A DNA stretch of 64,000 bases, taken from NCBI GenBank assembly GCA_965224025.1, contig OZ245033.1, positions 224,001-288,000 on the forward strand, given 5' to 3'. This document shows positions 1 through 64,000 of the stretch, one piece after another. The notes under the pieces were generated by a model. It had not been told where the DNA came from. It saw only the letters and a list, made by a program, of their open reading frames with translations, and did not search any database. Made by a program: the position numbers and the translations under genes. Numbering within the stretch: the first letter of the stretch is position 1; each line of letters opens with the position of its first letter. This stretch comes from Candidatus Multivorans sp. GTDB lineage: Bacteria > Acidobacteriota > Thermoanaerobaculia > Multivoradales > Multivoraceae.

Positions 1-575
1 CCGCTCGCCGTCAACTCGTCGATCAGGAAGGTGGCCGGCACATTGTTCAGCCAGGTCCGGATGGTGGGGCCGATCGCCTCGATGTAAAGGTGGTTCCAGC
101 CACCGGGCCGGAGAGCCCGGCTCGCCTCCGTGTTCGCCGCCAGCGGGAACAACCAGCCGCGCCGGGCCTCGTCGTAGATGCCGGCTGTCCAGGCGCGTTC
201 GCTCGGATCGATCTCTACCTGGTAGCCATGCACCGTGCCGTTGCGGTAGTCGCGATCGCTGTGGCTCCGGATCTGGACGCCCGCGTTGAGACCGTCGTCG
301 ATCTTGAACTCCAACTGGAGCGCGAAGTCGCCGTACTCCTCCTCGGTGGCCAGGAAGGAGTTCGGCGTCTCGATGACCGCCGTACCCACGACCACACCGT
401 CCTCCAGCGTGTACACCGCGGCGCCTCCGAGTTGCCGCCATCCCTCCTCGAGGCCGCCGGCGGTCAGATCGATCCAGCCGGAGTCGGGATCGGGTTGGGC
501 GAACCCAGGCAGCGCTACACCAATAAAGAGCAGCACCAAGGACGGCACAGCGGAAGACGCTGAGTAGGGGCGCAT
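1..575 (-). CDS. DUF1080 (3-keto-disaccharide hydrolase-like) exported protein, runs off window start
   Basis: Manual minus-strand translation from ATG at 575: signal peptide, then NSFLATEEEYGDFALQLEFKIDDGLNAGVQIRS and WNHLYIEAIGPTIRTWLN, typical of DUF1080. Not in the ORF track because there is no stop in the window. Confidence 0.8.
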   Translation of the reverse strand, partial: MRPYSASSAVPSLVLLFIGVALPGFAQPDPDSGWIDLTAGGLEEGWRQLGGAAVYTLEDGVVVGTAVIETPNSFLATEEEYGDFALQLEFKIDDGLNAGVQIRSHSDRDYRNGTVHGYQVEIDPSERAWTAGIYDEARRGWLFPLAANTEASRALRPGGWNHLYIEAIGPTIRTWLNNVPATFLIDELTAS

Positions 576-645
576 CGGTGCGTCAGCTTACCGCCCCCCT
601 GCTCAACCACGTTGCCGACGGCTCGGCATCTACGATGTTCTGTTG

Positions 646-674
646 TTGACATCGTGATGCCTGACTCCTAGCAT
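646..674 (+). promoter_or_regulatory. sigma70-type promoter of a TA operon, probably leaderless
   Basis: TTGACA (646-651), 17-bp spacer, TAGCAT (669-674), ATG 7 nt downstream; imperfect palindrome (CATCgtGATG) over the -35/spacer. Confidence 0.65.
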
Positions 675-681
675 CCCACAC

Positions 682-927
682 ATGAGAACGACACTCACTC
701 TGGACGACGACGTCGCCGCCAAGGTGCGCGACGAGATGGTGCGCACAGGCGCCACGATGAAGCAGATCGTGAACGGAACGCTCCGGCAGGGCTTTGAGGC
801 GCCGACCGAAGAGGAAATGGCGAGTCCCTTCAAGTTGGAAGCACGCAGGATTGGCCTCCGTCCGGAGTTCGACCTCAACGACATCAGCGGTCTGCTCGAT
901 CACCTGGACGGCCCTTCGCGGCGATGA
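682..927 (+). CDS. vapB: VapB-like ribbon-helix-helix antitoxin
   Basis: MRTTLTLDDDVAAKV N-terminus; overlaps the downstream PIN gene (ATGA). Confidence 0.85.
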   Translation: MRTTLTLDDDVAAKVRDEMVRTGATMKQIVNGTLRQGFEAPTEEEMASPFKLEARRIGLRPEFDLNDISGLLDHLDGPSRR

Positions 928-1358
928 CCCTGATCGACGCCAACATCCTTCTCTACGCCCACGACACCGCAAGCCCCCACCACCTTGCAGCGGGCCGCTG
1001 GTTCGAGTCGGAGCTCGCCTCCGGGCGTGCCGTGAGCTTTGCGCTCGTCACTCTGCTGGCCTTCGTCCGCATCGCATCCGACCGTCGCATCTGTACTCAT
1101 CCGATCAAACCGGCCGTCGCCTGCTCGATGATCGAGAAGTGGCTGGCCCTGCCGAACTCTCGCCTGCTTCAGCCAGGACCGCGAACCTGGCAGATCCTGA
1201 GCAGGCTCTGTGAACGCGGTCAGGCCAGAGGCGCGATGGTGATGGACGCACACCTCGCCGCGCTGGCTCTGGAACACGGAGCGATGATCGCGACTAGCGA
1301 CCGGGACTTCACCCGGTTCCCGGGGATCGACCTTGTGAACCCGGTTGGCGCGCGCTAG
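924..1358 (+). CDS. vapC: VapC PIN-domain ribonuclease toxin
   Basis: LIDANILLYA, DAHLAALALEHG, TSDRDFTRF PIN motifs. Confidence 0.92.
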   Translation: MTLIDANILLYAHDTASPHHLAAGRWFESELASGRAVSFALVTLLAFVRIASDRRICTHPIKPAVACSMIEKWLALPNSRLLQPGPRTWQILSRLCERGQARGAMVMDAHLAALALEHGAMIATSDRDFTRFPGIDLVNPVGAR

Positions 1359-1439
1359 GAGTGTCCGCAGCGTTGTCGCTGCGCTGTCGCGCAGGGAACA
1401 GGCAGCGAGTAGCCAACGTTACAGCGGCGTCGTGGGTTC

Positions 1440-1625
1440 ATAGAGTTGGCCGCGCTGGGCAGCGAGGCCGCGCAGGCACTGGTGTGTTGGCGCCCGACTA
1501 GGAGTTTGGCCCGGACCGTGATCGGCGCTCTGACGCTGGCGGCGCGGCTTGTGTCGCGACCCCGTATGCAAGATTGAGCTTTTCGCCGCGGTCTCTGCCC
1601 AGCGCGACGATTGGATTCCACATCT
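1440..1625 (+). ncRNA. candidate IS110 bridge RNA (ends approximate)
   Basis: Non-coding left end containing CTAGGAGT (1498-1505, same as left junction 1355-1362) inside a GCGCCCGA/TCGGCGC stem, and ATGCAAGA (1566-1573, same as right junction 3007-3014). Confidence 0.5.
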
Positions 1626-1639
1626 ACGGGAGGCAGGGG

Positions 1640-2959
1640 ATGGCAAAGCGGAAGGCGGAGCGTCTGGAAGTCGTTCACCCGGATTGCGCCGGTGTGGACG
1701 TAGGCAAGCGCAAGCACTACGTGGCGGTGGCCCCGTCGCGTTTCGAGCGGCCGGTGCGCAATTTCTCGTCGTTCACGGAGGACCTCGAGGCGATGGCCTC
1801 GTGGCTTCAGGAGTGCGGCGTGCGTGAGGTGGCGCTGGAGTCGACGGGGGTGTACTGGATTCCGGTGTTCGAGGTGCTGGACCGGGCGGGGTTCGAGGTG
1901 CATCTGGTGAATCCTCGGGCGACCAAGCAGGTGAGTGGCCGCAAGAGTGACGTTCTGGACTGCCAGTGGATCCGGCAGTTGATGAGCTACGGGCTCCTGC
2001 GCGGTGCGTTTCGCGCGCCGGACGAGTTGTGTCCGCTGCGTTCGTACACGCGGCAGCGCGCCCAGTTGGTCCGCGACCGCAGCCGCGCGGTGCAGCACAT
2101 CCAGAAGGCTCTGGTGCAGATGAACGTGCAGTTGGACAACGTGCTGAGCGACATCATGGGCAAGACCGGCCAGTTGATCGTGCGCGCGATCGTCGCCGGC
2201 GAGCGCGACGGCGCGGCGCTGGCCCGTCACCGGGACGGTCGCTGCAAGGCTGGTCCGGCTGTGATCGCGGCGAGTTTGCAAGGCAACTGGCGAGACGAGC
2301 ACCTGTTCGCTCTGGGCCAGGCGCTGGCCCGCTACGACATGCTGCAAGGCCAGATCGAGATGTGCGAGAAGCGCATCGACGCCGAGCTCGACGGCCTGGC
2401 CCAAGACGGCGTCGAGGACGCGCCGCCGCCCGGTTCGAAGGCGCGCGAGCGCGCCCTGCGGAAGCGGCTGCATCGCATGCTCGGCGTGGACCTGGTCGCC
2501 ATTCCGACGGTCGGCGTCGAAACCGCGCTGACCTTCGCCGCTGAGATCGGCCCGGACCTGTCCCGGTTTCCCTCGCAGGGCAACTTCTGCTCGTGGCTGT
2601 GTCTGGCTCCACCGACCAACATCAGCGGCGACAAACGGCTGAACGGCCCTCCCGTGAAGCAGACCAACCGGGTCGGCCAGGCGCTGCGCCAAGCCGCCAC
2701 CACAGCCCGCAACAGCAAGACCGCCATCGGAGCCTCTCACCGCCGGCGTCTCCAGCACATGGAGAAGGCGAAGGCCATCAAGGCCACCGCTCATCAACTC
2801 GGCCGACTGATCTACGCCATGCTGACCCACGGCGAAGAGTACGTCGAGCGCGACCTCGTCGAAATGGAGGCCGTCCGACGCGAACGACAAATCAGAAACC
2901 TGCAGCGTCAGGCCCGCCGCCTGAATCTGGCTCTCGTGCCGACCGAACATGCCGCCTGA
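1640..2959 (+). CDS. IS110-family DEDD transposase/recombinase
   Basis: GVDVGK, VALESTGVYW, KSDVLDCQWI DEDD motifs; AIPTVG..AEIG..SWLCLAP..ISG C-terminal domain; GGGAGG upstream of the ATG at 1640. Confidence 0.95.
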   Translation: MAKRKAERLEVVHPDCAGVDVGKRKHYVAVAPSRFERPVRNFSSFTEDLEAMASWLQECGVREVALESTGVYWIPVFEVLDRAGFEVHLVNPRATKQVSGRKSDVLDCQWIRQLMSYGLLRGAFRAPDELCPLRSYTRQRAQLVRDRSRAVQHIQKALVQMNVQLDNVLSDIMGKTGQLIVRAIVAGERDGAALARHRDGRCKAGPAVIAASLQGNWRDEHLFALGQALARYDMLQGQIEMCEKRIDAELDGLAQDGVEDAPPPGSKARERALRKRLHRMLGVDLVAIPTVGVETALTFAAEIGPDLSRFPSQGNFCSWLCLAPPTNISGDKRLNGPPVKQTNRVGQALRQAATTARNSKTAIGASHRRRLQHMEKAKAIKATAHQLGRLIYAMLTHGEEYVERDLVEMEAVRRERQIRNLQRQARRLNLALVPTEHAA

Positions 2960-3028
2960 ATCGCGCAACCTGCGCTGCCAACAAGGAACCCCTACCCGTT
3001 TGTTCCATGCAAGACTGCGCGGCAGAAA

Positions 3029-3072
3029 CTGGGTGCGCGGGCCTTCTGGCCGCATCCGGCGCGAAGCGCCGG
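3029..3072. repeat. REP-like palindrome family A, degenerate copy
   Basis: CTGGGTGCGCGGGCCTTCTGGCCGCATCCGGCGCGAAGCGCCGG resembles 48156-48200. Confidence 0.6.
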
Positions 3073-3102
3073 TCTCTGGGAGTTCCGCCGCGCTAGCGTC
3101 AA

Positions 3103-3153
3103 CCGTGAACCACTCCGAGCGCCCGTCACCGGGTGCTCGGATGCACACCCGGT
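3103..3153. repeat. REP-like palindrome family B, degenerate copy
   Basis: CCGTGAACCACTCCGAGCGCCCGTCACCGGGTGCTCGGATG resembles the copies at 5424, 50810 and 59441. Confidence 0.7.
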
Positions 3154-3219
3154 AGCGGGAGCGCGGGGAGCTAGGATCGCCGCTTCCGGCGCCGCTGGAC
3201 GGTAGAGGAGACCACAACC

Positions 3220-4293
3220 TTGGAATCGATCGACATCCGGCCTCAGGCGCTGCGGGAAGCAGCAGTCATGATCCTTGAAGCCGGCGGCAGCGGGCCCGAT
3301 GAGGCCCGGATCGTCGCCGACCACTTGGTGCTGGCCAACCTCTCGGGGCACGACAGCCACGGCATCGGCATGTTGCCCGCCTACGAGCGGAGCCTCGGCA
3401 ACGGAACCCTGAATCCGAACCGGAGGGTCGAACTGGTTCGCGACGACGGCGCGATCATGATGTTCGATGGCGGCATGGGCTACGGCCAGGTCGTCGGGCG
3501 CGAGGCGACCGCGGCCACGATCGAACGCTGCCGGAGCACGGGCGTGGTCCTGGCGTCGGTCCGCTACTGCCATCACTTGGGGCGCATCGGCACGTACGGC
3601 GAGCAGGTGGCGGACGCTGGCCTCGCCTCGCTCCATTTCGCCAACGTGGTCGGCCACCAGGCTCTGGTCGCGCCCTACCGCGGCACGGACGCCCGCTACT
3701 CCACGAACCCGATGTGCCTATCGCTTCCGGGCAGCGACAGCCAGCCCGCGATTCTCCTCGACATGGCGACCAGCCGGATCGCCCACGGCAAGGCCCGCGT
3801 GGCCCACAACAAGGGCGAAGAGGTTCCCGCGGGCTCCCTGATCGACCATCGCGGACGCCAGACACGCGACCCGAGCGTGCTTTTCAAGCAGCCGGTCGGC
3901 GCCCTCACCTCCTTCGGAGACCACAAGGGCTACGGCTTGGCGATCTTCTGCGAGCTCCTCGGCGGCATGATGAGCGGCGGCCGCACCGCCCAGCCCGAAC
4001 ACGGGATGGAGGGCACGATCATCAACAACATGTTCATGGTCGTGTTCGATCCGGACCGTCTGATCGAACGTTCGGCGATGGACCACGAACTCGCAGCCCT
4101 GGTCGCCCACGTCAAGGCGTCACCCGCAGCCGACCCGGATGAGCCGGTGCTCGTGCCCGGGGACCCGGAGCGGGCAATAAGGATCGAGCGCGCCGATGCG
4201 ATCCCCGTCGACGCCGAATCCTGGCGCCAGATCGTCGCCACCGGAGAGCGGCTGGGGGTGGCGCCGGGCCGGCTGGAAGCGCTGGCCGGTTAG
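3220..4293 (+). CDS. malate/lactate/ureidoglycolate dehydrogenase (Ldh_2 family, HcxB/YbiC-like)
   Basis: ANLSGHDSHG, HHLGRIG, TNPM, LLDMATS, DHKGYGL motifs. Confidence 0.92.
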   Translation: MESIDIRPQALREAAVMILEAGGSGPDEARIVADHLVLANLSGHDSHGIGMLPAYERSLGNGTLNPNRRVELVRDDGAIMMFDGGMGYGQVVGREATAATIERCRSTGVVLASVRYCHHLGRIGTYGEQVADAGLASLHFANVVGHQALVAPYRGTDARYSTNPMCLSLPGSDSQPAILLDMATSRIAHGKARVAHNKGEEVPAGSLIDHRGRQTRDPSVLFKQPVGALTSFGDHKGYGLAIFCELLGGMMSGGRTAQPEHGMEGTIINNMFMVVFDPDRLIERSAMDHELAALVAHVKASPAADPDEPVLVPGDPERAIRIERADAIPVDAESWRQIVATGERLGVAPGRLEALAG

Positions 4294-5339
4294 CGCCCCG
4301 CCTCGCTGAAGAACCTCCAAAGCAACTCGCCGCCGAAGTTGGCGGCATCGTCGCGCGGCCAAACGTGGGCGCCGTCCCAGGAACAACTGCGAACCGCTCG
4401 GCCGGCGGCGCAGCCCGGATACTCGACGCAGGTCAACTCGCGTCGTCCGTCCCACGGCGTCTCAACCGGCACCGGGTCCGCGGCACAGGACTGGGCCTCG
4501 GCCCACTTCTCCGCCACTCCCTGCTGCGACGTGTAGATGTAGCCGTCGCTCGCGAATGAGCCGTCGATCGGCACGGTGCGGTCGGTGGCGCCGCCGACGA
4601 GCAGCATCGACGGGCCGGGCGCCTCGGCCGCGCAGTTGAAGCCGGGCGCCAGGTAACCGTGCATCGGCGCGACCGCGGCCAGACGGTCGCCCAGGGCGCA
4701 ACCGAGCCGGTGGACGAACATCCCGCCGTTGCTGTAGCCGGACGCGAAGACGCGGTCCACATCTAGGCAGAGCTCCGCCGACAGGTGGTCGATCAGGGCG
4801 GCGATGTAGCCGACGTCGTCGTGGCAGGAACACCAGTTGCACGGCCCGCACTCGCCGCACTCGGGCGGACAGGGATACGGGTTCGCGTCCTCCCGGCAGG
4901 CGGGTTCCTCAGGCTTCAAAGGCGCACTGCAGGCTAGGTCGTTCCAGGACGTGATGGTGGCGTTCCGGCTCTGGCCCGGCGGGCCCACGGCCGCCTCGAA
5001 CGAAGTGCCCTGCGGAAACACGAGCACGAAGCCTTCCCGGTCGGAGAACTCCGACAGGCCCGTCCAGCCGTCGCTGTGGCGGGCGCTGCCGGTGTAGCCG
5101 TGGACGTGCAGCCACAGCGGTAGCGGTTCGGCGCGGTCGTAGCCGGATGGCAGGTGGAGGCGGTAGCCGCGGGTCAGGCCGTCGTGGGCGAGTTCGAGGT
5201 CGACGCTGGTTCCGGGTTCGGCGGCCACGCTGGATGCGGCACCGGCTGAGCAGCCTGGACTGTCGGTGGCGGCGAGCGGGACGGCGACGGCTAGTAGCGC
5301 GACGATAGTCGCGAGGGTGGGCAGTCGCTGTGCGGGCAT
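4290..5339 (-). CDS. exported alpha/beta-hydrolase, PHB depolymerase/LpqC-like esterase
   Basis: Signal peptide, HVHGYTGS, FPQG, DDVGYI, GYSNGG nucleophile, GAHVWP. Confidence 0.85.
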   Translation of the reverse strand: MPAQRLPTLATIVALLAVAVPLAATDSPGCSAGAASSVAAEPGTSVDLELAHDGLTRGYRLHLPSGYDRAEPLPLWLHVHGYTGSARHSDGWTGLSEFSDREGFVLVFPQGTSFEAAVGPPGQSRNATITSWNDLACSAPLKPEEPACREDANPYPCPPECGECGPCNWCSCHDDVGYIAALIDHLSAELCLDVDRVFASGYSNGGMFVHRLGCALGDRLAAVAPMHGYLAPGFNCAAEAPGPSMLLVGGATDRTVPIDGSFASDGYIYTSQQGVAEKWAEAQSCAADPVPVETPWDGRRELTCVEYPGCAAGRAVRSCSWDGAHVWPRDDAANFGGELLWRFFSEAGR

Positions 5340-5423
5340 TCGCGGGCATCGTAGCGCGTTCGGAGCAGTAAGGTCCGGCCTGCGGCCGGCGCGTTCAAGG
5401 CCGCCTTCGGCGGCAGCCGGCGG

Positions 5424-5512
5424 GAACCCGGGTGGCGCGATCCCGCGCCACCCGCGAACCAGTCCGTGCGCCCGTCATCGGGCGCACGGATGGCACGCCG
5501 GCGCACCCAGTG
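5424..5512. repeat. REP-like palindrome family B
   Basis: GAACCCGGGTGGCGCG..CGCGCCACCCG followed by the TCCGTGCGCCCG-tcat-CGGGCGCACGGA hairpin. Confidence 0.85.
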
Positions 5513-5528
5513 TGTGATCTCGGCGCGG

Positions 5529-6316
5529 CTAGTAGGCGGGCAGTACCTGGAACCAACCGTCTCGCTCCACCAACCGCACGCCTACCTCGAACAGCTCGGA
5601 CAAGGCCGCGCCGGTGAGCATCTCGTCCTTCGACCCATCCCCGAACACCCGACCCGCCTTGAGCAGCACGACCCGCTCGACTTCCGGCGGGATCTGATCG
5701 ACGTAGTGAGTGACGATGATCAGCGTCGTTCCCGCCGCCGCGAGGGCGCGCAACCGCTCCATCAGGCCGAACGCGGCCCGCAGGTCGAGCCCGGTCGCCG
5801 GCTCGTCGAGCAACAGGGTATGCGGCTCATGGACCAGAGCCCGTGCAAGAAGGAGGCGGCGCTGCTCGCCGGAGGACAACGTATCGAACCGGCGTTCCAA
5901 CAGGTTGCCGGCACCCTGAGTCGCCGCGGCGGCGATGCCCCGACGCCGCTGCGCGTCGGTCAGCCCTGGTGCCGGTAGATGCCGACGCTAGCGACGAACC
6001 CCGAGCACACGACGTCCAGGCCCGACAGCCACCCGTGGTGCGTCGCCTGCAACTCGTGCGACACGACGCCGAGCTGGCGCCGGACGTCGAACACGTTCCA
6101 ACGCTCCCGGCCGAGCAACCGCATGCGAACCCCCGGCCGCCGCACGGGAAAGAACTCGCCGTTCAGCATCCGCAGCAGGGTCGACTTGCCTGCGCCGTTC
6201 GGACCGAGCACGGCCGTGTTCTGCCTCCGGGGGATCGAGAGCGTCACGCGGTCGAGCGCCGGCCGGCCGCCGCGAATAACGGTGACGTTGGCGAGTTCCA
6301 GCAGGGCTTCGTTCAT
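5529..6316 (-). pseudogene. ABC transporter ATP-binding protein (ModF-like), 1-bp frameshift near 5965
   Basis: Walker A GPNGAGKST in one frame, [14 protein letters not shown] in the next; one missing G in CAGGGCTG joins them (real lesion or sequencing error). Confidence 0.85.
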
Positions 6317-6363
6317 GGCGCTCGGCGCGCAGCCCGTTTCGGGGCCGCACATCGTGGGGAGCT

Positions 6364-7167
6364 CTACCGACCCTGGAACCGCGGTGGCCGCTTCTCGAGG
6401 AAGGCCTTGCGTCCCTCGACGTAGTCGTCGGAGCGGAAGCAGGCCTCCACGAGTTGCTTCACCCGATCCAGATCGCGGCGGTCCGGGTCCTTCGTGGCTT
6501 CCTTGATCGCGCGCTTGGACGCGCGAAGGGTGAGCGGGGCGTTCGCCGCCATCCTGCCGGCCAGATCGCGGACTGTGCCCTCCAGTTCATCAGCCGACGT
6601 CACACGATCGATCAGCCCCATGTGGTGAGCCTCGCCGGCGGTGAACCGCCGCGCGGTGAGCAGGATCTCGCTGGTGCGCTAGGGGCCCACGAGATCAACC
6701 AGCACCTTGATGCCAGAGAAGCCGTAACCCACGCCCAGGCGGCCTGCCGGGATCCCGAAGGTCGAGTCGTCCGAGGCGATCCGCAGGTCCGCGTTGAGCG
6801 CGGTCGCCAGGCCGCCGCCCAGGCAGAAACCCCGGATCATCGCGATCAGCGGCTTCTCGAGAGCGGCGAAGGCGCGGCCGGTCTCGCGGCCCGCCGCGTC
6901 GTAGCGCTCTCGCGCTTCCACCGTGGTGCGCAGCTTCTCGAACTCCGAGATGTCGGCGCCCGAGACGAACGCCCGGTCCCCAGCACCACGCAGCACGACG
7001 ACCCGAACGGCGTCGTCCTCCTGAAACCGGCGAAGAGTCATCGCCGAGGCGACCTGCATCTCGAACGACAAGGCGTTGCGCCGCGCCGGGTTGTTGTACG
7101 TCAGCCAACCGACGCCGTCCTCGATCTGGGCGACGATCTTCGTGGTCGGCAGTTCGATCGCGTTCAC
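6364..7167 (-). pseudogene. enoyl-CoA hydratase/isomerase with in-frame TAG at 6679-6681
   Basis: NNPARRNAL, AFVSGADISEF, GFCLGGG; reads VGP*RTSEILLTARRF in the same frame. Confidence 0.85.
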
Positions 7168-8342
7168 GACACCACCCCCGCGCCCCGCAGCGCCTCGATC
7201 TCCGAAGTTCCGAGACCCGCCTCGGCAAGAATCTCGTCCGTATGCTGCCCTGCCCCCGGCGCAGGGCTGCGCAGTTCGAACGGAGTCCGACGAAGCCGGA
7301 CCGGTTGACCGACGAGACGAACGTCGCCAAGCTCCGGGTGCTCCAGCGGCACCGCGATCCCGCAGTGTTCCACTTGCGGATCGGCGAAGGTCTGCCCCAG
7401 GTCGTAGACCGGACCGCAGGGCAGCCCCGTGTCGTTCAGGAGTTCGACAATCTCATCCACCCTGAAGCGGCGCGTCAGTTCGGCGACTTCGCCTTCGAGT
7501 TGCTCCCGGTTGGCGACGCGCCCGGCCGAGTTCCGGTACTCCGGACGCTCGAGAAGTTCCTCGCCGCCGAGCGCCTGGCACATGGCCCGGAAGTGCTTGC
7601 CGCTCGTGGCCGCGATGTTGACCCAACCGTCGGCGGAAGGGAACGTCCCCATCGGCGAGATCGTCGGGTGGTGGTTGCCCCGCTGGCCCGGAACCTCACC
7701 CTCGACCAGGTAGCGCGCGGCCTGGAAGTCGAGCATCCCGATCATCGCCTTGAGCAGGGAGGTGGTCACCCACTGTCCCTCGCCCGAGCGCTCCCGCTCG
7801 TGGAGGGCCGCCAGGATGCCGAAGGCGAGATAGAGGCCGGCCGCCAGGTCCGAGATCGCGGTGCCGACCCGCACCGGCCCCTGGCCGGGCAGGCCGGTCA
7901 CCGACATCAGTCCGCCCAGACCCTGGGCGATCTGGTCCACGCCGCCACGCTCGCGATACGGACCGGTCTGCCCGAAGCCCGACACGCTGCCGAAGACGAT
8001 GCGCGGGTTGATCGCGCGCACCGTCTTGTAGTCGAAGCCGAGCCGGTGCTTCACGTCGGCGCGGTAGTTCTCCACCAGCACGTCCGCGTCCCGGGCCAGA
8101 CGCAGAAGGACCTCGCGGCCGGCTTCGCTCTTCAGGTCGAGCGTCAGGCAGCGCTTGTTGCGGTGCAGGTTCTGGTAGTCGTGGCCGAGCCGGCGCGAGA
8201 TGCCGATCTCGCGGCCGGGCGCCGCCGGGCGCTCGATGCGCACCACGTCCGCGCCCCAATCGGCGAGTTGCCGCACCGCCGTCGGCCCGGCGCGGGCGAT
8301 CGTCAGGTCCAGGACCCGCAGGTCGGCGAGCGGGAGGGACAC
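7164..8342 (-). CDS. CaiB/BaiF family III CoA transferase
   Basis: LRVLDLT..AGP..LADWGADVVRIE, NLHRNKR, ADVLVENYR, SGFGQTGPY; GTG start at 8342 inferred. Confidence 0.92.
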   Translation of the reverse strand: MSLPLADLRVLDLTIARAGPTAVRQLADWGADVVRIERPAAPGREIGISRRLGHDYQNLHRNKRCLTLDLKSEAGREVLLRLARDADVLVENYRADVKHRLGFDYKTVRAINPRIVFGSVSGFGQTGPYRERGGVDQIAQGLGGLMSVTGLPGQGPVRVGTAISDLAAGLYLAFGILAALHERERSGEGQWVTTSLLKAMIGMLDFQAARYLVEGEVPGQRGNHHPTISPMGTFPSADGWVNIAATSGKHFRAMCQALGGEELLERPEYRNSAGRVANREQLEGEVAELTRRFRVDEIVELLNDTGLPCGPVYDLGQTFADPQVEHCGIAVPLEHPELGDVRLVGQPVRLRRTPFELRSPAPGAGQHTDEILAEAGLGTSEIEALRGAGVVS

Positions 8343-8353
8343 GGGATCGAGAA

Positions 8354-9085
8354 TCAGACCTCGGGCAACGCCCCGGCGGGCGTCGGCTCGGGAGGTGTTT
8401 CGAAGTCCTTGAAGATCCAGGAAATCGCGGCCTCGACCTGCTGCTTTGCGCCTTCTTCGACGACATCGCCGTGGCACGGAATCAGGCGGTCGAACGGGTG
8501 CCGCAACAGGCGCAGACAACTCGCGGCGCAGGCCGCGCGATCCCTAATCGCGAACCGGAACATCCGGCTCATGGCGACGCGGCGGTGGACTCCGGTGAGT
8601 CGGAAGTACATCGACGGAATCAAGCCCTGCCGCTGTTGCAGGTTGAACAGCAGGTCGGCCACCAGCAACGACCCGCTCGGACGGTGGCAGAACGCGACTT
8701 CGTTGAAGGCCGGCATCCCGTCGATCGGAATCGGCTGCAGTTCGCCGGCCCAGGGCGACGCGAAGCCGAGGGAGCCCGCGAAGGTCACGTCCTTGCGCTT
8801 GTCCTCGAGGCCGGGGGCGCCCAAGACATCCGCTTCAGGGAAGCGCGCGGCCGCGGCCGGCAGGTGAAGGTGGTGGAAGCGGTTCGGCGCGATCAGATAC
8901 TGCACCGGCCCGAGACTCTCGAGTTGCTCCGCCGTCCTGTCGTCAATCGGTCCCGGCGAGTACAACCACAGGCCGCCGTCGGCCAGGCGCACGACGATCA
9001 TGCGAGCCGGCGACGTGAAGCCGATGGCGATCTTCTGCACATGGTCAACGACCCAGACGTCGCGGCATACCTCCCTCAACGGCAT
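8354..9085 (-). CDS. DUF4336 family protein (metallo-beta-lactamase-like fold)
   Basis: RMIVVRLADGGLWLYSP, IAPNRFHHL, EVAFCHRPSGSLLVADL, LIPCHG. Confidence 0.85.
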   Translation of the reverse strand: MPLREVCRDVWVVDHVQKIAIGFTSPARMIVVRLADGGLWLYSPGPIDDRTAEQLESLGPVQYLIAPNRFHHLHLPAAAARFPEADVLGAPGLEDKRKDVTFAGSLGFASPWAGELQPIPIDGMPAFNEVAFCHRPSGSLLVADLLFNLQQRQGLIPSMYFRLTGVHRRVAMSRMFRFAIRDRAACAASCLRLLRHPFDRLIPCHGDVVEEGAKQQVEAAISWIFKDFETPPEPTPAGALPEV

Positions 9086-9174
9086 GGCGGCAAGTATAGG
9101 TCCGTCAGCGAATTGCGCGATCGGATCCCCAGCCCCCATCCCGATGTCCGTACACGGCGTAGAATCCCCCAGCC

Positions 9175-10155
9175 ATGCACCCAACGCCCATCCGTCCCCG
9201 CCGCAATCGGCGCTCGGCCGCTATCCGCGACCTGGTCCGTGAGACCGATCTCGGACCGGACCGGCTGATCTACCCGCTCTTCGTCATGGAGGGTTCGGAC
9301 ACGGCCCAACCGATCCCCTCGATGCCGGGCCAGGCCAGGCTCACCATCGACCGCCTGGTCGAGGAGTGTCGCGCCGCACATGCTCTCGGCGTGCCCGCCG
9401 TGGCGCTGTTCCCGGCTGTTGAGGACAAACTCAAGGACCGCACCGCGAGCGGCGCCCTGGACCCCGACGGGCTGGTCCAGCGCACGGTCCGTGAGCTGAA
9501 GTCCGCTCTCCCCGACATGCTGGTCATCACCGACGTGGCGATGGACCCGTACTCGAGCGACGGCCACGACGGGCTGGTCGAGGACGGCGAGATCCTGAAC
9601 GACCCGACACTTGAGATCCTGGCCGCGACCGCCGTCTCCCAGGCCGATGCCGGCGCCGACGTCATCGCCCCGTCCGACATGATGGACGGCCGCGTCGGGG
9701 CGATCCGCACCGCCCTCGATGCCGCCGGCCACGACCAGGTCGGCATTCTGAGCTACACCTCGAAGTACGCCTCGAACTTCTACGGCCCGTTCCGCGACGC
9801 ACTCGACTCCGCGCCCCGCGCCGGCGACAAGAAGACGTACCAGATGGACCCGGCGAACGTCCGCGAGGCGGTGCGGGAGGCGCGGCTGGACGTCGGAGAG
9901 GGCGCCGACATCGTCATGGTCAAGCCCGCCCTTCCCTACCTGGACGTTGTCCGCGCTCTTCGGGAGGCGGTCGATCTGCCGGTCGCGGCCTACCAGGTCA
10001 GCGGCGAGTACGCGATGATCCAGGCGGTCAGCGCGAACTGCTGGATGGACGGCGACGCGCTGATGATGGAGACCCTGACGTCCATCCGCCGAGCCGGCGC
10101 CGACATGATCCTGACCTACTTCGCCCGCCGCTGCGCCGAGGTTCTGAACCAGTGA
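9175..10155 (+). CDS. hemB: porphobilinogen synthase (delta-aminolevulinate dehydratase)
   Basis: TDVAMDPYSSDGHDG, APSDMMDGR, FYGPFRDA, DKKTYQMD, MVKP, AYQVSGEY. Confidence 0.98.
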   Translation: MHPTPIRPRRNRRSAAIRDLVRETDLGPDRLIYPLFVMEGSDTAQPIPSMPGQARLTIDRLVEECRAAHALGVPAVALFPAVEDKLKDRTASGALDPDGLVQRTVRELKSALPDMLVITDVAMDPYSSDGHDGLVEDGEILNDPTLEILAATAVSQADAGADVIAPSDMMDGRVGAIRTALDAAGHDQVGILSYTSKYASNFYGPFRDALDSAPRAGDKKTYQMDPANVREAVREARLDVGEGADIVMVKPALPYLDVVRALREAVDLPVAAYQVSGEYAMIQAVSANCWMDGDALMMETLTSIRRAGADMILTYFARRCAEVLNQ

Positions 10156-10310
10156 AGCGCCGCCTGCTCGCCGCGTGTCTCGTCGCACTGAGCGTTCCGG
10201 CCGCTCTCGCCGCCGCGGAAAGGCCGCCGAGTTGCGGGCCCAGCTTCAGGCCTGGCGCGAGTCCGTGTCGGCTGCGATGACGACGGCCCGCTGAGGCGGC
10301 GACCGCAAGC

Positions 10311-11057
10311 TCAGGGACCCGCGGCGCGGAACAGGAACAGGTGCTGGGTCGGCAGCGAGTCGACCCGTTCGACGAGTTCGTAGCCCGCGGGCAGCCACTC
10401 CTTCATCACCTGCTCGATCGACATGCGGTGCTCGAGCTTGATGTGCCGCGCCGAGCGGCCCTCGAGCCGGAACTCCGCGAGGGCGATCACCCCGTCCGGC
10501 GCGAGCGCCTCCCGCATGGACCGGAGCATCGCCTCCGGCTCGGAGAACTCGTGGTACACGTCGACGAGCAGCATCAGATCGACCTCCCCTTCAGGCAGCC
10601 GGGCATCGCTTTCCGTGCCGAGCACCGTGCTCATGTTCACAACACCGGCGTCAGCGGCGAGTTCCGTGGCGATGCGGAGCATCTGGGGCTGAATATCGTT
10701 GCACAGCACGCTGCCCTCCGGCCCCACGGCGGCCGCCAGGCGCCGCGAGTAGTAGCCCGAGCCGCAGCCGATGTCGACGACCAGCATGCCTGTCTCGATC
10801 GGCAGCGCCGCCATCAGTTCGTCCGGATGCTCCTCTTCGATTCGCGTCGCCCGCTCCAGCCAGGGAGCGCCGCGGTAGGACATCACCTCGGCGATCTTCC
10901 GGCCCTTGAAGACGCCGGGTTCCTCCGGCGCCTGCGCCGCGGCCGCCGCCAATGGCGCCAAGGCAGCCAGCGCCACCACCGCTGGAGTGATTCCCCGCCA
11001 CCTCAAGGCCGCGGCTCGAGCCAGCGCGCGAGCCATCCCAGCACCTCCTCGTGCCAC
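10311..11057 (-). CDS. exported class I SAM-dependent methyltransferase (start uncertain)
   Basis: GRKIAEVMSYRGAPWLER, VVDIGCGSGY, LLVDVYHEFSEP. Confidence 0.85.
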   Translation of the reverse strand: MARGGAGMARALARAAALRWRGITPAVVALAALAPLAAAAAQAPEEPGVFKGRKIAEVMSYRGAPWLERATRIEEEHPDELMAALPIETGMLVVDIGCGSGYYSRRLAAAVGPEGSVLCNDIQPQMLRIATELAADAGVVNMSTVLGTESDARLPEGEVDLMLLVDVYHEFSEPEAMLRSMREALAPDGVIALAEFRLEGRSARHIKLEHRMSIEQVMKEWLPAGYELVERVDSLPTQHLFLFRAAGP

Positions 11058-13078
11058 TGAATGCTGTTCGCCGGGCTGAGCACCCAGTGGTTCTCATCCG
11101 GGAAGTAGAGCAACCGGGCCGGCACCCCTCGTCGCTTGAGCGCCGTGAAGGCCGCAAGCCCCTGGGTTTCGGGGACGCGGAAGTCGAGCGCGCCGTGAAT
11201 CACCAGCATCGGGGTCTGCCAGCGATCGATCAGGAGCGCCGGATTGTGACTCTCGAAGCCGTCCGGGTTCTCGAAGTAGCTGCCCCGGTGATCCCACTCG
11301 ACGAACCACAACTCCTCGGTCGTGTAGTACATCGAGCGCAGATCGAAGACTCCGTCGTGGTTGACCAGGCAGCGGAACCGATCCGGCCAGGCGCCCGCCA
11401 TCCAGTTCACCATGTAGCCACCGTAGGAGGCGCCCAGCGCGCACACCCGATCGCCGTCGAGGAACGAGTAGCGATCGAGCGCGGCGGCCAGTCCCTTCTG
11501 CAGGTCCTCCAGCGGCTTGCCGCCCCAATCGCCCCCGATCGAGTCGGTGAAGTCCTGGCCGTAACCCACCGAACCATGGAAGTCGATCATCACCGCGGCG
11601 TAGCCGGCGCCGGCGTAGGCTTGAGGGTTCCACCGGTAGTGGAACGAGTTGCCGAACGAGCCCTGCGGTCCGCCGTGGATCAGGAAGGCGACCGGGTAGC
11701 GGCGGTCCGGGTCGAAGTCGACCGGTCGCACGACGTAGCCGTGCACCGTCTCGTCGTTCCAGCCGGCGAACGTGAACTGCTCGTAGTCCCCCACCCGCGC
11801 CGCCGCCCGCTGGTCGGCGTTGAAGGCCGTCAGGGCCCGCCGGTCGCCGCCGGAGAGATCGCTGACGAACAGCTCCGACGGACCGGCGAGATCGTTGTGG
11901 AGAGTGACAAGACGGTCCTTCGACACCGCCAGACCCGCTACCGATCCCTCGCCGTGCAGGCGCGTCACCGAGCCGTCCGCCACATCCACCGCGAACAAGC
12001 TCCGCTGCCCGAGGTCCGCCGCGGTGGCGAACAGCGTTTCCCCGTCGGCCGAAAAGGCAAGGCCCGAGACGGAGCGGTCCCAGTCCCCGGTGAGGTCCCG
12101 CTCGTCCTCCAGCCGGGAACCGTCGAGGCGCGCGAGCCGGATCCGGAAACGGTCGGATTCGTAGCCGGGGCGCTCCATGGCCAGCCAGGCCAGCGCGCCG
12201 CCGTCCGGCGACAGCACCGGGTGACTGTCCCAGGCCGGGTTTGCGGCGGTCAGGTTGACGGGCGGCGAACCGCCGTCCGCCGGCGCCAGGTACAGATCGA
12301 AGTTCGTCGACCACGCCTCCGGCGTACCGCCGGTGCGCGAGGCGAAGATCACCGCGTCGCCCCCATGCCCAAAGGCGATCTCCTCCGCGCCGCCGAAGGG
12401 CTTGGGAGGCGCGTCCTGGTCGAGTCCGCGCATCAGATCGACCGGCTCCCCTGACGGCGAGCGGACGTCGTCGAGTTCCAGGACGAAGACGTGCGACCGG
12501 CGGCCGTCCTTCCAGACGTCCCAGTGGCGAACGAAGAGATCGTCGTACGCGACCCCCGACGTCGGCCTCGACGACCGGTCCTCGAGGCGTTCCGCAGTGC
12601 AGTCGAGCGTCTCGCACGAAGCGAAGACGTCCATCGTCAGCGCGATCCGGCGACCGTCGGGCGACACGACCAGGTTGCCGACATCGAGCGGCAGGTCGGT
12701 CACCTGGCGCGGTTCGCCCCCGGCAAGGGGCAGGCGCCAGACCTGGGAACTCCCCGAACGCGTGGACAGGAAGAAGAGGTCTCGGCCGTCCGGCGCCCAG
12801 CGCGGATGAAAGTCCGCCGCCTCGTGCGTGGTCAACCGGCGTGGCGCGCCGCCGTCCACCGGCGCCGACCAGAGATCCGTTCGACCCCGGTTGGCGGCCA
12901 GGTCCGTCGTGCGCACGGCAAGGGCAACGACCGACCCGTCCGGCGCTATCTGAGGGTCCGAAAGCCGCTCCATCGCCAGCATGTCGTGGACCGAGAACGG
13001 GTGCGTCTCCTGCGCTTGCGGAATCGCCCACGGCGGAACGATCAGAGCGGCAAGAGCGACGATCCCGAAACGGCCCAT
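11003..13078 (-). CDS. S9 family peptidase (dipeptidyl aminopeptidase/acylaminoacyl peptidase)
   Basis: Signal peptide, PD40-like propeller repeats, IHGGPQG, GASYGG, DFRVP, DENHW. Confidence 0.95.
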   Translation of the reverse strand: MGRFGIVALAALIVPPWAIPQAQETHPFSVHDMLAMERLSDPQIAPDGSVVALAVRTTDLAANRGRTDLWSAPVDGGAPRRLTTHEAADFHPRWAPDGRDLFFLSTRSGSSQVWRLPLAGGEPRQVTDLPLDVGNLVVSPDGRRIALTMDVFASCETLDCTAERLEDRSSRPTSGVAYDDLFVRHWDVWKDGRRSHVFVLELDDVRSPSGEPVDLMRGLDQDAPPKPFGGAEEIAFGHGGDAVIFASRTGGTPEAWSTNFDLYLAPADGGSPPVNLTAANPAWDSHPVLSPDGGALAWLAMERPGYESDRFRIRLARLDGSRLEDERDLTGDWDRSVSGLAFSADGETLFATAADLGQRSLFAVDVADGSVTRLHGEGSVAGLAVSKDRLVTLHNDLAGPSELFVSDLSGGDRRALTAFNADQRAAARVGDYEQFTFAGWNDETVHGYVVRPVDFDPDRRYPVAFLIHGGPQGSFGNSFHYRWNPQAYAGAGYAAVMIDFHGSVGYGQDFTDSIGGDWGGKPLEDLQKGLAAALDRYSFLDGDRVCALGASYGGYMVNWMAGAWPDRFRCLVNHDGVFDLRSMYYTTEELWFVEWDHRGSYFENPDGFESHNPALLIDRWQTPMLVIHGALDFRVPETQGLAAFTALKRRGVPARLLYFPDENHWVLSPANSIQWHEEVLGWLARWLEPRP

Positions 13079-13146
13079 GGCTGCGGCACAGAGTATCGCA
13101 AGGGCCGGGTGGTAGGATGCGGCCTCCAGAAACTCCAGGATCCACG

Positions 13147-14049
<903 letters not shown>

Positions 14050-14646
14050 CGCGGCAGAACTCCCCGAGGCCGGCGTTTCGCGCCGGATGCCGGCGGGAAC
14101 CCGTGTGGCGCGAAAGTCCCCACACGTGCCGTAAACACCCATGAACCTTACACTTACGAGACCCACCGGTCTGCGTGTCCCACGTTCCGGCCCACCTGAT
14201 TCTACCGTCGCGGGGCGGCTTCCGGGCGCTGGACTTGGCGTTCAGTCGCTCCGACAGGCGTTCGGGAACGCGCTCAGGTCGACGACCGGCGGCGAGCTCG
14301 CCTGGGATTATCGCATCCTAGACTCCAGGCTAGCACCCGCTCGGGCACCCACAAGCGCCGCAGGGCACGTTATCCATCCGCATCGCCCGCACCGCGCAGG
14401 TCGCCGACTCGAGCAGCAGTGGCGGCCGAACGAAGGCTACGCCTTCGGCACCGGCGTGATCCGCGGCTCGCTGGTCGGCGAGGCGGGAGGTCGGCGTCAT
14501 GGCGAGCTTCCCCCGGCGGCCGGAAGACGCTCTACGGCCTTGGTGGAGGAATGTGCCCGTCGGTCGGCGGGAAGTAGCGGTCCAAAGCGTCTAGAATCTC
14601 TTCGTGGCGACTCCTTCGCCGACTCGAAATCGAAGAGGAATGTCCA

Positions 14647-15432
14647 GTGAGCGAGAGACGAGCGAGGCGTGTCAGTTTGGTGGCGGTGATGGTAGTGCAG
14701 GCGGCAGCGGCGGTAGGCCAAACGGAAGAGCCGGTAGACGTGGAGGACTGGGTCTGCTGTCCGTGCGAGCGCCTGGCTTCCTACACTGGCGATCTCGCCG
14801 AAGCTGCGCTATGGGCGGCCAGTCTAGAGGGGAGTTTGGAGGAGTCGGGGCCTGAGGCTTTCGACGAAGGGACGGCGGCTATCAAGGCGATCTCCTACAC
14901 CCTAAACAAGGGCATGGGGTTTACCGCTGCCCGGCTGGCGGTCTGCTTGGAGGAGGAGAATCAGCCGTACTACGACGCTGGCGCAGCAGAAGCGGATATG
15001 AAGCACCTCGGATCGGTTCTCGATTTCTCCGCAGACCCGAGCTTTGGGAAGATCCGGCTTCGCGCAGGCTTTGCGCCCGACCCGCACACATCCGAACTTG
15101 TGGCCGGTGGCGTAGTGGATGCCTCCTCTCTCGGCGGGAACTGCATCGGCTACGTTTCGACTGCCCCCGATATCCGGTTGGAGTGGGAGGGGCGCAGCGA
15201 CGGACTGGCGATCGCCTTTCTCGCGGAAGAGGACGGGGACGCCACGTTGATCGTCAACACTCCGGAAGACTCATGGGTCTGCAACGACGACGCGGATACA
15301 ACCACTAACGATCCGCTCGTTACCTTGCCGGAGCCGAGTGAAGGCCAGTACTACATCTGGGTCGGTACCTATGAGGGCAAGAGGCGGATTCCCGGCGAAC
15401 TGGTGATCGGCGAACGGTTCGCTGGTCTCTAG
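14647..15432 (+). CDS. exported protein with C-terminal PPC-like (pre-peptidase) domain
   Basis: Signal peptide; LRAGFAPDP..GGNCIGY..APD..DATLIVNTP..WVCNDD..YYIWVGTY. Confidence 0.65.
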   Translation: MSERRARRVSLVAVMVVQAAAAVGQTEEPVDVEDWVCCPCERLASYTGDLAEAALWAASLEGSLEESGPEAFDEGTAAIKAISYTLNKGMGFTAARLAVCLEEENQPYYDAGAAEADMKHLGSVLDFSADPSFGKIRLRAGFAPDPHTSELVAGGVVDASSLGGNCIGYVSTAPDIRLEWEGRSDGLAIAFLAEEDGDATLIVNTPEDSWVCNDDADTTTNDPLVTLPEPSEGQYYIWVGTYEGKRRIPGELVIGERFAGL

Positions 15433-15637
15433 CCCCAGGTCCGTCGGGAGCTTCCGACAAGACCAAGGAGGAAGGCGCAGCCCAAGCACAGAAACGGCTG
15501 TAGGACACCTTCAATAGCCACCTCCACTGTGACGCAGCGCGCCCTCGAAATGACCTGAGCGAACCGCCTGCCAAACGCCGCGTACTCTCGGCGGAGCAAG
15601 CTCTTGGGCACCATCCCCCGCACGAGATCGAATCACG

Positions 15638-16615
15638 ATGTCCCCGTTGCTCGACAATGCGATCCAGTCAATACGCATCGGCGTGGAGGACTACGAGGCC
15701 CACGACCCGGCCCGGGCACTCTCGGCGATACGCAACCTGCACGCCGGTCTGTTGCTCTTGGCGAAGGAAGTCCTCGTACAGGCGGTTCCGAATGCCGATG
15801 AGGACGACCTGATTGGGGCCGAGTACAAGCCGATGCCGGATGACAACGGCGGTGTGACATATGAGAAGCGTTCCGCACGGACTATCGGCCTCGCCGGGAT
15901 TGGAGAGCGTTTCAAGGACTTCAGGATTCCCGTAGATCGGGCAGCTCTTGAGAAGCTCAGCCAGCTCCGGAACGACGTCGAACACCGATACACCGAGAAG
16001 GCACCTGGCGTTCTGCGACAGACTGTCGCGGGCACGTTTCCGCTAGCGGCGCGGATGTTCCGACGTGTCGGCGTCGACCCCGTTGAGAGGCTGGGAGATG
16101 CTTGGAAGACGATGCTTGACGTACATGAAGTCTACGAGCAGGAGCTACGAACGTGCCGCGAGACGTTCGACCGCGTGGAGTGGCGGCATGAGGTCGTGGG
16201 CAGGCACCCGAGAGAATGTCCCAAGTGCCGCTCGGAGCTACTGGAACAGATTGGACCAGAGAACCGGGAACAGGAGTGTGCAGACTCGGCCTGCCGTTTG
16301 TGCGGGGCAAGGGTGAGCGCGGAAACTCTGGTCGAGAGCGCCATCGCAGCCCACTACTCGGCTGCCGAGTTCCTGGACTACAAGCACGGCGGCGACGGCG
16401 TCGTGTTCGACTGTCCCGAGTGCGGGCTTCACACGTATGTCGTGGACTCAGAACCTGAGGACGGAGGTTCAGAATTCGTCGGATGCATGGCGTGCGACCA
16501 CCGAGTACAGGGCCGATGTGCGCGATGTCAAGAGGACTTGACGCCGGGCAACCTCGGAGCGAACCGCTCTGGCTGTTGCGACTACTGCGAGCACATGCTA
16601 TTCAAGGACGACTGA
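15638..16615 (+). CDS. HEPN-like protein with C-terminal multi-CxxC zinc ribbons
   Basis: Helical N-terminus with RNDVEH (RxxxxH); CPKC, CRLC, CPEC, CMAC, CARC, CDYC. Confidence 0.6.
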   Translation: MSPLLDNAIQSIRIGVEDYEAHDPARALSAIRNLHAGLLLLAKEVLVQAVPNADEDDLIGAEYKPMPDDNGGVTYEKRSARTIGLAGIGERFKDFRIPVDRAALEKLSQLRNDVEHRYTEKAPGVLRQTVAGTFPLAARMFRRVGVDPVERLGDAWKTMLDVHEVYEQELRTCRETFDRVEWRHEVVGRHPRECPKCRSELLEQIGPENREQECADSACRLCGARVSAETLVESAIAAHYSAAEFLDYKHGGDGVVFDCPECGLHTYVVDSEPEDGGSEFVGCMACDHRVQGRCARCQEDLTPGNLGANRSGCCDYCEHMLFKDD

Positions 16616-16890
16616 CCGCGAGCTAGCCGGCTGGCCGGAAGCGGCGTCCGCGTCTCGCTCATGGACTTGCAATCGGCAAGCCCATGAGCGACCGAGGCCC
16701 TCTCAGCGGTAGCGTTGCCTCGCTGCGGCGGCCGTCTCATCCTGGATCCTGGGGAGCGCCGGGACCTCGACTCTTTTCCGCTCCCTGTAGTCCCTGACGG
16801 CCTGACGGGGCCGCACCAGGATCCGCTCCAGTACCGAAAAGGGTCGGCACCCCCCTCGTATAGGGGATTATGTCGAATAGTGCCCAAGCG

Positions 16891-17334
16891 TCACGGGATA
16901 CCGGCGGCGTGGAAGAAGAACCGTTCGAGGTTCTCGCGCACGAAGACATCGAGAGCGATTCGTGTGCCTGCCGATCCGGGCTTGTGGAGGTGACAACGCA
17001 TCTCTACCGCGCTCCATCGAGGCGTGACGATCACATCTGACTGCTCCGCCATCAAGAACCGCAGTTGTAGGCCGGTCGACTGGAACGATACGGCAGCAAC
17101 CGACTCTCCGTCTCGTTTTTGCGCGACTCGCAACGTGAGTTCTTCTTTGACGACCTCGTACCGATACTTCTCGCCCCGGCACTCCAAGAGCTTGTTCATG
17201 TCCGCGGTATCGCGCTCGACAAGCTGCCGAACCTCGTTCTCCAAGAGAGAATCCGAGTTGCAAGCCGCACGTCGAAAGACCCATCGCGGAGCTTCTGTGG
17301 CGTTATCTCGTTGGGGTTCTTCGCTCATTGGCAC
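16891..17334 (-). CDS. hypothetical passenger protein of element A
   Basis: ORF ending next to the left IR and overlapping the upstream small ORF; no motif recognised. Confidence 0.55.
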   Translation of the reverse strand: MPMSEEPQRDNATEAPRWVFRRAACNSDSLLENEVRQLVERDTADMNKLLECRGEKYRYEVVKEELTLRVAQKRDGESVAAVSFQSTGLQLRFLMAEQSDVIVTPRWSAVEMRCHLHKPGSAGTRIALDVFVRENLERFFFHAAGIP

Positions 17335-17639
17335 TGCGGCGGCAGTAGTTCTTCGATCTTCCGTTCGATGTCGGCGGCGGCATGGAGGTTCTTCGTGTAC
17401 TGCTCTATGGCGCGGAGTGCTTCGGCGTAGTCCACGTAGCGCGCATCTCGCATCTCGACCGGATAGCCGCCAGTCATTCGGACGTTCTGATCCGCGTCTC
17501 CGATGGCGCTCAGCATTGACGCGGCGGCTTGTGTCAGAGACCGAGCGATCCCCTTCGCCTTGGTGCGGTAGCAGGCTGCTGAATTCTCGGCTTGCCGCCG
17601 CTTCAGCATGAGGTCGCCGAGGCGTTCACTGTCCGACAT
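17325..17639 (-). CDS. hypothetical helical passenger protein, divergent from the transposase
   Basis: MSDSERLGDLMLKRRQAE...; extended -10 TGgTAAGAT 7 nt before the ATG. Confidence 0.55.
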   Translation of the reverse strand: MSDSERLGDLMLKRRQAENSAACYRTKAKGIARSLTQAAASMLSAIGDADQNVRMTGGYPVEMRDARYVDYAEALRAIEQYTKNLHAAADIERKIEELLPPQCQ

Positions 17640-17656
17640 GGAGGCCATCTTACCAC

Positions 17657-17685
17657 TTGACAGGACGGGCACTATCCTGTAATCT
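17657..17685 (+). promoter_or_regulatory. transposase promoter with internal operator-like palindrome
   Basis: TTGACA-17bp-TAATCT, ATG 7 nt downstream; ACAGGA..TCCTGT inverted repeat across the spacer. Confidence 0.6.
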
Positions 17686-17692
17686 TCTGGGC

Positions 17693-18682
17693 ATGACGAC
17701 GACACTGCAAGACGCACCCGGTAAGCACTACCGGAAGGGCATGAGCCTGATCGACGCGATCCGCCTGTTCCCCGACGATGCGGCGGCGGAAGCGTGGTTC
17801 ACGTGCATCCGCTGGCCCGAAGGTCCATCGTGCCCGCACTGCGGCTCCGAGAACGTCCAAAGTGGCGCGAAGCACAAGACGATGCCGTACCGCTGCCGGA
17901 CGTGCCGCAAGCGCTTCAGCCTCAAGACTGGCACCGTCATGGAGGCGAGCAACCTCGGCTACCAAGTGTGGGCGATGGCGCTGTACCTGCTCCTGACGGG
18001 TCTCAAGGGCGTATCGAGCATGAAGCTGCACCGTGACTTGGACGTGACGCAGAAGACCGCGTGGCACCTCGCTCACCGTCTCCGCAAGGCGTTTGAGGCC
18101 GAAGGGCCGCGAGTCGTCTTCGAGGGGCCGGTAGAGGTCGATGAGACGTACATCGGCGGTCTGCGGAAGAACATGCACGCGAAGAAGCGGAAGACCCTTG
18201 AAGGCCGCGGCACCGTGGGCAAGACCGCCGTGGTCGGCATCAAGGATCGGGAGACCAAGAAGGTCGCGGCGCGGGTCGTCCGCTCGACTGACGGCGGGAC
18301 GCTTCAAGGTTTCGTGCGCGAGCACGTCGAACCCGGCGCGACGGTGTACAGCGACGATACCGGGGCGTACAGCGGTCTGACCGAGTACGAGCGCGGCACC
18401 GTCCGGCACTCGGTCGGCGAGTACGTGGACGGCAAGATCCACACGAACAGCATCGAGTCGCTTTGGTCGATGCTCAAGCGCGCCCACAAGGGCGTCTACC
18501 ACAAGCTCTCGCCGAAGCACCTACAGCGCTATGTCGATGAATTCGCGGGGCGGCAGAACATTCGGGAGTTCGACACCATCGACCAAATGACGGTCGTATC
18601 AGCGTGGCTGGTCGGCAAGCGACTCCGCTACCGCGAGTTGATCGCCGACAACGGTCTGCCGTCCGGCGCACGTTCGGCATGA
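17693..18682 (+). CDS. IS1595-family transposase
   Basis: Zn ribbon CPHC..CRTC, HTH SSMKLHRDLDVTQKTAW, EVDETY, VYSDD, HTNSIESLWS, LQRYVDEF. Confidence 0.96.
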   Translation: MTTTLQDAPGKHYRKGMSLIDAIRLFPDDAAAEAWFTCIRWPEGPSCPHCGSENVQSGAKHKTMPYRCRTCRKRFSLKTGTVMEASNLGYQVWAMALYLLLTGLKGVSSMKLHRDLDVTQKTAWHLAHRLRKAFEAEGPRVVFEGPVEVDETYIGGLRKNMHAKKRKTLEGRGTVGKTAVVGIKDRETKKVAARVVRSTDGGTLQGFVREHVEPGATVYSDDTGAYSGLTEYERGTVRHSVGEYVDGKIHTNSIESLWSMLKRAHKGVYHKLSPKHLQRYVDEFAGRQNIREFDTIDQMTVVSAWLVGKRLRYRELIADNGLPSGARSA

Positions 18683-20105
18683 CGGCGGACGGCCAGCGCG
18701 CCAGCGCGCCAGCGCGCCAGCGCGCCAGCGCGCCAGCGCGCCAGCGCCGGAATTGTCCACTGCAACTTCCGAGCCCAACTGGAAGAACCGGACTTTGTTC
18801 CACCGGGACAACCTAGAGGTCTTGCGCGGCATGAACAGTGAGACGGTGGACCTGATCGCCACAGACCCGCCGTTCAACAAAGGGCGGGACTTCCACGCGA
18901 CGCCCGACAGCCTCGCGGCAGGCGCGTCCTTCAAGGACCGCTGGACGTGGGAGAACGACGTCCAACAAGAGTGGGTGGACAAGATCGCCGATGACTGGCC
19001 TGCGATCAAGGAACTGGTCGAGTCAGCCGGGGCGTGCTACGGCGAGGACATGGCGGCATTCCTGGTCTGGATGGGGATTCGGTTACTCGAAATGCGGCGG
19101 GTACTCAAGCCGACCGGGGCGATCTACTTGCACTGCGACCACACGGCGGGCGCGTATCTCAAGATGCTCATGGACGCGATCTTCGGGCGCAGGCAACTCA
19201 AGAACGAGATCGTGTGGCACTTCCGCACATCGTCAGGAGCACCCAAGAAGCACTTCATCAAGAACACGAACACGATCTTCTTCTACGTGAAGTCTAGGAA
19301 CTCCGTGTTCAATCTCCAGAGAGAACCGTGGCCGGAGTCCACACTGAAGAAGTGGCAGCGCGACTCCAAGGGGAGGGTCTACCGAACCAACAACGGCAAG
19401 CGGTACTACATCGACCCTAAGGGCAAGCGGATGGACAACGTGTGGGAGATCACGCTGTCTTCACGATCTCGGGAGCGTGTCGGGTACCCGACGCAGAAAC
19501 CGATAGCGCTCTACGAGCGCATCGTCCAGGCATCGTCCAACGAAGGCGACATCGTTCTTGACCCATTCTGCGGTTGCGCGACTACATGCGTGGTGGCGGA
19601 GAAACTCGGCCGACAGTGGGTTGGGATCGACATTTGGGACAAGGCGCACGAGACGGTTCTGGACCGCCTACGGAAAGAAGAACTGTCGGTAGGGGGTGAC
19701 CAGGGCGACCGGCTCTTCACCGTTGGTGACGTGGCCTACCGGAGAGACGTTCCGGTGCGAACTGACGATGCCCAGGTCGCCGCTCCCAAGATGCGTCGCC
19801 GTAAGTACTTCTTCGAGGACCCGCCAGACGGTTACACGAACCGCGAGCGGAAGCAGTTGCTCGTCGAGACCAACGCCCGCGACGGACTCGTGTACTGTGA
19901 TGGCTGTGACCGCGGATTCGACTCGCCCGAGTACCTGCAACTCGACCACAACACGCCGCGATCAAGTGGCGGCAGCAACAACATCTCGAACCGTCGCCTG
20001 CTCTGCGGCCCGTGCAATCGCCGCAAGTCGAACACACTGACGCTCATCGGACTGCGGAGGAAGAACAAGAAGGACGGATTCATGGCGAATCAGACCGTAA
20101 CCTGA
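18679..20105 (+). CDS. DNA N6/N4-methyltransferase fused to a C-terminal HNH endonuclease; out of frame at a 5' octamer repeat (putative phase OFF)
   Basis: DLIATDPPF, YPTQKP, VLDPFCG; HNH with CDGC..LDHNTPRSSGGSNNISN..LCGPCNRRKS. The ATG at 18679 is frameshifted by (GCCAGCGC)7; the in-frame body starts at 18753. Confidence 0.9.
18692..18747 (+). repeat. perfect simple sequence repeat (GCCAGCGC)7
   Basis: Seven exact 8-nt units counted directly. Confidence 0.97.
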
Positions 20106-20119
20106 TAAGGATGGAGTCC

Positions 20120-21436
20120 TCAATCGCAATGCTCGGCGACCAGATCGTCCCACGCGGCGCACTTGCTCCGGTCATCGTCCGAGCAGTGCCCAAGGCCCTT
20201 CGGGCAGAGGTTCGCTTGGGCGCGGTACAGATCGCACTGAGCCTCCGTAGGCTTGTTGGCCTCGTGAATCGTCTGAAGGCCCTCGACGGAGACAGCGATG
20301 CTCGCCGCCGCGCTCTTGCAACTGGCGTCTTGAAGGTCTTGCAGGTCGCTCGTTGCGCCCCTTACGGCGGCGCAATCAGTACCGGCCAAGAACGACCCGA
20401 CATCGACCCGATCAGCTTCCAACGTGCCTTTGAGGTTCGGGACGAGTGGCCGCCCGTTCTCGCGCTTCTGATGGATCTCCGCTGCGGTCGCGTCCAGTAC
20501 GTGCAGCCTCGAAGACCCGTCGGGGTGCGTGAGACTCGCGGCCCACGCGGCACCGGGATTCCTAGCGATCATCTTCTCCCAGAACGCCGAGACGCACCCC
20601 ACGTCGTAGCCCGCCCGCGCGGCCAAGTAGACCCCCGCATAGTCGGCCTCGACCTCGAACTTCGGCGCGTGGTAGAGCGCCCCGAGGGCGCTGTAGTCCT
20701 GGTAGACGCCAGTCGCGACCGTCACGACGGCTCCCAGCAGAGCGCCGAGGATCTGGTTCTGCTTCACGGCCGCGAGATGCCCGTAGGCATTGTGCGCGAG
20801 TTCGTGGCCGAGCAGGTACGCGAGTTCGTCGTCGGTCTTGATGAAGTCCATCGCGGCGGTCGTGACCGCCACCGACTTCCCGTCCGCGAATGCGTTCACG
20901 GTCGCGTGTTCGAGCAGGCCAGCCGGGTAGTTGCAGTGCCGAGTGCTCGCCATGTAGAGCGTGGCTTCGCCTCCGTCTCGAAGAACGGTCAGCCTGTAGT
21001 GAAGCGACTGCGGGCTACGCTTCATCCGTCGCTCGGCTCGTCGTCCAGTGCCGAGATCCTTCCCGTCGCGGGCCACGATCCGGTCGCCCGCTCGCAGGCC
21101 CGCCTTTTCGGCCGGGGATCCTGCAGCTACGTGGGTCACGGTCACGTACTCGCTCGGGCCGTACTTCGCCGTCCATGCACTGCGATAGGGCTGCGCGGCT
21201 GTCGCGAGGTCGGCGAACCAGAAACCCGACATCAACCGCGTCTTCGTGCATCGGCCCGAGTTGGCGCTTGTGAGTCGGAACCAGACGCTCTGGAGCCTCT
21301 CGAACTGCTCCATGTGCTTCTTCGCCGCTTCCGCGACCGTGGCGTTGTAGGCGGTCGGGTTGACGGTTGGTGCCGACGTGGTGGTCGATACGCAGCCGAG
21401 CGCGGTCAACGCCAGTGCGGCGGCGAGTCTCTTCAT
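20120..21436 (-). CDS. lipoprotein M48-family metallopeptidase with PDZ domain (passenger of element A)
   Basis: Lipobox LTALGC; PDZ AGSPAEKAGLRAGDRI; NAFA..ELAYLLGHELAH; EVEADY; THP. Confidence 0.9.
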   Translation of the reverse strand: MKRLAAALALTALGCVSTTTSAPTVNPTAYNATVAEAAKKHMEQFERLQSVWFRLTSANSGRCTKTRLMSGFWFADLATAAQPYRSAWTAKYGPSEYVTVTHVAAGSPAEKAGLRAGDRIVARDGKDLGTGRRAERRMKRSPQSLHYRLTVLRDGGEATLYMASTRHCNYPAGLLEHATVNAFADGKSVAVTTAAMDFIKTDDELAYLLGHELAHNAYGHLAAVKQNQILGALLGAVVTVATGVYQDYSALGALYHAPKFEVEADYAGVYLAARAGYDVGCVSAFWEKMIARNPGAAWAASLTHPDGSSRLHVLDATAAEIHQKRENGRPLVPNLKGTLEADRVDVGSFLAGTDCAAVRGATSDLQDLQDASCKSAAASIAVSVEGLQTIHEANKPTEAQCDLYRAQANLCPKGLGHCSDDDRSKCAAWDDLVAEHCD

Positions 21437-21662
21437 GGGGGCCTCCTCCAGTTGAGGCACCAGCCCCTGGATTGGCGCCGGGCCGTTGCAACCGCCATGC
21501 AGCGAGCACGGACAAGGCTCCCGCCTATTCGCCCGGCTTCGGGAGCTACCCGCAGCCTCAGAACAGGCTGTTGTATTCAGCGGATAACCCGACTCAGGTC
21601 CCGCTGCTGACGATTGCAAGCCGCTACTGTAGCAGCACCAGTTCTAGGAGAACGGAGGCAAC

Positions 21663-21851
21663 GTGAGCAAGAAGAAGCGGAAGATCGAACTGGTCAAGGC
21701 GGACTACCAGCCGTCACGGGCCGAACAGCGCGACGAAGTAGCGCCGCCAGCGGACTTGATGGAGTTGCCGCTGATGGAACGGCTTGCCGAAGGTGCGCGG
21801 CGACTGCTTCAGCCCGTTGAGATCACCTACACCAAGCGCCCGCGCCGGTGA
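21663..21851 (+). CDS. small basic protein at the right end of element A
   Basis: GGAGG RBS, GTG start, 62 aa, stop 3 bp before the right IR. Confidence 0.65.
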   Translation: MSKKKRKIELVKADYQPSRAEQRDEVAPPADLMELPLMERLAEGARRLLQPVEITYTKRPRR

Positions 21852-21881
21852 GCGGCTTGGGCACTATTCGACATAATCCCC

Positions 21882-22918
21882 TTTCGGATGGTGCGGGCGA
21901 CGGCCTTCATGGGTTCGACCTTGGAGCGGTTCACGTTGGTGCACCACTGATGGAGCATTCGCAGCACGACGTTGATCTGCTTGCGGTTGAGAATTTCGCG
22001 GAGTTGCTCCCGATAGAGCCAGGCGCGTGCGGTGCGTCGGCTGGCGACCCTCTTGACGAAGCGGTCGAGGTCGGCCCGTTGGGCCGGCGTCAGGGAGTCG
22101 CGGTTCTTGAGCAGCGTCCAGCGCAGGCCCTTCAGCGACGGATCGAGGCGCTGTTCGAGGCGCCGGGTCTCGTCCACCGCCTTCGAGGCCAGGGCCATGA
22201 CGTGGAACTTGTCGAGGGTCACCTCGGCGTTGGGGAGATTCTCGGCGACGCCCTTGAGGAAGGCGGCCGACATGTCGATGGACGCCCGGCTGATCGCGGC
22301 GGGATCGCCGCCGCGCCTTTGCAGATCGTCGGCGAACTCCTCGATCGTGCCGGACTTGCGTCCCTCGGCGAGGAACACCACGCGCCGGCGCTCGCTGTCG
22401 GCGACCGCGGTCACGTAGTCGTGCCCCTTGGCGCGGGAAGTCTCGTCAATGGCCACGTGGCGCAGTTCGGAGAGGTCGTCCCGGTCGACCGCCAGCTCGA
22501 CGTAGCGCTTGCAGATCGCGTGCACCCGATGCCACGACACCCCGGTCAACCGGGCCACCGCAGCGAAGGTCATGTCTCGGCACATGGCCAGAATCAAGGC
22601 TTCGAACAGCAGCGTGAAGCCGGACAATCTGCCCGACCAGGGCGGAGTCACCAACGCCACCCGCTGGTCGGGGAGTCGCACACGGGGCACTCGCGCCTCG
22701 AGCAGGCACTCGTGCTGGAAGAAGTTGAGGTGCCGATAGCGCTTGATCTGCGTGTCGTGCACCGGATGAGAACCGCCGTCCCCCTCGTGGGCGAATCGGC
22801 TGCCCTTCCTGAAGTCGATCCGTATCGTCAACCGACGCTCCCTCTCACAGAAGTCCACGCCGTCAACGAACCACGGCGCCGACACGCCCAGCGCTCTCGC
22901 GAACAATTCCCTCTGCAT
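21882..22918 (-). pseudogene. ISL3 transposase, C-terminally truncated
   Basis: RHLNFFQHEC, FTLLFEA, AIDETS..GHDYVT, SIDMS, DKFHV; reading stops at ARTIRK where the IS1595 IR begins. Confidence 0.92.
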
Positions 22919-23166
22919 CTCTCGTCCTCCTTCAGTCGGAACAGGAGAGACGAGTCTTGCTCATTCCGATCGCCCGCGACTACAGCCGCCACCCGAAATC
23001 GCCGCGAACGCCCTCCCCACCGGACAGCTTGCGCCCTCGCCGCTACCGGTCTTCCGCAGATTCCACAGCCCGACGGCGGCGGCTACGGCGGCGGAGGCCG
23101 CTATCCCAAGACCCCCTCAGCATCTGCACTCGCCCGCGCCCTACCCACTCGCAACTCGAAAGAGGC
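21882..23166 (-). mobile_element. ISL3-family IS, 3'-truncated by element A
   Basis: Probable left end GCCTCTTTCGAG at 23166 next to AT-rich ATAACAAT; transposase cut at the IS1595 IR. Confidence 0.8.
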
Positions 23167-23348
23167 ATAACAATTCGTACACACAGCCGGGCACGAGCCA
23201 CCCGATCGACCCCAACGCCAGCCCGGACGATCCACTCGGAAACAACTTCCAATATTTTGACCTTGGCGCGCGCAAATTCTACAACTCCTTCTCATCGTTT
23301 GGAGGAGAGGGATTCTCAGAGCTTCCGCGGAAACAAGGTAACGCCTCG

Positions 23349-24704
23349 ATGAGCCTGTTCCGTGGCAGTAACGAGATCAAGTTCGGCATCGACTACCAGG
23401 ACATCGAGTTGACGAGCTTCAATAGCATCGGCGAGAAATTCACTGGAAGAGGCTTCAACAACGCTCTACCCGGCGGCTTCGCGACGCCGCTCTTCAAGGA
23501 CATCTTCGTCCCGGCGGAGCCGCGCACGACCACCACACAGGTAGTCTCCGCTTACGCCCAGGACCGCCTCGATGTCGGCGACCGTTGGACCGTACATTTC
23601 GGCCTGCGTCTCGACAGCCAGACGGCCGACAACGACGGCGGTGAGGAAGCCGTCTCGTGGACCAGGGTCGCGCCCCGCTTCGGTGCGGTATACGACCTCA
23701 AGGGCGACGGCCGCCTGCTGCTCAAGGCCTCGGCCGGGCGCTACTACCAGACCTTCCCCCAAGTCCTGATCGAGACTGAGTTCGCCCGCGCGCCCACGGG
23801 CACCAATATCTTCGACCGATTCGGGTGGAATCCCGCGACCCAGCGCTACAACATCTTCCAGCGTCGTTCGAATACCGTTGGGGACAATGCGATCCAGGAG
23901 CTCGATCCCTACTTCAAGGACGAGGTCACGGTCGGTACGCAATGGCAGTTCTCGAACAACTGGGTGTTCGAGGCGCAGGCGATCTGGTGGCAGCTCGAGG
24001 ATCTCCTCTGGGCCTCCGACCAGTTCGACGCGGCCGGCGCGGTCTATCGCGACGTGCGCAACTGGGACGGGGGCTTCCGTGACTACGTCGGGCTGCGTCT
24101 CGAGATCAACCGCGCTTTTCGCGACGGCTGGACCCTGCGCACCAACTACACCCTGAGCAAGAACGAGGGCAACAACTTCGGCCGCAATGACAACAGCTTT
24201 ACCCTGGACGACGACCTCTTCGAGGGTCTGGGGGGGATCGAGGTCGGCACCGGCGCTAGCAACGCCACCTCGGTCAACCGCAATGGGCGCGGCTTTCTCG
24301 ATCGCACCCACAACCTGAACGTCGTCGCGCTCAAGCAGTTCACAGTTGGGGAGCAGACCTTCTCGATCGGGGGCCACCTGGCCTTCCGCAGCGGCGAGCC
24401 CTGGGGCCTGCGTCAATCGACCACCGTCGTGCACCCGCAGTCGGGCCAGAGGATCCGCACCACCGCTTATCGTGAGCCACGCGACGCCAACAAGCTGGAG
24501 GACACCATCGAGCTGAGCTTGACCGGCTCCTGGGACTTCCCGATCACAGGGCGCGTCCAGGGCCGCGTGGCGATCGAGGCTGTGAACCTCAACAACGAGC
24601 AGGAGCTGGTCGCCATCAACCGGGCGAACGGCCGGCCGATACCGGGCGTCACGGCCTACCAGATGCCGAGGGAGATCAGGGGGCAGATCGGCATCCAGTT
24701 CTAG
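23349..24704 (+). pseudogene. TonB-dependent receptor, C-terminal barrel only (5' part missing)
   Basis: SAYAQD..GLRLD, APRFGAVYDLKGDG, terminal PREIRGQIGIQF; no signal peptide or plug domain. Confidence 0.8.
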
Positions 24705-24741
24705 AAGGGCTCTGCTTACAGCGCCCCATAAACTTCACTCG

Positions 24742-26361
24742 ATGAAGCAAACGTCCGGCGTCGTAACTCGGCGCGATCTGCTCCGCAATCTCGGCCTGGT
24801 AGCCGGGACGGGCTTGTTGACCCCTGGTTGTAGCCGTCGTGATGCCGGTTCGCCCGGCGAGCGGCCCAACATCGTCATGATCATGTCCGACGACATGGGT
24901 TACTCCGACCTGGGCTGTTACGGAGGCGAAATCCGCACCCCGCACCTGAACCGGTTGGGTTTCGGTGGGATGCGCTTCACACGCTTCTACACAAACAACG
25001 TGTGCTCGCCGTCGCGAGCGTCCCTGATGACGGGGATTCAAAGCGACCTCTCGCTTGAATTGGGAGAAGGGCCGGGGCTGCAACAGGCGCACATCAGCCA
25101 CCATGCACCGACCCTTGCCGAGGCGCTCCGAGGCGCCGGTTACGGAACGTACATGAGCGGCAAATGGCATTTGGCCTCGGCCACGGACGATTTCGCGAAC
25201 CTTCCTTGTCAACGAGGCTTCGATCGATTCTATGGTGGCATTATCGGGGCCTACAGCTACTTTGCGCCGTACTCGTTGATGCGAGACAACCAAACTTGTC
25301 CCGAGGAGTACGAAGACCCCGCCTACTATTTCACTGACGCGATATCCGACAATGCCGTCGATTTCCTGGAAGAGGCAGATGACAAGGACGAACCCTTCTT
25401 TCTCTACGTGGCTTATAACGCCCCCCACTGGCCGCTTCATGCCCGCGAGAGCGACGTCGCGAAGTACAGGGGGAACTACGCGCTCGGCTGGGACGAGCTT
25501 CGCGATCAGCGACACGCCCGAATGAAGAAGTTGGGAGTCATCGATCCGGATTGGCAGCTCTCCCCAAGGAACCCTGACGTGCCGGCGTGGGAAGACGAGC
25601 CGCACAAAGATTGGCAGCAACGGCGCATGGAAGTCTATGCCGCCCAAGTCGAGGTCATGGACGAAGGGATCGGACGCATCCTCGCGGAGCTCGAGCGTCA
25701 GGGCAAGCTCGACAATACCCTGGTCTGCTTCCAGCACGACAATGGCGGCTGCCGCGTCGAATACACGACCGATCACCCACATGAGAAATTCCAGTTCGAG
25801 GGGACACGTGACGGCCGTCCGCTCCACGCCGGAAATGATCCGGGGATTCTGCCCGGGCCCGAAGACACGTTTCAGAGCTACGGCTACGGCTGGGCGAACG
25901 CGTCCAACACACCGTTTCGACTCTACAAATCGCACGACCACGAGGGCGGGATCTGTGTTCCGTTGATTGCTCACTGGCCAGGGGTCATCAAGCCCGGCGC
26001 GATCAACGAGCAAACAGCCCACGTCACGGACCTGATGCCGACGTTTCTTGACGTTGCCCGCGCGGAGCGTCCGCCTGCTGCTGGGGACGAGCCGCCCATG
26101 CCCATGGAGGGCCATACCCTGGGCCCCGTGTTGCGGGGGCGCAGACGCGAGCCGCCCGAGGCACTTTTCTGGCAAGGGAGCGCGAGCCGTAGCCGCGCCG
26201 TCCGCCAGGGCAAGTGGAAGCTCGTGGCGGTCGGTGGTCAGCCGTGGGAGCTCTACGATGTCGAGGCCGATGGGACGGAGCTGAGCGACCTCGCGCCCCA
26301 GATGAGCGGAAAAGTCGCGGAACTGGCAGCCCTGTGGGACGAGTGGGCTTCGCGTAGATGA
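24742..26361 (+). CDS. arylsulfatase (Tat-exported)
   Basis: TRRDLL Tat motif, RPNIVMIMSDDMG, CSPSRASL, GKWHL, YNAPHWP. Confidence 0.95.
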   Translation: MKQTSGVVTRRDLLRNLGLVAGTGLLTPGCSRRDAGSPGERPNIVMIMSDDMGYSDLGCYGGEIRTPHLNRLGFGGMRFTRFYTNNVCSPSRASLMTGIQSDLSLELGEGPGLQQAHISHHAPTLAEALRGAGYGTYMSGKWHLASATDDFANLPCQRGFDRFYGGIIGAYSYFAPYSLMRDNQTCPEEYEDPAYYFTDAISDNAVDFLEEADDKDEPFFLYVAYNAPHWPLHARESDVAKYRGNYALGWDELRDQRHARMKKLGVIDPDWQLSPRNPDVPAWEDEPHKDWQQRRMEVYAAQVEVMDEGIGRILAELERQGKLDNTLVCFQHDNGGCRVEYTTDHPHEKFQFEGTRDGRPLHAGNDPGILPGPEDTFQSYGYGWANASNTPFRLYKSHDHEGGICVPLIAHWPGVIKPGAINEQTAHVTDLMPTFLDVARAERPPAAGDEPPMPMEGHTLGPVLRGRRREPPEALFWQGSASRSRAVRQGKWKLVAVGGQPWELYDVEADGTELSDLAPQMSGKVAELAALWDEWASRR

Positions 26362-27356
26362 TCGCCCCCCACCCCTTCGACGTACCGATCCATCTCTTCG
26401 GGGCTCTGCGATCACCGAAGCAGATGCTCGCCGACCAGGAGGAGGACGGCCATGCCTCGGTGCACGACGACCAAACGGCGAAGCAACTAGGCTTTCGTGC
26501 CGGCCCGATCGAAGGGCCGACCCACTTCAGCCAGTTCGAGCCGTTGCTTGCCGAGATCTGGGGCAAAGAGTGGTTCGAGAGCGGCTGCCTGAGCGCCCAC
26601 TACCGCAATATGGTGATTGAAGGGGAGGAGGTGCGGGCATTCGTGGAGCGGCCGACCGAAGGTGAGATCCAGGTCCGGATCCGAGCGGAGAAGGCCGATG
26701 GCACGGAGGTTCTGGTCGGTACCGCCTCGATCGGCAGCGATCCGCCACAGTCCGAGCTGGAGACCCGCCTCGCCAATCTTCGCCCACCTGGGCAGCTGGT
26801 GATCCTGCGTGATCTCGAGGTCGGCATGCGGGGGGCCGTGGTCGAAGAGGTGCGGATGGACTTCGACCAAAATATGGGTAAGTTGTACCCCTTCTCGCTC
26901 AACCAGAAGCTGGAGAAGATGACCGAGCGATCGCCCTGGTTCACCGAGGAGGGTGGCGGCGGCTCGCCCTGGGGTCGAGCGATCATTCCGCTCGAGATGG
27001 TCAGTGTGCTGCTCTGCTATAGCGGCGATCTTGCCTGCTTCCCCAGGCGCGGTCCGGCCGTCGGTCTCATTGCAGGCCAGCAGATCCGGATGATCAAAGG
27101 TCCGCTCTTCGTCAGCGAGGACTACTTCGTCGATCGCGAGATCATCGCGCTGAGCGAGAGTCGGCGAACCGAGTCGACCTGGACTCGGGTGTCTGTCCGT
27201 GAGCCGGGGTCGAAGGATCTGGTGGCCGAGATGATCGTCGGCGGAGCCACTCTCAAGGACTCGTACGCCAACTACCAGCAGGAGTTGGCGGCGTTGACTC
27301 GATAGTGGAGCCTGGGGCTGTCGCGCCCTTTGTGGGACGAGTGGGCTTCGCGTAGA
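26333..27356 (+). repeat. 26-bp exact direct repeat pair (26333-26358 and 27331-27356) flanking one gene
   Basis: TGTGGGACGAGTGGGCTTCGCGTAGA at both positions. Confidence 0.9.
26358..27305 (+). CDS. hypothetical protein, probable double hotdog (MaoC-like) fold
   Basis: SVHDDQTAKQLGFRAGPIEGPTH resembles the MaoC hydratase motif. Confidence 0.6.
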   Translation: MIAPHPFDVPIHLFGALRSPKQMLADQEEDGHASVHDDQTAKQLGFRAGPIEGPTHFSQFEPLLAEIWGKEWFESGCLSAHYRNMVIEGEEVRAFVERPTEGEIQVRIRAEKADGTEVLVGTASIGSDPPQSELETRLANLRPPGQLVILRDLEVGMRGAVVEEVRMDFDQNMGKLYPFSLNQKLEKMTERSPWFTEEGGGGSPWGRAIIPLEMVSVLLCYSGDLACFPRRGPAVGLIAGQQIRMIKGPLFVSEDYFVDREIIALSESRRTESTWTRVSVREPGSKDLVAEMIVGGATLKDSYANYQQELAALTR

Positions 27357-27358
27357 AA

Positions 27359-28567
27359 CTAGTAGTGCACGCCCTTGACGGGCCTCGGCACCGGGGTCGT
27401 GCGTGGGGCCTCGATACGACGGTGCATCTCTTCGTAGGACGCGCCGCCGCGTACCTTGTCGACCATCTCGTCGGGGTCGAAGTCGATGCCGGTGGGGTTG
27501 CGGGCGAAGTCGGCGCCTCTGATGTAGGCCAGCCCCTCCGCCTTGGTGGGGTAGTTGTCTACCTGCGTCTCGACCCTGTTGCCGTCGGGATCGGTGTAGT
27601 AGATCGAGGTGGTCATGCCGTGGTTGGTGCACCAGTAAGGTGGTTTGACGCCGCTCTCTTTCAGTCTGGCATAGGTATCGACGGCGAGTTCGTCCATGGT
27701 CTTGTACTCGAAGGCGAAGTGGTCGTAGCCCTGGTCTCCGGCGCCGCGCTCCAGCTTCCTGTCCTCGACGAGCAGGATGCGCAGAAGTCGGTGGTCGAAG
27801 CGCAGCAGGGCCAGACTCTCACTGCGCTCGGCAGCGTCACAGCCCAGCACCTGCACGTACCAGTCGACCATCGGCTCCAACTGCCTGGTGCGGATGACGG
27901 TGTGGACGAGTTCGGAGGGCGCGACGGTTTCCTTCTCCGCGGACGCCGCATCGCCTGGGGCAGGCAGACTGTGCAGATCGAAGTCGACTCCGGCGGCGGA
28001 TTCCTCCGAGCCTGCCGCCTCCCCCAGATAGGGCTCGAGATCTTCGATTCGATCGAAGCGGTCGAGGAGCATCTCGATCCGATTGCCGCTGGGGTCGGCA
28101 TAGAGGAGTGAAACGCTGTCGCCGTAGCGTCTGGCTGCGCGCGGCTCGATTCCCCCGAGTTTCAGAGCGTGATAGTTGGCGCCGAGCTCGGTGAGCGAGT
28201 CGTAGCTGAAGGTGAAGCGATCCCAACCGAGAAGGCCGGCTTCAGGCACAGGTCGACCGCCTCGCGCGAAGATCGAGATGCGGTGATGCTCGGTGTCGTA
28301 GGAGCACCAGGCGCCTCCACGAGCGCCTTGACGAGCGACGTGGTGGGGACGGCAACGAAGGAGGGTCTCGTAGAAGGTCAGTGCCTCGTTCAGGTCGGTG
28401 GTATTCACCGCCAGGTGGGCGAAGGCGGAGGGCGACACGATGTCAGCGCCTTTCGCCCCCCGCGCCGAGCCCACTCCCAGGCAAGCCCCGGCCGCCACCA
28501 TGGCTCCCTCCAGGAAGCGGCGCCGATCCATCGAGGGACCGGAGTGATCCGTTTGGGTGGCTCGCAT
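27359..28567 (-). CDS. Tat-exported protein with tandem VOC (extradiol dioxygenase-like) modules
   Basis: DRRRFL; two repeats of H..YD.EHHRI..DHFAF..HG.TTSIYYTDPDGNRVE. Confidence 0.85.
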   Translation of the reverse strand: MRATQTDHSGPSMDRRRFLEGAMVAAGACLGVGSARGAKGADIVSPSAFAHLAVNTTDLNEALTFYETLLRCRPHHVARQGARGGAWCSYDTEHHRISIFARGGRPVPEAGLLGWDRFTFSYDSLTELGANYHALKLGGIEPRAARRYGDSVSLLYADPSGNRIEMLLDRFDRIEDLEPYLGEAAGSEESAAGVDFDLHSLPAPGDAASAEKETVAPSELVHTVIRTRQLEPMVDWYVQVLGCDAAERSESLALLRFDHRLLRILLVEDRKLERGAGDQGYDHFAFEYKTMDELAVDTYARLKESGVKPPYWCTNHGMTTSIYYTDPDGNRVETQVDNYPTKAEGLAYIRGADFARNPTGIDFDPDEMVDKVRGGASYEEMHRRIEAPRTTPVPRPVKGVHY

Positions 28568-28642
28568 TGTGGGCACCTCCTGCCGAGTTTTCACGAAATC
28601 ATTTGCTAGCTTGCCACATCGCTGCCCCAGACTCCAGTCGAC

Positions 28643-30088
28643 CTAAGGAGTGCTGGTCCACTCTGCTTCGGCGTACGGCGTCTTGGTTGGCGGTGTCTCG
28701 TCAGGCAGAGGATGCGTGGGGCTGCCCGGAGCGCCTCTCACCGGCCCAGGGGCTGCGTGTCTGCCGTGCGTTTCCGCTTTCGGAAGCGCCTCGAATGCAC
28801 TGACGAGCCGTTCCAGGATCTCCGGGTGGTCCGCCGCCAGATCGGTCGACTCGGTCGGGTCCTGGACGATGTTGAAGAGCTGCCGCTCGAATTCCTGAGT
28901 TTCCGGGTTCGGCATCTGGACCAGTTTCCACTCGCCATCCAGGTAGCCGAAGTAGTAGTCCTGTTCCGGAGGCCCGCGCCAGATCTGGATGAACGGCTTA
29001 TCGCTGAGTTCGGCTTCGCCGCGGACCGCGGGCCAGAGATTTCGACCATCCAGCGGCTTTGGCGACTCCGCCGAAATTCCTGTGGCGGCCAGCAGCGTCG
29101 GCAACACGTCTTCCACCGACGTGGCCCCGGCAATGGATGATCCGCCCGGCACTTCGGCCGGCCAGTGCATGAGGGCCGGAACGCGGATACCTCCCTCCCA
29201 CCCGGTGAATTTCTCACCCCGCAGCGGGCCGTTGTCCGCCCCGACACTCTCCAAACCTCCGTTGTCGCTCATGAAGAAGATGAGTGTGTTCTCAGAACGC
29301 CCGGCTTCGTCGAGTGCCGCCCGGAGCTCGCCGATCCCGGAGTCGACTTCCGTCACCATCGCCGCAAAGATCCTGCGATGCTCATCCTCGATCGCGGAGT
29401 ACGCATCGATCGCTTCTTGCGGCGCCTGCAGAGGCGAATGAGGCGCGTTGTAAGACAGGTAGAGGAACACCGGTCTCTCTGGATCGCTCTCGCCGATCAG
29501 GCGGACGGCCTCCCGGGTCTGTAGGTGCGTGGCGTAGCCCTCTTCCATCACGGTCGACCCGTTGCGCTGCCAATCGATCGCGCCCCAGACCGTGTGCTGG
29601 TAGTAGTTCATGAAGCCAACCAATCCGCCGTAGAAATGATCGAAGCCGCGGTTCTGCGGATAGTACGGCTTCTTGTTCGGTCCGAGGTGCCACTTGCCGA
29701 CCGCGAAGGTCTGGTAGCCGGCGTCCTGGAAGTACTCCGCCAGGAGCTTCTCGTCGAGCGGCAGTCCGGTATCGAACCAGGGCTCGAGCGCCCTCAGGAC
29801 TCCCGTGTTCAGTGGCGAGCGACCCGTCATCAGCGCGGCGCGCGTCGGAGAACAGATCGGGTGGACGTAGAAGCGATCGAACGTCACTCCCTCCCTTGCG
29901 AGCGCGTCAATCTGCGGCGTTCGGATCTCGCTTCCGTTGTAACCCACGTCCCCGAAACCAAGGTCATCCGTCACGATCACGACAACGTTGGGGGGTGCCA
30001 GCGCTTCTTCCTCGTCGGCAGCGCAGCCCCCCATTCCCACAACGGCTAGTGCGATCGCGAGGCTCAGATACCGTTCTGTTCGATTCAT
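28643..30088 (-). CDS. arylsulfatase (lipoprotein)
   Basis: PNVVVIVTDDLG, CSPTRAALMTGR, GKWHLG, YNAPHSP, WEGGIRVP. Confidence 0.95.
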   Translation of the reverse strand: MNRTERYLSLAIALAVVGMGGCAADEEEALAPPNVVVIVTDDLGFGDVGYNGSEIRTPQIDALAREGVTFDRFYVHPICSPTRAALMTGRSPLNTGVLRALEPWFDTGLPLDEKLLAEYFQDAGYQTFAVGKWHLGPNKKPYYPQNRGFDHFYGGLVGFMNYYQHTVWGAIDWQRNGSTVMEEGYATHLQTREAVRLIGESDPERPVFLYLSYNAPHSPLQAPQEAIDAYSAIEDEHRRIFAAMVTEVDSGIGELRAALDEAGRSENTLIFFMSDNGGLESVGADNGPLRGEKFTGWEGGIRVPALMHWPAEVPGGSSIAGATSVEDVLPTLLAATGISAESPKPLDGRNLWPAVRGEAELSDKPFIQIWRGPPEQDYYFGYLDGEWKLVQMPNPETQEFERQLFNIVQDPTESTDLAADHPEILERLVSAFEALPKAETHGRHAAPGPVRGAPGSPTHPLPDETPPTKTPYAEAEWTSTP

Positions 30089-31107
30089 GGTTGGTTGGAC
30101 ACGACAGGACTTGATCCTGGGGCATCGACGTCAACGCCGGTCATGAGCTTGAGGTTACGACCATTGCCCTCGTGACACGCGTACTCGTACAGGATGTGAT
30201 CCTCGGGAGCCCGCTTGAACGCGTCGAGCGCGATCGTCCAGGGTCGTGTAAACACTTTCGGATCTTCGATTGTGGCCTCGTAGTGGATCGTGTCGGCGTC
30301 CGTCAGCGTGAAGCGTTCCACTACGTGCAAGGCGTCGCTATGGAAGACGCCGTGACCCGTCGAGAGCGCGCTTGCAGGAGCGCCCTCCAAGGCTACCCCA
30401 CGCGCAACCACCCAGGTCTTCTCGGTGAAGTTCGTGACATCGACGACCAGCGTATCGCCTTCCCAGTGGCCACGCGAATCACCCAACCCCAGGCGTATCT
30501 CCGAGCTGACATGCGGAGGCCCGTCCAGGGGAATGTAACGGTACTCGTGGTTCGCCTCGTAGAGGATCACAACGTACCCAGGCACCTGCAGAATCTGATA
30601 CGTGTTGAACCCATACGGCAAGTTCGCGCGCGGTAGCCCGGCCGACAGACACTTCACTCGCGGATCGAGCTGCGCGAGCTTGTCCTGGTTGGCCATGATC
30701 TCTTCCCGTTTCGCCGCCGCCCACGGTTGCAACGGGATCTTCCCGTCCGGGGGATCCACGACCAGCGGCGTTTGATTGGGAGCGGCCCGCGGTGGAGTGT
30801 TTGGGTCTGGTTCGAGAAGACTCGCAGGGGGTTGCGAATCGATATTGGCACCTTCCTGACGCCACAGTTCGTCCACCGGCGTCTCCACGGGCCGGCGCTC
30901 GCCGGGAAGCCAGTGACCCCGCAGGTCCGGGTCGCCCCACGGTGTGCGTGGAGACGTATACGTCTCGTGTTGGGCACCTTTGCCGGAGGCTTCAGCGGCG
31001 GCAAGCGGCACTAGCGCCGCGAACGCCGCGGCGGTGAGGAGACCGGGCGGAGCGAAGGACCGACGGTTCACCTCGAACTCCTTGCCGGCGAGTTGTGTCC
31101 TCGGCAC
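30085..31107 (-). CDS. exported hypothetical protein (GDSRGHWEGDTLVVD family; start uncertain)
   Basis: PRTPWGDPDLRGHW, DP..C..G.PR, GDSRGHWEGDTLVVDVTNF, EDPKVFTRPW, EYACHEGN. Confidence 0.75.
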   Translation of the reverse strand: MPRTQLAGKEFEVNRRSFAPPGLLTAAAFAALVPLAAAEASGKGAQHETYTSPRTPWGDPDLRGHWLPGERRPVETPVDELWRQEGANIDSQPPASLLEPDPNTPPRAAPNQTPLVVDPPDGKIPLQPWAAAKREEIMANQDKLAQLDPRVKCLSAGLPRANLPYGFNTYQILQVPGYVVILYEANHEYRYIPLDGPPHVSSEIRLGLGDSRGHWEGDTLVVDVTNFTEKTWVVARGVALEGAPASALSTGHGVFHSDALHVVERFTLTDADTIHYEATIEDPKVFTRPWTIALDAFKRAPEDHILYEYACHEGNGRNLKLMTGVDVDAPGSSPVVSNQP

Positions 31108-31112
31108 GTCAC

Positions 31113-31857
31113 CTACTGACCCTCCAGCGATTGCAGGATGAAATCGACGCAGTCGTATTCCAGGAGCTGGAGTCCCTGTTCCACGCGCCGATACAGCGGC
31201 ATCCTCATCTTCCAGGGGCGCGTGAACACTTTCGGATCCTCGATGGTGACCTCGTAGTCGATGTGGTACGGGCTGGTGGGCGTGAAGCGTTCAACCACAT
31301 GCAAGGCATCGCTGTGGAAATTCCCGGCCGCGTCGAACCACGTCCGGTCGTTGAAATGGGTGGTGTCGACGACCAGGGTGTCTCCCTCCCAGTGGCCGCG
31401 GGAGTCGCCCATCCAGAAGTCATTCGGCAGCGGATGCGGGCTGCCATCCGTGTAGATGATCCGAACCGCGTGCGCGAACTCGTAGGTCATCACCACGTGG
31501 TCCGGCGTCTGAAGGATCTGAAAAGGGAACGGCATGTACGTGATACGGGACACCGGGCAGATAGCACTTGCGAACCGGGTCGGCCGTGAGCCGATTCTCG
31601 TAGTTCTCCTGTTTTCGCGCCTCCGCCCAGGGCTGATACGGGATGTCGTTGCCCTCCACCACGCTCAGACCGGCGGGAACGCCATCCTGCGCATTGTGGT
31701 GCTGAAGGTCCCACGCGGCCGTCGTGAGGACCTGCCAGATCCCGCTCAGGTCGGGTCTGCCGTCGCTCGTGCGCGGTCCTTCGTAGCCTGACGCCTGGGC
31801 CCACGCCGCATGAAGACCCAGGCACGCGGTGAGACCGTAGGCGAGCACGAAACGCAT
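31113..31857 (-). pseudogene. paralog of the same family, frameshifted near 31550
   Basis: PRTSDGRPDLSGIW..CYLPGVP in one frame and RITYMPFPFQI..GDSRGHWEGDTLVVD in another. Confidence 0.75.
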
Positions 31858-31872
31858 CGTTCCCTCCCCACT

Positions 31873-34056
31873 CTAGGGCAGCCTGAGCGCGATCAATGCC
31901 GGCGTCTTTCCGCCGACGGTGAGTGCTAAGTATTGCCGGCCGTCCAGCATGTAGGTCATCGGCGTACCGACTGCGCCCCCCACGTCTCGAACTTCGTCAC
32001 GAGCCGCTCCAACGTTCAGCGTGTAGGTCCTCGGCGTCCCGATTGCGGCTCCAGGCAGGTCGACCGCGGCAAGGACTTCTCCCGACCCCTTGTCGTAGGC
32101 CACCAGTTGGGGACCATCGTCGGTGCCACCGGAAGACAACGCGTAGATGAGCAGCGTCTTCGTCAAGAGTGGCCCGAAATTGTTGACCTCACCTCCCAAT
32201 GGCGGCAGATCGAGATGGCGCAGCAGGGGGTGGTTACGAATTGGGTCGCCGTTGCCGGTCGGCGTCATCCAGAGGTGCTCGCCCGTGTTCATGTCGATGG
32301 CCGTCATCCGCGAATAGGGCGGCTTCCAGAGCGGCAGCCCCGGTGGCATCGGCGGCTGGCGTTGGGGGTTCCCCCCGTCCAGAAACGGCCCGGCGCCCGC
32401 GACGACGTATCGCAAGTTCGACCCCTCGTCCGGCTCGGGCTCGCGAAAGCGCACGACGGAGTGCACACCTTTTGACGGCACGTAGAGAATGCCCGTCTCC
32501 GGGTCTACCGCCGCGCCGCCCCAACTGGCACCGCCCGCGCCGCCTGGACGGTAGATCGTGCCGCGCAACGAGTGCGGGGTGTACAGCGGGCCGAGCCGGA
32601 ACCCCTCGACCGCCTTGACCGCCATCTGGCGGATCTCGGGGGTGAAGTCGACCAGGTCGTCTATCGAAGTGCCCTGATGCTCGAAGGGCGCCGGCTTGGT
32701 CGGGAACGGCTGGGTCGGTGACAGGACCTCTCCCTCCAGGTCAGTGTCGGTCGGCACGGGCCGCTCTTCAATCGGCCAGACCGGTTCGCCCGTCACGCGG
32801 TCGAAGGTGTAGACGAACCCCTGCTTGGTCACCTGGGCGGCCGCCTTCACCCGGCGGCCGTCAACGGTGATGTCGAGCAGGTTCGGTCCCGCCGGGATGT
32901 CGTAGTTCCACAGGCCGTGGTGCACGATCTGGAAGTGCCAGACGCGCTCGCCCGTCTCTACATCCACACAAACCAGACTCTGCGCAAAGAGGTTGTCGCC
33001 AGGCCGCTCGCCGCCCCAACTGTCGGAGGTCGGGGCGCTCGTCGGCAGATAGACGTAGCCGAGCTCGGGGTCCGCCGTGATGTTCCCCCAGGTATTCGTG
33101 TGGCCCGAGTAGCGCCACGACTCGTTCTGCCACGTGTCGGCCCCGAACTCATCGGCGCTCTGCGGCACGTTGTGGAAGTCCCACTTGTGCCGCCCGGTGC
33201 GCGCGTCGTAGGCGCGCACGAACCCCGGCGTGCCCTCTTTCGTGACGCCAAGGTCGTGGATTGTCGAGGGTGCGCCGATGATGATCGTGTCACCCACGAT
33301 CAGCGGAGCTGACCGCGACGGGGAAGGCAGCCCGCTGGGGTTCTCGCGAGGCCGCGGCAGACCCTCCTCCAGACTGACGCGCCCGTTGTCGCCGAACCCG
33401 GTGGCGAGGAGGCCGGTCTTCGCGTCGACGGCCGTCAGATAGCCGTCGCCCGTGCCCCAAATGATCCGCGCCTCGCCCCCGTTCTCCCAGTAGGCCACCC
33501 CGCGGTGTTTCCAGGGCGCAGGGACCGGCGGGCTGGCGGCCTCGTAGACTCGCGGGTTGTAGACCCAGCGCGTCTCACCCGTCCGGGCATCGATCGCCGC
33601 CGCCTGATAGAACGGGGTGCTCAGATACAGCACGCCGTCGACCATGAGCGGGACCGCCTCGAAGAAGATTGATTGCAATGAAACATTCGGCCGCGTCGCG
33701 AAGCGGTAGAACGTCCGCGTCGGCCAGCGGCCTGGCTCGGCCGCCTCGAGCCGGTCGAAGAGTGCCTCGGAGGGGATGAGCGAGATCCCGTGCTCATCCT
33801 CGAACGGGAGATGGGAGTCGGCGATGCGCCAGCGCCAGGCCACCTCGAGGTCGCCGAAGTTCTCGCCGGTGATCTGATCGAGCGGCGCGTACTTCGTGCC
33901 CCACATGTCGCCGGCGTAGGTGCGCCACTCGCCGCCTGCCGCGCCCTGCTGCGCGTCGACCGACGCCGCCCAGAGCCACGTGAGGGTCAGCGTCGCGGCC
34001 ACCAGGACCCGTGTGCGCCGTCTCATCCTGCGCAGCACCCGCTGGATGTCGACCAC
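31873..34056 (-). CDS. PQQ-dependent dehydrogenase (quinoprotein glucose dehydrogenase-like)
   Basis: KYAPLDQI, PLMVDGVLY, WHFQIVHHGLWNYD, KQGFVYTFDR, KPPYSRMTA, PMTY. Confidence 0.92.
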   Translation of the reverse strand: MVDIQRVLRRMRRRTRVLVAATLTLTWLWAASVDAQQGAAGGEWRTYAGDMWGTKYAPLDQITGENFGDLEVAWRWRIADSHLPFEDEHGISLIPSEALFDRLEAAEPGRWPTRTFYRFATRPNVSLQSIFFEAVPLMVDGVLYLSTPFYQAAAIDARTGETRWVYNPRVYEAASPPVPAPWKHRGVAYWENGGEARIIWGTGDGYLTAVDAKTGLLATGFGDNGRVSLEEGLPRPRENPSGLPSPSRSAPLIVGDTIIIGAPSTIHDLGVTKEGTPGFVRAYDARTGRHKWDFHNVPQSADEFGADTWQNESWRYSGHTNTWGNITADPELGYVYLPTSAPTSDSWGGERPGDNLFAQSLVCVDVETGERVWHFQIVHHGLWNYDIPAGPNLLDITVDGRRVKAAAQVTKQGFVYTFDRVTGEPVWPIEERPVPTDTDLEGEVLSPTQPFPTKPAPFEHQGTSIDDLVDFTPEIRQMAVKAVEGFRLGPLYTPHSLRGTIYRPGGAGGASWGGAAVDPETGILYVPSKGVHSVVRFREPEPDEGSNLRYVVAGAGPFLDGGNPQRQPPMPPGLPLWKPPYSRMTAIDMNTGEHLWMTPTGNGDPIRNHPLLRHLDLPPLGGEVNNFGPLLTKTLLIYALSSGGTDDGPQLVAYDKGSGEVLAAVDLPGAAIGTPRTYTLNVGAARDEVRDVGGAVGTPMTYMLDGRQYLALTVGGKTPALIALRLP

Positions 34057-34088
34057 CGGCGATTCACCCGCGGCCCTCTCAACCCTGC

Positions 34089-34496
34089 TTATCGCCCATC
34101 GGGAGCGCCAGTGCCAGAGGACCCCGCAAAGAACCTTGACCCATCGGGCAACGTGATGTCCCTGGCGTTCGCTGTGTTCGATCCGTTCTTGGCACCAAAG
34201 CCATCGATGACCAGTTCCGTGCCAATCGGGACCGAATACTTGTTCAGGCCCCGCCTGATCAACGCGTTCGGGGCGCCCAATTCAATGGCCCAACTCACCT
34301 CCTGGCCGTCTGGACCTTCCACATCGATGTGTATCCAGCAGTGGGGGTTTATCCACTCCGTTTTCGTGACGGTGCCGCGTAGCTGAAGCGGCCTGTCCAC
34401 GTCGAATTCGGCCGAAAACGCATGGTGCGCCAGCACGGGTCCCGCGGCCAGCAGCATGCCGAAGCCGACAACCGCCAAGAAGAGCCTTGTTCCCAT
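34089..34496 (-). CDS. DUF6152 family exported protein
   Basis: Signal peptide then AHHAFSAEFD, GTVTKTEWINPH, WAIE. Confidence 0.85.
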   Translation of the reverse strand: MGTRLFLAVVGFGMLLAAGPVLAHHAFSAEFDVDRPLQLRGTVTKTEWINPHCWIHIDVEGPDGQEVSWAIELGAPNALIRRGLNKYSVPIGTELVIDGFGAKNGSNTANARDITLPDGSRFFAGSSGTGAPDGR

Positions 34497-34656
34497 GAAA
34501 GTCACCTCGCCGTAGATCTCAGAGATTCTGCCACTAATCCTCGCCGTGCGCTCCCGCCCCTGTCCAGGAGACGGGGCGGATTCTTTCGGAGAACTCCTAA
34601 CCGCTGCGCCGTTGATGGCGCCGAGAGCCACGTGAGTGTCAGCGTCGCGGGCTGTT

Positions 34657-35796
34657 CTAGTTCGCGACGTACTTCGTGATGCCGCCGCCGGCGGTGGGAC
34701 GGGAATCCGGCCCTTCCGCCGCATAGATGTTGCCGTCCTCATCCACGGCGACACCCTCACCGGCGACCCCTTGCACGCGATCGTCGTGAGGGTGCGGCGG
34801 CACGAAGCCGGTCAGCCGGTCCTCGCCGGCCGGTCCGATCCGCACACCGTTCTTCCAGGCGGGGTGGTTGTTTGGGCCCGAGTCCGAATCGATCGCATAG
34901 AGCGTGTCGTCGGCGGTGATGAACAGCCCACTGACCTTGCTGTACTGCATGTAGGTGTCGAGGAGGTTGCCGTCCTGGTCGAAGATTTGGATCCGGCTAT
35001 TGCCACGGTCCGCGACATACAGACGGCCTTGCGAGTCGAACGCCAGTCCGTGCGGCGTGCGAAACTGCCCGGGACGGAAGCCGATTTCACCCCACTCCTT
35101 GATGAAGTTGCCCTCGCTGTCGAACTTGAGGATCCGTCCGGTCGCGCCCGGAGGCGGATCAGGCGCCTGGCCGCTATGTCCGTCAGACACGAAGATGTCG
35201 CCGTTGGGCGCCGTAGTGACATCGCACGGCTGGTAGAGCTGGCCAGGGCCGCTTCCGGGCACCCCCGCCTCGCCGAGTCGCAGCAGGATCTCGCCCTCCG
35301 GGCTGAACTTGATCACCTGATGCCCCTTGGTCGCGGCCTCGTTCCCTGCGAAGTCGGTCACCCAGACGTTGCCGTCGCTGTCCACGTGGAGACCGTGCGG
35401 TACCACGAACAGTCCGGCCCCGAAGCTGGTCAGGATCTCACCAGTGTTCCTGTCGAACTTGAAGATCGGATCGAGCTCCGGGTTGGCCTCGCACCCACCG
35501 TCCAGACCGCCACCGCACCGGTCATAGGCCCAGACATGCCCGTCGGGACCGATATCGATGCCCGCGGTCGAACCCCAAACCCGCCCGACGGGGAGCGGCG
35601 CCCAGTTCAAGATCACGTCGCCGGTCGGATTCGGCAGCGACCGATCCACCCGGTCGCTCATCTTCCCGTCGTCCATCGCGCCCGTCTCCTCCTCCACCGC
35701 CGGAGCGCCACCGCCACAGGCCACGAGAGCCACCAGCGGTAGGGACAGGAGCGCCAGCCCGCCTCGGCTCGCCAGGATCGATCGGAATTCACGCAT
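34657..35796 (-). CDS. NHL-repeat lipoprotein, peptidyl-alpha-hydroxyglycine alpha-amidating lyase-like
   Basis: Lipobox LVAC; PHGLHVD, PCDV..DIFVSDG, PHGLAFD..LYVADRGNSRIQIF. Confidence 0.88.
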   Translation of the reverse strand: MREFRSILASRGGLALLSLPLVALVACGGGAPAVEEETGAMDDGKMSDRVDRSLPNPTGDVILNWAPLPVGRVWGSTAGIDIGPDGHVWAYDRCGGGLDGGCEANPELDPIFKFDRNTGEILTSFGAGLFVVPHGLHVDSDGNVWVTDFAGNEAATKGHQVIKFSPEGEILLRLGEAGVPGSGPGQLYQPCDVTTAPNGDIFVSDGHSGQAPDPPPGATGRILKFDSEGNFIKEWGEIGFRPGQFRTPHGLAFDSQGRLYVADRGNSRIQIFDQDGNLLDTYMQYSKVSGLFITADDTLYAIDSDSGPNNHPAWKNGVRIGPAGEDRLTGFVPPHPHDDRVQGVAGEGVAVDEDGNIYAAEGPDSRPTAGGGITKYVAN

Positions 35797-35898
35797 GTTG
35801 CCCACCTTTCTCTGGGTGACGCCAGGAAGCAAAAAGATAGCTCTAGCGGCTCGCGTGATGAGCATCGCGCTCCTCCCTAGTTTACTCAGTACGGCAGC

Positions 35899-35985
35899 CT
35901 GACCATCAGCGTAGACGCCAAGCTGATTCGCCGAGCGAAGCGCCATGCGGCGGCGCGCGGCGTCTCCTTGTCGTCCCTCATGTCA
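35899..35985 (+). pseudogene. antitoxin remnant (DUF6364-like RHH)
   Basis: Translates LTISVDAKLIRRAKRHAAARGVSLSSL with no start codon. Confidence 0.5.
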
Positions 35986-36034
35986 CAGCCGGCTGCCACA
36001 GCTTGTCGCAGCTTGTGCGTTAACTGGCTTCGGC

Positions 36035-36445
36035 TCAGCGGGGTTCCAGGAGGGGCAGGTCGATCTCCTGGAAGTCTCGCGTGTTCAGCGTAGCCAAGGA
36101 GTAGTCGCGACTCTTCGCGGTGCCCGCGATCTGCGAGTCGGCCAGGCTCATCGGCGAGCCTTCGAGTCGTCGTTGCGCCCGGAGCTTTGCGCTCTCCGTG
36201 GCGGCGTCCGAATCGAACGGGACGAGGCGGTCCGAGAAGGCATCGACGATCCGCGCAAACAAGCGGGTCAAACGCAGCCGCTTCCGCCCGCGTGGCAGCA
36301 ATTCGATGCCGAAAGTGATCTCGTCCACGGTGACGGCCGAGACGAACAGGCTTGAAGGGGCGTGGCTGTCCAGCCAATTCATCACGTGCTCGTCCGGTTC
36401 GATGCGCATGGCCTCCGACAGGACATTGGTGTCCAGGAGGATCAT
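36035..36445 (-). CDS. vapC: VapC/FitB-like PIN toxin
   Basis: MILLDTNVLSE, DSQIAG, LATLNTRDF. Confidence 0.92.
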   Translation of the reverse strand: MILLDTNVLSEAMRIEPDEHVMNWLDSHAPSSLFVSAVTVDEITFGIELLPRGRKRLRLTRLFARIVDAFSDRLVPFDSDAATESAKLRAQRRLEGSPMSLADSQIAGTAKSRDYSLATLNTRDFQEIDLPLLEPR

Positions 36446-36699
36446 CGCGACTCGTTCTCGCCGTAGTCGGGCGAGGTGAAGTCGATCGGGTCGTCCACTT
36501 CGCGTGCCGGCAATTCGAGATCGAAGCCGTCGTCGCCGACGATCCGGCGGATCATGGCGCCGACCGGCTCTTCGTCGACGACCGCGCTGCGGAGGATTCG
36601 CCGAACCGTCTCCTCCAGGGACAAAGACTCCCGCTCCGCACGAATCTTCAGGCGATGGACGACCTCACTGTCCAGGCGACGTACACTCAGGCTTGCCAT
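36442..36699 (-). CDS. FitA-like RHH antitoxin
   Basis: MASLSVRRLD..LKIRA..SLEETVRRIL; overlaps the toxin. Confidence 0.88.
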   Translation of the reverse strand: MASLSVRRLDSEVVHRLKIRAERESLSLEETVRRILRSAVVDEEPVGAMIRRIVGDDGFDLELPAREVDDPIDFTSPDYGENESR

Positions 36700-36774
36700 G
36701 GGTTTCACTCCATCAGTTACACGGTCGGATGCTAGCACGACATGCCGAAGTGCTGGCAGTCAGTTGACCACACC

Positions 36775-37968
36775 ATGAACGACGTCACACCATCCCGGAC
36801 CGTCGGCTACATGACGCCGGAGCGCGAGATGCTCCGCCGGATCGCGCGGGACTTCACGGACAAGGAAGTCCTGCCGGTCGCCAACGAGCTCGACCCGAAG
36901 AAGGGGACGATCCCGCAGTCGCTGATCGACCAGATGGGCGAGCTGGGCTTCTTCGGCATCGTGATCCCGGAGGAGTACGGCGGCGCCGGGCTGGGGGCGT
37001 TCGAGTACTGCCTGGTCGCCGAGGAGCTGGCGCGGGGTTGGATGAGCGTGGCGAGCATCATCGCCCGCGGCAACGGCTTCTACAGGTCGATCCCCTTCGA
37101 GGGCGAAGAGCGCCGGAAGCGGATCAGGCTGATGGCACAGGGCAAGTACCTCGGCGCGCTCGCGATGTCGGAGCCGGAGGTCGGCTCGGACATCTCGTCG
37201 ATCACCTGCCGGGCGCGGATGGAGGACGACCATTGGGTGATCACCGGCAACAAGTACTGGTGCACCTTCGCCGACGGCGCGAACTTCATCCAGGTCATCG
37301 CGCGGACGGAGGGGGATCCGTCGAAGCGCCACGCCGCCCTGACCGGGATCGGGATCGAGAAGCCGCCCGGCGAGCTGCCCGAAGGCGTCACCGGTTCGCC
37401 GATCCCGAAGATCGGCTACCACGGGTGGAAGACCTGGGAGCTCCACTTCGACAACGTGCGGGTGCCGATCACGAAGCGCCAGAAGGAGGCGAAGGGCCAG
37501 GCGTTCTACGGCATGGCGCGGGGGCTTGAGAGCGCCCGGGCCCACACCGCGGCGCGGTCGATCGGCCTCGCCCAGGGCGCGCTCGAGCAGGCGATCGCGT
37601 ACTCGAAGGAGCGCATCCAGTTCCGGCGTCCGATCGCCGACTTCCAGGCGATCCGCTTCAAGATCGCGAACATGGCGGCCGAGGTCGAGGCGGCCCGGCA
37701 GTTGAACTACTCGGTCTGCGCGAAGATCGACACTGGCGTGTCGGCCGCCAAGGAGGCGGCGATGGTCAAGTACTACGCCGCCGAGATGTCGGAGCGGGTG
37801 TGCTCCGACGCGCTGCAGGTGCTGGCCGGCGCCGGCTACACGACGGACTACCCGGTGGAGCGCTACTGGCGCGACGCGCGGCTGACGAAGATCTTCGAGG
37901 GGACGTCTGAGATCATGCTGAAGATCGTGTCGGACGCGTTGCTTGGAAAGCCGTCGAGGAGGAGTTGA
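36775..37968 (+). CDS. acyl-CoA dehydrogenase
   Basis: AMSEPEVGSD, GNKYWCT, RIQF..FQAI, RYWRDARLTKIFEGTSEI. Confidence 0.96.
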   Translation: MNDVTPSRTVGYMTPEREMLRRIARDFTDKEVLPVANELDPKKGTIPQSLIDQMGELGFFGIVIPEEYGGAGLGAFEYCLVAEELARGWMSVASIIARGNGFYRSIPFEGEERRKRIRLMAQGKYLGALAMSEPEVGSDISSITCRARMEDDHWVITGNKYWCTFADGANFIQVIARTEGDPSKRHAALTGIGIEKPPGELPEGVTGSPIPKIGYHGWKTWELHFDNVRVPITKRQKEAKGQAFYGMARGLESARAHTAARSIGLAQGALEQAIAYSKERIQFRRPIADFQAIRFKIANMAAEVEAARQLNYSVCAKIDTGVSAAKEAAMVKYYAAEMSERVCSDALQVLAGAGYTTDYPVERYWRDARLTKIFEGTSEIMLKIVSDALLGKPSRRS

Positions 37969-38039
37969 CGGGCGCGTCCATTCAGAGGGCGATCGCGGAA
38001 TGGTCTTGACTATTCCACGATAGTAAGAAGAATGGTCGC

Positions 38040-39251
38040 GTGGACTTGGAGTCGCCGCGGATCTATGACCCGATCCTGACGGAGCATCTCGGCCGGAATC
38101 GGCAGATGGCCTTCGTCAGCGGCCCGCGGCAGGTCGGCAAGACGACCACCTGTCGCGCCAGGGCCGACGCAACCCTCAACTGGGACGATCTCGACCATCG
38201 GGAACTCGTGCTCGCCGGTCCCCGTCGGGTCGTCGATGCGTTGGGGCTGGACCGCCTGTCCGAGACGCCGCCCGTCGTGCTGTTCGACGAGCTCCACAAG
38301 TTCGCGCGCTGGAAGTCCTTCCTCAAGGGACTCTTCGACAGCTACGGGGGCCGGATGCGGATTCTGGTCACCGGGAGCAGTCGGCTGGACGTCTACCGGC
38401 GCGGTGGCGACAGCCTGATGGGGCGCTACTTCCTCTACCGGATGCACCCCTTTTCGGTGGCTGAAGTTGCGCTGCGGGATCCGGCCGAGCCGCTTGGCCT
38501 GCTGCGCTCGCCCCGGGCGATTGGCGACGGCGACTTCGAGGCGCTCTGGAGGCACGGCGGTTTTCCCGAGCCGTACCTCAGGCGTGACATCCGCTTCACC
38601 CGTCGCTGGCGGACTCTCCGGTTCGGGCAACTGGTCCGTGAGGAGGTGCGAGACCTGACCCGAATCCAGCAACTGGACCAGTTGGAGGTCCTGGTGCGTG
38701 TGCTCTCCGACCGTTCCGGACAGCAGGTGGTCTACGACAATCTCGCAAGGCAGGTCCAGGTGGCGGCCGACACCGTTCGCCGCTGGGTCGCGGCGCTTGT
38801 CGACCTTCACCTGGGTTTCCTGGTGCGCCCCTGGTTTCGCAACCTCTCTCGGTCGCTGCGCAAGGAGCCCAAGTGGTACCTGCGGGACTGGTCAGGCGTC
38901 GAGGACACTGGCCAGCGCGCAGAGACATTCGTTGCCTGCCACCTCGCCAAGGCCGTCGACGGCTGGAACGACCTCGGCTTGGGCGACTTCGAACTCGCCT
39001 ATCTGCGGGACAAGGAGAAGCGCGAAGTCGATCTGCTCGTCGTGCGGGATGGCGACCCCTGGATCCTCGCCGAAATCAAGCACGGCGGCGACTCGCTGAG
39101 CCCTCACCTCCGCTACTACCAGGACCGCCTGCGGGCGCCCTTCGCCTTCCAGGTCTCGGTCGCGGCTGACTACGTCGACCGGAGCTGCTTCGAGGATCCT
39201 GGAAGGCCCTTGATCGTCCCGGCGCGAACGTTGCTGTCGCAGCTCCTGTGA
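38040..39251 (+). CDS. AAA_14 ATPase with DUF4143 (PD-(D/E)XK-like) C-terminus
   Basis: GPRQVGKTT, LFDELHK, VTGSS, GGFPEP, PKWYLRD, REVDL..EIK. Confidence 0.9.
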   Translation: MDLESPRIYDPILTEHLGRNRQMAFVSGPRQVGKTTTCRARADATLNWDDLDHRELVLAGPRRVVDALGLDRLSETPPVVLFDELHKFARWKSFLKGLFDSYGGRMRILVTGSSRLDVYRRGGDSLMGRYFLYRMHPFSVAEVALRDPAEPLGLLRSPRAIGDGDFEALWRHGGFPEPYLRRDIRFTRRWRTLRFGQLVREEVRDLTRIQQLDQLEVLVRVLSDRSGQQVVYDNLARQVQVAADTVRRWVAALVDLHLGFLVRPWFRNLSRSLRKEPKWYLRDWSGVEDTGQRAETFVACHLAKAVDGWNDLGLGDFELAYLRDKEKREVDLLVVRDGDPWILAEIKHGGDSLSPHLRYYQDRLRAPFAFQVSVAADYVDRSCFEDPGRPLIVPARTLLSQLL

Positions 39252-39372
39252 CTGGGGGTGCCGCGAGTCATCGCCGGTGATCAGAGTGCCGGTGACCTAC
39301 ACTCCGAAGGCGTAGCGTCGGTTCTCGGCGGCATCTGGGGCTCTAGGGAGTCCGGAAAGTGGAGGAAACACG

Positions 39373-40731
39373 ATGAGACTTGCGAACCATCTCTGGGACC
39401 GCTTTGGCCGCTTGACCCTCGACGACATCCCGGTGGAGGCCCGCACCGTGGCCGGCCAGTGTGTGCTCGACTGGTTCGGCTGTGCGCTGGCCGGCAGCCG
39501 CGAGCCGCTGTCCGGGATCTTGCGCGATGAGCTGGCCGGCCAGGCCGGTCCGTGCTCGATCGTCGGCACGGAGCTGCACTGCGCGCCGGGCGTCGCCGCC
39601 CTGCTGAACGGCGCCGCCGGCCACGCGCTCGATTTCGACGACACGCACAGCATGATGGGCGGTCATCCAACGGTGCCGGTCTTCCCGGCCGCCCTGGCGC
39701 AGGCCCAGGAGATGGGCGCGCGCGGCGAGCGGCTGCTCGTCGCCTTCATTGTCGGCGTGGAGGTCGAGTCGCGCGTCGGCGCGCTGATCGGAGGCGCCGC
39801 CTACGCCAAGGGCTGGCACTCGACGTCGACGATCGGCGTCCACGGCGCCGCGGCCGCGGCCTGCCACCTGCTCGGTGCGAGCAACGAGCAGTTCGCGCAC
39901 GCCCTGGGCCTCGCGGCCTCGCAGGCCAGCGGTCTCAAGGCGAACTTCGGCACGATGACCAAGCCGTTCCACGCCGGGCACGCCGCCGAGCGCGGCCTGC
40001 TCTCGGCGCGGCTGGCGATGCGCGGCTTCACCTCGAACCCGGAGGCCGTTGACGGCCGGCAGGGCTACGCCGACGCCGCGGCTACCGGCCACGAAGCGGT
40101 CAAGTGGCAGCGACTGGAGGAACAGGACGGCCGCTTCCTGATCGAGGACACGCTGTTCAAGTACCACGCCGCCTGCTACCTGACCCACGCGGCGATCGAG
40201 TCGGTTGGGCGGCTGCGGCCCCAGTTGGCGGCGGAGGGGATCTCGGCAAGGGACGTCGAGAAGGCGATCGTCACGGTGCATCCGGGCCTGCTCGACGTGT
40301 GCGGCATTCCCGAACCGAAGACCGGCCTGGAGGCGAAGTTCAGCCTGGTCGCCACGACGTCGTTGGCGATGCTCGGAATCGACACGACGGACACCGGGAC
40401 CTTCGTCGACGAGACGCTGGACGATCCGGAGGTTGCGCGGATGATCGACAAGGTCGAGGTGCGGACCGACCGCTTGCTCGGCCACACTCAGGCCCGGGTG
40501 GAGCTACGGGCGAACGGGCATCGGCTGGAGGAGTTCCATGACACCGGCATCCCGGCGACGGACCTGGAGGCGCAGGGGGCGAAGCTGGCGGCGAAGATGA
40601 CTGGTTTGGCGGCGCCGCTGCTGGGGACGGAGGCGAGCGAGCGGCTGCGGGAGTTGTCGTTGCGGTTGGAGACGGTTACGGACGTTCGCGACCTCGCTGG
40701 GCTTGCCGCCGGTTCGCGCGAAGCCGCATGA
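39373..40731 (+). CDS. MmgE/PrpD family protein
   Basis: NGAAGHALDFDDTH, GWHST, FGTMTKPFHAG, FKYHAAC, AKFS. Confidence 0.93.
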   Translation: MRLANHLWDRFGRLTLDDIPVEARTVAGQCVLDWFGCALAGSREPLSGILRDELAGQAGPCSIVGTELHCAPGVAALLNGAAGHALDFDDTHSMMGGHPTVPVFPAALAQAQEMGARGERLLVAFIVGVEVESRVGALIGGAAYAKGWHSTSTIGVHGAAAAACHLLGASNEQFAHALGLAASQASGLKANFGTMTKPFHAGHAAERGLLSARLAMRGFTSNPEAVDGRQGYADAAATGHEAVKWQRLEEQDGRFLIEDTLFKYHAACYLTHAAIESVGRLRPQLAAEGISARDVEKAIVTVHPGLLDVCGIPEPKTGLEAKFSLVATTSLAMLGIDTTDTGTFVDETLDDPEVARMIDKVEVRTDRLLGHTQARVELRANGHRLEEFHDTGIPATDLEAQGAKLAAKMTGLAAPLLGTEASERLRELSLRLETVTDVRDLAGLAAGSREAA

Positions 40732-40856
40732 GGGACTACGCCGCCACGAGGTGGCTTCCCGAACTCAAATCCGTCCTGTAGGGTTCTCCGTTCGCTACAC
40801 TGCCGCCATCGCGGCTGTGGTGAATCGAGTAACTAGCGCCACGGAGGTACTCCGAC

Positions 40857-41198
40857 ATGAGTAGACCGCCTGGGTGGCGAATCACGGTTGGGATTGAGGC
40901 GCATCAAGAGGACGGTGAGTGGGTCGCCACCTGCCCGGACCTCGGCTTGGCCAGTCAGGGAGCTACGCTCGACGAGGCCTTGGAGATGCTGCAAGAGGCG
41001 ACGGTCCTCTTCTTTGAAACGAGCGACGAACTGGGGATCCTGGCCGAGGAACTGGTCAAGAAGGGACTCCTGACGCGCGATCTGGCCCCCCACTTCAGGT
41101 TCGAGGTCACGACATCGGCGCTGCCGCGCCGCGCGACCGATGGCGGGCCCCCGACGCTTCTCGAGTTGCCACTGAATGGCCAGGTTGCCGTCACTTAA
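40857..41198 (+). CDS. hicB: HicB-like antitoxin
   Basis: WVATCPDLGLASQGATLDEALEMLQEA. Confidence 0.85.
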   Translation: MSRPPGWRITVGIEAHQEDGEWVATCPDLGLASQGATLDEALEMLQEATVLFFETSDELGILAEELVKKGLLTRDLAPHFRFEVTTSALPRRATDGGPPTLLELPLNGQVAVT

Positions 41199-41424
41199 GC
41201 CGCGAGAAGTTGTACGCGCCTTCGAGCGACTCGGTTACAAGACGATCCGGCAGAAGGGGTCGCACCTGTGGACCCCGGGACGTTCACCGGTGGTGGTGCC
41301 GATGCACCGGAAGGACGTGAAGCTTGGAACTCTGTCCAGCTTGCTCCGGGGAGCCGGGATCGAACGCGACGAGTTCCTGGTGGCGCTGAAGAAAGAAACG
41401 GAAGTGATGGGCACGGGCACCTAA
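41176..41424 (+). CDS. hicA: HicA toxin (possibly with a small internal deletion)
   Basis: REVVRAFERLGY..RQKGSH..VVVPMH..GTLSSLL. Confidence 0.85.
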   Translation: MARLPSLKPREVVRAFERLGYKTIRQKGSHLWTPGRSPVVVPMHRKDVKLGTLSSLLRGAGIERDEFLVALKKETEVMGTGT

Positions 41425-41478
41425 GCGGAGCCGGCCTTGCGGCCGGCGCACCCAGTGATTTGCGGCCAGCTTTCCGAG

Positions 41479-41599
41479 CTACCCCTCAATCCCCCCAATG
41501 CACATGTACTTGATCTCGAGGTAGTCGTCGAGTCCGTACTTCGACCCTTCGCGGCCGTGGCCGGATTCCTTCATGCCGCCGAAGGGGGCCATTTCGTTG
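41479..41599 (-). pseudogene. gabD: succinate-semialdehyde dehydrogenase, 3' fragment
   Basis: [39 protein letters not shown], continuing the gene across element B. Confidence 0.92.
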
Positions 41600-41631
41600 G
41601 GGGATTATATCCGTAGGTTGACAGAAACCGA

Positions 41632-41766
41632 TCACGCCTCGGCCTTCTTGGTGGCCTTGACCGGCTTCGCCCGGTCCTTCATCAGCAGCCAGTGCGCCAC
41701 CTGCTTCGGAGTCGCGCCGTTGTAGTTGGCCTTCAATCCCTTGCGGCGAGGCTTCTTGATCTTCAT
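41632..41766 (-). CDS. small basic protein (44 aa) at the downstream end of element B
   Basis: MKIKKPRRKGLKANYNGATPKQVAHWLLMKDRAKPVKATKKAEA; below the ORF-track cutoff; stop 8 bp from the IR. Confidence 0.55.
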   Translation of the reverse strand: MKIKKPRRKGLKANYNGATPKQVAHWLLMKDRAKPVKATKKAEA

Positions 41767-41809
41767 AACAGCGCCGCTCACCTAGGCCCGCCGTAGATGG
41801 AATGCTCCC

Positions 41810-43396
41810 TCAGAACAGTTCCTGCTGCGCCATCGGCTTGCCGCTGTACGGATCGTTCATCGTCGGCAAGCGTGGCAGTCTCCCGTCGAAGTACTCGCTG
41901 ATCGGCCATAGCTGCATTCTCCTGTAGGGCTGACCGGACACGCTGATCGTGCCAGCCTCTGCCGCTTCCGCCCGCGCTGCACGCGAGCCGACTGGTTCCA
42001 GTGTGACGAAGCAGCCGAGAGCCGCTTCGTCGCGGTCTGTGACATGGCGGAAGTCCCGCAACGCTCCGAGATGGAATCCACCGCCCTTGATCTGCGCCAG
42101 CGCGAGACGGGAATCGTAGTCGTCCGGCTGAGCGGCGATCACGGCGCGACCGTCCACGCCGCCGTCCGCAACCTGCTTCATGTTCGGCGCGAAACCGGGG
42201 AGCCGCGTCACCGCCCACGATTCAAAGCTGAACGGCTGCTCGGTTGCCAGCTTGCGCGCCGATGCGAGATCGACCGGGATCCCCTTCGTCGGGATCGTCC
42301 GGTTCTTCAGCCGCTTCTCACGGATCAGGTCGATAGCGAATGACGAAATGTCGATCCCGGCCCACTGTCGGCCGAGACGCTGCGCCGCTTCAATGGTCGT
42401 ACCGCAACCGCAGAACGGATCGAGAATCAGGTCGTCAGGGTTACTGCTCGCTTCGATGATCCGCTCCAGCAACGCGCGGGGCTTCTGGGTCGGGTAACCC
42501 ATCCGTTCCTTCGCCTGGGCGCCGATCGGCCCTATGTCCGTCCATAGGTCCTGCAACGGCCGGCCCTTGGCCTCGTCCAAATAGCGCTTGTAGGCCGGGA
42601 CGCGGCCCGGCGCTGTTTGTACAACCCGTCCTTCGTCGATCATCCGCTGCATCCGCTCGCGGGAGTAGGCCCAATAGCGCGTTACGCCCAGTACCTCGTA
42701 CTGCGGGTTGCCCTTCGCTGCACCGCCGCGCCCAGTCATATCGCTGAGTCGATAGCGCCGTCCAGTGTCTTCTTCGACATAGCGGTAGAAACCGTCGACG
42801 TATTGGTCATCGTATGGCGTGTACAGCGGATTCCAAGCCCAACCGTCGCCCCTCGAGTAGTAGAGGACGCGATCCAGTACACGTCCAAATTGTCGTCTTC
42901 CCTGCGCGCCGTCGTTGTGGCTGCTGGTTCGCTTCCATCCGATTTCGGATCGGAAATTCGGCACACCGAAGATCGCGTCCATGACGATTTTGAGATAGTG
43001 GCTCGCGGTCGGGTCACAGTGCAAGTAGATCGAACCTGTTGGCTTGAGGAGCCGGTGCATGTGCTCCAAGCGCTCCGCCATGTAGGTCAGGTAGGCGAGC
43101 ATCCCGGACGGGCCGATGGCGTGCCGTAGGCCCACTATCGCGTCGTGGGCGCGTCGTGCGGGCGCACCCTCGTAGGCCGCGTAGCGGTCCGCCGCGGCTT
43201 CGTCCCACGCCCATGTGTCGCTGAACGCCCGGTACTGCGCGTCAGCGCCGCCGCGAGCCGAGTAGAGGATGTTGTAGTCGGCCTTCGAGTTGAATGGCGG
43301 ATCGAGGTAAATCAGGTCTACGGACTGATCGTCCCATCGCTGCATCCAGTCGAGGCAGTCACCGTAGTACAGCGTGCCCGCGTCCGGTGGGTTCAT
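41810..43396 (-). CDS. DNA N6/N4-methyltransferase fused to a C-terminal Mrr-like PD-(D/E)XK domain
   Basis: DLIYLDPPFNS, YPTQKP, ILDPFCGCGTT; FESWAV..DGGVDG..AQIKGG. Confidence 0.92.
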   Translation of the reverse strand: MNPPDAGTLYYGDCLDWMQRWDDQSVDLIYLDPPFNSKADYNILYSARGGADAQYRAFSDTWAWDEAAADRYAAYEGAPARRAHDAIVGLRHAIGPSGMLAYLTYMAERLEHMHRLLKPTGSIYLHCDPTASHYLKIVMDAIFGVPNFRSEIGWKRTSSHNDGAQGRRQFGRVLDRVLYYSRGDGWAWNPLYTPYDDQYVDGFYRYVEEDTGRRYRLSDMTGRGGAAKGNPQYEVLGVTRYWAYSRERMQRMIDEGRVVQTAPGRVPAYKRYLDEAKGRPLQDLWTDIGPIGAQAKERMGYPTQKPRALLERIIEASSNPDDLILDPFCGCGTTIEAAQRLGRQWAGIDISSFAIDLIREKRLKNRTIPTKGIPVDLASARKLATEQPFSFESWAVTRLPGFAPNMKQVADGGVDGRAVIAAQPDDYDSRLALAQIKGGGFHLGALRDFRHVTDRDEAALGCFVTLEPVGSRAARAEAAEAGTISVSGQPYRRMQLWPISEYFDGRLPRLPTMNDPYSGKPMAQQELF

Positions 43397-44379
43397 GCCG
43401 AGCGAGCGCCGGACGGCAGGCCGTTGTCGGCGATCAGGTCACGGTACTGGAGCCGCTTGCCCGCCAGCCCCTCGGTGACGGACGCCATTTGCGCCAGCGT
43501 GTCGAGATCGCGGAAGTTGTGACGGCCCGCGAACTGGTTGACGTAGCGCTGTAGATGCTTCGGTGAGAGCTTGTGGTACACGCCCTTGTGGGCGCGCTTG
43601 AGCATCGACCAGAAGCTCTCGATCGAGTTCGTGTGAACCTTGCCCGCAACGTACTCGCCGACCGAGTGCTTGACGGTGCCGCGCTCGTACTCGGTCAAAC
43701 CGCTGTACGCCCCCGTATCGTCCGTGTAGACCGTTGCGCCGGGTTCGACGTGCTCACGGACGAACGCTTGCAGGGTCTCGCCGTCGGTCGAACGGACGAC
43801 ACGCGCCGCCACCATGCCGGTCTCGCGGTCCTTGACGCCCACCACCGCTGTCTTGCCGACAGAGCCACGGCCTTCGAGGGTCTTGCGCTTCTTCGCGTGC
43901 ATATTCTTCCGCAGACCGCCGAAGTACGCCTCATCGGCTTCTGCCGGTCCCTCGAAGCGCACGGTCGGCCCCGAGTCGCTGAACTCGCGGATGCGCTGGA
44001 GCATGAACCACGCGGTCTTCTGAGTGACGCCCAGGTCACGGTGGATCTTCATCGACGACACGCCCTTGAGGCTCGTTGTGTCGAGGTAGATCGCGTACAG
44101 CCACTTGAGCAGAGGCAGCTTCGACCGCGCCATCACGGTGCCGGTCTTCACCGAGAAGTACCGCTTGCAGTCGCGGCAGCGGTACGGCATCTTCGCGTGG
44201 CTGCACTCGTGGTTGTTGTCGGTGCCGCAGTGCGGGCAGTAGCGCTCGCCGTCCGGCCAGACGATCGCCTCGAACCACTGCCGCGCCGCTTCCTCATCGG
44301 GGAACATCCGCTGCAAGTCGAACAGCGTGATGCCCTTCCGGTGAGCCTTGCCGGGTGCCTTGAGTTCTGTGTCGTTCAT
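43393..44379 (-). CDS. IS1595-family transposase
   Basis: CPHC..CRDC, SSMKIHRDLGVTQKTAW, EADEAY, VYTDD, HTNSIESFWS. Confidence 0.96.
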   Translation of the reverse strand: MNDTELKAPGKAHRKGITLFDLQRMFPDEEAARQWFEAIVWPDGERYCPHCGTDNNHECSHAKMPYRCRDCKRYFSVKTGTVMARSKLPLLKWLYAIYLDTTSLKGVSSMKIHRDLGVTQKTAWFMLQRIREFSDSGPTVRFEGPAEADEAYFGGLRKNMHAKKRKTLEGRGSVGKTAVVGVKDRETGMVAARVVRSTDGETLQAFVREHVEPGATVYTDDTGAYSGLTEYERGTVKHSVGEYVAGKVHTNSIESFWSMLKRAHKGVYHKLSPKHLQRYVNQFAGRHNFRDLDTLAQMASVTEGLAGKRLQYRDLIADNGLPSGARSA

Positions 44380-44456
44380 CGCTTCTCCCTCCGTCAACCG
44401 TGAGGTATACCCTACCGGACGGAGAGCCAGTTTGTCAACCTAGAGATATAATCCCC

Positions 44457-45846
44457 TTTCGTTGGAAATGATGCCTTCGTTGATGCCGACGATGCCGTAT
44501 TCGAGCGCTTCGCTGACGCGCCAGATGCGGCCCACGTCGCGGGCGTAGAAATAGCTGGCTAGGCCGAACTCGGTGTCGTTGGCCATGGCGATCGCTTCTT
44601 CTTCAGTGCTGAACTTCATCAGCGGCGCGATGGGTCCGAAGATTTCTTCGCGGAACACCCGCATGTCGTCCGTCACGCCGGTGAGGATGGTGGGTTGGAC
44701 GAAGCACCCGCCCAGATCCGACGGAACGCCGCCCATCTCGACCGTGGCGCCCCGGTCCACCGCGTCGGTGACGCGACTGGTCACGTTCGCCACTGCCTCG
44801 GTGCTGATCAGCGGGCCCACGGTGACGCCATCCTCGGTGCCGTCGCCCATCTTGATCCCGGCCACGGCCGCGGCGAGTCTTTCGGCGAACTCGTCGTAGA
44901 CGCCTTCCTGGACCAGGATGCGGTTGGCGCACACGCAGGTCTGGCCCGCGTTGCGGAACTTGCAGATCATGGCGCCGGTCACCGCCGCATCCAGGTCGGC
45001 GTCGTCGAACACGATGAAGGGCGCGTTGCCGCCCAGTTCCATGGACATCCGCTTCATCGTGCCCGCGCATTGAGCCATGAGCAGCTTTCCCACCGCGGTG
45101 GAGCCCGTGAAGGTGAGCTTGCGGACCGTGGGGTTGGACGTCAGTTCCTCGCCGATCTCCTCGGTCTGGCCGCAGAGGATGTTGATCACTCCGGGCGGGA
45201 TGCCCGCGCGCGTCGCCAGCTCGGCCAGGGCATTGGCCGACAGTGGCGTCTCGTTGGCCGGCTTGCAGACCACCGTACAGCCGGCCGCGAGGGCCGGTGC
45301 GATCTTGCGCGCGAGCATGGCGTTGGGGAAGTTCCAGGGTGTGATGCAGGCCACCACTCCGACCGGCTGCTTGATGCAGACGACGCGCTTGTCGTTGGAA
45401 GGCTGGGGGATCGTGTCGCCGTACACCCGCTTGGCCTCTTCCGCGAACCACTCGATGTAGCTGGCGCCGTAGGCGATCTCCCCGCGGGCTTCAAAGAGGG
45501 GCTTGCCCTGTTCCGCCGTCATCATCTGAGCCAGGTCTTCCTGGCTCTCCATCATCAGGTCGAACCAGCGCCGCAGCAGCGCGGCGCGCTCCTTGGCCGT
45601 GGTGTGCCGCCACTGCTCGAAGGCCCTTCCGGCCGCCTCGATGGCGCGCCGGGTTTCGGCCGCGCCGCAGCAGGCGACCTCAGCCAGGACCTCGCCCGTG
45701 GCGGGGTTCTCGACGGCGAAGGTCTCGCCGGAATCGGCGTCGACCCACTGGCCGTCGATGCAGGCCTGGGCTCGAAGTAGGCCGGGGTCGGCCAGGTCGA
45801 TGCGGTCGGCCGGGACTCGGGTGGCTACGGAGGCGGCAATGCTCAT
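44457..45846 (-). pseudogene. gabD: succinate-semialdehyde dehydrogenase, 5' part interrupted by the IS
   Basis: ITPWNFP, FTGST, MELGGNAP, FRNAGQTCVC, EEIFGP; ends at GIISNE. Confidence 0.94.
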
Positions 45847-45958
45847 GAACGTCACTCCCTGCGGGTCGTTGGCGTAGCCGGGTCAATTGGCTCTGTCGAT
45901 CAATCCTAAGATGTATCAGCCCCCCGGACGGGGTCGCAAGGAGACCCGCGTCCGCGGC

Positions 45959-47170
45959 TTAGGCGCCCGCGGGCGGCGGTTCGGCCGACAGCAGCGCGAT
46001 CATCGCGTCGATCTGCTGCAGCGACTCGGCCAGTACGGTCCGGTGCTCCTCGGATTCGACCTCTTCGAGGGACTCCATCCGTCGCTCGCGCCGGTCGCGG
46101 AGGATGTCGAGTGCGGTCTGTCCCTGCTGCGTCTTCGCGGCGGTGTCGATTCCGCGCTCCAGGAGCAGGCGTGCGCCGTCGACCATGGCGTAGACGCCGG
46201 CCCAGTGGAGCGTGTTGTACCCCTCCTCGTTCGTCGACTCGGCGTCCATGCCGCGGTCGAGGAACTCGCGGAGCAGGTCGACGTCCTCCTGGAGGATCAG
46301 CGGGCGGGCGAGGTGGAACCGGTCCGCCTGCTCTCTCGACGGATCGGCGCCCGCATCCAGCAGGGTGCGGAGGCAGCTACGGTCTCCCAGCCGGTGTGAG
46401 CGCATCAGGGACACCCACAGGGGCGACGCGCCGTCCGGGTCCGGTCGGCTGGCGGTCTCGGGATCGTCGGCAAGGGCGGCCTGAAGCTCGTCGCAGCGGC
46501 CCAGGCCGACCAGGTCAGCCGCGGAGATGACCGGCGCCTGCGTCAGCGCGAGGTCGATCTGGGCGTTCTGCCGAATGCTGGGCGAGAGCAGGATCAGCGA
46601 CAGCGGCGTCTGGCCGTTCTCGAACGGTTCGACGAGCAGATCCGGCCGTTCCGGGAGCGCCTTCTCGAGGTCCTCCACGGGCCTTGAGACCACGAAGTGC
46701 CTCCGGAACGCGTCGTCGTCGAGGAAGGCCAGCGAAGCGTCGAACGCCGACCTCCCGGCGATCATGGCTTCCAGGTAGTCGACGTAGGTTTCCCGGCTCT
46801 GGACGCCCACGATCCGGTCCTGCTCCTCGCCGTTCCGGAAGAAGAGGACGTGCGGTACGCCGTTGACGCCCAGCCCCCGATAGATGTCCGGCGACTCGTC
46901 GATGTCCAGCTTGCCGATCTTTGCTCGTCCCGCCATCTCGGGCGCCAGACTTTCGACGATCGGGTCGACGACCTTGCAGGGGACGCACCAGGTGGCGGTG
47001 AAGTCCACCAGGACGGGCACGTCCGCCTGGTAGACCTCCTGGTCGAAGTTGTCGCTGTTCAGGAGGACAACCCGGGCATCGGATGAGGCCGATTGCGCCG
47101 CGTCGTCGCCGGTGGCGCAGGCAGCCAAGATGGCTGCGAGCGGTAGGCAGAGGAATAGACCAACTCTCAT
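45959..47170 (-). CDS. lipoprotein, thioredoxin domain plus ankyrin repeats
   Basis: Lipobox LAAC; VDFTATWCVPC; NGQTPL, DGASPL, GYNTLHWA, QGQTALD. Confidence 0.85.
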   Translation of the reverse strand: MRVGLFLCLPLAAILAACATGDDAAQSASSDARVVLLNSDNFDQEVYQADVPVLVDFTATWCVPCKVVDPIVESLAPEMAGRAKIGKLDIDESPDIYRGLGVNGVPHVLFFRNGEEQDRIVGVQSRETYVDYLEAMIAGRSAFDASLAFLDDDAFRRHFVVSRPVEDLEKALPERPDLLVEPFENGQTPLSLILLSPSIRQNAQIDLALTQAPVISAADLVGLGRCDELQAALADDPETASRPDPDGASPLWVSLMRSHRLGDRSCLRTLLDAGADPSREQADRFHLARPLILQEDVDLLREFLDRGMDAESTNEEGYNTLHWAGVYAMVDGARLLLERGIDTAAKTQQGQTALDILRDRRERRMESLEEVESEEHRTVLAESLQQIDAMIALLSAEPPPAGA

Positions 47171-47216
47171 CGTGGCTGCCTCGCGGGTTGGATGCGCTGG
47201 TGGCTGGCGCTTGCGG

Positions 47217-47894
47217 TTACTCGCCCCCGACGGTTTCGGTCGCCCGCCCCGGCGTTCGCGCCTTGGGCCGCTCCTCGTCGCTCGGCCCCTTGACGAAGAT
47301 GTTGAAGTGGTGGACGAGTTCGCTGCCGCGCCGGAACTCGATCTCCTGCACCCACTTGTCGTCGGGCAGGATGTCCGGGGTCAGGACCAGGCGGTGCTTG
47401 GTGTAGATGTCCTTGATGTCGTCCTCGACGTAGTAGGGCTCGGGCATCTTGAGCACCAGGTCGGGATCGGGGAACAGCCAGCCCTCGTCGTCGGACCAGT
47501 CGATCGGCTCGGGCCCGTCCTCGGGCCGTCCGGGCTGGGCGCCAGCCTCGGCCCAGCGCTTGAACGTCGCGATCTCGGCGTCGGTCAAGCCGCGCTCGTT
47601 CCTGAACACGCCGTCGAAGTGCTCGGAGGCGTCCCACGGCGGCATCTCCTTCGAGGTCGTCATGCGCACGATCGAGCGCGCCCAGGGCCGGGCCTCTTCG
47701 TAGGTCGTGAGCGACATCGGCACGCCGCCACGGTAGATCTTGCCGCCGGACGGGCGGTGACACTCCTGGCAGTTCTCCTGCAGGATGGGCAGGACGTGCT
47801 CGTAGAACGTCGGTCCCGTGGCGTCTGCGGCTCCCTGGGCTGCCGTGGCCAGAGCCAGGCAGAGGAGAAAACCAAGCAGGCGTCGACTCGTCAT
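47217..47894 (-). pseudogene. cytochrome c / Cu-monooxygenase-like protein, apparently C-terminally truncated
   Basis: PTFYEHVLPILQENCQECH, MPPW, PDLVL, VHH, then ends. Confidence 0.6.
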
Positions 47895-48011
47895 CGCTGC
47901 GTCCCCGTTTCAAGAATCTGGATCGAGGCAGTGTACAGGAGGCGTTGCGGCCGGCGGTGCGATCCGCGCCTGGCGCCATTCACCGGCGCTGCCTGTACTC
48001 TTCGGCGACCG

Positions 48012-48155
48012 ATGAGCCACGGCTCGCCAGCGGAACCCTCGCGCCGGCCGCGGATCGGCATCGTCGCCGACATGGGCCGCGCAGTTGTGGGCCCTTGGGA
48101 CGAAGTCGTATCGATGGCCGGGCTTTCGTTTCCCGGTGTTCGTCAGCCTGAGGTT
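48012..48155 (+). pseudogene. N-terminal stub, possibly peptidase C26/PuuD-like
   Basis: MSHGSPAEPSRRPRIGIVADMGRAVVGPWD, running into a REP copy. Confidence 0.35.
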
Positions 48156-48200
48156 CCTGGGAACGCGGGCATTTTGCCCGCATCCGGCGCGAAGCACCGG
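48156..48200. repeat. REP-like palindrome family A
   Basis: CCTGGGAACGCGGGCATTTTGCCCGCATCCGG. Confidence 0.8.
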
Positions 48201-48234
48201 TCTGTAAACCGTTTGGCGCTGTCCCGTCCCTTGG

Positions 48235-48669
48235 TCAGGGCGCGAGTGGGTAGTGGCAGTTCACTCCCGGGAAGCGCCGGAAGTCGTGATCCGCGGTATG
48301 CACTTCGCCTCGGTGGGCCCGAGCGAGCGCGGCGATCTGCGCGTCCGTGACGAGGTCGCCGCCCGCGGATCCGGCGGCGGCCAGCAGTTCGACGACGTGT
48401 CTCACATGGTCTTCACCCGGTAGGAGGAGGCGCGTCACGGGGTGGGCAGCCCATTCGTCCACCAAGTCGCCCGCTACTTCAAGCGAGAGCGGCGCCCGGA
48501 AGATGCGCCGGTTCGTGCTGACCCGCAGGAACGCGAAGAGGACTGGTTGGCAGAGTCCAACCGGAACGGCGCCGCTCAGACAGCCAGTCCACCACTTCGC
48601 CGCAGAAGAGTGGAACGGACTGGCTGAATCAACCGAGTACAGGAGGAGGTTCGCGTCGGGGACGATCAC
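48235..48669 (-). CDS. vapC: VapC PIN toxin
   Basis: VPDANLLLY, DAQIAALA, HTADHDFRRF. Confidence 0.92.
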   Translation of the reverse strand: MIVPDANLLLYSVDSASPFHSSAAKWWTGCLSGAVPVGLCQPVLFAFLRVSTNRRIFRAPLSLEVAGDLVDEWAAHPVTRLLLPGEDHVRHVVELLAAAGSAGGDLVTDAQIAALARAHRGEVHTADHDFRRFPGVNCHYPLAP

Positions 48670-48953
48670 TTCGGCTTGTCGGTTTCCTCGACAAGGCGAC
48701 CGGTCACTTCAAGAAACGCCTCTGCATCCAGATCTGCTTCGAGGGCCGAGAGGTTGCCGAGGTCGTAACCGGTTCTGAGGCGCATCGGGAAGGCGCGCTG
48801 GACGAAAGGCGGCCGCTCCTGACTGGCGGCGACTCCGGCGAGGCTTCGCCGGACGGCGTCGTTCAAGGCCTGCTTGAAGGTCTGTCCCCGTTGCCGCATC
48901 GCTTCGCGCAGCAGTGATTCCGTGTCGGCGTCGAGCGTTACGGTGGTTCGCAT
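48666..48953 (-). CDS. vapB: VapB-like antitoxin
   Basis: MRTTVTLDADT..FKQALNDAVR; promoter TTGACA(48988)-17bp-CATGAT with a GCATCATGATGC palindrome. Confidence 0.87.
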   Translation of the reverse strand: MRTTVTLDADTESLLREAMRQRGQTFKQALNDAVRRSLAGVAASQERPPFVQRAFPMRLRTGYDLGNLSALEADLDAEAFLEVTGRLVEETDKPK

Positions 48954-49019
48954 CTCTGCATCATGATGCCTGGCGCCTATGCTGTCAAGGCACCATTCCA
49001 CCAGCCTGGTAGAGTTGCC

Positions 49020-49300
49020 GCCTGTCGCCTGGCCATCCCGAGGACACGCTCGAACGCGTCACGGCGCCCCAGTTCCGGGCGCGCGTCAATGCGCGCCGCG
49101 ATGCGGCCCAGGTGGTCGAAGTAGCCGGCCAGGCGTTCTCCGCTCGCCTCGTCGACCAGATCGGACAGCACCAGCCCCTCTACCCACTCGGAGACACCGA
49201 TCAGGCGCGACTCGCTCGTTCCCACCTGTACCTGCACGTAGCGCCGGCCGTCCAGCACACGAACCGGCACCGGCGCGCCGACTCCGGCGGCGTTCAGGGC
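49020..49300 (-). pseudogene. internal fragment of a phosphotransferase (APH/homoserine kinase II-like)
   Basis: ALNAAGVGAPVPVRVLDGRRYV..VSEWVEG..LGRIAAR; no start or catalytic C-terminus. Confidence 0.4.
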
Positions 49301-49335
49301 CGCTGTTCCTCGAGGTCGTGAGCGGCTTGGCGGCT

Positions 49336-50301
49336 CTAGCCGCGGAGCTGCCGCGCCAGAGCCGCGGCTTCGTCCAGCAGCGTTCGCAGACCGCCGTGCT
49401 CCAGCCAGTCAAGACGGAACGACTGGTAGCTGGCGTCCGCCCGAGCCGCGTTGAGTCGCCACAACGACAGCACTCCGGACTTCCTCGCAGACGAGGCGCC
49501 GTCGAGGTAGCCCCTCAGCAGATCGTCGAACACGTTCGCATCGTTCAGAGTGCCGAGCACGTCCTGCAGGCGCTTGCAGCGATCAACCAGGGACGCCGCA
49601 ACCTCGCTTTCCGCGCGTACCGGTTCGACCAGGTAGCGGAGGCGCTTGCAGGCGATGCGCACCCTGTGCGGGCCCTGCTCACGGTCGCCGCCAAGGCCGT
49701 CAACGCGAGCCGCCAGCCTGTGAGCGATCCGATCCAGCCGCTCGGAAAGCACCTGGGCGTACGGCGGGCCAACGCCTTGTCCTTGCATCTGGTGGGCCAG
49801 GCGTGACTCAAGGCCGTCCGCCCAGTCGGCGAACTGGGACTCGAACTCCAGGTGGGTGCCTGTGGGCGCGGCTGAGCCGCCCGGATGCGGGCGAGACTTC
49901 CGTGGTCCGTGGGCGGAACCCGGATGCGGGCGAGACGCCCGCGTTCCCAGGTCTGCTACCAGCCACTCGAGACTGGGCAAGTGCTCGGGGCACAGTTCCG
50001 AGCGCTGTTCCTCCAGCCACTCGAGCGCCACCTCGGCATCGCGGCTGGAGCCGGTCCGTTTCTGGAACCCGGCGAGCGTCCGCCGGTCCCGCTTCTCCAC
50101 GACGCCTCGGAGCAGCCCTTTCCAGGCGCTCATGGTGCTCCGCAGCCGCCGGATCGAGACCCTGAAATCGTGGAGGCCCTCGGCGTCCTCCGGATCGAGG
50201 GTGCGCGGCGCGGCTGTGCGGGCCTGGGAGACCAACTCCTTCACGATCAGACGCACAGCCTCTTCCCCGTCCCGGCGCAACAGATCACCGGCAAGCGGCA
50301 T
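49336..50301 (-). CDS. CHAD-domain protein with in-frame REP insert
   Basis: LHDFRVSIRRLRS, RDAEV, HRVRIACKRLRY, LQDVLGTLND. Confidence 0.9.
   Translation of the reverse strand: MPLAGDLLRRDGEEAVRLIVKELVSQARTAAPRTLDPEDAEGLHDFRVSIRRLRSTMSAWKGLLRGVVEKRDRRTLAGFQKRTGSSRDAEVALEWLEEQRSELCPEHLPSLEWLVADLGTRASRPHPGSAHGPRKSRPHPGGSAAPTGTHLEFESQFADWADGLESRLAHQMQGQGVGPPYAQVLSERLDRIAHRLAARVDGLGGDREQGPHRVRIACKRLRYLVEPVRAESEVAASLVDRCKRLQDVLGTLNDANVFDDLLRGYLDGASSARKSGVLSLWRLNAARADASYQSFRLDWLEHGGLRTLLDEAAALARQLRG
49881..49951. repeat. REP family A doublet inside the CHAD gene
   Basis: CCGGATGCGGGCGAGAC twice; second copy complete to GTTCCCAGG. Confidence 0.85.
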
Positions 50302-50321
50302 GTCGTCAGTACGTCGTGCGC

Positions 50322-50722
50322 TCAGCTATCAGCGCCGAACTCTCTTTCCAGGAAAAGTCTTTCAATAAAGAACAGGAAGGCCGGATCGACTTCCCCGGCA
50401 TCAAGCTGGCTGAGCGCTCGTTCGCCAACCTCAGTCAACTCGTCGTACTTGATGCCAACGAAGTGCCGGTCGTAATAGTCGCCGACCACGGGGTCCGTAA
50501 ACACGTTCAAGTCCATCAACTTGCAGGGGCCGCACCAGTCGGTATACACATCGACGATATCGAGCTTGTCTTCGGCAGCCGCCTTTGCAGAGCTTGCGAA
50601 TAGCTTCCAGGGAAGAACTCGATGCCGGAACCCTGAAGTCCCTTGTCGGGTGCGGCGCACGCGGCGATCGCCAGAATCACCACTGAAGCGACCAGCGATG
50701 TCTTATTGCCGTGCCCAGCCAT
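50322..50722 (-). pseudogene. thioredoxin-like lipoprotein, frameshifted and truncated
   Basis: IAAC lipobox and FFPGSYSQAL in one frame, DVYTDWCGPCKLMD in another. Confidence 0.7.
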
Positions 50723-50809
50723 GAAGAAGCCGAGACTCCCGATCCCAGGCTCTCTTGTTGCCGGGGTGACAAAGTTGGTTCAGCCTATCCTAGGCGCGGC
50801 AGAACGACC

Positions 50810-50884
50810 GCGTGCCATCCGTGCGCCCGATGACGGGCGCACGGAGTGGTTCGCGTGTGGCGCGGGTCGCGCCACACGGGTTCC
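50810..50884. repeat. REP-like palindrome family B (reverse orientation)
   Basis: GTGCCATCCGTGCGCCCGATGACGGGCGCACGGAGTGGTTC. Confidence 0.85.
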
Positions 50885-51058
50885 CAGGTCAGATCGTTCT
50901 GCCGCGCAAGCTCCCAAGCTCTTGCCGTCAGTAGAGGAACGTTGCACCTCGGAGGAGCAGCCTCCGGATTTGACGCATCCGGCGTTCCGCTCGAGCCGCC
51001 AGGTGCGGTAGGATGGGCATTGAGCCCGGCGCACGCCCCAGCGCGCGTCCGTCTGCCA

Positions 51059-52408
51059 GTGAAGACCATCATCGAGCCCTTCCGGATCAAGGCTGTCGAG
51101 CCGATCCGGCTACCCAGCGCGGAGCGCCGCGAGGAGTTGCTCCGCGCGGCCGGCTTCAACCTGTTCAAGATCGAAGCGGCGCACGTGCTGATCGATCTGC
51201 TCACCGACAGCGGCACGGGCGCAATGAGTGCACAGCAGTGGGCCGCGATCATGCGCGCGGACGAGAGCTACGCCGGCTCGACCAGCTTCCACCGCCTGCG
51301 GGAGACCGTCGAGGAGATCATGGGGTTCGAGCGGATGCTGCCTACCCATCAAGGGCGCGCCAGCGAGCGGATTCTCTTCGACCTGATCGGCGGCGCCGGG
51401 AAGATCGTGCCGAACAACGCCCATTTCGACACGACCCGCGCGAACATCGAACACAGCGGCGCCCGGGCGGTGGACCTCGCCATTCCCGAAGCGACGGATC
51501 CAACGAACCGCCATCCCTTCAAGGGCAACCTCGATCTGGACCGGCTGGAGTCACTGCTTGCGGCCGAGAGTGTGCATGTACCGGTGGTGATGTGTACGGT
51601 CACCAGCAACACGAGCGGAGGCCAGCCCGTGAGCCTGGAGAACCTCCGCGCGACGCGGCAGTCGTGCCGCCGCTACGGCGTGCCCCTGTTCCTCGATGCC
51701 TGCCGGTTCGCGGAGAACGCCTGGTTCATCAAGGAGCGGGAGACCGGACAACAGGAACGGTCCGCGCACGCGATCGCGCGCGACATGTTCGACCTCGCGG
51801 ACGGCGCCACGATCAGCGCCAAGAAGGACGGGATCGTCAACATCGGCGGACTTCTGCTCCTGCGCGACGCGGAGCTGTTCCGCCGCGCCAGCGACCTGAC
51901 CATCCTGACCGAGGGCTACGTCACCTACGGTGGGCTTGCGGGCAGGGACCTGGAGGCGATGGCTCTCGGTTTCCGCGAGGTGCTCGACGAGGATTACCTC
52001 CGCTACCGGATCCGCAGTACCGCTTACGTCGGAGAGCGATTGCTGGCGGCCGGCATTCAGATCGTCGAGCCGCCGGGCGGACACGCCATCTACATCGACG
52101 CGTGCCGGTTCTGCCCGCACCTGTCTCGCGAACAGCTCCCGGGCCAGGCCCTGGTCGTCGCCCTCTACCGGCATGCCGGCGTCCGCGCCTGCGAGGTGGG
52201 TACCGTCATGTTCGGCGCCCGCAAGGCGCCGCCGCTCGACCTCGTGCGCCTGGCGGTGCCGAGGCGGGTCTACACGCAGTCCCACATGGACTACGTCGTG
52301 GAGGCGATGATCGAGTTGTTCGGCGAGCGCGATCGGATTCGCGGGCTGCGGATCGTCGAGGCGCCGGAAGCCTTGCCGCACTTCAGCGCGCGGTTCGAGG
52401 AGGTGTAG
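51059..52408 (+). CDS. tnaA: tryptophanase (beta-eliminating lyase; tyrosine phenol-lyase not excluded)
   Basis: EPFRIKAVE, IDLLTDSGT, PTHQGR, HFDTT, SAKKD PLP lysine, RLAVPRRVYT. Confidence 0.85.
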   Translation: MKTIIEPFRIKAVEPIRLPSAERREELLRAAGFNLFKIEAAHVLIDLLTDSGTGAMSAQQWAAIMRADESYAGSTSFHRLRETVEEIMGFERMLPTHQGRASERILFDLIGGAGKIVPNNAHFDTTRANIEHSGARAVDLAIPEATDPTNRHPFKGNLDLDRLESLLAAESVHVPVVMCTVTSNTSGGQPVSLENLRATRQSCRRYGVPLFLDACRFAENAWFIKERETGQQERSAHAIARDMFDLADGATISAKKDGIVNIGGLLLLRDAELFRRASDLTILTEGYVTYGGLAGRDLEAMALGFREVLDEDYLRYRIRSTAYVGERLLAAGIQIVEPPGGHAIYIDACRFCPHLSREQLPGQALVVALYRHAGVRACEVGTVMFGARKAPPLDLVRLAVPRRVYTQSHMDYVVEAMIELFGERDRIRGLRIVEAPEALPHFSARFEEV

Positions 52409-52507
52409 CCCGGAGTACTCGCAGCGCTTTCCACCCGCTTGCAGCAGGACATTTCATCCCGCCGAGGCGCAACTCTCTACTGCATCCATGCCGGTCCCGC
52501 TGCGGGC

Positions 52508-52536
52508 GATGCGGGCGAGACGCCCGCGTTCCCAGG
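52508..52536. repeat. REP family A between convergent genes
   Basis: GATGCGGGCGAGACGCCCGCGTTCCCAGG. Confidence 0.85.
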
Positions 52537-52548
52537 CTCGCTCCGCGA

Positions 52549-54309
52549 CTACCCGGTCGTGCGGGGCAACAGGCGGAACAGGCCGTAGCCCGCCAGCAGG
52601 GCCGCAGCCCCGAATGCAACGGCCTCCAGCCCACGCCCGTAGAGCGCCATTCCCGTCCCGAACAAGGCCGCATACACCGCGACGCAACCGAACAGCCAGG
52701 CCAGCAGCGCGGCCGTCGCGCTGCCGGGCTCATCCGGCCGCGTCTCCACGACCCGCCGCCAGCCGCACGCGAACGGGCGCACCCGGTCGTAGAACGCCTG
52801 GAGAACGGCCGTCTCCGTCGGCCGCGTGGCCATGGTCACACCAAACCAGACCACGGTCGTGAGGCCGACGCCGAAGAGAAGTTGCGCGGCGGTCGAAGGC
52901 AGCGCCAACCCGACCCCTTCGTGGCCGAACTGGAACCACACCGCGACCCCGAACGACACGACCATCGCCGAGATCTCGGACCAGGCGTTGATCCGCCACC
53001 AGAACCAGCGCAGCAGGAAGATCAGCCCGGTGCCGGCGCCGATCTGGAGCAGGATCTGAAACGCCTGCATCGCGTTCTCGAGCCATAGCGCGACCACCGC
53101 CGCCAGGGCGACCAGGCCGATCGTCGACAGGCGGGCCACCAAAATGTAGTGCGACTCGCCGCGGCCGGGCCGTACGAACCGCCGGTACACGTCGTCGACG
53201 ATGTAAGAGGCGCCCCAGTTGAGATGCGTCGAAATCGTCGACATCAATGCCGCCGCCAGCGACGCGACGACCAGCCCGAGCAGGCCGTGCGGCAGGAAGA
53301 CGAGCATTGCCGGGTAGGCGAGGTCGTGCCGGATGATCGACGGATCGAGATGCGGGAAGGCGGCGGCGATCGAGTCCAGGGTCGGGTAGACGACGATCGA
53401 CGCCAGCGCGACCAGGATCCACGGCCACGGCCGCAGCGCGTAGTGGGCGATGTTGAACCACAGCGTCGCGCCCATCGAGTCCCGCTCGCTGCGCGCGGCG
53501 AGCATGCGCTGGGCCGCGTAGCCGCCGCCGCCCGGCTCGGCGCCGGGGTACCAGGTGGACCACCACTGGACGGCGACCGGGATCAGGAAGACGGTCGCCG
53601 CGGTCTCCCAGTCCCCGAAGTCCGGCAGCAGAGCGAGGCGCGAAGCGATGTCGGGGTTCGAGACCAGGCCCGACAGCCCGCCGACGGCGGGGTGCGCCAG
53701 CGCGTACCAGGCGGCCGCCACGGACCCCACCATCGCGATGACGAACAGCATGAGGTCCGTGACCACGACCCCCCAGAGGCCGGAGGTGGCCGAGTACGCA
53801 GCCGTGACGGCCGCCGCCACGAGCACCGTCGTGTACTTGTCGACGCCGAGCAGGACGCCGCCGATCTTGATCCCGGCGAGCAGCACCGCCGCCATGATCA
53901 TCACGTTGAAGAACACACCCAGGTACACCGCCCGGAAGCCGCGCAGAAACACCGCCGCCCGTCCCGAGTAGCGCAGTTCGTAGAAGCCGATGTCGGTGAA
54001 GACGCCGGACCGCCGCCAGAGCTTCGCGTAGAAGAACGTCGTGCACATGCCGGTGATCAGGAACGCCCACCACATCCAGTTGCCGGAGACGCCGCCGTTC
54101 CGCACCAGGTCCGTGACCAAGTTCGGCGTGTCCGTCGAGAAGGTCGTGGCGACCATGGACGTGCCGAGCAGCCACCACGGCAGGTTCCGACCGGCGAGGA
54201 AGAACTGGCCGGTGCCGGCGCCCGCGCGCCGGGCGAAGACGAGGCCGACTGCAAGGGCGAGCGCGCCGTACGCGGCGAGGACGGTCCAGTCGAGGTTGTT
54301 CAGGCGCAT
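52549..54309 (-). CDS. sodium:solute symporter
   Basis: FFLAGRNLPWW, SMVATTFSTDTP, QRMLAA, AALMSTISTHLNW; many TM helices. Confidence 0.94.
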   Translation of the reverse strand: MRLNNLDWTVLAAYGALALAVGLVFARRAGAGTGQFFLAGRNLPWWLLGTSMVATTFSTDTPNLVTDLVRNGGVSGNWMWWAFLITGMCTTFFYAKLWRRSGVFTDIGFYELRYSGRAAVFLRGFRAVYLGVFFNVMIMAAVLLAGIKIGGVLLGVDKYTTVLVAAAVTAAYSATSGLWGVVVTDLMLFVIAMVGSVAAAWYALAHPAVGGLSGLVSNPDIASRLALLPDFGDWETAATVFLIPVAVQWWSTWYPGAEPGGGGYAAQRMLAARSERDSMGATLWFNIAHYALRPWPWILVALASIVVYPTLDSIAAAFPHLDPSIIRHDLAYPAMLVFLPHGLLGLVVASLAAALMSTISTHLNWGASYIVDDVYRRFVRPGRGESHYILVARLSTIGLVALAAVVALWLENAMQAFQILLQIGAGTGLIFLLRWFWWRINAWSEISAMVVSFGVAVWFQFGHEGVGLALPSTAAQLLFGVGLTTVVWFGVTMATRPTETAVLQAFYDRVRPFACGWRRVVETRPDEPGSATAALLAWLFGCVAVYAALFGTGMALYGRGLEAVAFGAAALLAGYGLFRLLPRTTG

Positions 54310-54466
54310 GGCTGGCTCGGCTTTGAGCACACCCGCGAGGGGACGGCACCGTCCGCAGCGGCGTGAATCCGGTTGCAGTAGAGAACCGCGCAAGGGCAAC
54401 GCACCCAGAGACAAGTCGTCGCTTCGATTGAGCTACCGTGCTGCAACCCGACGGTCCCGGGGAGCG

Positions 54467-55438
54467 TCAAGCGGGTCTCCGGGACGATCGCTCTCCGAAC
54501 CACTCGCCCAAGTCATCCGGGTAGTCGCCGGCTGCCACGGCATCGCTCAGGGTCGAAGCAACCGGGGGCAGGTCGCCGGGGTAGGTCAGTCCCGCGGTGC
54601 TCTGGGTCATCGGCAGGAGTCGGACGCTCGCCGATTCCTGCCCGATCAGTTGGCCGACGGTCTCGCTGAGCAGGAACTCGCTCGTGACCGGATTGTCGAG
54701 GTTCGCGTGGAAGTCCGCGAAGGCGGCTTTGAGGAGGCCGAAGATCGAGGGCTGGAAGGCCCACAGGTTCATCGAGCAGAGGGTGTCCGCGGCCAACGAC
54801 CGAGCCTCCCCTTCGCCGTCGCGGCCAACGAGGCCAGAATCGGTCAGCAGCACATCGTAGACCTCGTCAAGCCGTTCCAGGAACGCGGATGCGGGCGAGA
54901 CGCCCGCGTTCCCAGGGCCGGCGGCCACGATCCCCCGGTTGACGCCGCTGGTACGGGAAACGCCGGTGCGGTGGAGTTCGTACGCGCCGAGGAAGTGCGA
55001 ATCGTCGCCCGCCGCCAGCCCGTCAGCCGCACGCCGCCCGAACGACTCGATCGCCCGGGCGCCGTAGAAATCGTCCGCGTTGACGACCAGGAACGGCTCC
55101 TCCACTTTCTGCCGCAGCGCGAACACCGCATGGCCTGTGCCCCACGGTTTGGCCCTTCCCACCGGCGGTAGGGCGCCGCCGGGCAAGTCGTCCAAATCCT
55201 GGGCCACGAAGTCGACGGGAACCGCCCGGCCAGCATGCGCCGCGGCGCGGCTCATGATCTGCTCCGTCCGGTCCGCCGAGGTCACGAACACGACCTTTCC
55301 GCAGCCGGCGCGGAGCGCGTCGCAGATCGCGTACTCGAACAGCACCTCGCCGCTCGGACCGACCGGTTCCAGCGTCTTCGGGCGCCCGAACCTCGCCGAG
55401 CGGCCAGCGGCGAGCATGGCCAAGGTGAGTCCGCTCAA
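54467..55438 (-). CDS. nucleotidyltransferase (NTP transferase family) with in-frame REP insert
   Basis: LAAGRSARFG, KPWGTGHAV, VVNADDFYG, SMNLW, GLTY. Confidence 0.88.
   Translation of the reverse strand: MSGLTLAMLAAGRSARFGRPKTLEPVGPSGEVLFEYAICDALRAGCGKVVFVTSADRTEQIMSRAAAHAGRAVPVDFVAQDLDDLPGGALPPVGRAKPWGTGHAVFALRQKVEEPFLVVNADDFYGARAIESFGRRAADGLAAGDDSHFLGAYELHRTGVSRTSGVNRGIVAAGPGNAGVSPASAFLERLDEVYDVLLTDSGLVGRDGEGEARSLAADTLCSMNLWAFQPSIFGLLKAAFADFHANLDNPVTSEFLLSETVGQLIGQESASVRLLPMTQSTAGLTYPGDLPPVASTLSDAVAAGDYPDDLGEWFGERSSRRPA
54887..54916. repeat. REP family A inside the nucleotidyltransferase gene
   Basis: GGATGCGGGCGAGACGCCCGCGTTCCCAGG, encoding PGNAGVSPAS. Confidence 0.88.
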
Positions 55439-55743
55439 GCGGCTCGATGCCTCTCGATGACCGCCATGTCGAGCTCGACGCCCAAGCCGGGCCCCGTCGG
55501 CGGTTCGATGAACCGCGGGACTACTCGCTGAAGACGATCCGCCACGTGGCGACGATCTTCCGGGTGCCCGATCGGCGGGTCGATGTTGTCGATCAGGATC
55601 GTCTCGAGTTCAGTGATCTTCATGTTCGACGCCTCGGAGTGTTGAGCCAGCGCGACCGCCGCCTCGCGAGCCGCGGTCAGGCCGGCGCCCAGGCCAGCCG
55701 CCGCGATCCCCGCACCGGAGATGAAGCCGCGTCTCGTGATCAT
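55435..55743 (-). pseudogene. Tat-exported mandelate racemase/dehydratase-family gene with most of its middle deleted
   Basis: TRRGFI, MKITELET N-terminus joined to PTGPGLGVELD C-terminus. Confidence 0.6.
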
Positions 55744-56154
55744 GACAGGCGGTCTGACTCTATGCCGGTTCGGCGAAGGGCGGCGCCTCTACGCAAGCGG
55801 ACGGCCATCTCTGTGTTTGATGCCGGCCCCTGAGTGCGCCGGCCGTAGACCGGATGGGCCCCACTGCGTAACCGGGGAGTCATCGTAGCGGCGGCCGTGG
55901 CGCTCCTTTTGCTACTGCACAAGGAACGCATCCCCTTTGGTCCTGATTCGCTCCACGCTCCCAAGCCGCGACTTACTCGCAATCATCGGTCGGCTCCAAT
56001 AGATTGGCTTCCTCCTCCATCGTGTTGAATATTCTTGTGTTCTCAATCCTCTGGTGATAGGTTCATTGTCCTCGACGTAGGCCCCTAGCGGCCGGTTTCG
56101 CGGCCTACGATACATGTCAACTGGACCGTCAGGCCCCAGCATTGAGCGACACAA

Positions 56155-56895
56155 ATGATTGACAAACAAGCCGGCATGAGCGCAAAGGAACGCATGGGCG
56201 AAGACGCCGCGGGCGAGACGCTCTACGACAAGAACGACGAGGACCGGCCACCTGTTGGCAAGCAGCGCGCGAACGCCCTTGCGCTGGTAGCCGCGAGCGC
56301 ACTCAAGGGCGGTCTCGATCCAGGGTCCAAGGGCGACCGCTATACAGCCCGTCGCATCGTCTGCGACGCCGGCAAGGTCCGGATGACCCACCGCAACGGC
56401 CAGATCCTGAGCGTCGGCCGCAAGACGCGCACGATTCCGCCGCCGATCCGCCGTGCACTGGAGTTCCGCGACCAGGGTTGCCGCTTCCCGGGCTGCACAT
56501 CGAAGCACTGCGACGCCCACCACATCGAACACTGGGCCGACGGCGGCGAAACGAAGCTCTCGAACCTCGTGCTTCTCTGCCGGCGGCACCACCGCCTGCT
56601 CCACGAGGGCGGTTTCCATGTCCGAATGAACAAGGAAGGCGCCGTGCAGTTCGTTCATCCCCGCGGACGGCCGCTGCAGCAGAGTCCGGCGCCGCCGCCG
56701 GTCGGCCTCCGCGCCGCCCGAGACCTGGTCGAGCACCTGGAGAACGCCGGCATTCTGGTCACGCGCAAGGAATCGATGCCGGCCTGGGACGGCCGGCCGA
56801 TGGACCTGCCCTACGTCATGGAGTGCCTCTGGCGACCGCCACCCCACCTGAAGGCGGCGGTGGACCGGGAACGGGCGTCATCGCGGGCCGCATAA
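56155..56895 (+). CDS. HNH endonuclease (DUF222/13E12-like, shortened)
   Basis: GRKTRTIP..RDQGCRFPGC..DAHHIEHWADGGET..NLVLLCRRHHRLLH. Confidence 0.85.
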   Translation: MIDKQAGMSAKERMGEDAAGETLYDKNDEDRPPVGKQRANALALVAASALKGGLDPGSKGDRYTARRIVCDAGKVRMTHRNGQILSVGRKTRTIPPPIRRALEFRDQGCRFPGCTSKHCDAHHIEHWADGGETKLSNLVLLCRRHHRLLHEGGFHVRMNKEGAVQFVHPRGRPLQQSPAPPPVGLRAARDLVEHLENAGILVTRKESMPAWDGRPMDLPYVMECLWRPPPHLKAAVDRERASSRAA

Positions 56896-56930
56896 CAGCG
56901 GACCTGGAGCAGCAGAACTCGCGCCGCCTG

Positions 56931-57359
56931 CTAGGCCACTCTGTCTTCGACCACGAGACTGCGCCCGACGGCTCGAAGGGCGTTCGTGACTCTTCTGATG
57001 TGCGAGTAGCGGTCCGGATCGAGCAGCTTACCGACGGAGGCCTCGTCCAACCCGAGCTGCTTGGCCAGGGACGCCTCGTCAAGGCCCTGTTCCCGCATCG
57101 CCGAATAGAGCGCCAGCTTTGCGGCGGGAACGGGTGGAACAGCCACGACTTCCTGACCCTCCACGACGGAGCTTGGGGGCGGAAGGTCCTCGCCGTTGTG
57201 GACGTAGGTCGCGAGTATGGCTACAAGGGCGTCCGCCGCCATTTCCAGAGCTTCGGCTCGGTCGTCGCCGCACGTCAGCGCGCCCGGAACGTCGGGGAAG
57301 ACGACGAAGAAGCCGCCGTCTTCCTCCGGGTTGAGAACACACGGATAGGCATAGCGCAT
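56931..57359 (-). CDS. hicB: HicB antitoxin with C-terminal HTH
   Basis: YPCVL..FFVVFPDVPGALTCG..EALEMA; AKLALY..LAKQLG. Confidence 0.9.
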   Translation of the reverse strand: MRYAYPCVLNPEEDGGFFVVFPDVPGALTCGDDRAEALEMAADALVAILATYVHNGEDLPPPSSVVEGQEVVAVPPVPAAKLALYSAMREQGLDEASLAKQLGLDEASVGKLLDPDRYSHIRRVTNALRAVGRSLVVEDRVA

Positions 57360-57362
57360 CGG

Positions 57363-57460
57363 TCAAAAGTCTCCTCTGTCGACCTTCAGATCTCTCAACA
57401 TGGATGCCAGCAGCCCTCGGCCGATCTCCTTCTGCGGAACGAAGACCGTGCGGCAGTAGA
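57363..57460 (-). pseudogene. hicA: HicA toxin C-terminal remnant
   Basis: RTVFVPQKEIGRGLLASMLRDLKVDRGDF*; REP copies lie where the 5' half should be. Confidence 0.6.
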
Positions 57461-57463
57461 TGG

Positions 57464-57527
57464 CCGGATGCGGGCAGGATGCCCGCGTTCCCAAGGGCGG
57501 ATGCGGGCGAGACGTCGGCGCACCCAG
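57464..57527. repeat. REP family A doublet
   Basis: CCGGATGCGGGCAGGATGCCCGCGTTCCCAAG plus GGATGCGGGCGAGACGTCGGCGCACCCAG. Confidence 0.8.
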
Positions 57528-57550
57528 TGACGGAGCGGATCAGGGTCGAC

Positions 57551-59359
57551 TCAGGTCTCGACCCTGCTCATCAGCCGGGCATCGGTCACCGGGTAGTGGC
57601 AGAGCGTTTCGTCGCATGCCTGGTAGTCGATCAGGACCGTCGCCACGCCGCCCTCGCCCTCTAGCGGCACCTCGACGCGGAAGTCGCCGTGGATTCGGCC
57701 CTCGCCGTCGGCTTCGGGCAGCACGGGGTCGGCGGCCACCTGGTAGGCGAAGCCGGATGGGGCACGGACGCCGAACTTGAACTCCGCGTCGGAACCGGGG
57801 GCGTAGATCCAGAACCCGGGTTCGAGCTTGAAGTCGAGAACGGCCAAGGTTGATTCGCCGTCGGTCGTCGTCGACATGGTCACCTCGACCGCGGGGCTCA
57901 CGGTGACGGAGAGATCGTCCAGTTCGTCGCCGTCCGCCGCGAACCGGGAGGAACTGAGCAAGTCCGACCCTCCGGGGCCCTGGGCGGCCCGGAATCGGTA
58001 GCCGGCCCAGTCGGAGGCGAAGAGCGAGGGCCCGTTCTCATCGAGCCAGCCCTGCCAGCCGTCCGCGGAGTCATGGCTCACGCCGGCGTAGCGGGCCAGC
58101 AACCGCTCGGCCCGCTCGGGCTCGACACCTTCACGCAGGTCGGCGACCGCGCGTTCGAGCAGGGCCGGGTCGTTGTTGGCGATCCCGAGCGCTCTGGCGT
58201 CCGCGTCGACCTGGAACTGTCCTTCGAGCCGGAAGAACGCCTTGCCGTCGTACTCGCTGCCGATCCGCCCGCCGTCCCAGTAGAGATACGGCTCGTTCTC
58301 TTCGTACCAGGCCTGCCGCTCTTCGCGGGAGCCGCGCGCCGCCGCCGGAATCGCCTCACCGAAGCTGTACGTGAGGCCCCGATCCTGGGCCTCCTTCACC
58401 TTCTCCGGCGTGTCGTAGAACTCCTTCATGTCCTCCGTCTCGTAGAGATCGAGGAGAGCGAGGGAGGTGGCGAGCCCCTCGCGCGGACGCGCTTCGCGAG
58501 TGGCCAGGATCGGATGGTCCCTGAAGCCGTGGATGTAGTGGACGGCGTTGATCAGGAGGCGCTGGCCGGTCTCCGTCATCTCGTCCGGGGTGCCGTAGAA
58601 CCCCCACTGCAGCAGCCGCCCCTGGCGGCCGATCGCGAAGTAGTCCGGCCCCTTCAGGTGCATGCCGCCGGCGATCCACTCGGTGTCGGGCGAATCGAGA
58701 AAACCGTCGCCCGTCGTCACCACGCCCGCTTCGCTCTTGTCCGGCCGCTCGCCGACGGGGAGGTTCAGGGTGTCCCATTCCTTCTTGAGGATCTTGACCG
58801 TGGTCATCGTGTCCGGGACGTCGTCCGTCAGTTCGTAGTACTTGTACTTGGGTGGGGTCGGCACCTCCTCGAGCTCCAGCTCGATCGGCAGAGGTCCGTG
58901 GAAGATCGGATGGCCAGAGGTCGGATCGGACGTGGACTGTGGCACGACAGCCCTGGAGAACAAGCACAGTCACCCGTATCGCCAGCCCAGCAGCAGGTTC
59001 AGGTCGTCCGAGATGCGAGCGCCCTGGCCGCCGATCAGGACGGTGGGCATGGACAGGGTCTCCAGATCGACTCCCTCCGCTCCCGGGATCGTCTTGATCC
59101 GCTCTTCCGACCGGTCGATCGTCTGGCCGTCGACGATCAGGACGTCGGCGTCGCTGAGGTCGGCCTTCGCCAGGTCGTTGCGGGCGATGCTCCGCACCTC
59201 GAAGTGCTCGGCCAGCAGCGCGTGGTAGCCCTCCGCGTGCGGCGTGCCGGCGTCGCCGGCGTAGACGACGCGCAGTTGCGGCGCCGGTTCGGCGCTGCAT
59301 GCCAGCGTGAGCAGCGCTGCGGTTGTCGCCAGGAAGCCAAGCCACTTACTCTGTTTCAT
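57551..59359 (-). CDS. putative selenoprotein lipoprotein (Sec130 in U-L-C) with C-terminal DsbD-N-like domain
   Basis: Two ORFs in the same frame separated only by TGA at 58970-58972; lipobox TLAC; PGFWIYAP..DYQACDETLC; SECIS-like hairpin downstream. Confidence 0.75.
58934..58953 (-). promoter_or_regulatory. candidate bacterial SECIS hairpin
   Basis: GGGCUGU-CGUGCC-ACAGUCC; stem starts 16 nt after the UGA; G at loop position 2. Confidence 0.6.
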
Positions 59360-59440
59360 GGGTACATCCTCATCGCGTTTGAACGTCAGGCAGTCTAGCT
59401 GGCGGTCCAGAAACCGGCGCTGCGCGCCAGATGCCGGCCA

Positions 59441-59530
59441 GAACCCGGGTGGCGCGACCCGCGTCACCCGTGAACCAGTCCGTGCGCCCGTCAGCGGGCG
59501 CACGGATGGCAGCCCGGCGCACCCAGTGGG
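59441..59530. repeat. REP-like palindrome family B
   Basis: Near-identical to 5424-5512. Confidence 0.88.
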
Positions 59531-59575
59531 CGGCCAGCTCCATGCGAATCAGCACCCAGTTCTTCGCATCGCACG

Positions 59576-60109
59576 CTACGCGCAGCAGCCGCGCCGCCGC
59601 TGATCCGAAGCCGTCGGTGTGTCCAGCGAGTACACGTTGAACTGCCGCAGCGGCGGCGAGTAGATGTGGAGCGTGATCAGGTCCTCGCCCGACGGCTGCG
59701 TGTTCGCGACCTGGTGGCAGTCGTCCTCCTCCGACGCGCAGACGCGGCCGGCTCCGTGCTCACGGCGGCCGCAGGGGCAGATGAGGCCGGATGCCGTCGG
59801 CTCGAACTCGGTCTCGGTCGCCACGCCTTCGACGACGCGGAAGGCGCAGCTCGAACCCCGGTGGTCGTGGATCGGGGTCCGCTGGCCGCTGGACCAGCAC
59901 AGGCAGACCAGCTCGTACCAGTCCGACTCGGCGATCCGGTTGCGCTGGTACTTGTCCTCGCCGAAGCGGCAGGCGGCGCCGAGGTCGGCGCGCGTCACCG
60001 CGATGTCGCCCAGGAGCCGGCTCAAGACCTCCAGGTCGGCGCGGCCGTCGAGCGAACCCAAGTAGTCCAGCAGCGGACCGAGCCGGCCCGCGGACGACCC
60101 CGAGTTCAC
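59576..60109 (-). CDS. cysteine dioxygenase family cupin
   Basis: YQRN, LCWSSGQRTPIHDH, HQVAN, TLHIYSPP; GGAGG before the GTG at 60109. Confidence 0.88.
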   Translation of the reverse strand: MNSGSSAGRLGPLLDYLGSLDGRADLEVLSRLLGDIAVTRADLGAACRFGEDKYQRNRIAESDWYELVCLCWSSGQRTPIHDHRGSSCAFRVVEGVATETEFEPTASGLICPCGRREHGAGRVCASEEDDCHQVANTQPSGEDLITLHIYSPPLRQFNVYSLDTPTASDQRRRGCCA

Positions 60110-60117
60110 CAGCCTCC

Positions 60118-62970
60118 CTACATCGACCACCGGATCCCGAACTGAGCCGAACGCTGCGGTCCGCGGCTCCGGATTCCTGGAAAGTCATCGATAGTAACAG
60201 TGCCGGGCTCGCCGATACGGCCGCTGTTGTTGTAGCTGCGCAGACCGTTCATCTCGATCGCGTTCGTCCGGTCGGTGGCGTTGAAGACGTCGAGAAAGAC
60301 GTGAAGGTCGTGCCGTTCTCTGACGGTGAACGTCTTGGCCAGACGCACATCAGCCGAGAAGTAGTCCGGCGCGTTCCTGCTGTTGAAGCCCTCGAAGAGA
60401 TCCTGCGGATAGGCGGCGAAGCCCCCAGGTGAGCGTATGAACTCTGAGTCCCGGACGGTGAAGGGAGTGCCGGACCGGTAGTCCAGGAAACCAGACAGTT
60501 GGAGGCCCCAGGGCAGGTTCCCCACCGCTGAGAGCTTGTAGCTGTGCTCCACCGCGGTGTTGAGCGGCCCATTGAAGAGCGCGGGCGGGTTGTCCAGACC
60601 CTCGTATTGAGCTGCCCGATTGAGGGTGGAGTTGCCCGAGATCAAGTCGAAGTACGAACTGCCGACGGCGTCCTGATTCGTGTAGCTCACATGCACCAGG
60701 GAGCCGTTGGCAAAGCGGCGCTTGAACTCGACATCGACATCGAGGACCTCGCTGTATCCCGTGTTGGTGTAGAAGAGGATTTGTCCCCTGGTGGGATCGG
60801 GACGCGCTCCGTCGTGCTCGAACGACACCCTGTTCTGGAAGTCCGTAAAGAAGAGGCCATCGCTGTCGGAGCCGAAGACGTGGATGCTCAACGTATTGCG
60901 CTCACCGAGCTGGCGCTCGTAGCCCACGTTCCACTTGACGATCTCGGGTAGGTGGAGGTTCGGGTCGACGATTAGCTCGCGAGGGGTCGAGCCCGGTCTC
61001 GTCGGGTCCATTTCGAGAGTCACGGGATCGATCGGCACGTTGAAGAGGAGCGGCGGCCGGCCAGCCCCCGTATGGCCGATCAGGTTCGTCCGATCGTGAT
61101 ACAGCCCGGCGCCGAAGCGGAGGACGGAACGGCCGTTCCTCCCGACATCGACGGCAGCGCCCAGCCGCGCCTCGACGGTCTGGTCGTCGACCAGGTTGTT
61201 CCGGTCGTAGCGCCCGCCGAGGTTGAACGTCCAGCGGTCGTTCACGAACCAGTCGTCCTGGATGAAGAGATGGCTGTTCGTGACCGAGACGTCGATGTCG
61301 GTCGCGAATTGGTACACCCCACTGGCCGGAGGGACGGAGAAGTCGTCGACAAACCCATAGCTCCAGTTGCGCCACGCCGGCTGCTCGGTTCGCTGACCGA
61401 AGCGCTCCACGCCGACGCCGGCGCGCAAGGAATGATCCCCACGGAGCCAGGACAGGCGTTCCTTCCACTGGAAGCTCTCGAGCGTGTTGTCGACTTCGGG
61501 GCCGATGGAGCCCTCGAGGTGAAAAACGAGGCCGCCATCCTCGTGGAAGTAAAGACGCAATCGCCGCAACGGATCCGAGGAGGTTTCCATGCTCCGGTCG
61601 GCCTGAATCTGCCCCAGCACCGATTCAAGCGTCATGTCCGATCCCACGGCGGCGACATGGCGCGCGGACAGGCCCAGGGAGTCGTTGGCATGATCCTGAT
61701 GCTCTATGTCTTGCTGGCGGGAGCGGAAGAGCGAGTGCCCGATGGCGGCCTGCTCGCTAACCCAGTTCCCCGACACCGTCAGGTCGTTCGAGTCCGAGAA
61801 CTGGTGGGTCAGCTTGCCGGTCAGGCGGTCGCGGTTGGTGACGTTGGCGGTCAGCCCCAACTCGACCGGCACGGAGCGCGTGAAGACGTGGCTCTGGTTG
61901 TAGTCGTAACCCATCTCATAGTCGTCGTGCTCGTAGCTGGTGAAGAAGTGGGTCGTGCCCCGGTTGACGGGGCCTCCCAGGGTCAGCGAGGCCTGCCTGA
62001 TTGTGAAGTCCTGGCCCTCCAACTGTTCCGCGTCGTCCGCCGTCGCCCCGGTGAACCCCGCTTCCACCACGCCGTCGTGCTGTTGCTGAACCGTCGCCGA
62101 GGCGTTGTACTGGTCGGCCCCGGAGCGGGTGATGATGTTGATCACACCTCCGGACGCGTTGCCGTACTCGGCCGAGAACATCGAGGTCGACACCTGGACC
62201 TCCTGGATGGCGTCCAGGTTGTAGGTCTGCAGCGCCGTTCCCGTCGAGAAGGTCGATCCCCTCTGGCCGCCGCCGGAAGAACTCCGGGGGCCAGCCCGGG
62301 TCTCGGACGTGGCCAGGTCGTCGTAGTTCAGGTCGCTCAGGTCGTTGTTGGCTACGCCGTCGATCAGGAACTGGTTCTGGTTCATGCGCGCCCCGTGAAC
62401 GCTGAAGCTGTTGTTGGGGGCGCTGTTCTCGAGCCCGCCGACCGCAAGCCCCCCGTGGACCCCCGGGAGGATCTTCAGCACGTCCAGGAAGCTCCGGTTC
62501 GGGAGCGGCAGGCTCTGGATCTCCTCGAAGGTGATGTACTTGTTCACCCGGGAATCGACCGACTCGATCTGCGGTCGCTCGGAGACGACGGTGATCTCCT
62601 CGCTCACTTCCTCGGCGGCCGCGAGTTCGAAGTTCACGCGCTGAATGCTGCCGACCCGCACCGCCAGCGACGCGGGGGCGCCGGCATAGCCGGTGGCCTC
62701 CACCGAAACCTGGTAGGTCGCGGGGCGCACGTTGGTCGCGTTGTAGAACCCGTCGGCGTCGGTGGTGACGACGAGCGGCTCCTCGATCTCCTGCGACTGC
62801 AGGATGACGGTCGCGCCGGAGACGGCAGCCCCCTCGCTGTCCGTCACGTGGCCGAGCACCTGGCCGGTGGGACCCTGGCCGGCGGCCGGCGCAGCTACCA
62901 GCAGCAGCACGGCCAGCATCATGGCCCAGCCCACCGCCTGCGCGTGTCGAGTTCTCGTCTCGTTGAACAT
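60118..62970 (-). CDS. TonB-dependent receptor with carboxypeptidase-regulatory-like N-domain
   Basis: Signal peptide, GHVTDSEGAAVSGATV, LPLPNRSF, FSAEYG..GGVINIITRSG, FIQDDW, terminal QFGIRWSM. Confidence 0.93.
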   Translation of the reverse strand: MFNETRTRHAQAVGWAMMLAVLLLVAAPAAGQGPTGQVLGHVTDSEGAAVSGATVILQSQEIEEPLVVTTDADGFYNATNVRPATYQVSVEATGYAGAPASLAVRVGSIQRVNFELAAAEEVSEEITVVSERPQIESVDSRVNKYITFEEIQSLPLPNRSFLDVLKILPGVHGGLAVGGLENSAPNNSFSVHGARMNQNQFLIDGVANNDLSDLNYDDLATSETRAGPRSSSGGGQRGSTFSTGTALQTYNLDAIQEVQVSTSMFSAEYGNASGGVINIITRSGADQYNASATVQQQHDGVVEAGFTGATADDAEQLEGQDFTIRQASLTLGGPVNRGTTHFFTSYEHDDYEMGYDYNQSHVFTRSVPVELGLTANVTNRDRLTGKLTHQFSDSNDLTVSGNWVSEQAAIGHSLFRSRQQDIEHQDHANDSLGLSARHVAAVGSDMTLESVLGQIQADRSMETSSDPLRRLRLYFHEDGGLVFHLEGSIGPEVDNTLESFQWKERLSWLRGDHSLRAGVGVERFGQRTEQPAWRNWSYGFVDDFSVPPASGVYQFATDIDVSVTNSHLFIQDDWFVNDRWTFNLGGRYDRNNLVDDQTVEARLGAAVDVGRNGRSVLRFGAGLYHDRTNLIGHTGAGRPPLLFNVPIDPVTLEMDPTRPGSTPRELIVDPNLHLPEIVKWNVGYERQLGERNTLSIHVFGSDSDGLFFTDFQNRVSFEHDGARPDPTRGQILFYTNTGYSEVLDVDVEFKRRFANGSLVHVSYTNQDAVGSSYFDLISGNSTLNRAAQYEGLDNPPALFNGPLNTAVEHSYKLSAVGNLPWGLQLSGFLDYRSGTPFTVRDSEFIRSPGGFAAYPQDLFEGFNSRNAPDYFSADVRLAKTFTVRERHDLHVFLDVFNATDRTNAIEMNGLRSYNNSGRIGEPGTVTIDDFPGIRSRGPQRSAQFGIRWSM

Positions 62971-63182
62971 GTCCTTCGCTCCCTTTCGGTTCCCGGCCTT
63001 CGCGATCTCGAAGCTGCCTGCACCGGAGGTCGTCCGACCCCCGGCCACCGGGCACACTTCAAACGGCTTGGACAGACTATGGGCAGGGCATACCCGATAG
63101 CTTGATCCAATCCCGAGCCGAAGTTGATCGGACTTGAAGCGATAAGCAACCAGAACGTGAGCCGGTCCGCTAGAATCCGTCG

Positions 63183-64000
63183 ATGATCTTCTACTTCGGC
63201 CCCTTCGTGCTGAAGCCGGAGCAGTACGGCCTTGAGGTCGCCGGAGAGCCCCGCCAGCTTCAGCCCAAGGTGTTCGAGCTGCTGACCTTCCTGGTCGCGA
63301 ACCGGGACCGGGTGGTGTCCAAGGAGGAGTTGCTCGGGAACATCTGGGACGGCGCCTACGTGACGGAGGCGGCGATCAGCCGGGCGGTCAGCGAGGCGCG
63401 CAAGGTCCTCGCCGACGGCGGCGGAAGCGCCGAGTGGATCACCACCGTGTACGGGCGCGGATTCCGCTTCACCGGCCCGGTGATCGAGGATCTGGCCGCG
63501 CCGGAAGGCGACCCTTCGGTCGCCGTGCCGCCGCCCGAAGAGGAACGGGGACTCTCGATCGCCGTCCTGCCGTTCGCCGACCGCAGCCCGCAGCGCGATC
63601 AGGCGCACCTCTGCGAAGGGATGGCCGAGGAGATCCTCCACCGGCTCGCGCACGTCGTCGGCCTGCGGGTCACGGCCCGCGGCGTGTCCTTCCAGTACGA
63701 CGCGCTGGCCGATCCCCGGGTAGTAGGGCGGCAGATCGGCGCCAACCTGGTGTTGGCGGGCACGGTCCGCAAGGACGGCGACGAACTCCGCATCGACGTC
63801 GAGGTGACGGACGCCCGCACCGGCATCCAGGTCTGGTCGGAGCAGTGGCAGCGGCATTCGCAGCAGATCTTCGCGCTGCAGGACGAGACCGCAACGCTGA
63901 TCGCCGAGACCCTGGAGCTGCGTCTGGCGCCGGACGCGGCGCGGCACGAGGCCCGGCGCACGGCGTCCAGCCAGGCCTACGACCTCTACCTGCGCGGCCG
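63183..64000 (+). CDS. CadC-like winged-helix regulator with TolB-like domain, runs off window end
   Basis: MIFYFGPF..LQPKVFELL..RVVSKEELL..ITTVYGRGFRF..SIAVLPFAD; TAGAAT 6 nt before the ATG. Confidence 0.88.
   Translation, partial: MIFYFGPFVLKPEQYGLEVAGEPRQLQPKVFELLTFLVANRDRVVSKEELLGNIWDGAYVTEAAISRAVSEARKVLADGGGSAEWITTVYGRGFRFTGPVIEDLAAPEGDPSVAVPPPEEERGLSIAVLPFADRSPQRDQAHLCEGMAEEILHRLAHVVGLRVTARGVSFQYDALADPRVVGRQIGANLVLAGTVRKDGDELRIDVEVTDARTGIQVWSEQWQRHSQQIFALQDETATLIAETLELRLAPDAARHEARRTASSQAYDLYLRG

Follow-up and report, generated by a model that had tools for sequence, protein, structure and literature searches.

Introduction

Transporter insertion sequences (tIS) of the IS1595 family were reportedly defined by Siguier, Gagnevin and Chandler in 2009. 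A passage of PMC3129680 credits the term 'transporter ISs' to these authors, whose work also appears among the citations in the accessible text of PMC2853133. The two elements described here, A and B, lie in a 64,000-nt stretch of a Candidatus Multivorans contig (the window), and together with their relatives they resemble tIS in combining an IS1595-type DDE transposase with zinc ribbon, terminal inverted repeats and an 8-bp duplication, with passenger genes inside the repeats and downstream of the transposase. Unlike tIS, they possess a second conserved backbone gene (a small basic ORF) that closes the cargo slot, a stop/start overlap with the transposase, a junction repeat, and restriction-modification-type cassettes as the dominant cargo; our literature search found no description of these four features in tIS.

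Within the accessible text of PMC2853133, Furuta, Abe and Kobayashi (2010) describe restriction-modification units that are flanked by inverted repeats and 8-bp target duplications, as here, but that lack a transposase of their own, action in trans being left open by the authors; our elements, in contrast, are autonomous and exchange cassettes. With integrons they share a single fixed position, one upstream expression signal and interchangeable promoterless cassettes, yet no integrase, attI or attC was found in them, and in place of the Pc promoter we propose expression by translational coupling to the transposase. The union of methylase and nuclease domains in one polypeptide recalls single-chain (Type IIC/IIG-like) restriction-modification enzymes, known examples of which pair a PD-(D/E)XK nuclease with a gamma-class methylase. 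To our knowledge, a beta-class methylase with a C-terminal HNH domain is uncharacterised, and a literature search on MTase-HNH fusions returned no match.

Phase-variable Type III and Type I methyltransferases ('phasevarions'; Atack et al.), as presented in the accessible parts of PMC5909438 and PMC7383803, offer a further parallel: a repeat near the methylase 5' end, a unit length not divisible by 3, copy number that varies between homologous copies, and predicted ON/OFF switching by frameshift. The present gene differs in being a single-chain beta-class methylase-HNH fusion instead of mod or hsd, in its GC-rich units of 7-8 nt, in taking its start codon from the transposase stop, and in belonging to a locus that is itself a transposon, where the accessible part of PMC5909438 contains the words 'transposase' and 'mobile' 0 times. 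The hosts, too, are large-genome and probably symbiotic Acidobacteriota, unlike the small-genome pathogens in which phasevarions occur.

Results

A degenerate 39-nt pattern for the transposase tail matches the window at exactly two sites, 18644-18682 (plus strand) and 43393-43431 (minus strand), with 0 matches in 100 shuffles. An earlier note on this DNA was right that two ORFs share a near-identical tail and that both are IS1595 transposases: the proteins are 71% identical, and each has the IS1595 zinc ribbon and PF12762. Its element ends were also correct. Element A, a cargo-carrying IS1595 transposon of 5,019 bp (16863-21881), is laid out as follows.

16863-16889, plus strand: left terminal inverted repeat (GGGGATTAT...), 27 nt, reverse-complementary to 21855-21881 without mismatch
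16891-17334, minus strand: upstream passenger ORF, 147 aa, no assigned function
17325-17717, minus strand: second upstream passenger ORF, 130 aa as listed, no assigned function
17693-18682, plus strand: transposase, 329 aa, IS1595 family
18679-18682, plus strand: ATGA, transposase stop overlapping a potential cargo start, the cargo being out of frame as sequenced
18692-18747, plus strand: simple sequence repeat (GCCAGCGC) x 7.0, 100% perfect, TRF score 112
18753-20105, plus strand: cargo, beta-class N6/N4 DNA methylase fused to a C-terminal HNH nuclease
20120-21619, minus strand: extra passenger, M48 metallopeptidase with PDZ domain, 499 aa
21663-21851, plus strand: small basic ORF, 62 aa, pI 10.0, backbone gene
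21855-21881, minus strand: right terminal inverted repeat, pairing perfectly with 16863-16889 over 27 nt

The transposase matches PF12762 (E 2.8e-40) and PF12760 (E 7.2e-8) in Pfam and transpos_IS1595 in NCBIfam (E 3.2e-53). The cargo, 450 aa when counted from TTG at 18753 in a frame that is open back to 18642, contains PF01555 (E 1.8e-47) and, in agreement with the earlier note, an HNH domain (PF01844, E 2e-9); its best PDB relatives are M.MboIIA and M.RsrI, and all 8000 relatives that were scored have E <= 1e-20. Between cargo and small ORF sits the peptidase (PF01435, E 1.5e-15; PDZ_6, E 6.7e-9), and two more ORFs lie upstream, on the far side of the transposase from the cargo. The 147-aa ORF, whose start overlaps the end of its neighbour, has no match in Pfam, PADLOC or NCBIfam and falls only into unnamed, mainly acidobacterial clusters of the Atlas; the neighbour, 107 aa if begun at an alternative ATG at 17648, shares nothing with the upstream ORFs of the related locus L001 except a 16-aa stretch. 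Because the flanks of element A (CTCGTATA and TTTCGGAT) contain no matching 8-bp duplication, its movement as one unit of 5,019 bp is putative.

Element B, likewise a cargo-carrying IS1595 transposon (41600-44456), is read on the opposite strand.

44457-44464, minus strand: target-site duplication CAACGAAA, copy 1
44433-44456, minus strand: left terminal inverted repeat, 24 nt, includes TTGACA, 92% match to 41600-41623
43393-44379, minus strand: transposase, 328 aa, IS1595 family
41810-43396, minus strand: cargo, N6/N4 DNA methylase with C-terminal Mrr-like (PD-(D/E)XK-type) domain, tentatively assigned, 528 aa
41632-41766, minus strand: small basic ORF, 44 aa from ATG, pI 10.9, backbone gene
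41600-41623, plus strand: right terminal inverted repeat, 24 nt
41592-41599, minus strand: target-site duplication CAACGAAA, copy 2

Its transposase matches PF12762 (E 1.2e-39) and PF12760 (E 3.6e-8), and the cargo, which matches PF01555 (E 2e-40), has an N-terminus of the usual family form, M-x3-6-TLYYGDCLDWM. For the nuclease domain, which the earlier note had called Mrr-like, the Pfam profile Mrr_cat scores 18.1 bits (E 0.0031), under its 21-bit cut-off; among the 120 best relatives, 26 carry a PF04471 annotation, and a predicted model (pLDDT 88.9) has PD-(D/E)XK nucleases as its top PDB fold matches, the best being MspJI at E 0.012 with none at E <= 0.001. Model and relatives together hint at an Mrr-like domain. 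As the earlier note had it, a small basic ORF precedes the far inverted repeat in both elements, the distance from its end to the repeat end being 30 nt in A and 32 nt in B; that of A aligns with the small ORFs of other elements, and that of B is 75-81% identical to its counterparts in L004, L006 and L015.

Element B interrupts gabD (aldehyde dehydrogenase), the upstream part of which (44440-45855) matches PF00171 (E 4.6e-164) and the interrupted frame of which runs on to 41479. The presence of related elements in inverted orientation might suggest a single composite transposon, with A and B as its ends, that moves the intervening 19.7 kb, an idea to which we give almost no credence: the inverted repeats differ past the first 9-10 nt, the transposases are no closer than the 71% given above, and B has an 8-bp duplication of its own inside a single gene, which contradicts it.

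We fetched 35 related loci (L-numbered) for comparison. A and B are members of one clade of cargo-carrying ('transporter') IS1595 elements, found here mainly in metagenome-assembled Acidobacteriota (Thermoanaerobaculia, Ca. Multivorans), with a conserved order: between two inverted repeats come the transposase, the cargo slot and a small basic ORF of roughly 45-65 aa. A matching 8-bp duplication surrounds 16 of the 20 elements examined (absent at A, L008, L012 and L013), and near-identical copies occupy different sites (L002/3, L004/5/11, L015/16); such comparisons demonstrate that the unit moves as a whole and duplicates 8 bp of its target. The conserved tail is the plain C-terminus of this transposase clade, present also in L007 and L010, which carry no restriction-modification gene as cargo. 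The fixed slot proposed in the earlier note is borne out: it starts at the transposase stop codon, is closed on the far side by the conserved small ORF, and holds different cassettes, mainly predicted DNA methylase-nuclease genes. By Pfam, methylase-HNH cassettes fill the slot in A, L001, L002, L004, L006, L011, L015 and L031 (and in the copies L003, L005 and L016), a D12 (Dam-type) methylase with a NotI-like enzyme in L019, and P63C, DUF4160 and DUF2442 in L010; element B holds the methylase-Mrr-like cassette.

B and L004 have transposases that are 94% identical but cargo proteins that are only 36% identical (their DNA is 89% and 82% identical in the left and right arms, and 52% in the cargo), and L001 and L002 present the opposite pattern, with 68% for the transposase and 73% for the cargo. 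Transposase and cargo trees, whose comparison the earlier note had proposed, are strongly incongruent, AU tests rejecting, for either data set, the grouping found in the other tree (p 2.75e-5 and 1e-6), which establishes on comparative grounds that backbones have traded cassettes. Where the cargo differs, homology between backbones ends abruptly at two points, the transposase stop codon and the small ORF. The divergence directly after the tail reported for A and B is confined to their DNA: the encoded methylase domains share homology (34% identity over 361 aa, E 9e-54). Sharp breaks, exchanged cassettes and a short invariant GGAATT motif that follows the junction repeat in all methylase-HNH elements would also suit the earlier proposal that the tail is a recombination anchor for integron-like, site-specific cassette capture. 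That proposal now seems quite improbable: the element ORFs scanned for domains include no tyrosine or serine recombinase, no repeated att-like or attC-like site or structure was seen in the elements, GGAATT is absent from B, L010 and L019, the tail is ordinary coding sequence, and homologous recombination in the conserved flanking arms accounts for the mosaics equally well.

In B, L006, L010, L019 and L031, the start that overlaps the transposase stop opens the cargo frame, which lends part support to the earlier idea of the tail as an expression anchor. A, B, L001, L006 and L007 owe their overlapping ATG to GCA as the final transposase codon, a triplet used for only 8.5% of alanines in 14 window ORFs. 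The earlier claim that the ATG in GCATGA starts a methylase-nuclease gene stands for B, whose ATG opens the 528-aa ORF, and fails for A, whose ATG at 18679 opens a 45-codon frame that stops at 18816, in a frame other than that of the methylase-HNH.

Between this ATG and the methylase-HNH frame of A lies a perfect array that the earlier note overlooked, (GCCAGCGC)x7, with the top TRF score of the window; with 6 or 9 units the ATG would be in frame with the methylase. L001 has (CGGGGGC)x10, L004/5 (CGACCGGG)x8 and L006 (CGCGGGA)x~9, so that four lineages have different 7- or 8-nt repeats, all between the transposase stop and the conserved GGAATT. A search of 455,625 nt (window plus loci) for perfect arrays of 5 or more copies whose period is not a multiple of 3 turned up no others. 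Over 2,577 nt, the elements L004 and L011 of one genome differ only by a 48-nt (six-unit) deletion and one base, and the L004-type unit occurs once in L015/16 and about 1.6 times in L002/3. The accessible parts of PMC5909438 and PMC7383803 give at least 3 units of a length not divisible by 3 as criteria for phase-variable methylases, which the junction tracts surpass.

Among six distinct methylase-HNH junction types, one (L006) is ON, its ATG leading in frame through the repeat into a 520-aa methylase-HNH; A, L001, L002/3, L004/5/11 and L015/16 are OFF, including all three short tracts (x1, x1.6 and x2). The out-of-frame cargo ORFs are otherwise intact (424-488 aa), and the family's conserved N-terminal motif PNWxNRTL... 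is kept with synonymous differences between elements, coding constraint extending upstream of canonical in-frame starts. Eight of the closest database relatives of the A cargo are called from an internal Met; none of its 120 listed relatives has a repeat-encoded N-terminus, and the L006 repeat peptide is absent from the best 120 matches to its N-terminal 60 residues.

The GGAATT after the repeat is invariant in spite of variable sequence on both sides and rare codons (GGA 10.4% of Gly, ATT 12.6% of Ile). In L001, L002, L004, L006 and L015 its ATT falls in the frame of the methylase, and a 1-nt indel in A brings the overlapping TTG into frame instead, in each case 4-7 codons ahead of PNW and near the usual family start. 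The repeat could then be an untranslated spacer, with translation of the methylase-HNH starting at this near-cognate codon and repeat length tuning, not switching, re-initiation through distance or RNA structure (a 'volume control'); this would account for the five OFF types of six and for intact cargo ORFs at x1 and x1.6, and the repeats can form long GC hairpins. We nevertheless regard it as unlikely. No clear Shine-Dalgarno sequence precedes ATT or TTG, AUU initiation is rare and weak, and fold energies are ordinary in L004 (z -0.71), L001 (+0.56) and L006 (-1.44), A (-2.83) being the exception. It also leaves unexplained the retained ATG or GTG over the stop, with its rare GCA, which would drive out-of-frame translation across the proposed start, and four expanded units that are all 7 or 8 nt and never a multiple of 3; we know of no precedent.

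Alternatively, the repeat could be a functionless by-product of slippage at a GC-rich junction and the out-of-frame copies, A included, decaying passengers, as the predominance of out-of-frame copies, the split methylase and truncated transposase of L031, the frameshifted transposase of L011 and the dispensability of cargo for transposition would allow. We hold this to be improbable, less credible still than an untranslated spacer, since four different units expanded independently at the same few bases in four lineages with no comparable array elsewhere in the 455 kb, the out-of-frame ORFs remain intact, and the tracts are 100% perfect and therefore point to ongoing turnover.

Discussion

The reading that we favour, with moderate confidence, is a transposon-borne restriction-modification cassette, translationally coupled and under the control of a phase-variable repeat. 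No ribosome-binding site is recognisable for the cassette itself; we infer that ribosomes ending at the transposase TGA would restart at the overlapping ATG or GTG and so translate the cargo, which would tie cargo expression to that of the transposase. In element B, which has no repeat, coupling would be constitutive. In the methylase-HNH lineages, the 7- or 8-nt repeat between start codon and methylase frame would be hypermutable, slipped-strand gain or loss of units moving the cassette in and out of frame and giving ON/OFF phase variation; in element A, the short unstable repeat probably switches the methylase-nuclease gene in this way, 7 units being OFF and 6 or 9 ON.

Several observations count against the phase-variable gate: only one junction type in six is ON, with OFF frames in all three short tracts, the database relatives listed for the A cargo and for the L006 N-terminus show no repeat-encoded peptide, and the in-frame ATT (TTG in A) within GGAATT could be the real start, the repeat being untranslated. 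The short tracts (x1, x1.6 and x2) are presumably stable.

If the phase-variable gate operates as proposed, an element with its cassette silenced would be able to spread without harming a new host through restriction, and ON variants would supply methylation and restriction.

Two IS1595 elements and their cargo

The 39-nt tail with which, according to the earlier note, both transposases end occurs exactly twice in the window, at 18644-18682 (+) and 43393-43431 (-) (matches in shuffles, 0/100), and it does close two IS1595-family transposase genes. Their products, 71% identical, both contain the ISXO2/IS1595-type DDE domain PF12762 (E 2.8e-40 in element A, 1.2e-39 in element B) and the IS1595 zinc ribbon PF12760, and that of A matches the NCBIfam model transpos_IS1595 (E 3.2e-53). 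A repeat search places both genes within inverted repeats opening with GGGGATTAT, as do the terminal repeats of 14 related loci, and A holds further passengers (the peptidase gene and two upstream ORFs below) that were missing from the earlier list.

Features of the two elements and an adjoining gene
16863-21881: element A, 5,019 bp, perfect inverted repeats (27/27 nt)
16891-17717 (-): two overlapping ORFs of A upstream of its transposase
20120-21619 (-): M48/PDZ peptidase gene of A
21827-22918 (-): ISL3-family transposase gene (DDE_Tnp_ISL3, E 4.7e-48, match ending at profile position 195/240)
41600-44456: element B, 2,857 bp, inverted repeats matching at 22/24 nt (92%)

The two upstream ORFs of A matched nothing in PADLOC, NCBIfam or Pfam, and only unnamed clusters in Atlas. 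Scanned with both transposases, a set holding a single genome of each species gave 35 related loci (L-numbers below), mostly from Thermoanaerobaculia and Ca. Multivorans assemblies, with a few from Alphaproteobacteria, Acidimicrobiia and other groups; ends of the GGGG(A/C)TTAT type could be placed for 18 of them. All results derive from assembled consensus sequences.

An 8-bp target-site duplication is a feature of the IS1595 family (ISfinder). It brackets B, as CAACGAAA, and 15 of the 18 related loci, hence 16 of 20 elements with A counted; those with no matching duplication are A (flanks CTCGTATA and TTTCGGAT), L008, L012 and L013, the ends of the last two matching poorly. Elements with placed ends span 2.2-6.0 kb and therefore all carry cargo, and three pairs of copies lie at different sites of one genome each with the cargo included (L002/L003, 1 nt apart; L004/L005 and L015/L016, 0 nt). 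Passenger-carrying IS1595 elements have reportedly been named "transporter IS" by Siguier et al. in 2009; these copies, together with the whole 2,857-bp B inside its duplication, show passengers that lie within the repeats and move with the element. B interrupts an aldehyde dehydrogenase gene (PF00171, E 4.6e-164), the final 39 codons of which follow on the other side of the element; the rejoined C-terminus presumably resembles that of succinate-semialdehyde dehydrogenase GabD. A single composite transposon made of A and B was considered and rejected, B having its own 8-bp duplication.

The 3' end of the ISL3 transposase gene runs into the right repeat of A, and the missing remainder of the gene is absent from A's other side, which fits with A being without a target duplication. 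Given this lack and the cut-off neighbour, A probably underwent rearrangement; its perfect repeats are the ground for assuming that all 5 kb of it move together. Promoter and terminator scans of both elements gave matches no more numerous than in shuffled sequence, and an Rfam scan of the window returned no RNA family.

The surroundings offer some observations of their own. Left of A lies a gene (15638-16615, +) of the PADLOC candidate defence family PDC-S64 (E 3.2e-36) with no Pfam family, and a HicB-like/HicA toxin-antitoxin pair (40857-41424, +; HicA_toxin E 3.3e-13) is found about 175 nt from the right end of B. The two copies of a perfect 26-nt direct repeat (26333-26358 and 27331-27356, 998 nt apart) stand on either side of an ORF (26358-27305) for which Pfam gave no match; the ORF adjoins a sulfatase gene (24742-26361). 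A further gene (45959-47170) encodes a thioredoxin protein whose matches to ankyrin repeats are weak and below threshold. Gene content of this sulfatase and thioredoxin-ankyrin type is typical of sponge-associated bacteria.

Cargo and backbone of the slot

Cargo occupies a slot between the transposase stop and a small basic ORF near the far repeat. In B, the ATG within GCATGA does start a methylase-nuclease gene, as the earlier note had read it: the 528-aa ORF (41810-43396) begins there, at the usual N-terminus of its family (M-x3-6-TLYYGDCLDWM), with a beta-class N6/N4 methylase domain (E 2e-40). The C-terminal domain scores E 0.0031 against Mrr_cat, at 18.1 bits under a curated cut-off of 21 bits; it has 295 relatives at E <= 1e-5, PF04471 being annotated on 26 of the best 120 of these 295, and its invariant residues include D...Q-x-K. 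The predicted structure of residues 365-528 (pLDDT 88.9, pTM 0.85) finds its best PDB fold matches in the PD-(D/E)XK nucleases MspJI, Can2, EndoMS, AspBHI and LlaBIII. None of the fold matches reaches E <= 0.001 (best E 0.012), and the label "Mrr-like" is therefore reasonable but not proven.

In A the same reading fails: the frame begun by the ATG at 18679 is 45 codons long, with its stop at 18816, and the methylase-HNH gene occupies a different one. That second frame is open from 18642 and has no canonical start before a TTG at 18753. The HNH nuclease domain claimed for A is borne out (PF01844, residues 382-427, E 2e-9, 37.9 bits against a curated cut-off of 21.4), as part of a cargo protein that also matches PF01555 (E 1.8e-47). 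This methylase-HNH fusion is apparently an uncharacterised enzyme family and a very large one, with 8000 of 8000 scored relatives of the A cargo at E <= 1e-20; PADLOC recognises the methylase part alone in the methylase-nuclease cargo, and a single-chain restriction-modification enzyme is predicted from the domain architecture. The closest methylase-HNH relatives bearing a name come from a sponge symbiont.

Across the related loci, a methylase-HNH gene follows the transposase in L001, L002, L004, L006, L011, L015 and L031 (where it is split) and in the copies L003, L005 and L016. In L019 the slot contains a whole Type II system of two genes, with a D12 methylase (E 1.4e-8) ahead of a NotI-like endonuclease (E 8.1e-42); the contig is short, and the ends of the element were not found on it. 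That of L010 holds a P63C-domain gene coupled to the transposase through ATGA, a DUF4160/DUF2442 pair and a tRNA-Pro gene. The gene after the transposase had no Pfam match in L007, L008/L009, L012/L013, L017, L018, L020 and L032.

Two loci with other cargo
L010, 5947-10376: element of 4,430 bp with duplication TTCGCGAA; tRNA-Pro(TGG) gene inside the repeats
L019 (Acidimicrobiia), 2516-4227: transposase stop overlapping the start of the D12-class methylase as GTGA

In B, L006, L010, L019 and L031 the cargo is in frame with the overlapping start, ahead of which no ribosome-binding sequence is evident. The last Ala codon of the transposase is GCA, a rare codon (8.5% of Ala codons), in A, B, L001, L006 and L007, and this terminal codon preserves the ATG at the transposase stop. 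The slot design is most likely one of translational coupling. The stop/start overlap is absent in the distant loci L021-L028 (<= 43% identity). A plasmid collection contained 59 records with transposase relatives, all below 60% identity (best 44.7%), and in the two inspected the next gene lay about 280 nt downstream and was no methylase.

The distance between the small ORF and the far repeat end is 30-35 nt in A, B, L001, L004, L006, L008, L012, L015 and L032, and homologues at other distances occur in L002 (5 nt), L007 (63 nt) and L031. Its proteins align over a common pattern (K/R-K-P ... A-D/N-Y ... ATP-E/K-Q/E-V-A); an insert of about 12 aa in some accounts for the lack of pairwise similarity between A and B. 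Of 12 such proteins, 11 are basic (pI 9.7-11.7), and in L006 and L015 the start overlaps the cargo stop (ATGA). No named family was found in Pfam, PADLOC or NCBIfam, and Atlas gave unnamed clusters only; a search with the alignment profile yielded 143 representative proteins (E <= 0.001), almost all of 35-77 aa. Since elements with cargo other than a methylase (L007, L008, L012) have the ORF as well, it is the element's gene and not the cassette's, and it closes the slot.

Exchange of cassettes between backbones

The transposase of B shares 94%, 92% and 88% identity with its counterparts in L004, L006 and L015, but for the cargo the identity to these three elements is only 35-39%; the methylase-HNH proteins of that backbone group are 55-65% identical to one another. 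The same break is visible in the DNA of B and L004 (left arm 89%, cargo 52%, right arm 82%), and L001 and L002 show the reverse pattern, with transposases at 68% and cargo at 73%. Maximum-likelihood trees separate (A, L001) from (B, L002, L004, L006, L015) for the transposase and group (L001, L002) for the cargo, each with support 100/100, and when AU tests imposed either grouping, chosen after the identity matrix was known, on the data of the other tree, it was rejected (p 2.75e-5 and 1e-6). The two trees are incongruent, and cargo positions were not random among the elements compared; a fixed slot with exchangeable cassettes, as the earlier note proposed, therefore stands.

Its likening of this arrangement to an integron has to be narrowed. 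In logic the two agree, with promoterless cassettes at one fixed position, but IntI, attI and attC belong to the integron: we found no recombinase domain in the scanned ORFs of A, B or related elements and no att-like repeated sites in a repeat search of the window, and because integrase and att sites are lacking the slot elements are not integrons.

A tandem repeat at the transposase-cargo junction

In methylase-HNH elements, the stretch from the transposase stop ([A/G]TGA) to an invariant GGAATT is almost wholly tandem repeat. In A it is the top-scoring tandem repeat of the window (100% matches) and separates ATG 18679 from the methylase frame, which by arithmetic the loss of one unit or the gain of two would join.

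Repeat unit at the junction, by lineage
A: GCCAGCGC x7 (8 nt x 7.0)
L001: CGGGGGC x10 (7 nt x 10)
L004/L005: CGACCGGG x8 (8 nt x 8.1)
L006: CGCGGGA x~9 (7 nt x 9.0)

Copy number of CGACCGGG varies between homologous copies, from x8 in L004/L005 to x2 in L011 of the same genome, about x1.6 in L002/L003 and x1 in L015/L016, and L007 has the leader of A with its unit in a single-copy version. The L004 and L011 elements differ over 2,577 nt by a 48-nt (six-unit) deletion and one transposase base, nothing else, so the tract changes at least as fast as the rest of the element combined. Throughout the window and loci (455,625 nt), no perfect array other than the junction repeats combines five or more copies with a period that is not a multiple of 3; the sole other non-3n array, GCCGAGACAA (10 nt x 5.1, 92%; L008:4896-4946 = L009:2698-2748), lies about 600 nt outside its element. 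An assembly artefact was rejected as the origin of the repeats, independent assemblies having them at the same junction. The repeats can form long GC hairpins in RNA, the fold of A being the only unusual one (z -2.83; L004 -0.71, L001 +0.56, L006 -1.44, L015 +1.28).

Among the six junction types only L006 is in frame with the overlapping start, giving a predicted 520-aa product with a repeat-encoded N-terminal extension; A, L001, L002/L003, L004/L005/L011 and L015/L016 are off by one or two unit steps. Members of the family normally start 2-4 codons before a conserved PNWxNRTLFHGDNL segment, which in the transposon-borne copies is under coding constraint yet has no canonical start, so that translation would have to come from upstream.

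Discussion

The tract would lie inside the ORF if the overlapping ATG or GTG is the start, and outside it if an ATT or TTG after the tract is. On the first of these readings, the start codon overlapping the transposase stop would drive translation of the cargo, and slippage in the 7/8-nt tract would move the methylase-HNH cassette in and out of its frame, resulting in a contingency switch with stochastic ON and OFF states. Excerpts of PMC5909438 and PMC7383803 describe phase-variable methylases by tracts of at least three units of a length not divisible by 3, as found here in A, L001, L004/L005 and L006. We regard this phase-variation model as the simplest and, on the sequence evidence, lean slightly towards it. 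We go no further because five of the six junction types, including all three short tracts, are OFF, because no ON-type protein appeared among database relatives, and because an in-frame ATT (TTG in A) within GGAATT could be the true start. Specifically, a repeat-encoded N-terminus was found neither in the 120 listed relatives of the A cargo nor in the best 120 of 668 matches to the first 60 residues of L006.

The last of these points leads to a different reading, in which the repeat is an untranslated spacer tuning re-initiation at that ATT or TTG. GGAATT (18748-18754 in A, and at the same place in L001, L002, L004, L006 and L015) is invariant in six methylase-HNH lineages whose flanks differ, and the codons it uses for Gly and Ile are rare; a non-canonical start or a cassette border would be possible roles for it. 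We consider the spacer unlikely. Even less probable is a repeat that is a neutral by-product, a reading for which the four independent expansions at a single place and the intact cargo ORFs are a poor fit.

Taken jointly, these features would describe an autonomous transposon family with its own contingency locus, in which the transposase stop donates the start of the cassette, a 7/8-nt repeat gates its frame, and cassettes are swapped in a slot bounded by the transposase tail (with the invariant GGAATT) and the conserved small DNA-binding-like protein. Defence and methylation would then be tied to transposase translation and also switched stochastically, and the element would be a mobile, self-silencing restriction-modification shuttle in symbiont genomes. 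We put this joint reading forward tentatively and hold it to be somewhat less likely than not.

Restriction-modification genes are mobile and methylases phase-varying; to our knowledge, mobility and methylase phase variation have so far been studied separately, mostly in pathogens. Among what is already described, the transporter IS work is cited in passages of PMC3129680 and PMC2853133, restriction-modification units framed by inverted repeats and showing 8-bp duplications appear in excerpts of PMC2853133, and repeat-switched methylases in those of PMC5909438 and PMC7383803. Our literature search found, among the papers listed, no description of an IS-borne repeat-gated methylase, nor, in print, of a closed slot with a conserved small ORF, a start codon common to the transposase stop, restriction-modification as dominant cargo exchanged between backbones, or a hypermutable repeat at the transposase-cargo junction.

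Judged from sequence, one compact autonomous element appears to unite transposition with a methylase-nuclease gene that is translationally coupled to the transposase and under a hypermutable switch, and comparison of the elements shows that cassettes are exchanged in a defined slot. The system is directly testable. If the switch is real, it would offer an answer to an old puzzle, how a potentially lethal restriction gene spreads into unmethylated genomes: the cassette would be silent on arrival, and a minority of the cells would later switch it on. Contingency loci would also extend to large-genome environmental and symbiotic bacteria.

Follow-up and report, generated by a model that had tools for sequence, protein, structure and literature searches.

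The IS1595-type transposon described here probably carries a hypermutable frameshift switch, placed near the 5' end of the coding region of its passenger methyltransferase-HNH gene; of the readings considered, this one is the best supported. The element spans 5,019 bp (positions 16864-21882 of the window, i.e., the whole stretch of 64,000 nucleotides that was analysed), is bounded by perfect 27-bp terminal inverted repeats and is present in three copies in the genome. Its features, and those of a sister element in the same window, are listed below, n being the number of repeat units.

16864..16890, + strand: left terminal inverted repeat, GGGGATTATGTCGAATAGTGCCCAAGC; the exact 27-mer is found at both ends of all three copies, and the homology between copies begins here
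16891..17334, - strand: passenger ORF, 147 aa, coding-like GC by codon position (0.66/0.43/0.67)
17325..17717, - strand: passenger ORF, 130 aa, GC by codon position 0.63/0.47/0.70
17693..18682, + strand: IS1595-family transposase, 329 aa from ATG 17693, stop TGA at 18680-18682
18679..18681, + strand: ATG that overlaps with the transposase TGA (ATGA) and would be the coupled start for the methyltransferase-HNH; the same overlap provides the in-frame start in relatives
18692..18747, + strand: hypermutable tract, seven perfect GCCAGCGC units (TRF: period 8, 7.0 copies, 100% matches, score 112)
18748..18773, + strand: linker CGGAATTGTCCACTGCAACTTCCGAG, holding TTG 18753 (a rival start) and a GGAATT motif
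18753..20105, + strand: predicted N6/N4 DNA methyltransferase (beta-class) fused to a C-terminal HNH nuclease, 450 aa from TTG (Pfam)
18814..18816, + strand: TAG ending the out-of-frame reading from ATG 18679 (45 codons at n = 7, 37 codons at n = 4)
20120..21619, - strand: passenger M48 metallopeptidase with a PDZ domain (Peptidase_M48 1.5e-15, PDZ_6 6.7e-09)
21856..21882, - strand: right terminal inverted repeat, exact 27-bp repeat in all three copies
41600..44456, - strand: sister IS1595 element, with the ATGA overlap and no repeat tract
43393..44397, - strand: sister transposase (ORF and Pfam)
41810..43396, - strand: sister methyltransferase with a weak Mrr_cat-like tail (ORF and Pfam)

The start of the methyltransferase gene is intertwined with the end of the transposase gene. 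The ATG at 18679-18681 overlaps the transposase TGA (18680-18682), and ten bases (18682-18691) lead from there to the tract. Five further bases separate the tract from TTG 18753, which opens the 450-aa ORF ending at 20105, and the conserved N-terminus PNWKNRT begins at 18774. The GGAATT motif after the tract is conserved in all the lineages of the genus that we examined. The ATG belongs to frame 1, the methyltransferase to frame 0; their distance of 74 nt corresponds to 18+8n, so that the two are in frame only when n = 0, 3, 6 or 9. Since the GCCAGCGC unit contains no T, no plus-strand frame of the tract can hold a stop. The preliminary description had given this layout (overlap, 10 nt, seven units at 18692-18747, 5 nt, frame at 18753), and every detail of it was confirmed. 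Its statement that seven units put the gene out of frame with a stop at 18816 agrees with the ORF list, which ends the ATG frame there, and its statement that the repeat is free of stops holds for the plus-strand frames.

Such a tract is far beyond chance in this genome. When perfect tandem arrays (unit of 4-12, at least three copies) were sought in the whole 5.14 Mb, the two 7-unit copies of the GCCAGCGC tract ranked first by length. There are only four non-triplet arrays of at least 27 nt: the three copies of the GCCAGCGC tract and one array of four CGCCGCCG units. The predicted RNA fold of positions 18650-18800 (-74.7 kcal/mol, z = -2.3) has the tract pairing with itself and a stem, CCGUCCGG/CGGACGG, that encloses the AUGA. 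In this model the stem is suggestive of translational coupling. A scan for promoters and terminators found sites no more commonly than in shuffled sequences, and none at the junction.

The gene behind the tract encodes both activities in one polypeptide, with a methyltransferase domain (N6_N4_Mtase, PF01555, aa 32-301, 1.8e-47, 162.6 bits for a cut-off of 26.7) followed by a nuclease domain (HNH, PF01844, aa 382-427, 2e-09, 37.9 bits for a cut-off of 21.4). Structure matches include MboIIA (1g60, 1.7e-23) and RsrI, and PADLOC gives MTase_II (8.8e-57). Judged by eye, motif IV (DPPF) precedes motif I, and the HNH domain has two CxxC pairs and the DH...N...N residues. The enzyme is predicted from these matches to be a beta-class Type II-like methyltransferase and a nuclease in a single chain, whose HNH domain may act in restriction or nicking or may assist spread. 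Its frame is intact in all three genomic copies (443, 443 and 430 aa open from the PNW anchor), and the enzyme of copy 3 differs in the central region.

The transposase matches the Pfam profiles DDE_Tnp_IS1595 (PF12762, 3e-40) and, at an N-terminal zinc ribbon, Zn_ribbon_IS1595 (PF12760, 7.5e-08), as well as the NCBIfam profile transpos_IS1595 (NF033547, 3.5e-53, above the 75-bit cut-off). It is whole (329 aa) in the three copies. In the ORF list this frame opens at TTG 17657, as against the ATG 17693 adopted here. Elements of the IS1595 family combine a DDE transposase, which has a zinc ribbon at its N-terminus, with short terminal inverted repeats, an 8-bp target duplication and extra genes; passenger genes in the family were reportedly described by Siguier, Gagnevin and Chandler in 2009. 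The present elements resemble the family in their DDE transposase with its zinc ribbon, their inverted repeats and their passenger genes, and the sister element is flanked by an 8-bp target duplication (tttcgttg at 41592-41599 and 44457-44464). The flanks of the three 5-kb copies do not match as 8-bp duplications but are mutually exchanged between copies, which is best read as recombination between them. The element as first delimited in the preliminary description, made up of transposase and methyltransferase only, had the wrong boundaries: it is 5 kb long and includes three further passenger ORFs. The 147-aa ORF has no match in NCBIfam or PADLOC, and the 130-aa ORF has no above-threshold family match in Pfam, NCBIfam or PADLOC. 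The M48 metallopeptidase gene has a GC3 of 0.79-0.82 and, judged by eye, likely an internal start at MKRLAAALALTALGC with a lipoprotein-like product. A megablast search of the plasmid collection with the 5-kb element gave no match, and Rfam returned nothing at E <= 0.1 for positions 16800-21950.

We propose that translation of the enzyme would start at the ATG overlapping the transposase stop, coupled to translation of the transposase, and that the ribosome would translate the repeat as a low-complexity N-terminal extension, entering the enzyme frame only if the number of units is a multiple of three. Slipped-strand mispairing would add or remove 8-nt units and thereby shift the frame. All three copies in this genome (n = 7, 4 and 7) would yield only the 45- or 37-codon peptide from the ATG, so the enzyme would be off or nearly off here. 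The model takes ATG 18679 as the start codon presumably in use, with TTG 18753 as its rival, and implies that cells of a population may differ in the state of the switch.

The number of units varies between copies that are otherwise the same. Copies 1 and 2 have no mismatch in 4,963 bases outside the tract and differ solely in having 7 or 4 units (copy 3 has 7), and the tract is therefore their fastest-changing site. Two other genomes of the genus give the same picture, with 8 and 2 units and no mismatch in 1,285 compared bases (G037), and 11 and 12 units and no mismatch in 1,305 compared bases (G049). An Alphaproteobacteria MAG has ~8 and ~2 units of an 11-mer in elements of ~2.4 kb that differ by 2 mismatches. 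These sequence comparisons show that the tract is hypermutable between otherwise identical copies. The repeat number is thus not invariant between copies, in line with the preliminary description; the series of 6, 7, 8 and 9 units that it predicted was not recovered, as this element has only n = 4 and n = 7, a single out-of-frame class. A point against the switch model is that the alleles of one lineage are separated by three units or a multiple of three (4/7, 2/8, ~2/~8, 1/7), steps that a simple random walk does not predict. In the Logan contigs of four public runs (X1, X2, X3 and X5, out of 17), no piece spans the tract; the X1 pieces stop at 18715 and resume at 18718.

The design recurs with other units, as shown by the sequences at the equivalent junction of other IS1595 elements. 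The GCCAGCGC unit is found in this genome (G000) and in G049, a CGACCGGG unit in G037 and in the metagenome contigs L099 and L100, 20 copies of the heptamer GCGACCG in G045, and nine copies of the heptamer GACGCGG in G048, which G017 has in another register (CGGGACG). The preliminary description had called for a search of other IS1595 junctions, and the same-genus genomes indeed have other units at the equivalent site. Further away, the 11-mer tract of the Alphaproteobacteria MAG lies in an IS1595 element of different gene order, and a Parvibaculaceae MAG has a poly-C(20) at the junction; the poly-C tract of L044 was spotted by reading the sequence and not by the array scan. Besides two metagenome contigs, no fewer than eight further assemblies show this architecture, the tracts occupying the same 5' position in distinct lineages and also in another phylum. 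The unit lengths seen are 1, 7, 7, 8, 8 and 11, none of them a multiple of three.

Broader searches defined how far these relatives extend. The methyltransferase-HNH query retrieved from the genome contigs distant MAG relatives only (59 loci, 31-53% identity); nine of these 59 loci have perfect arrays of at least three copies, placed at the start of the gene only in L040 and L041. The pattern scan of metagenomes gave two contigs, of which one breaks off within the tract. A search with residues 1-40 of the in-frame G048 protein, a short region of low complexity, gave no match at E <= 0.001 among 273 candidates.

In elements free of repeats, the overlapping codon is the in-frame start. This is the case in the sister element, whose junction is identical in four copies of the genome and which, as the preliminary description had noted, starts its methyltransferase at the equivalent ATG, with the same ATGA overlap (43393..44397 and 41810..43396). 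The overlapping codon is likewise the in-frame start in four type-3 copies of this genome, in the repeat-free G029 (GTGA), L037 and L042 (GTGA), and in a repeat-free Rhodospirillaceae MAG. This genome also has a type-4 copy that is multiply frameshifted.

Both classes of allele were found. Among the 22 readable junction copies, 17 are out of frame and five in frame; three of the latter lie in broken genes (G049 L090, with a frameshift, and two G050 copies, with a TAG at codon 71), and one has no tract. When only tracts of at least four units with an intact gene are counted, 1 of 11 copies is in frame. This is G048, in which the ATGA followed by nine heptamers opens a 520-aa methyltransferase-HNH that is publicly annotated from that ATG. 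Two public proteins extend this observation. P0124, a full-length protein that shares 90% identity with the window protein across 446 aa, has the short N-terminal extension MNGTRDAGRGR, which includes one TRDAGRG, the motif encoded by the G048 heptamer (as seen in the protein only). P0123, 97% identical over 202 aa, has about three PGDRATGR repeats and then the same linker, translated as an internal PELSTATS in which the position of the window's TTG is an internal Leu; it comes from a split gene, broken downstream. These sequences show that in-frame alleles of near-identical genes exist beside out-of-frame ones. No junction copy combines the GCCAGCGC unit, an in-frame tract and an intact gene: the sole GCCAGCGC allele that is in frame (G049, n = 12) has a 1-nt frameshift deeper in the gene. 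In the window's genome the three copies all share one out-of-frame phase, each exceeding an in-frame number by one unit. Of the 27 public cluster members whose N-terminus is seen, 20 are annotated from an internal Met and 4 have the full N-terminus.

The enzyme might instead be translated from a start that lies beyond the tract. It would be translated from TTG 18753 (or from an ATT where the linker is 1 nt shorter) whatever the number of units; the tract would then belong to a leader or short upstream ORF opened by the coupled ATG and would at most have a tuning effect, through spacing or start occlusion, in place of on/off switching. We consider this unlikely. The TTG is in frame and would give MSTATSEPNW, similar to short normal N-termini (e.g., MSTPNWENRT in P0008), and the full-length sequences among 32 homologues mostly start with M and 1-4 residues before PNW. 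An ATT or TTG within GGAATT(G/C) lies in the methyltransferase frame in every lineage of the genus examined, lineage-mates share one out-of-frame class, and two genomes keep intact frames with the overlapping GTG out of frame (G051, one unit, 480 aa; G041, two imperfect units, 491 aa). However, TTG 18753 lacks a Shine-Dalgarno motif, having a GGA 1 nt ahead, whereas GGAGGGAG stands 6 nt upstream of the ATG of the sister transposase; initiation at ATT is very weak. The Alphaproteobacteria MAG lacks any ATG, GTG or TTG in frame with the methyltransferase from the upstream stop to the conserved N-terminus, and has none after the tract (nor, by eye, an ATT or CTG), which leaves the ATG before the tract as the only candidate start. 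P0123 and the G048 protein run from the upstream ATG straight through tract and linker. Finally, a leader would not require non-triplet units, yet all six unit lengths are of this kind. In G051, two copies with one unit and without a canonical start in frame retain the 480-aa frame, which would mean either another way of expression or a locked-off allele.

A second alternative is that a costly passenger gene is being lost, any frameshift being favoured and a 5' proto-repeat happening to be the most mutable site; the tract would then be a neutral microsatellite in a disabled gene, without adaptive reversible switching. The excess of out-of-frame copies (17 of 22) is what such decay would give, and other lesions are present: a 1-nt insertion in the DPPF motif of both G049:C4 copies, the TAG at codon 71 in both G050 copies, the frameshifts of the type-4 copy and the split gene behind P0123. 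The tract also still varies (11 and 12 units) in the already broken G049 gene. Against this, intact frames of 416-492 aa are kept behind out-of-frame tracts in G000 (three copies), G037 (one copy read to the stop), G045, G041 and L099, and four 419-aa copies of the Alphaproteobacteria MAG stay intact behind theirs. The dN/dS values of intact-gene pairs (>50% identity, unsaturated dS) are 0.11-0.40, out-of-frame pairs included (G051 and L099, both out of frame, have a dS of 0.36 and a dN/dS of 0.16), and this argues for purifying selection and against dead genes. Random inactivation would scatter lesions and not place perfect arrays at one 5' site across lineages and in a second phylum, and the arrays are all uninterrupted, which suggests ongoing turnover or maintenance. 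We therefore find decay improbable. That the tract or its length stems from assembly or polishing is extremely improbable: repeat lengths are error-prone in some long-read assemblies, but three copies with clean integer unit numbers in one genome, the recurrence of the architecture in two metagenome contigs and eight or more further assemblies, and public proteins with repeat-coded N-termini all stand against it.

Two further ideas were rejected. Fusion of transposase and methyltransferase by readthrough or programmed frameshifting fits no single mechanism, because the frame of the transposase stop agrees with that of the methyltransferase in G037, G045 and G041 but is offset by 1 in G000 and G051, and no slippery site was seen. 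Nor is the stop of the out-of-frame reading at a fixed position: its distance beyond the anchor varies with the lineage, from 40 to 374 nt.

DNA methyltransferases that repeats switch on and off are known chiefly from the chromosomal Type I, III and IIG systems of host-adapted pathogens; in Campylobacter jejuni, the tract of the Type IIG enzyme Cj0031 is a homopolymer. In the Type III mod and Type I hsd phasevarions, a non-triplet repeat lies in the methyltransferase frame and its length varies by strain (PMC5909438, PMC7383803). The switch model shares with them a repeat placed within the reading frame, with a unit not divisible by three and a variable tract length, and the existence of in- and out-of-frame alleles. 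It differs from mod and hsdM in the predicted enzyme, a beta-class Type II-like N6/N4 methyltransferase fused to an HNH nuclease; in the long GC-rich units (7, 8 and 11 nt); in the gene being a passenger of a multicopy IS1595-type transposon, with a putative start overlapping the transposase stop; and in the host, which is a high-GC environmental or symbiont-type bacterium rather than a host-adapted pathogen. Cj0031 also joins methyltransferase and nuclease in one polypeptide, with a coding-region tract as switch; it is chromosomal (PMC4889913), whereas the present gene has the methyltransferase before an HNH domain and an octamer as its unit, and resides on a transposon with three copies. Furuta, Abe and Kobayashi (2010) described restriction-modification units between inverted repeats, with an 8-bp target duplication, and read them as mobile (PMC2853133). 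The present methylase-nuclease gene also lies in a unit bounded by inverted repeats; the passages of that paper considered here link such units neither with a repeat switch nor with translation coupled to a transposase. The preliminary description knew of no IS1595-borne switch, and our literature search, which did not include the content of Siguier 2009, likewise found no description of an IS1595 methyltransferase-nuclease passenger or of its repeat tract.

The idea of a mobile switch put forward in the preliminary description holds for its hypermutability, for the conserved layout of start, tract and N-terminus, and for the presence of both allele classes; that a toxic gene spreads silently in this way is something that we infer. 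The off state may make a methylase-nuclease less costly to carry during the spread of the element. A larger picture, that of an IS1595 'mobile phasevarion', is tentative when its parts are taken together, and we lean slightly against its holding as a whole. IS1595 transposons of high-GC environmental or symbiont-type bacteria would bear self-contained, repeat-gated methyltransferase-nuclease modules; their target-recognition regions would be interchangeable between copies; the design would have arisen more than once (7- and 8-nt units in one genus, the 11-mer in the Alphaproteobacteria MAG with a convergent gene order, poly-C in a third lineage); and alleles would cycle between the in-frame number and one adjacent out-of-frame number, the element spreading silently while a minority of cells switch on. 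Such cycling between two adjacent classes of unit number would account for the steps of three units, or of a multiple of three, between lineage-mates.

What is new here is that the same switch logic appears on a multicopy transposon, with a nuclease fusion, a tie to the transposase stop, long GC-rich units and a different ecology. Similar genes can be sought by a simple rule: in the ~150 nt that follow the stop of an IS1595 transposase or the end of such an element, look for a tandem repeat with a non-triplet unit that precedes a PNWxNRT methyltransferase N-terminus. If the switch works, automated annotation mis-calls such genes systematically, as the 20 of 27 public relatives annotated from an internal Met would illustrate. 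One cell could then hold several independently switching copies with different specificities (compare the central region of copy 3), and transposons could move stochastic epigenetic or restriction modules between genomes.

The junction between the transposase and methyltransferase-HNH genes has the anatomy given in the preliminary description. The ATG at 18679 overlaps the TGA (18680-18682) that ends the upstream ORF, an IS1595 transposase (DDE_Tnp_IS1595, 3e-40; IS1595 zinc ribbon, 7.5e-08; NCBIfam transpos_IS1595, 3.5e-53). Ten bases after this junction come seven perfect GCCAGCGC units (18692-18747; TRF: period 8, 7.0 copies, 100% matches, score 112), and five bases further on TTG 18753 opens a 450-aa ORF ending at 20105, which encodes N6_N4_Mtase (1.8e-47, aa 32-301) and HNH (2e-09, aa 382-427) domains. 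PADLOC calls this protein a Type II methyltransferase, and among solved structures the beta-class enzymes MboIIA and RsrI come closest to it. The fusion family is very large (E <= 1e-30 in 7,993 of 8,000 scored candidates, public proteins P0001-P0144) and extends to proteins whose names refer to a sponge-associated Cenarchaeum MAG, the cluster-mates of the window protein being named from Holophagales MAGs. The ATG reads in frame 1, the long ORF in frame 0. Since the distance between them is 18+8n for n units, the frames are joined only at n = 0, 3, 6 or 9; at n = 7 the ATG frame ends, as had been claimed, at TAG 18814-18816. Lacking any T, the unit is indeed stop-free on the + strand. The sister element (another IS1595 element, 41600-44456) also carries the ATGA overlap, with its methyltransferase in frame from that ATG and no repeat in between. 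A stem is predicted around the AUGA junction (CCGUCCGG...CGGACGG, 18658-18693); by eye, the sister element shows similar pairing, and such a structure could tie the methyltransferase start to transposase translation.

The mobile element is larger than first described: a 5,019-bp unit with an exact 27-bp inverted repeat at either end, the homology between genomic copies spanning about 16856 to 21881. IS1595 members with passenger genes were reportedly described by Siguier in 2009.

Features of the 5,019-bp unit in the window
16864-16890 and 21856-21882: exact 27-bp inverted repeats, the element ends
minus strand: two small ORFs (147 and 130 aa), no above-threshold match to any family, GC by codon position resembling that of coding DNA
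within the unit: transposase gene
within the unit: methyltransferase-HNH gene
within the unit, minus strand: M48 peptidase with PDZ domain

Three copies are present in the host genome (5.14 Mb, 67.6% GC, 3 contigs), carrying 7, 4 and 7 units; copy 1 is that of the window. In copy 3 (G000:C1:1968051-1973030), compared with window 18753-20105, the DNA is identical for 310 nt beyond the tract, the protein is identical over the N-terminal ~135 aa and differs at one aligned residue in the HNH end, and the central region is different (75% identity overall). As this central region is presumed to hold target recognition, the copies may differ in specificity. The 8-bp flanks are unmatched within a copy and matched between copies (left and right: ctcgtata and tttcggat in copy 1, at 16856-16863 and 21883-21890; ttcgtata and ctcgttta in copy 2; tttcggat and ttcgtata in copy 3), which suggests inter-copy recombination, including inversion of the ~1.7 Mb that separate copies 1 and 3. 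Together with tttcgttg at the sister element, they also suggest a TTCG-like target preference. An aldehyde dehydrogenase gene (Aldedh 4.6e-164, profile positions 1-430 of 461; window 41592-44464, 44440-45855) is split by the sister element, which has a clean 8-bp duplication and looks like a recent insertion. The right inverted repeat of copy 1 adjoins a 1.29-kb repeat (21881-23170), presumably another insertion sequence, with at least 12 more near-identical full-length copies in the genome, and just beyond the left end a 325-aa ORF (15638-16612) has a PADLOC hit to the candidate defence family PDC-S64 (3.2e-36). In a fourth IS1595-methyltransferase type (G000:C1:889444 region, minus strand), the 5' flank and linker ATGACGGCGGACGGCGCGGAATTGTCC... 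are the same, the array is absent and the methyltransferase is disrupted by several frameshifts.

Comparison of copies indicates that the tract is the fastest-changing site of the element. Copies 1 and 2 differ solely in unit number (7 and 4), their other 4,963 bases being free of mismatches; the same holds for 8 and 2 units in G037 (0 mismatches in 1,285 nt) and 11 and 12 in G049 (0 in 1,305 nt), both relatives' genomes, and an Alphaproteobacteria MAG (G057) has about 8 and about 2 units of an 11-mer with 2 mismatches over about 2.4 kb. In a whole-genome scan for perfect arrays (three or more copies of a 4-12-nt unit), the tracts of the element rank first, and the only other non-triplet array of at least 27 nt is one CGCCGCCG x4. 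Same-lineage alleles differ by 3 or 6 units (4/7 in the source genome, 2/8 in G037, about 2/about 8 in G057, 1/7 between G051 and metagenome contig L099) and thus share one out-of-frame class; the 11/12 pair, not a multiple of three, occurs only in the dead G049 gene. Chance alone would give this pattern with a probability of about 1/81, or 1/16 when majority alleles that are in frame are left out of account. The tracts may perhaps alternate between an in-frame unit number and a single favoured neighbour.

The preliminary description had proposed looking for repeats at the junction of other IS1595 loci. We searched the junction DNA in 57 genomes of the family, read the matches, and found tracts in other lineages, with units that vary by lineage. 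They lie between a start codon that overlaps the stop of the transposase and a conserved anchor, CCGAACTGG, which encodes PNW of PNWKNRT.

Junctions in the source genome (G000), relatives' genomes and contig L099: start/stop overlap, then tract
G000: ATGA; GCCAGCGC x7, x4, x7
G049: GTGA; GCCAGCGC x11 and x12
G037: GTGA; CGACCGGG x8, x8, x2
G051: GTGA; CGACCGGG x1, two copies
L099: GTGA; CGACCGGG x7
G045: ATGA; heptamer GCGACCG x20
G048: ATGA; heptamer GACGCGG x9
G017: element end, then ATGA; the G048 heptamer in a shifted register (CGGGACG), 16 or more units, interrupted by an assembly gap
G041: GTGA; two imperfect units
G050: TTGA; two units
G029: GTGA; no tract, GTG directly in frame (VSEPNW)

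A scan of genome contigs gave 59 distant loci. In the Alphaproteobacteria MAG a 2.5-kb IS1595 element occurs in four copies, ordered as inverted repeat, ATG, 11-mer tract, methyltransferase, convergent transposase and second inverted repeat, two with about 8 units and two with about 2. In a Parvibaculaceae MAG, poly-C(20) directly follows the ATG of a related methyltransferase. Tracts are absent where the methyltransferase start lies on the upstream stop in Rhodospirillaceae (GTGA) and Halioglobus (ATG overlapping TAA) MAGs, and in a Gammaproteobacteria MAG the ATG lies 2 nt past it; by eye, all three upstream ORFs appear to be IS1595 transposases. The unit lengths (1, 7, 7, 8, 8, 11) are non-multiples of three in six of six cases.

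In-frame alleles exist. In G048 the reading frame of the ATG crosses the nine heptamers (MTRDAGRG TRDAGRG TRDAGRG...) and continues as an intact 520-aa methyltransferase-HNH, publicly annotated from that ATG. The 90%-identity cluster of the window protein has two in-frame forms: P0124 (463 aa, 403/446 residues identical, N-terminus MNGTRDAGRGRTPPAEPNW) and P0123 (195/202 identical), which starts MSANSQ, continues through about three PGDRATGR repeats into PELSTATSGPNW, has an internal Leu at the position of the window's TTG and is split further downstream. A repeat-gated frame switch is the best reading of these data, and probably the right one.

Several counts speak against a simple switch. 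All three G000 copies are out of frame, in one common frame. Among the 22 junction copies whose frame could be read, 17 are out of frame. The five in frame are G048, the tractless G029, one G049 copy (L090) and two of G050, the last three in broken genes (a 1-nt insertion in DPPF or TAG at codon 71). One of 11 copies with at least 4 units and an intact gene is in frame. A start at TTG or ATT independent of the repeat, with the tract in the leader, is unlikely. TTG 18753 is in frame and would give an N-terminus of normal length (compare MSTPNWENRT in the public protein P0008), though it lacks a Shine-Dalgarno motif. In all lineages of the genus that were examined (window 18748-18759; L012-L022, L099), a motif (C/A)GGAATT(G/C) or AGAATT lies directly 3' of the tract, and this motif also follows the poly-C tract of the distant Parvibaculaceae MAG (L044). 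It is kept at the nucleotide level despite a 1-nt indel that changes the frame: in lineages with the linker 1 nt shorter, its ATT replaces TTG in the methyltransferase frame. G051, with one unit, has no canonical in-frame start; its two copies, which are identical, retain an unbroken 480-aa frame. Among 27 of the 29 listed cluster members (P0016 and P0139 left out), public N-termini are internal Met starts in 20, full in four and deeper in three; the window gene is annotated from Met27 (P0121, 18831-20102).

Somewhat less likely still is that the passenger gene is decaying around a neutral microsatellite. Broken copies occur, and the genes are, by their substitution rates, under selection: dN/dS is 0.11-0.40 for pairs above 50% identity with unsaturated dS (eleven intact genes), pairs with both members out of frame included, such as G051 and L099 (0.16, dS 0.36). 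That the tract is an artefact is barely credible.

Under the frame switch, translation of the methyltransferase-HNH from the ATG would be coupled to transposase termination, the tract would be translated as an N-terminal extension, and the enzyme would move into or out of frame as slipped-strand events add or remove 8-nt units; all G000 copies are one unit above an in-frame number. Repeat-switched methyltransferases of Type III and Type I (PMC5909438, PMC7383803) and Type IIG (PMC4889913) are well known, and restriction-modification units with inverted repeats at their ends have been described (PMC2853133). Full-text literature searches found no report of an IS1595-borne repeat-gated methyltransferase. 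The adaptive rationale may be that the methylase-nuclease, being costly, stays off most of the time during the spread of the element.

Follow-up and report, generated by a model that had tools for sequence, protein, structure and literature searches.

The locus studied here raises a simple question: does a TGA triplet within a long open frame end one protein, or does it encode selenocysteine (Sec) in a larger one? In the window, by which we mean the whole 64,000-nucleotide stretch of DNA that was analysed, two open reading frames of the minus strand (58970..59503 and 57551..58963) lie in one shared frame and are split by a single TGA at 58972..58970. The initial annotation had reported this arrangement, and our retranslation agrees with it. 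Reading through from the ATG at 59359..59357 to the terminator at 57553..57551, which is also a TGA, gives a gene of the minus strand at 57551..59359 and recovers the joined protein of 602 residues that had been described, with WRYG-U-LCLF at residue 130. The codon that we read as Sec, from ORF translation and homologue alignment, is thus codon 130 (UGA, 58970..58972, minus strand). Its partner in the U-x-C motif, Cys132 (58964..58966, minus strand), is nearly invariant in a 64-sequence alignment (A3). Judged from sequence, positions 59359..57551 of the minus strand very probably form one gene, encoding an exported and probably lipid-anchored predicted selenoprotein of 602 residues in which UGA-130 is recoded through SelB, tRNA-Sec and a SECIS element.

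The in-frame TGA is strongly conserved. Among genomes of the genus in which the gene occurs, it was kept first in 11 of 11 and then in 23 of 23, each with exactly one TGA on read-through, and the orthologues of this genus share 82-96% protein identity on both sides of it. Public MAGs supplied 20 close loci, all 20 with the same triplet, and independent Sec (TGA) forms occur in Planctomycetota. Codon analysis detected synonymous-type variation on either side of the TGA. Positions 58970-58972 are crossed by a DNA-like contig and by a contig from an RNA library, with no alternative letter listed; the RNA evidence is one low-depth contig of a relative, which covers the gene in part and is possibly carried-over DNA. 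In one genome, a lone in-frame stop resembles a recent nonsense mutation or an error of base calling, and the gene could on that basis be regarded as a pseudogene or the TGA as a sequencing or assembly error, the latter being a possibility that the initial annotation had itself raised. However, the recurrence of the TGA in every genus genome with the gene and in every MAG locus already refutes this explanation, whose probability we consider negligible. The independent forms in Planctomycetota, the synonymous-type variation flanking the site and the agreement of both spanning contigs speak against it as well.

Homologues from other lineages place a cysteine at the same site. Among 173 homologues, 89 carry C-x-C there, three carry G or S, and 81 start downstream of the site. 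In 89 of the 92 site-bearing homologues (the other three being those with G or S), the TGA therefore aligns with the first Cys of CxC, which is the residue that had been anticipated, and not with Trp, Arg or Gly. The Bacteroidota motif given in the initial annotation, WYCLCL...HPIF.GP, also proved to be real, since loci L076 and L106 read DWYCLCL...HPIFKGP. At the DNA level, 77 sites in 79 loci comprised 48 TGA and 29 TGC or TGT codons. Nearly half of the collected homologues look like gene calls truncated at the UGA, and this resemblance extends to the 53 of the 81 downstream-starting homologues that begin no more than 35 residues past the site.

Public records give only the downstream portion of the gene, as calls of 459-464 amino acids labelled 'hypothetical protein', and inspection of the ORF locates TTG and GTG start codons directly past the TGA. 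Both features would suit a true stop, with two adjacent genes encoding a 129-residue lipoprotein and a separate protein of 459-470 residues. We nevertheless consider such an arrangement very improbable. Conservation across phyla extends to the frame, to the TGA and to its flanking residues, and full-length Cys forms read uninterrupted across the site. The compact ThuA-like fold predicted for residues 25-281 spans the TGA. The SECIS-like hairpin, the genes for Sec insertion and the phyletic match between Sec and Cys forms, all presented below, likewise argue against two genes. Under the selenoprotein reading, the family is systematically mis-annotated, in that its signal peptide, its first 129 residues and its active-site residue are hidden.

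A SECIS-like hairpin is located at 58934..58953 of the minus strand. It follows a spacer (58969..58954) and consists of a 5' arm, GGGCUGU (58953..58947), a CGUGCC loop (58946..58941) and a 3' arm, ACAGUCC (58940..58934). The 7-bp stem begins 16 nt past the UGA and is contained in the MFE fold, so that both the coordinates and the fold agree with the stem and loop described initially. Local folding energy over 86 nt was not distinctive (z = +1.0), as 167 of 200 shuffles folded at least equally well. The case for a SECIS element is therefore built on the comparison of genomes and not on the energy of this single hairpin.

In 12 genomes of the genus, every nucleotide of the hairpin is the same while the flanking codons vary synonymously, and the hairpin region is the longest run of invariant codons in the gene (eight). 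Covariation can therefore come from distant relatives only. Sec forms of other clades have stems of 7-8 bp, a spacing of 15-16 nt and loops that contain G, and their stem sequences differ (GGGCCGU/ACGGCCC, UCGCGUA/UACGCGA and GCGGCUCA/UGAGUCGC). A contiguous stem of at least 7 bp was detected at 31 of 40 distinct Sec sites, at none of 29 Cys sites and in 3.9% of 8000 shuffles, the shuffles being the fairer control because the G+C content differs between the Sec set (0.61) and the Cys set (0.47). By this strict rule nine of the 40 Sec sites lack such a stem, including two without any stem. A SECIS-type hairpin at the canonical distance is thus confined to the TGA forms in this comparison of 40 Sec and 29 Cys sites.

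RNAalifold found no consensus structure in an ungapped mixed alignment of 12 Sec-site sequences. Since an ungapped alignment mixes loops of 5 and 6 nt, pairs were counted on two register-consistent alignments, in which 98.6% of the cells were paired and three of the seven pairs showed compensatory changes. The covariation score was reached by none of 500 shuffles. In the window's own group, pairing was complete (100%), with one swap from U-A to C-G. The window hairpin was missed by a covariance model based on 10 hairpins of the Planctomycetota type (6.7 bits, E 5.1), and a search of positions 58700-59200 against Rfam at E ≤10 returned no match to a SECIS family. The primary sequence of the Planctomycetota-type clade dominates that covariance model.

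The machinery for Sec insertion, which the initial annotation had proposed to look for, is encoded in the genome. We detected selA (434 bits), selB (308 bits, plus its C-terminal part) and selD (257 bits), together with a tRNA-Sec (74.8 bits) with the anticodon tca (UCA). The selA gene was found in 41 of 41 genomes of the genus; among genomes selected by the form of the protein, it was present in three of three with Sec forms and in neither of the two checked genomes with Cys forms. The same genome also contains TGA-bearing genes of known selenoprotein families, namely AhpD_rel_CFYUT (341 bits) and two copies of UGSC, with similar hairpins. No Sec-type formate dehydrogenase scored above the cut-off in this genome.

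UGA-130 might alternatively be read through without Sec insertion, for example by a near-cognate tRNA delivering Trp or Cys. Near-cognate read-through of UGA takes place in bacteria at a low level. TGA is among the ordinary stop codons of the genome, including that of the gene itself, and is therefore not generally reassigned. The restriction of the SECIS-type hairpin at canonical distance to TGA forms, and the presence of selA in genomes with TGA forms together with our failure to find it in the two checked Cys-form genomes, also run counter to non-Sec decoding, to which we assign only a slight probability.

A genome-wide scan of open frames for a TGA followed by a hairpin was tried as a selenoprotein finder and rejected. 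It gave 622 candidates, of which four plausible ones were checked, and it retrieved mostly Arg-rich non-coding frames or copies of a dispersed repeat. Such a scan therefore does not discriminate in this G+C-rich genome.

The predicted selenoprotein begins with a putative signal peptide (59297..59359, minus strand) that ends in L-T-L-A-C at residues 17-21 (Cys21). Orthologues retain L-[TA]-[LS]-[AG]-C, and we take the motif to be lipobox-like, in line with the lipobox noted initially. An N-terminal domain follows (approximately residues 25-281; 58517..59287, minus strand), for which an AF2 model (mean pLDDT 87.6) and fold matches indicate a ThuA-like or class I glutamine-amidotransferase-like fold. 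The matches were 4jqs (Z 12.7), 3rht (Z 11.7) and 1t0b (Z 11.6), over 186-193 aligned residues, and Foldseek returned GATase matches with E values of about 1e-4. ThuA and GATase Pfam models did not match the read-through protein, DsbD_N alone being listed at E ≤1. The domain bears U130, C132 and H150. In the model, it is a single compact domain that spans the TGA position, with U130 and C132 on a beta strand. By secondary-structure order, not by coordinates, the elbow position at strand 106-109 and helix 110-119 reads G-G-Q-G, which is not conserved in the family. We infer that U130, within the conserved U/C-x-C motif, lies on the strand after the elbow and away from the amidotransferase nucleophile; on the model, the ThuA-like domain appears to have no classical nucleophile of that kind.

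The middle domain (approximately residues 285-475; 57935..58507, minus strand) is composed of helices and a long beta hairpin according to the secondary structure of the model, and was barely sampled in the fold searches. It is followed by a C-terminal Ig domain resembling DsbD-alpha and the N-domain of ScsB (residues 479-602; 57554..57925, minus strand), with Z scores of 12.4 for the ScsB N-domain and 10.7 for DsbD-alpha. Three residues of this domain, Q580, C582 (57616..57614) and C587 (57601..57599), are nearly invariant in alignment A3, and the two cysteines form part of YQAC-DETL-C. The DsbD-N-like domain of the initial annotation is therefore clear as an Ig-like fold, and weak as a Pfam match: DsbD_N (PF11412) scored 16.9 bits in the window protein, below its cut-off of 25. 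Homologues above this cut-off include the L076 protein (33 bits) and the product of the separate L088 gene (29.5 bits).

A cysteine dioxygenase and a TonB receptor had been placed upstream on the same strand, and both were found there. The former is a homologue of the CDO_I cysteine dioxygenase type I (59579..60130, minus strand; Pfam CDO_I E 1e-15) with no visible signal peptide. The latter is a TonB-dependent-receptor-like outer membrane protein (60121..63057, minus strand) with CarboxypepD_reg, Plug and beta-barrel regions. Both genes also adjoin the selenoprotein gene in L038 and L041, and L056 contains a related receptor. The CDO homologue looks cytoplasmic and is separated from the selenoprotein gene by a gap of 217 nt with a dispersed repeat, so that an operon link between the two is no more than a possibility.

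In other lineages, too, thiol-redox genes lie nearby. The DsbD_N domain, fused in the window protein, is encoded by a separate adjoining gene in Flavobacterium (L088), Pedobacter (L099) and Pirellulales (L065). Bacteroidota genes are flanked by TlpA-like thioredoxins and a full DsbD, and in L056 a DsbD_N-Redoxin protein comes next after the gene. TonB/SusCD receptors adjoin the gene in Acidobacteriota, Bacteroidota and Woeseiaceae. That TonB/SusCD, TlpA-like and DsbD genes are conserved as neighbours outside this phylum strengthens the earlier hint of an envelope thiol/selenium redox module, although the module itself is still a hypothesis.

The most likely function of the protein is that of an envelope selenol/thiol reductase. 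The SECIS hairpin, inside the coding sequence and 16 nt past the UGA, would recruit SelB and tRNA-Sec and lead to Sec at UGA-130. U130 and C132 would constitute a selenylsulfide/selenol-thiol redox centre, which the C-terminal DsbD-alpha-like domain may hold reduced through C582 and C587. TlpA-like thioredoxins and DsbD would form the envelope reducing pathway that supplies this domain. The enzyme would reduce a periplasmic compound or protein, probably one imported by the adjoining TonB-dependent receptor. In the clade of the window, the substrate may be a disulfide, with the thiol product passing to the neighbouring cysteine-dioxygenase homologue. Three elements of this model are inferred, namely that the protein contains selenium, which way the electrons flow and what the substrate is.

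CxC and UxC motifs are known to bind soft metals, and TonB-dependent receptors often import metal chelates. A true selenoprotein could accordingly use U-x-C mainly as a soft-metal site (Cu, Hg, Zn or similar) and act with the TonB-dependent receptor as a periplasmic metal chaperone or detoxifier. ScsB, to which the C-terminal domain is structurally closest among the matches, belongs to a copper-sensitivity suppressor system, and a Cu/Zn efflux transporter with UxC is among the selenoproteins of a 2026 review (PMC13188914, Table 1). We regard this alternative as unlikely, since the recurrent linkage to TlpA-like proteins, DsbD_N and full DsbD is that of a reductant supply chain and not of a metal-handling set, and among the neighbours scanned we saw neither a metal transporter nor a metal-sensing regulator, and no additional metal-ligand motif. 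Metal-binding and redox roles of U-x-C are mutually compatible.

The protein belongs to a large family, which comprises 357 clusters (50% identity; E values of 1e-30 or better). No selenoprotein model of NCBIfam release 20 (TsoA, UGSC, GOS_B/C, DG/DW/DF and others) matched the read-through protein at E ≤1, nor did any family of that release match three Cys-form homologues at the same threshold. A table published in 2026, which lists 119 families of selenoproteins, has no entry for it either. A protein-cluster search with a natural Cys homologue retrieved only 'hypothetical' or DsbD_N-containing clusters, and one BSepDB supplement is without DsbD, ThuA, UxC or PF11412. Literature searches found nothing that joins selenoproteins, DsbD and Planctomycetes, nothing relevant on selenocysteine in ThuA proteins and no functional account of DUF4369. 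Tentatively, and with rather more reserve than for the gene itself, we suggest that this is an unrecognised large selenoprotein family with U-x-C at a non-canonical position of a ThuA/amidotransferase-like fold, which with its dedicated DsbD-alpha-like domain, TlpA-like thioredoxins, DsbD and a TonB/SusCD importer would make up a new envelope system that reduces an imported substrate in the periplasm before uptake.

Several known systems resemble parts of this protein. UGSC (NF041046) and the AhpD-related CFYUT (NF041238), both in the genome, share with the window gene an in-frame UGA, Cys homologues, a redox-type motif and a truncated annotation, as well as a coding-sequence hairpin 12-16 nt past the UGA with a G early in the loop. 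The window protein nevertheless belongs to another family, with U-x-C instead of UxxC or CxxU and a fold that is not thioredoxin-like. DsbD-alpha and the ScsB N-domain share with the C-terminal domain the Ig-like fold and a Q-x-C...C-x-P Cys pair at the equivalent place. In the window family, however, this domain is fused to, or encoded adjacent to, a ThuA-like domain and not the DsbD membrane core, and the spacing is C-x4-C. The known partners of DsbD-alpha are thioredoxin-fold proteins, whereas the presumed partner of the window domain is not.

The ThuA and class I amidotransferase-like proteins 4jqs, 1t0b and 3rht resemble residues 25-281 in overall fold; the window protein differs from them in being exported and redox-linked, with no sequence-model match at E ≤1. 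Table 1 of PMC13188914 and deep-Sep (PMC12013277) both include another selenoprotein of the amidotransferase fold class, with the motif GxUxG. Judging by the motif, Sec in that protein occupies the canonical position of the nucleophile Cys, whereas the G-U-L-C motif of the window protein lies on a different element. The two also differ in architecture and cellular location, and the window protein has no NCBIfam match. Some Planctomycetota members of the family read L-U-L-C-L, which superficially resembles the LULAXC motif of TsoA (NF045695), but the window family has UxC where TsoA has UxxxC, and there was no match to NF045695 at E ≤1.

Recognition of this family would add one to the approximately 119 listed prokaryotic selenoprotein families, and an unusual one in its U-x-C motif and its non-thioredoxin-like fold. 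Its members are common among Planctomycetota and sponge-associated Acidobacteriota, with Cys versions in cultivable Flavobacterium and Pedobacter, and the role of the TonB/SusCD-TlpA-DsbD gene set is therefore genetically testable. This recurring combination of a TonB/SusCD receptor, a TlpA-like thioredoxin and DsbD has so far been unexplained. Judging from the neighbourhoods, import through some TonB-dependent receptors may be linked to periplasmic reduction. The ThuA/glutamine-amidotransferase-like fold of the Sec domain and the large, often Sec-containing family are observations that go beyond the initial annotation.

The gene lies at 59359..57551 on the reverse strand of the window and, judging from comparison across genomes, is very probably a genuine SECIS-dependent selenoprotein gene. 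Two open reading frames (58970..59503 and 57551..58963, reverse strand) share one frame and are separated solely by a TGA at 58972..58970. An ATG at 59359, with a GAGGA 9 nt before it, opens a read-through product of 602 residues, whose position 130 is the U of WRYG-U-LCLF. This ORF map and translation bear out the arrangement described in the initial annotation, as well as its C-terminal thiol motif and a motif resembling a lipobox: a lipobox-like L-T-L-A-C (residues 17–21) forms the end of the predicted signal sequence, and YQAC(582)DETLC(587) stands at the C-terminus.

In a first draw of genomes, the gene was present in 11 out of 24 from the same genus and in none of 16 from other families of the order, and each of these 11 copies was interrupted by a single in-frame TGA. 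In a wider draw, each of the 23 genus copies, the window's own included, carried one TGA (82–96% identity). The TGA was also spanned by contigs of a DNA-like run (58791–59041) and of an RNA-library run (58750–59136), the latter a low-depth contig from a relative at about 92% that may be carried-over DNA; neither listed an alternative letter at 58970–58972. Sequencing error, raised in the initial annotation as a possible explanation, is thus opposed by both the 23 copies and the spanning contigs. The gene is accessory in the genus (23 of 41 genomes), whereas selA was found in all 41, above cut-off in 40.

One genome per species was scanned, which provided 79 loci; at the aligned position, TGA stands at 48 sites and TGC or TGT at 29. 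TGA was found in all 20 loci of the Multivorans clade, in other Acidobacteriota (G-U-M-C-L-Y-N-R-A-V-V) and in many Planctomycetota (KLDWL-U-LCL, GGAG-U-TCL, KTGYL-U-NCM). Cys forms occurred in Bacteroidota (KLDWL-C-LCLDADAHH...HPIF), Woeseiaceae, Rudaea, a Microbacterium MAG and Aquisphaera; the Bacteroidota motif with Cys at this position, cited in the initial annotation, was recovered as DWYCLCL in two loci (L076 and L106). Among 173 homologous proteins, the expected Cys was present in 89, as C-x-C, and Trp or Arg in none, although three had G or S. Another 81 start downstream of the site, 53 of them within 35 residues of it, the signature of gene calls probably truncated at a UGA. A quick maximum-likelihood tree of 74 rows, leaving out three loci that were too short or contained N (L054, L060 and L082), implies at least five Sec/Cys changes, at least four of them forced by well-supported branches. 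selA was found in all three genomes with Sec forms that were checked (L056, L072 and L065) and in neither of two with Cys forms (L088 and L083). Several genomes encode two Sec-containing paralogues a few kb apart, as at L057 (sites 4310, 8245), L065 (2305, 4322) and L066 (3910, 5278); the L065 and L066 pairs represent different subfamilies or recent duplicates.

The proposed 7-bp stem with loop CGUGCC was located at 58953..58934 (reverse strand; GGGCUGU-CGUGCC-ACAGUCC), its first nucleotide 16 nt past the UGA, within the minimum free energy structure. Energetically, the 86-nt region is ordinary (z = +1.0; equalled or bettered by 167 of 200 shuffles), so a single sequence establishes the presence of these features and not their importance. 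No position of the 20-nt hairpin varies within the genus, whereas the codons directly before it show synonymous variation (CTG/CTA, TGC/TGT, TTG/CTG). Aligning the codons of 12 genomes gave 478 usable columns, of which 182 were codon-invariant, and the longest invariant run, eight codons (S135–S142), coincides exactly with the hairpin, with runs of six to seven elsewhere. In other clades the stem sequence differs and the structure and spacing are kept: GGGCCGU/ACGGCCC (a U-A to C-G swap and a G.U to G-C change relative to the window), UCGCGUA/UACGCGA, GGGCGCA/UGCGCCU, AUGCGCA/UGCGUAU and GCGGCUCA/UGAGUCGC, with loops of the types CGUGNC, CGKGN, UGN and GGC. A contiguous stem of at least 7 bp starting 15–16 nt past the UGA was detected in 31 out of 40 distinct Sec sites but in no Cys site out of 29 distinct ones. 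Among 8000 shuffles the rate was 3.9%; these are the fairer control, because the Sec set is richer in G+C. At 10 Planctomycetota-type sites, 98.6% of cells were paired (4–53% in slid controls), three of seven pairs changed on both sides and no shuffle out of 500 reached the covariation score; eight window-type sites were 100% paired, with one compensatory pair (7/500 shuffles). RNAalifold on the mixed alignment returned no structure, the window hairpin was missed by a covariance model based on the Planctomycetota sites, and Rfam had no match for it.

The window's own genome (5.14 Mb, three contigs) encodes the full Sec machinery sought after the initial annotation: selA (434 bits), selB (308 bits plus a C-terminal part), selD (257 bits) and a tRNA-Sec with anticodon UCA (Rfam 74.8 bits; ARAGORN tRNA-SeC). 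The predicted Sec insertion in the gene is canonical. As an in-genome control, four further TGA-containing genes have 7–8 bp hairpins 12–16 nt past the UGA (loops CGGGC, GUG, GUC and GGU): AhpD_rel_CFYUT (341.5 bits, cut-off 175), two UGSC-family genes (148 and 125.5 bits, cut-off 125) and a Prx-like gene with GGW-U-PYC, under NCBIfam cut-offs. These four loci (L118–L121) lie at C1:4440787–4441998, 930890–931549, 4529169–4529888 and 3794179–3795600. The formate dehydrogenase alpha subunit, FdhA, is the commonest bacterial selenoprotein; since none exceeded the TIGR01553 cut-off in the whole genome (best 62 bits), the machinery is apparently not kept for FdhA.

The gene belongs to a large Sec/Cys family for which no description or model was found. 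A profile search retrieved 357 representative clusters at E ≤1e-30 and 723 at E ≤1e-10. The read-through protein had no NCBIfam match and a sub-threshold DsbD_N as its sole Pfam match, and three Cys-form homologues had no Pfam or NCBIfam family over the main ~450 residues. The selenoprotein families of Haft and Tolstoy 2025 reportedly have NCBIfam models, none of which matched. The architecture corresponds to none of the 119 families and subfamilies of prokaryotic selenoproteins tabulated in a 2026 review (PMC13188914, Table 1). The UxC motif is assigned there to a PF13192 thioredoxin-like protein and to the SO_0444 transporter, and in a passage of the 2008 GOS paper to pfam07610. Nothing like the family is mentioned in the accessible parts of deep-Sep (PMC12013277) or of BSepDB and one supplement (PMC13326102). 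Full-text searches gave nothing relevant on the family, which supplementary tables may still list. Truncated products are publicly named 'hypothetical protein', and look-alikes of a Cys homologue in a protein atlas are 'hypothetical' or 'DsbD N-terminal domain-containing'.

An AlphaFold2 model from 64 sequences (mean pLDDT 87.6, pTM 0.78) has residues 25–281 resembling ThuA-like or class I glutamine-amidotransferase-like proteins (4jqs, Z 12.7; 3rht, Z 11.7; 1t0b, Z 11.6), with many GATases at Z 10–11 (Foldseek E ~1e-4). Residues 285–475 form helices and a long beta hairpin, and residues 479–602 match the ScsB N-domain (Z 12.4) and DsbD-alpha (Z 10.7), a fold that supports the DsbD-N-like domain initially proposed despite its sub-threshold Pfam score. 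Nearly invariant residues include C/U130, C132, H150, Q580, C582 and C587. Class I glutamine amidotransferases share a similar fold, but here, going by the order of elements (strand 106–109, helix 110–119, strand 130–133), the predicted nucleophile elbow would fall at G110–G113, lacking Cys and conservation, and U-x-C would sit one strand on (130–133), followed by a conserved H-P-I-F.

We moderately favour, as the most likely function, an envelope selenol/thiol reductase recharged via its own DsbD-alpha-like domain, the main alternative being a metal-binding role. For such a reductase, the occurrence of DsbD_N in fused and split forms and the presence of thioredoxin and DsbD genes nearby speak for an envelope reducing pathway that would keep the U/C-x-C centre reduced, and the adjoining TonB/SusCD-type receptors suggest that a substrate may be imported through them. 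In Bacteroidota, the gene lies within SusC/SusD and TlpA-like (DUF4369-Redoxin) clusters, DsbD_N is a separate adjacent gene (L088, 3249–3764; L099, 5305–5817) and L088 has a full DsbD nearby (7149–9188). In Woeseiaceae a TonB-dependent receptor lies downstream. L056 has a receptor-like gene upstream and a DsbD_N-Redoxin protein downstream; this receptor-like gene appears as two overlapping ORFs, 977–1564 (CarboxypepD_reg) and 1542–3752 (barrel), which could reflect a frameshift, assembly error or recoding. These thioredoxin, DsbD and receptor neighbours are consistent with the envelope redox module of the initial annotation, as a reading of neighbourhoods. Both upstream genes named there were found on the same strand (reverse): a gene resembling TonB-dependent receptors at 60121..63057, and a CDO_I homologue with no visible signal peptide at 59579..60130. 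L038 and L041 have this pair ahead of the gene as well. The cysteine dioxygenase link is weak, because 217 nt with a dispersed repeat separate the homologue from the gene.

Just downstream of the gene lies a HicB-like antitoxin gene (56934–57359, reverse strand). The intergenic sequence on either side of the gene (59414–59547 and 57463–57525) belongs to short repeats that are dispersed in the genome. Each flank matched at least 40 other places at 75–100% identity (265 and 306 first-look candidates), and both are covered very deeply by a metagenome run. The upstream one can be translated in some frames as 'HPCARURAHGL', with a TGA and a strong hairpin, and so contaminates naive SECIS scans.
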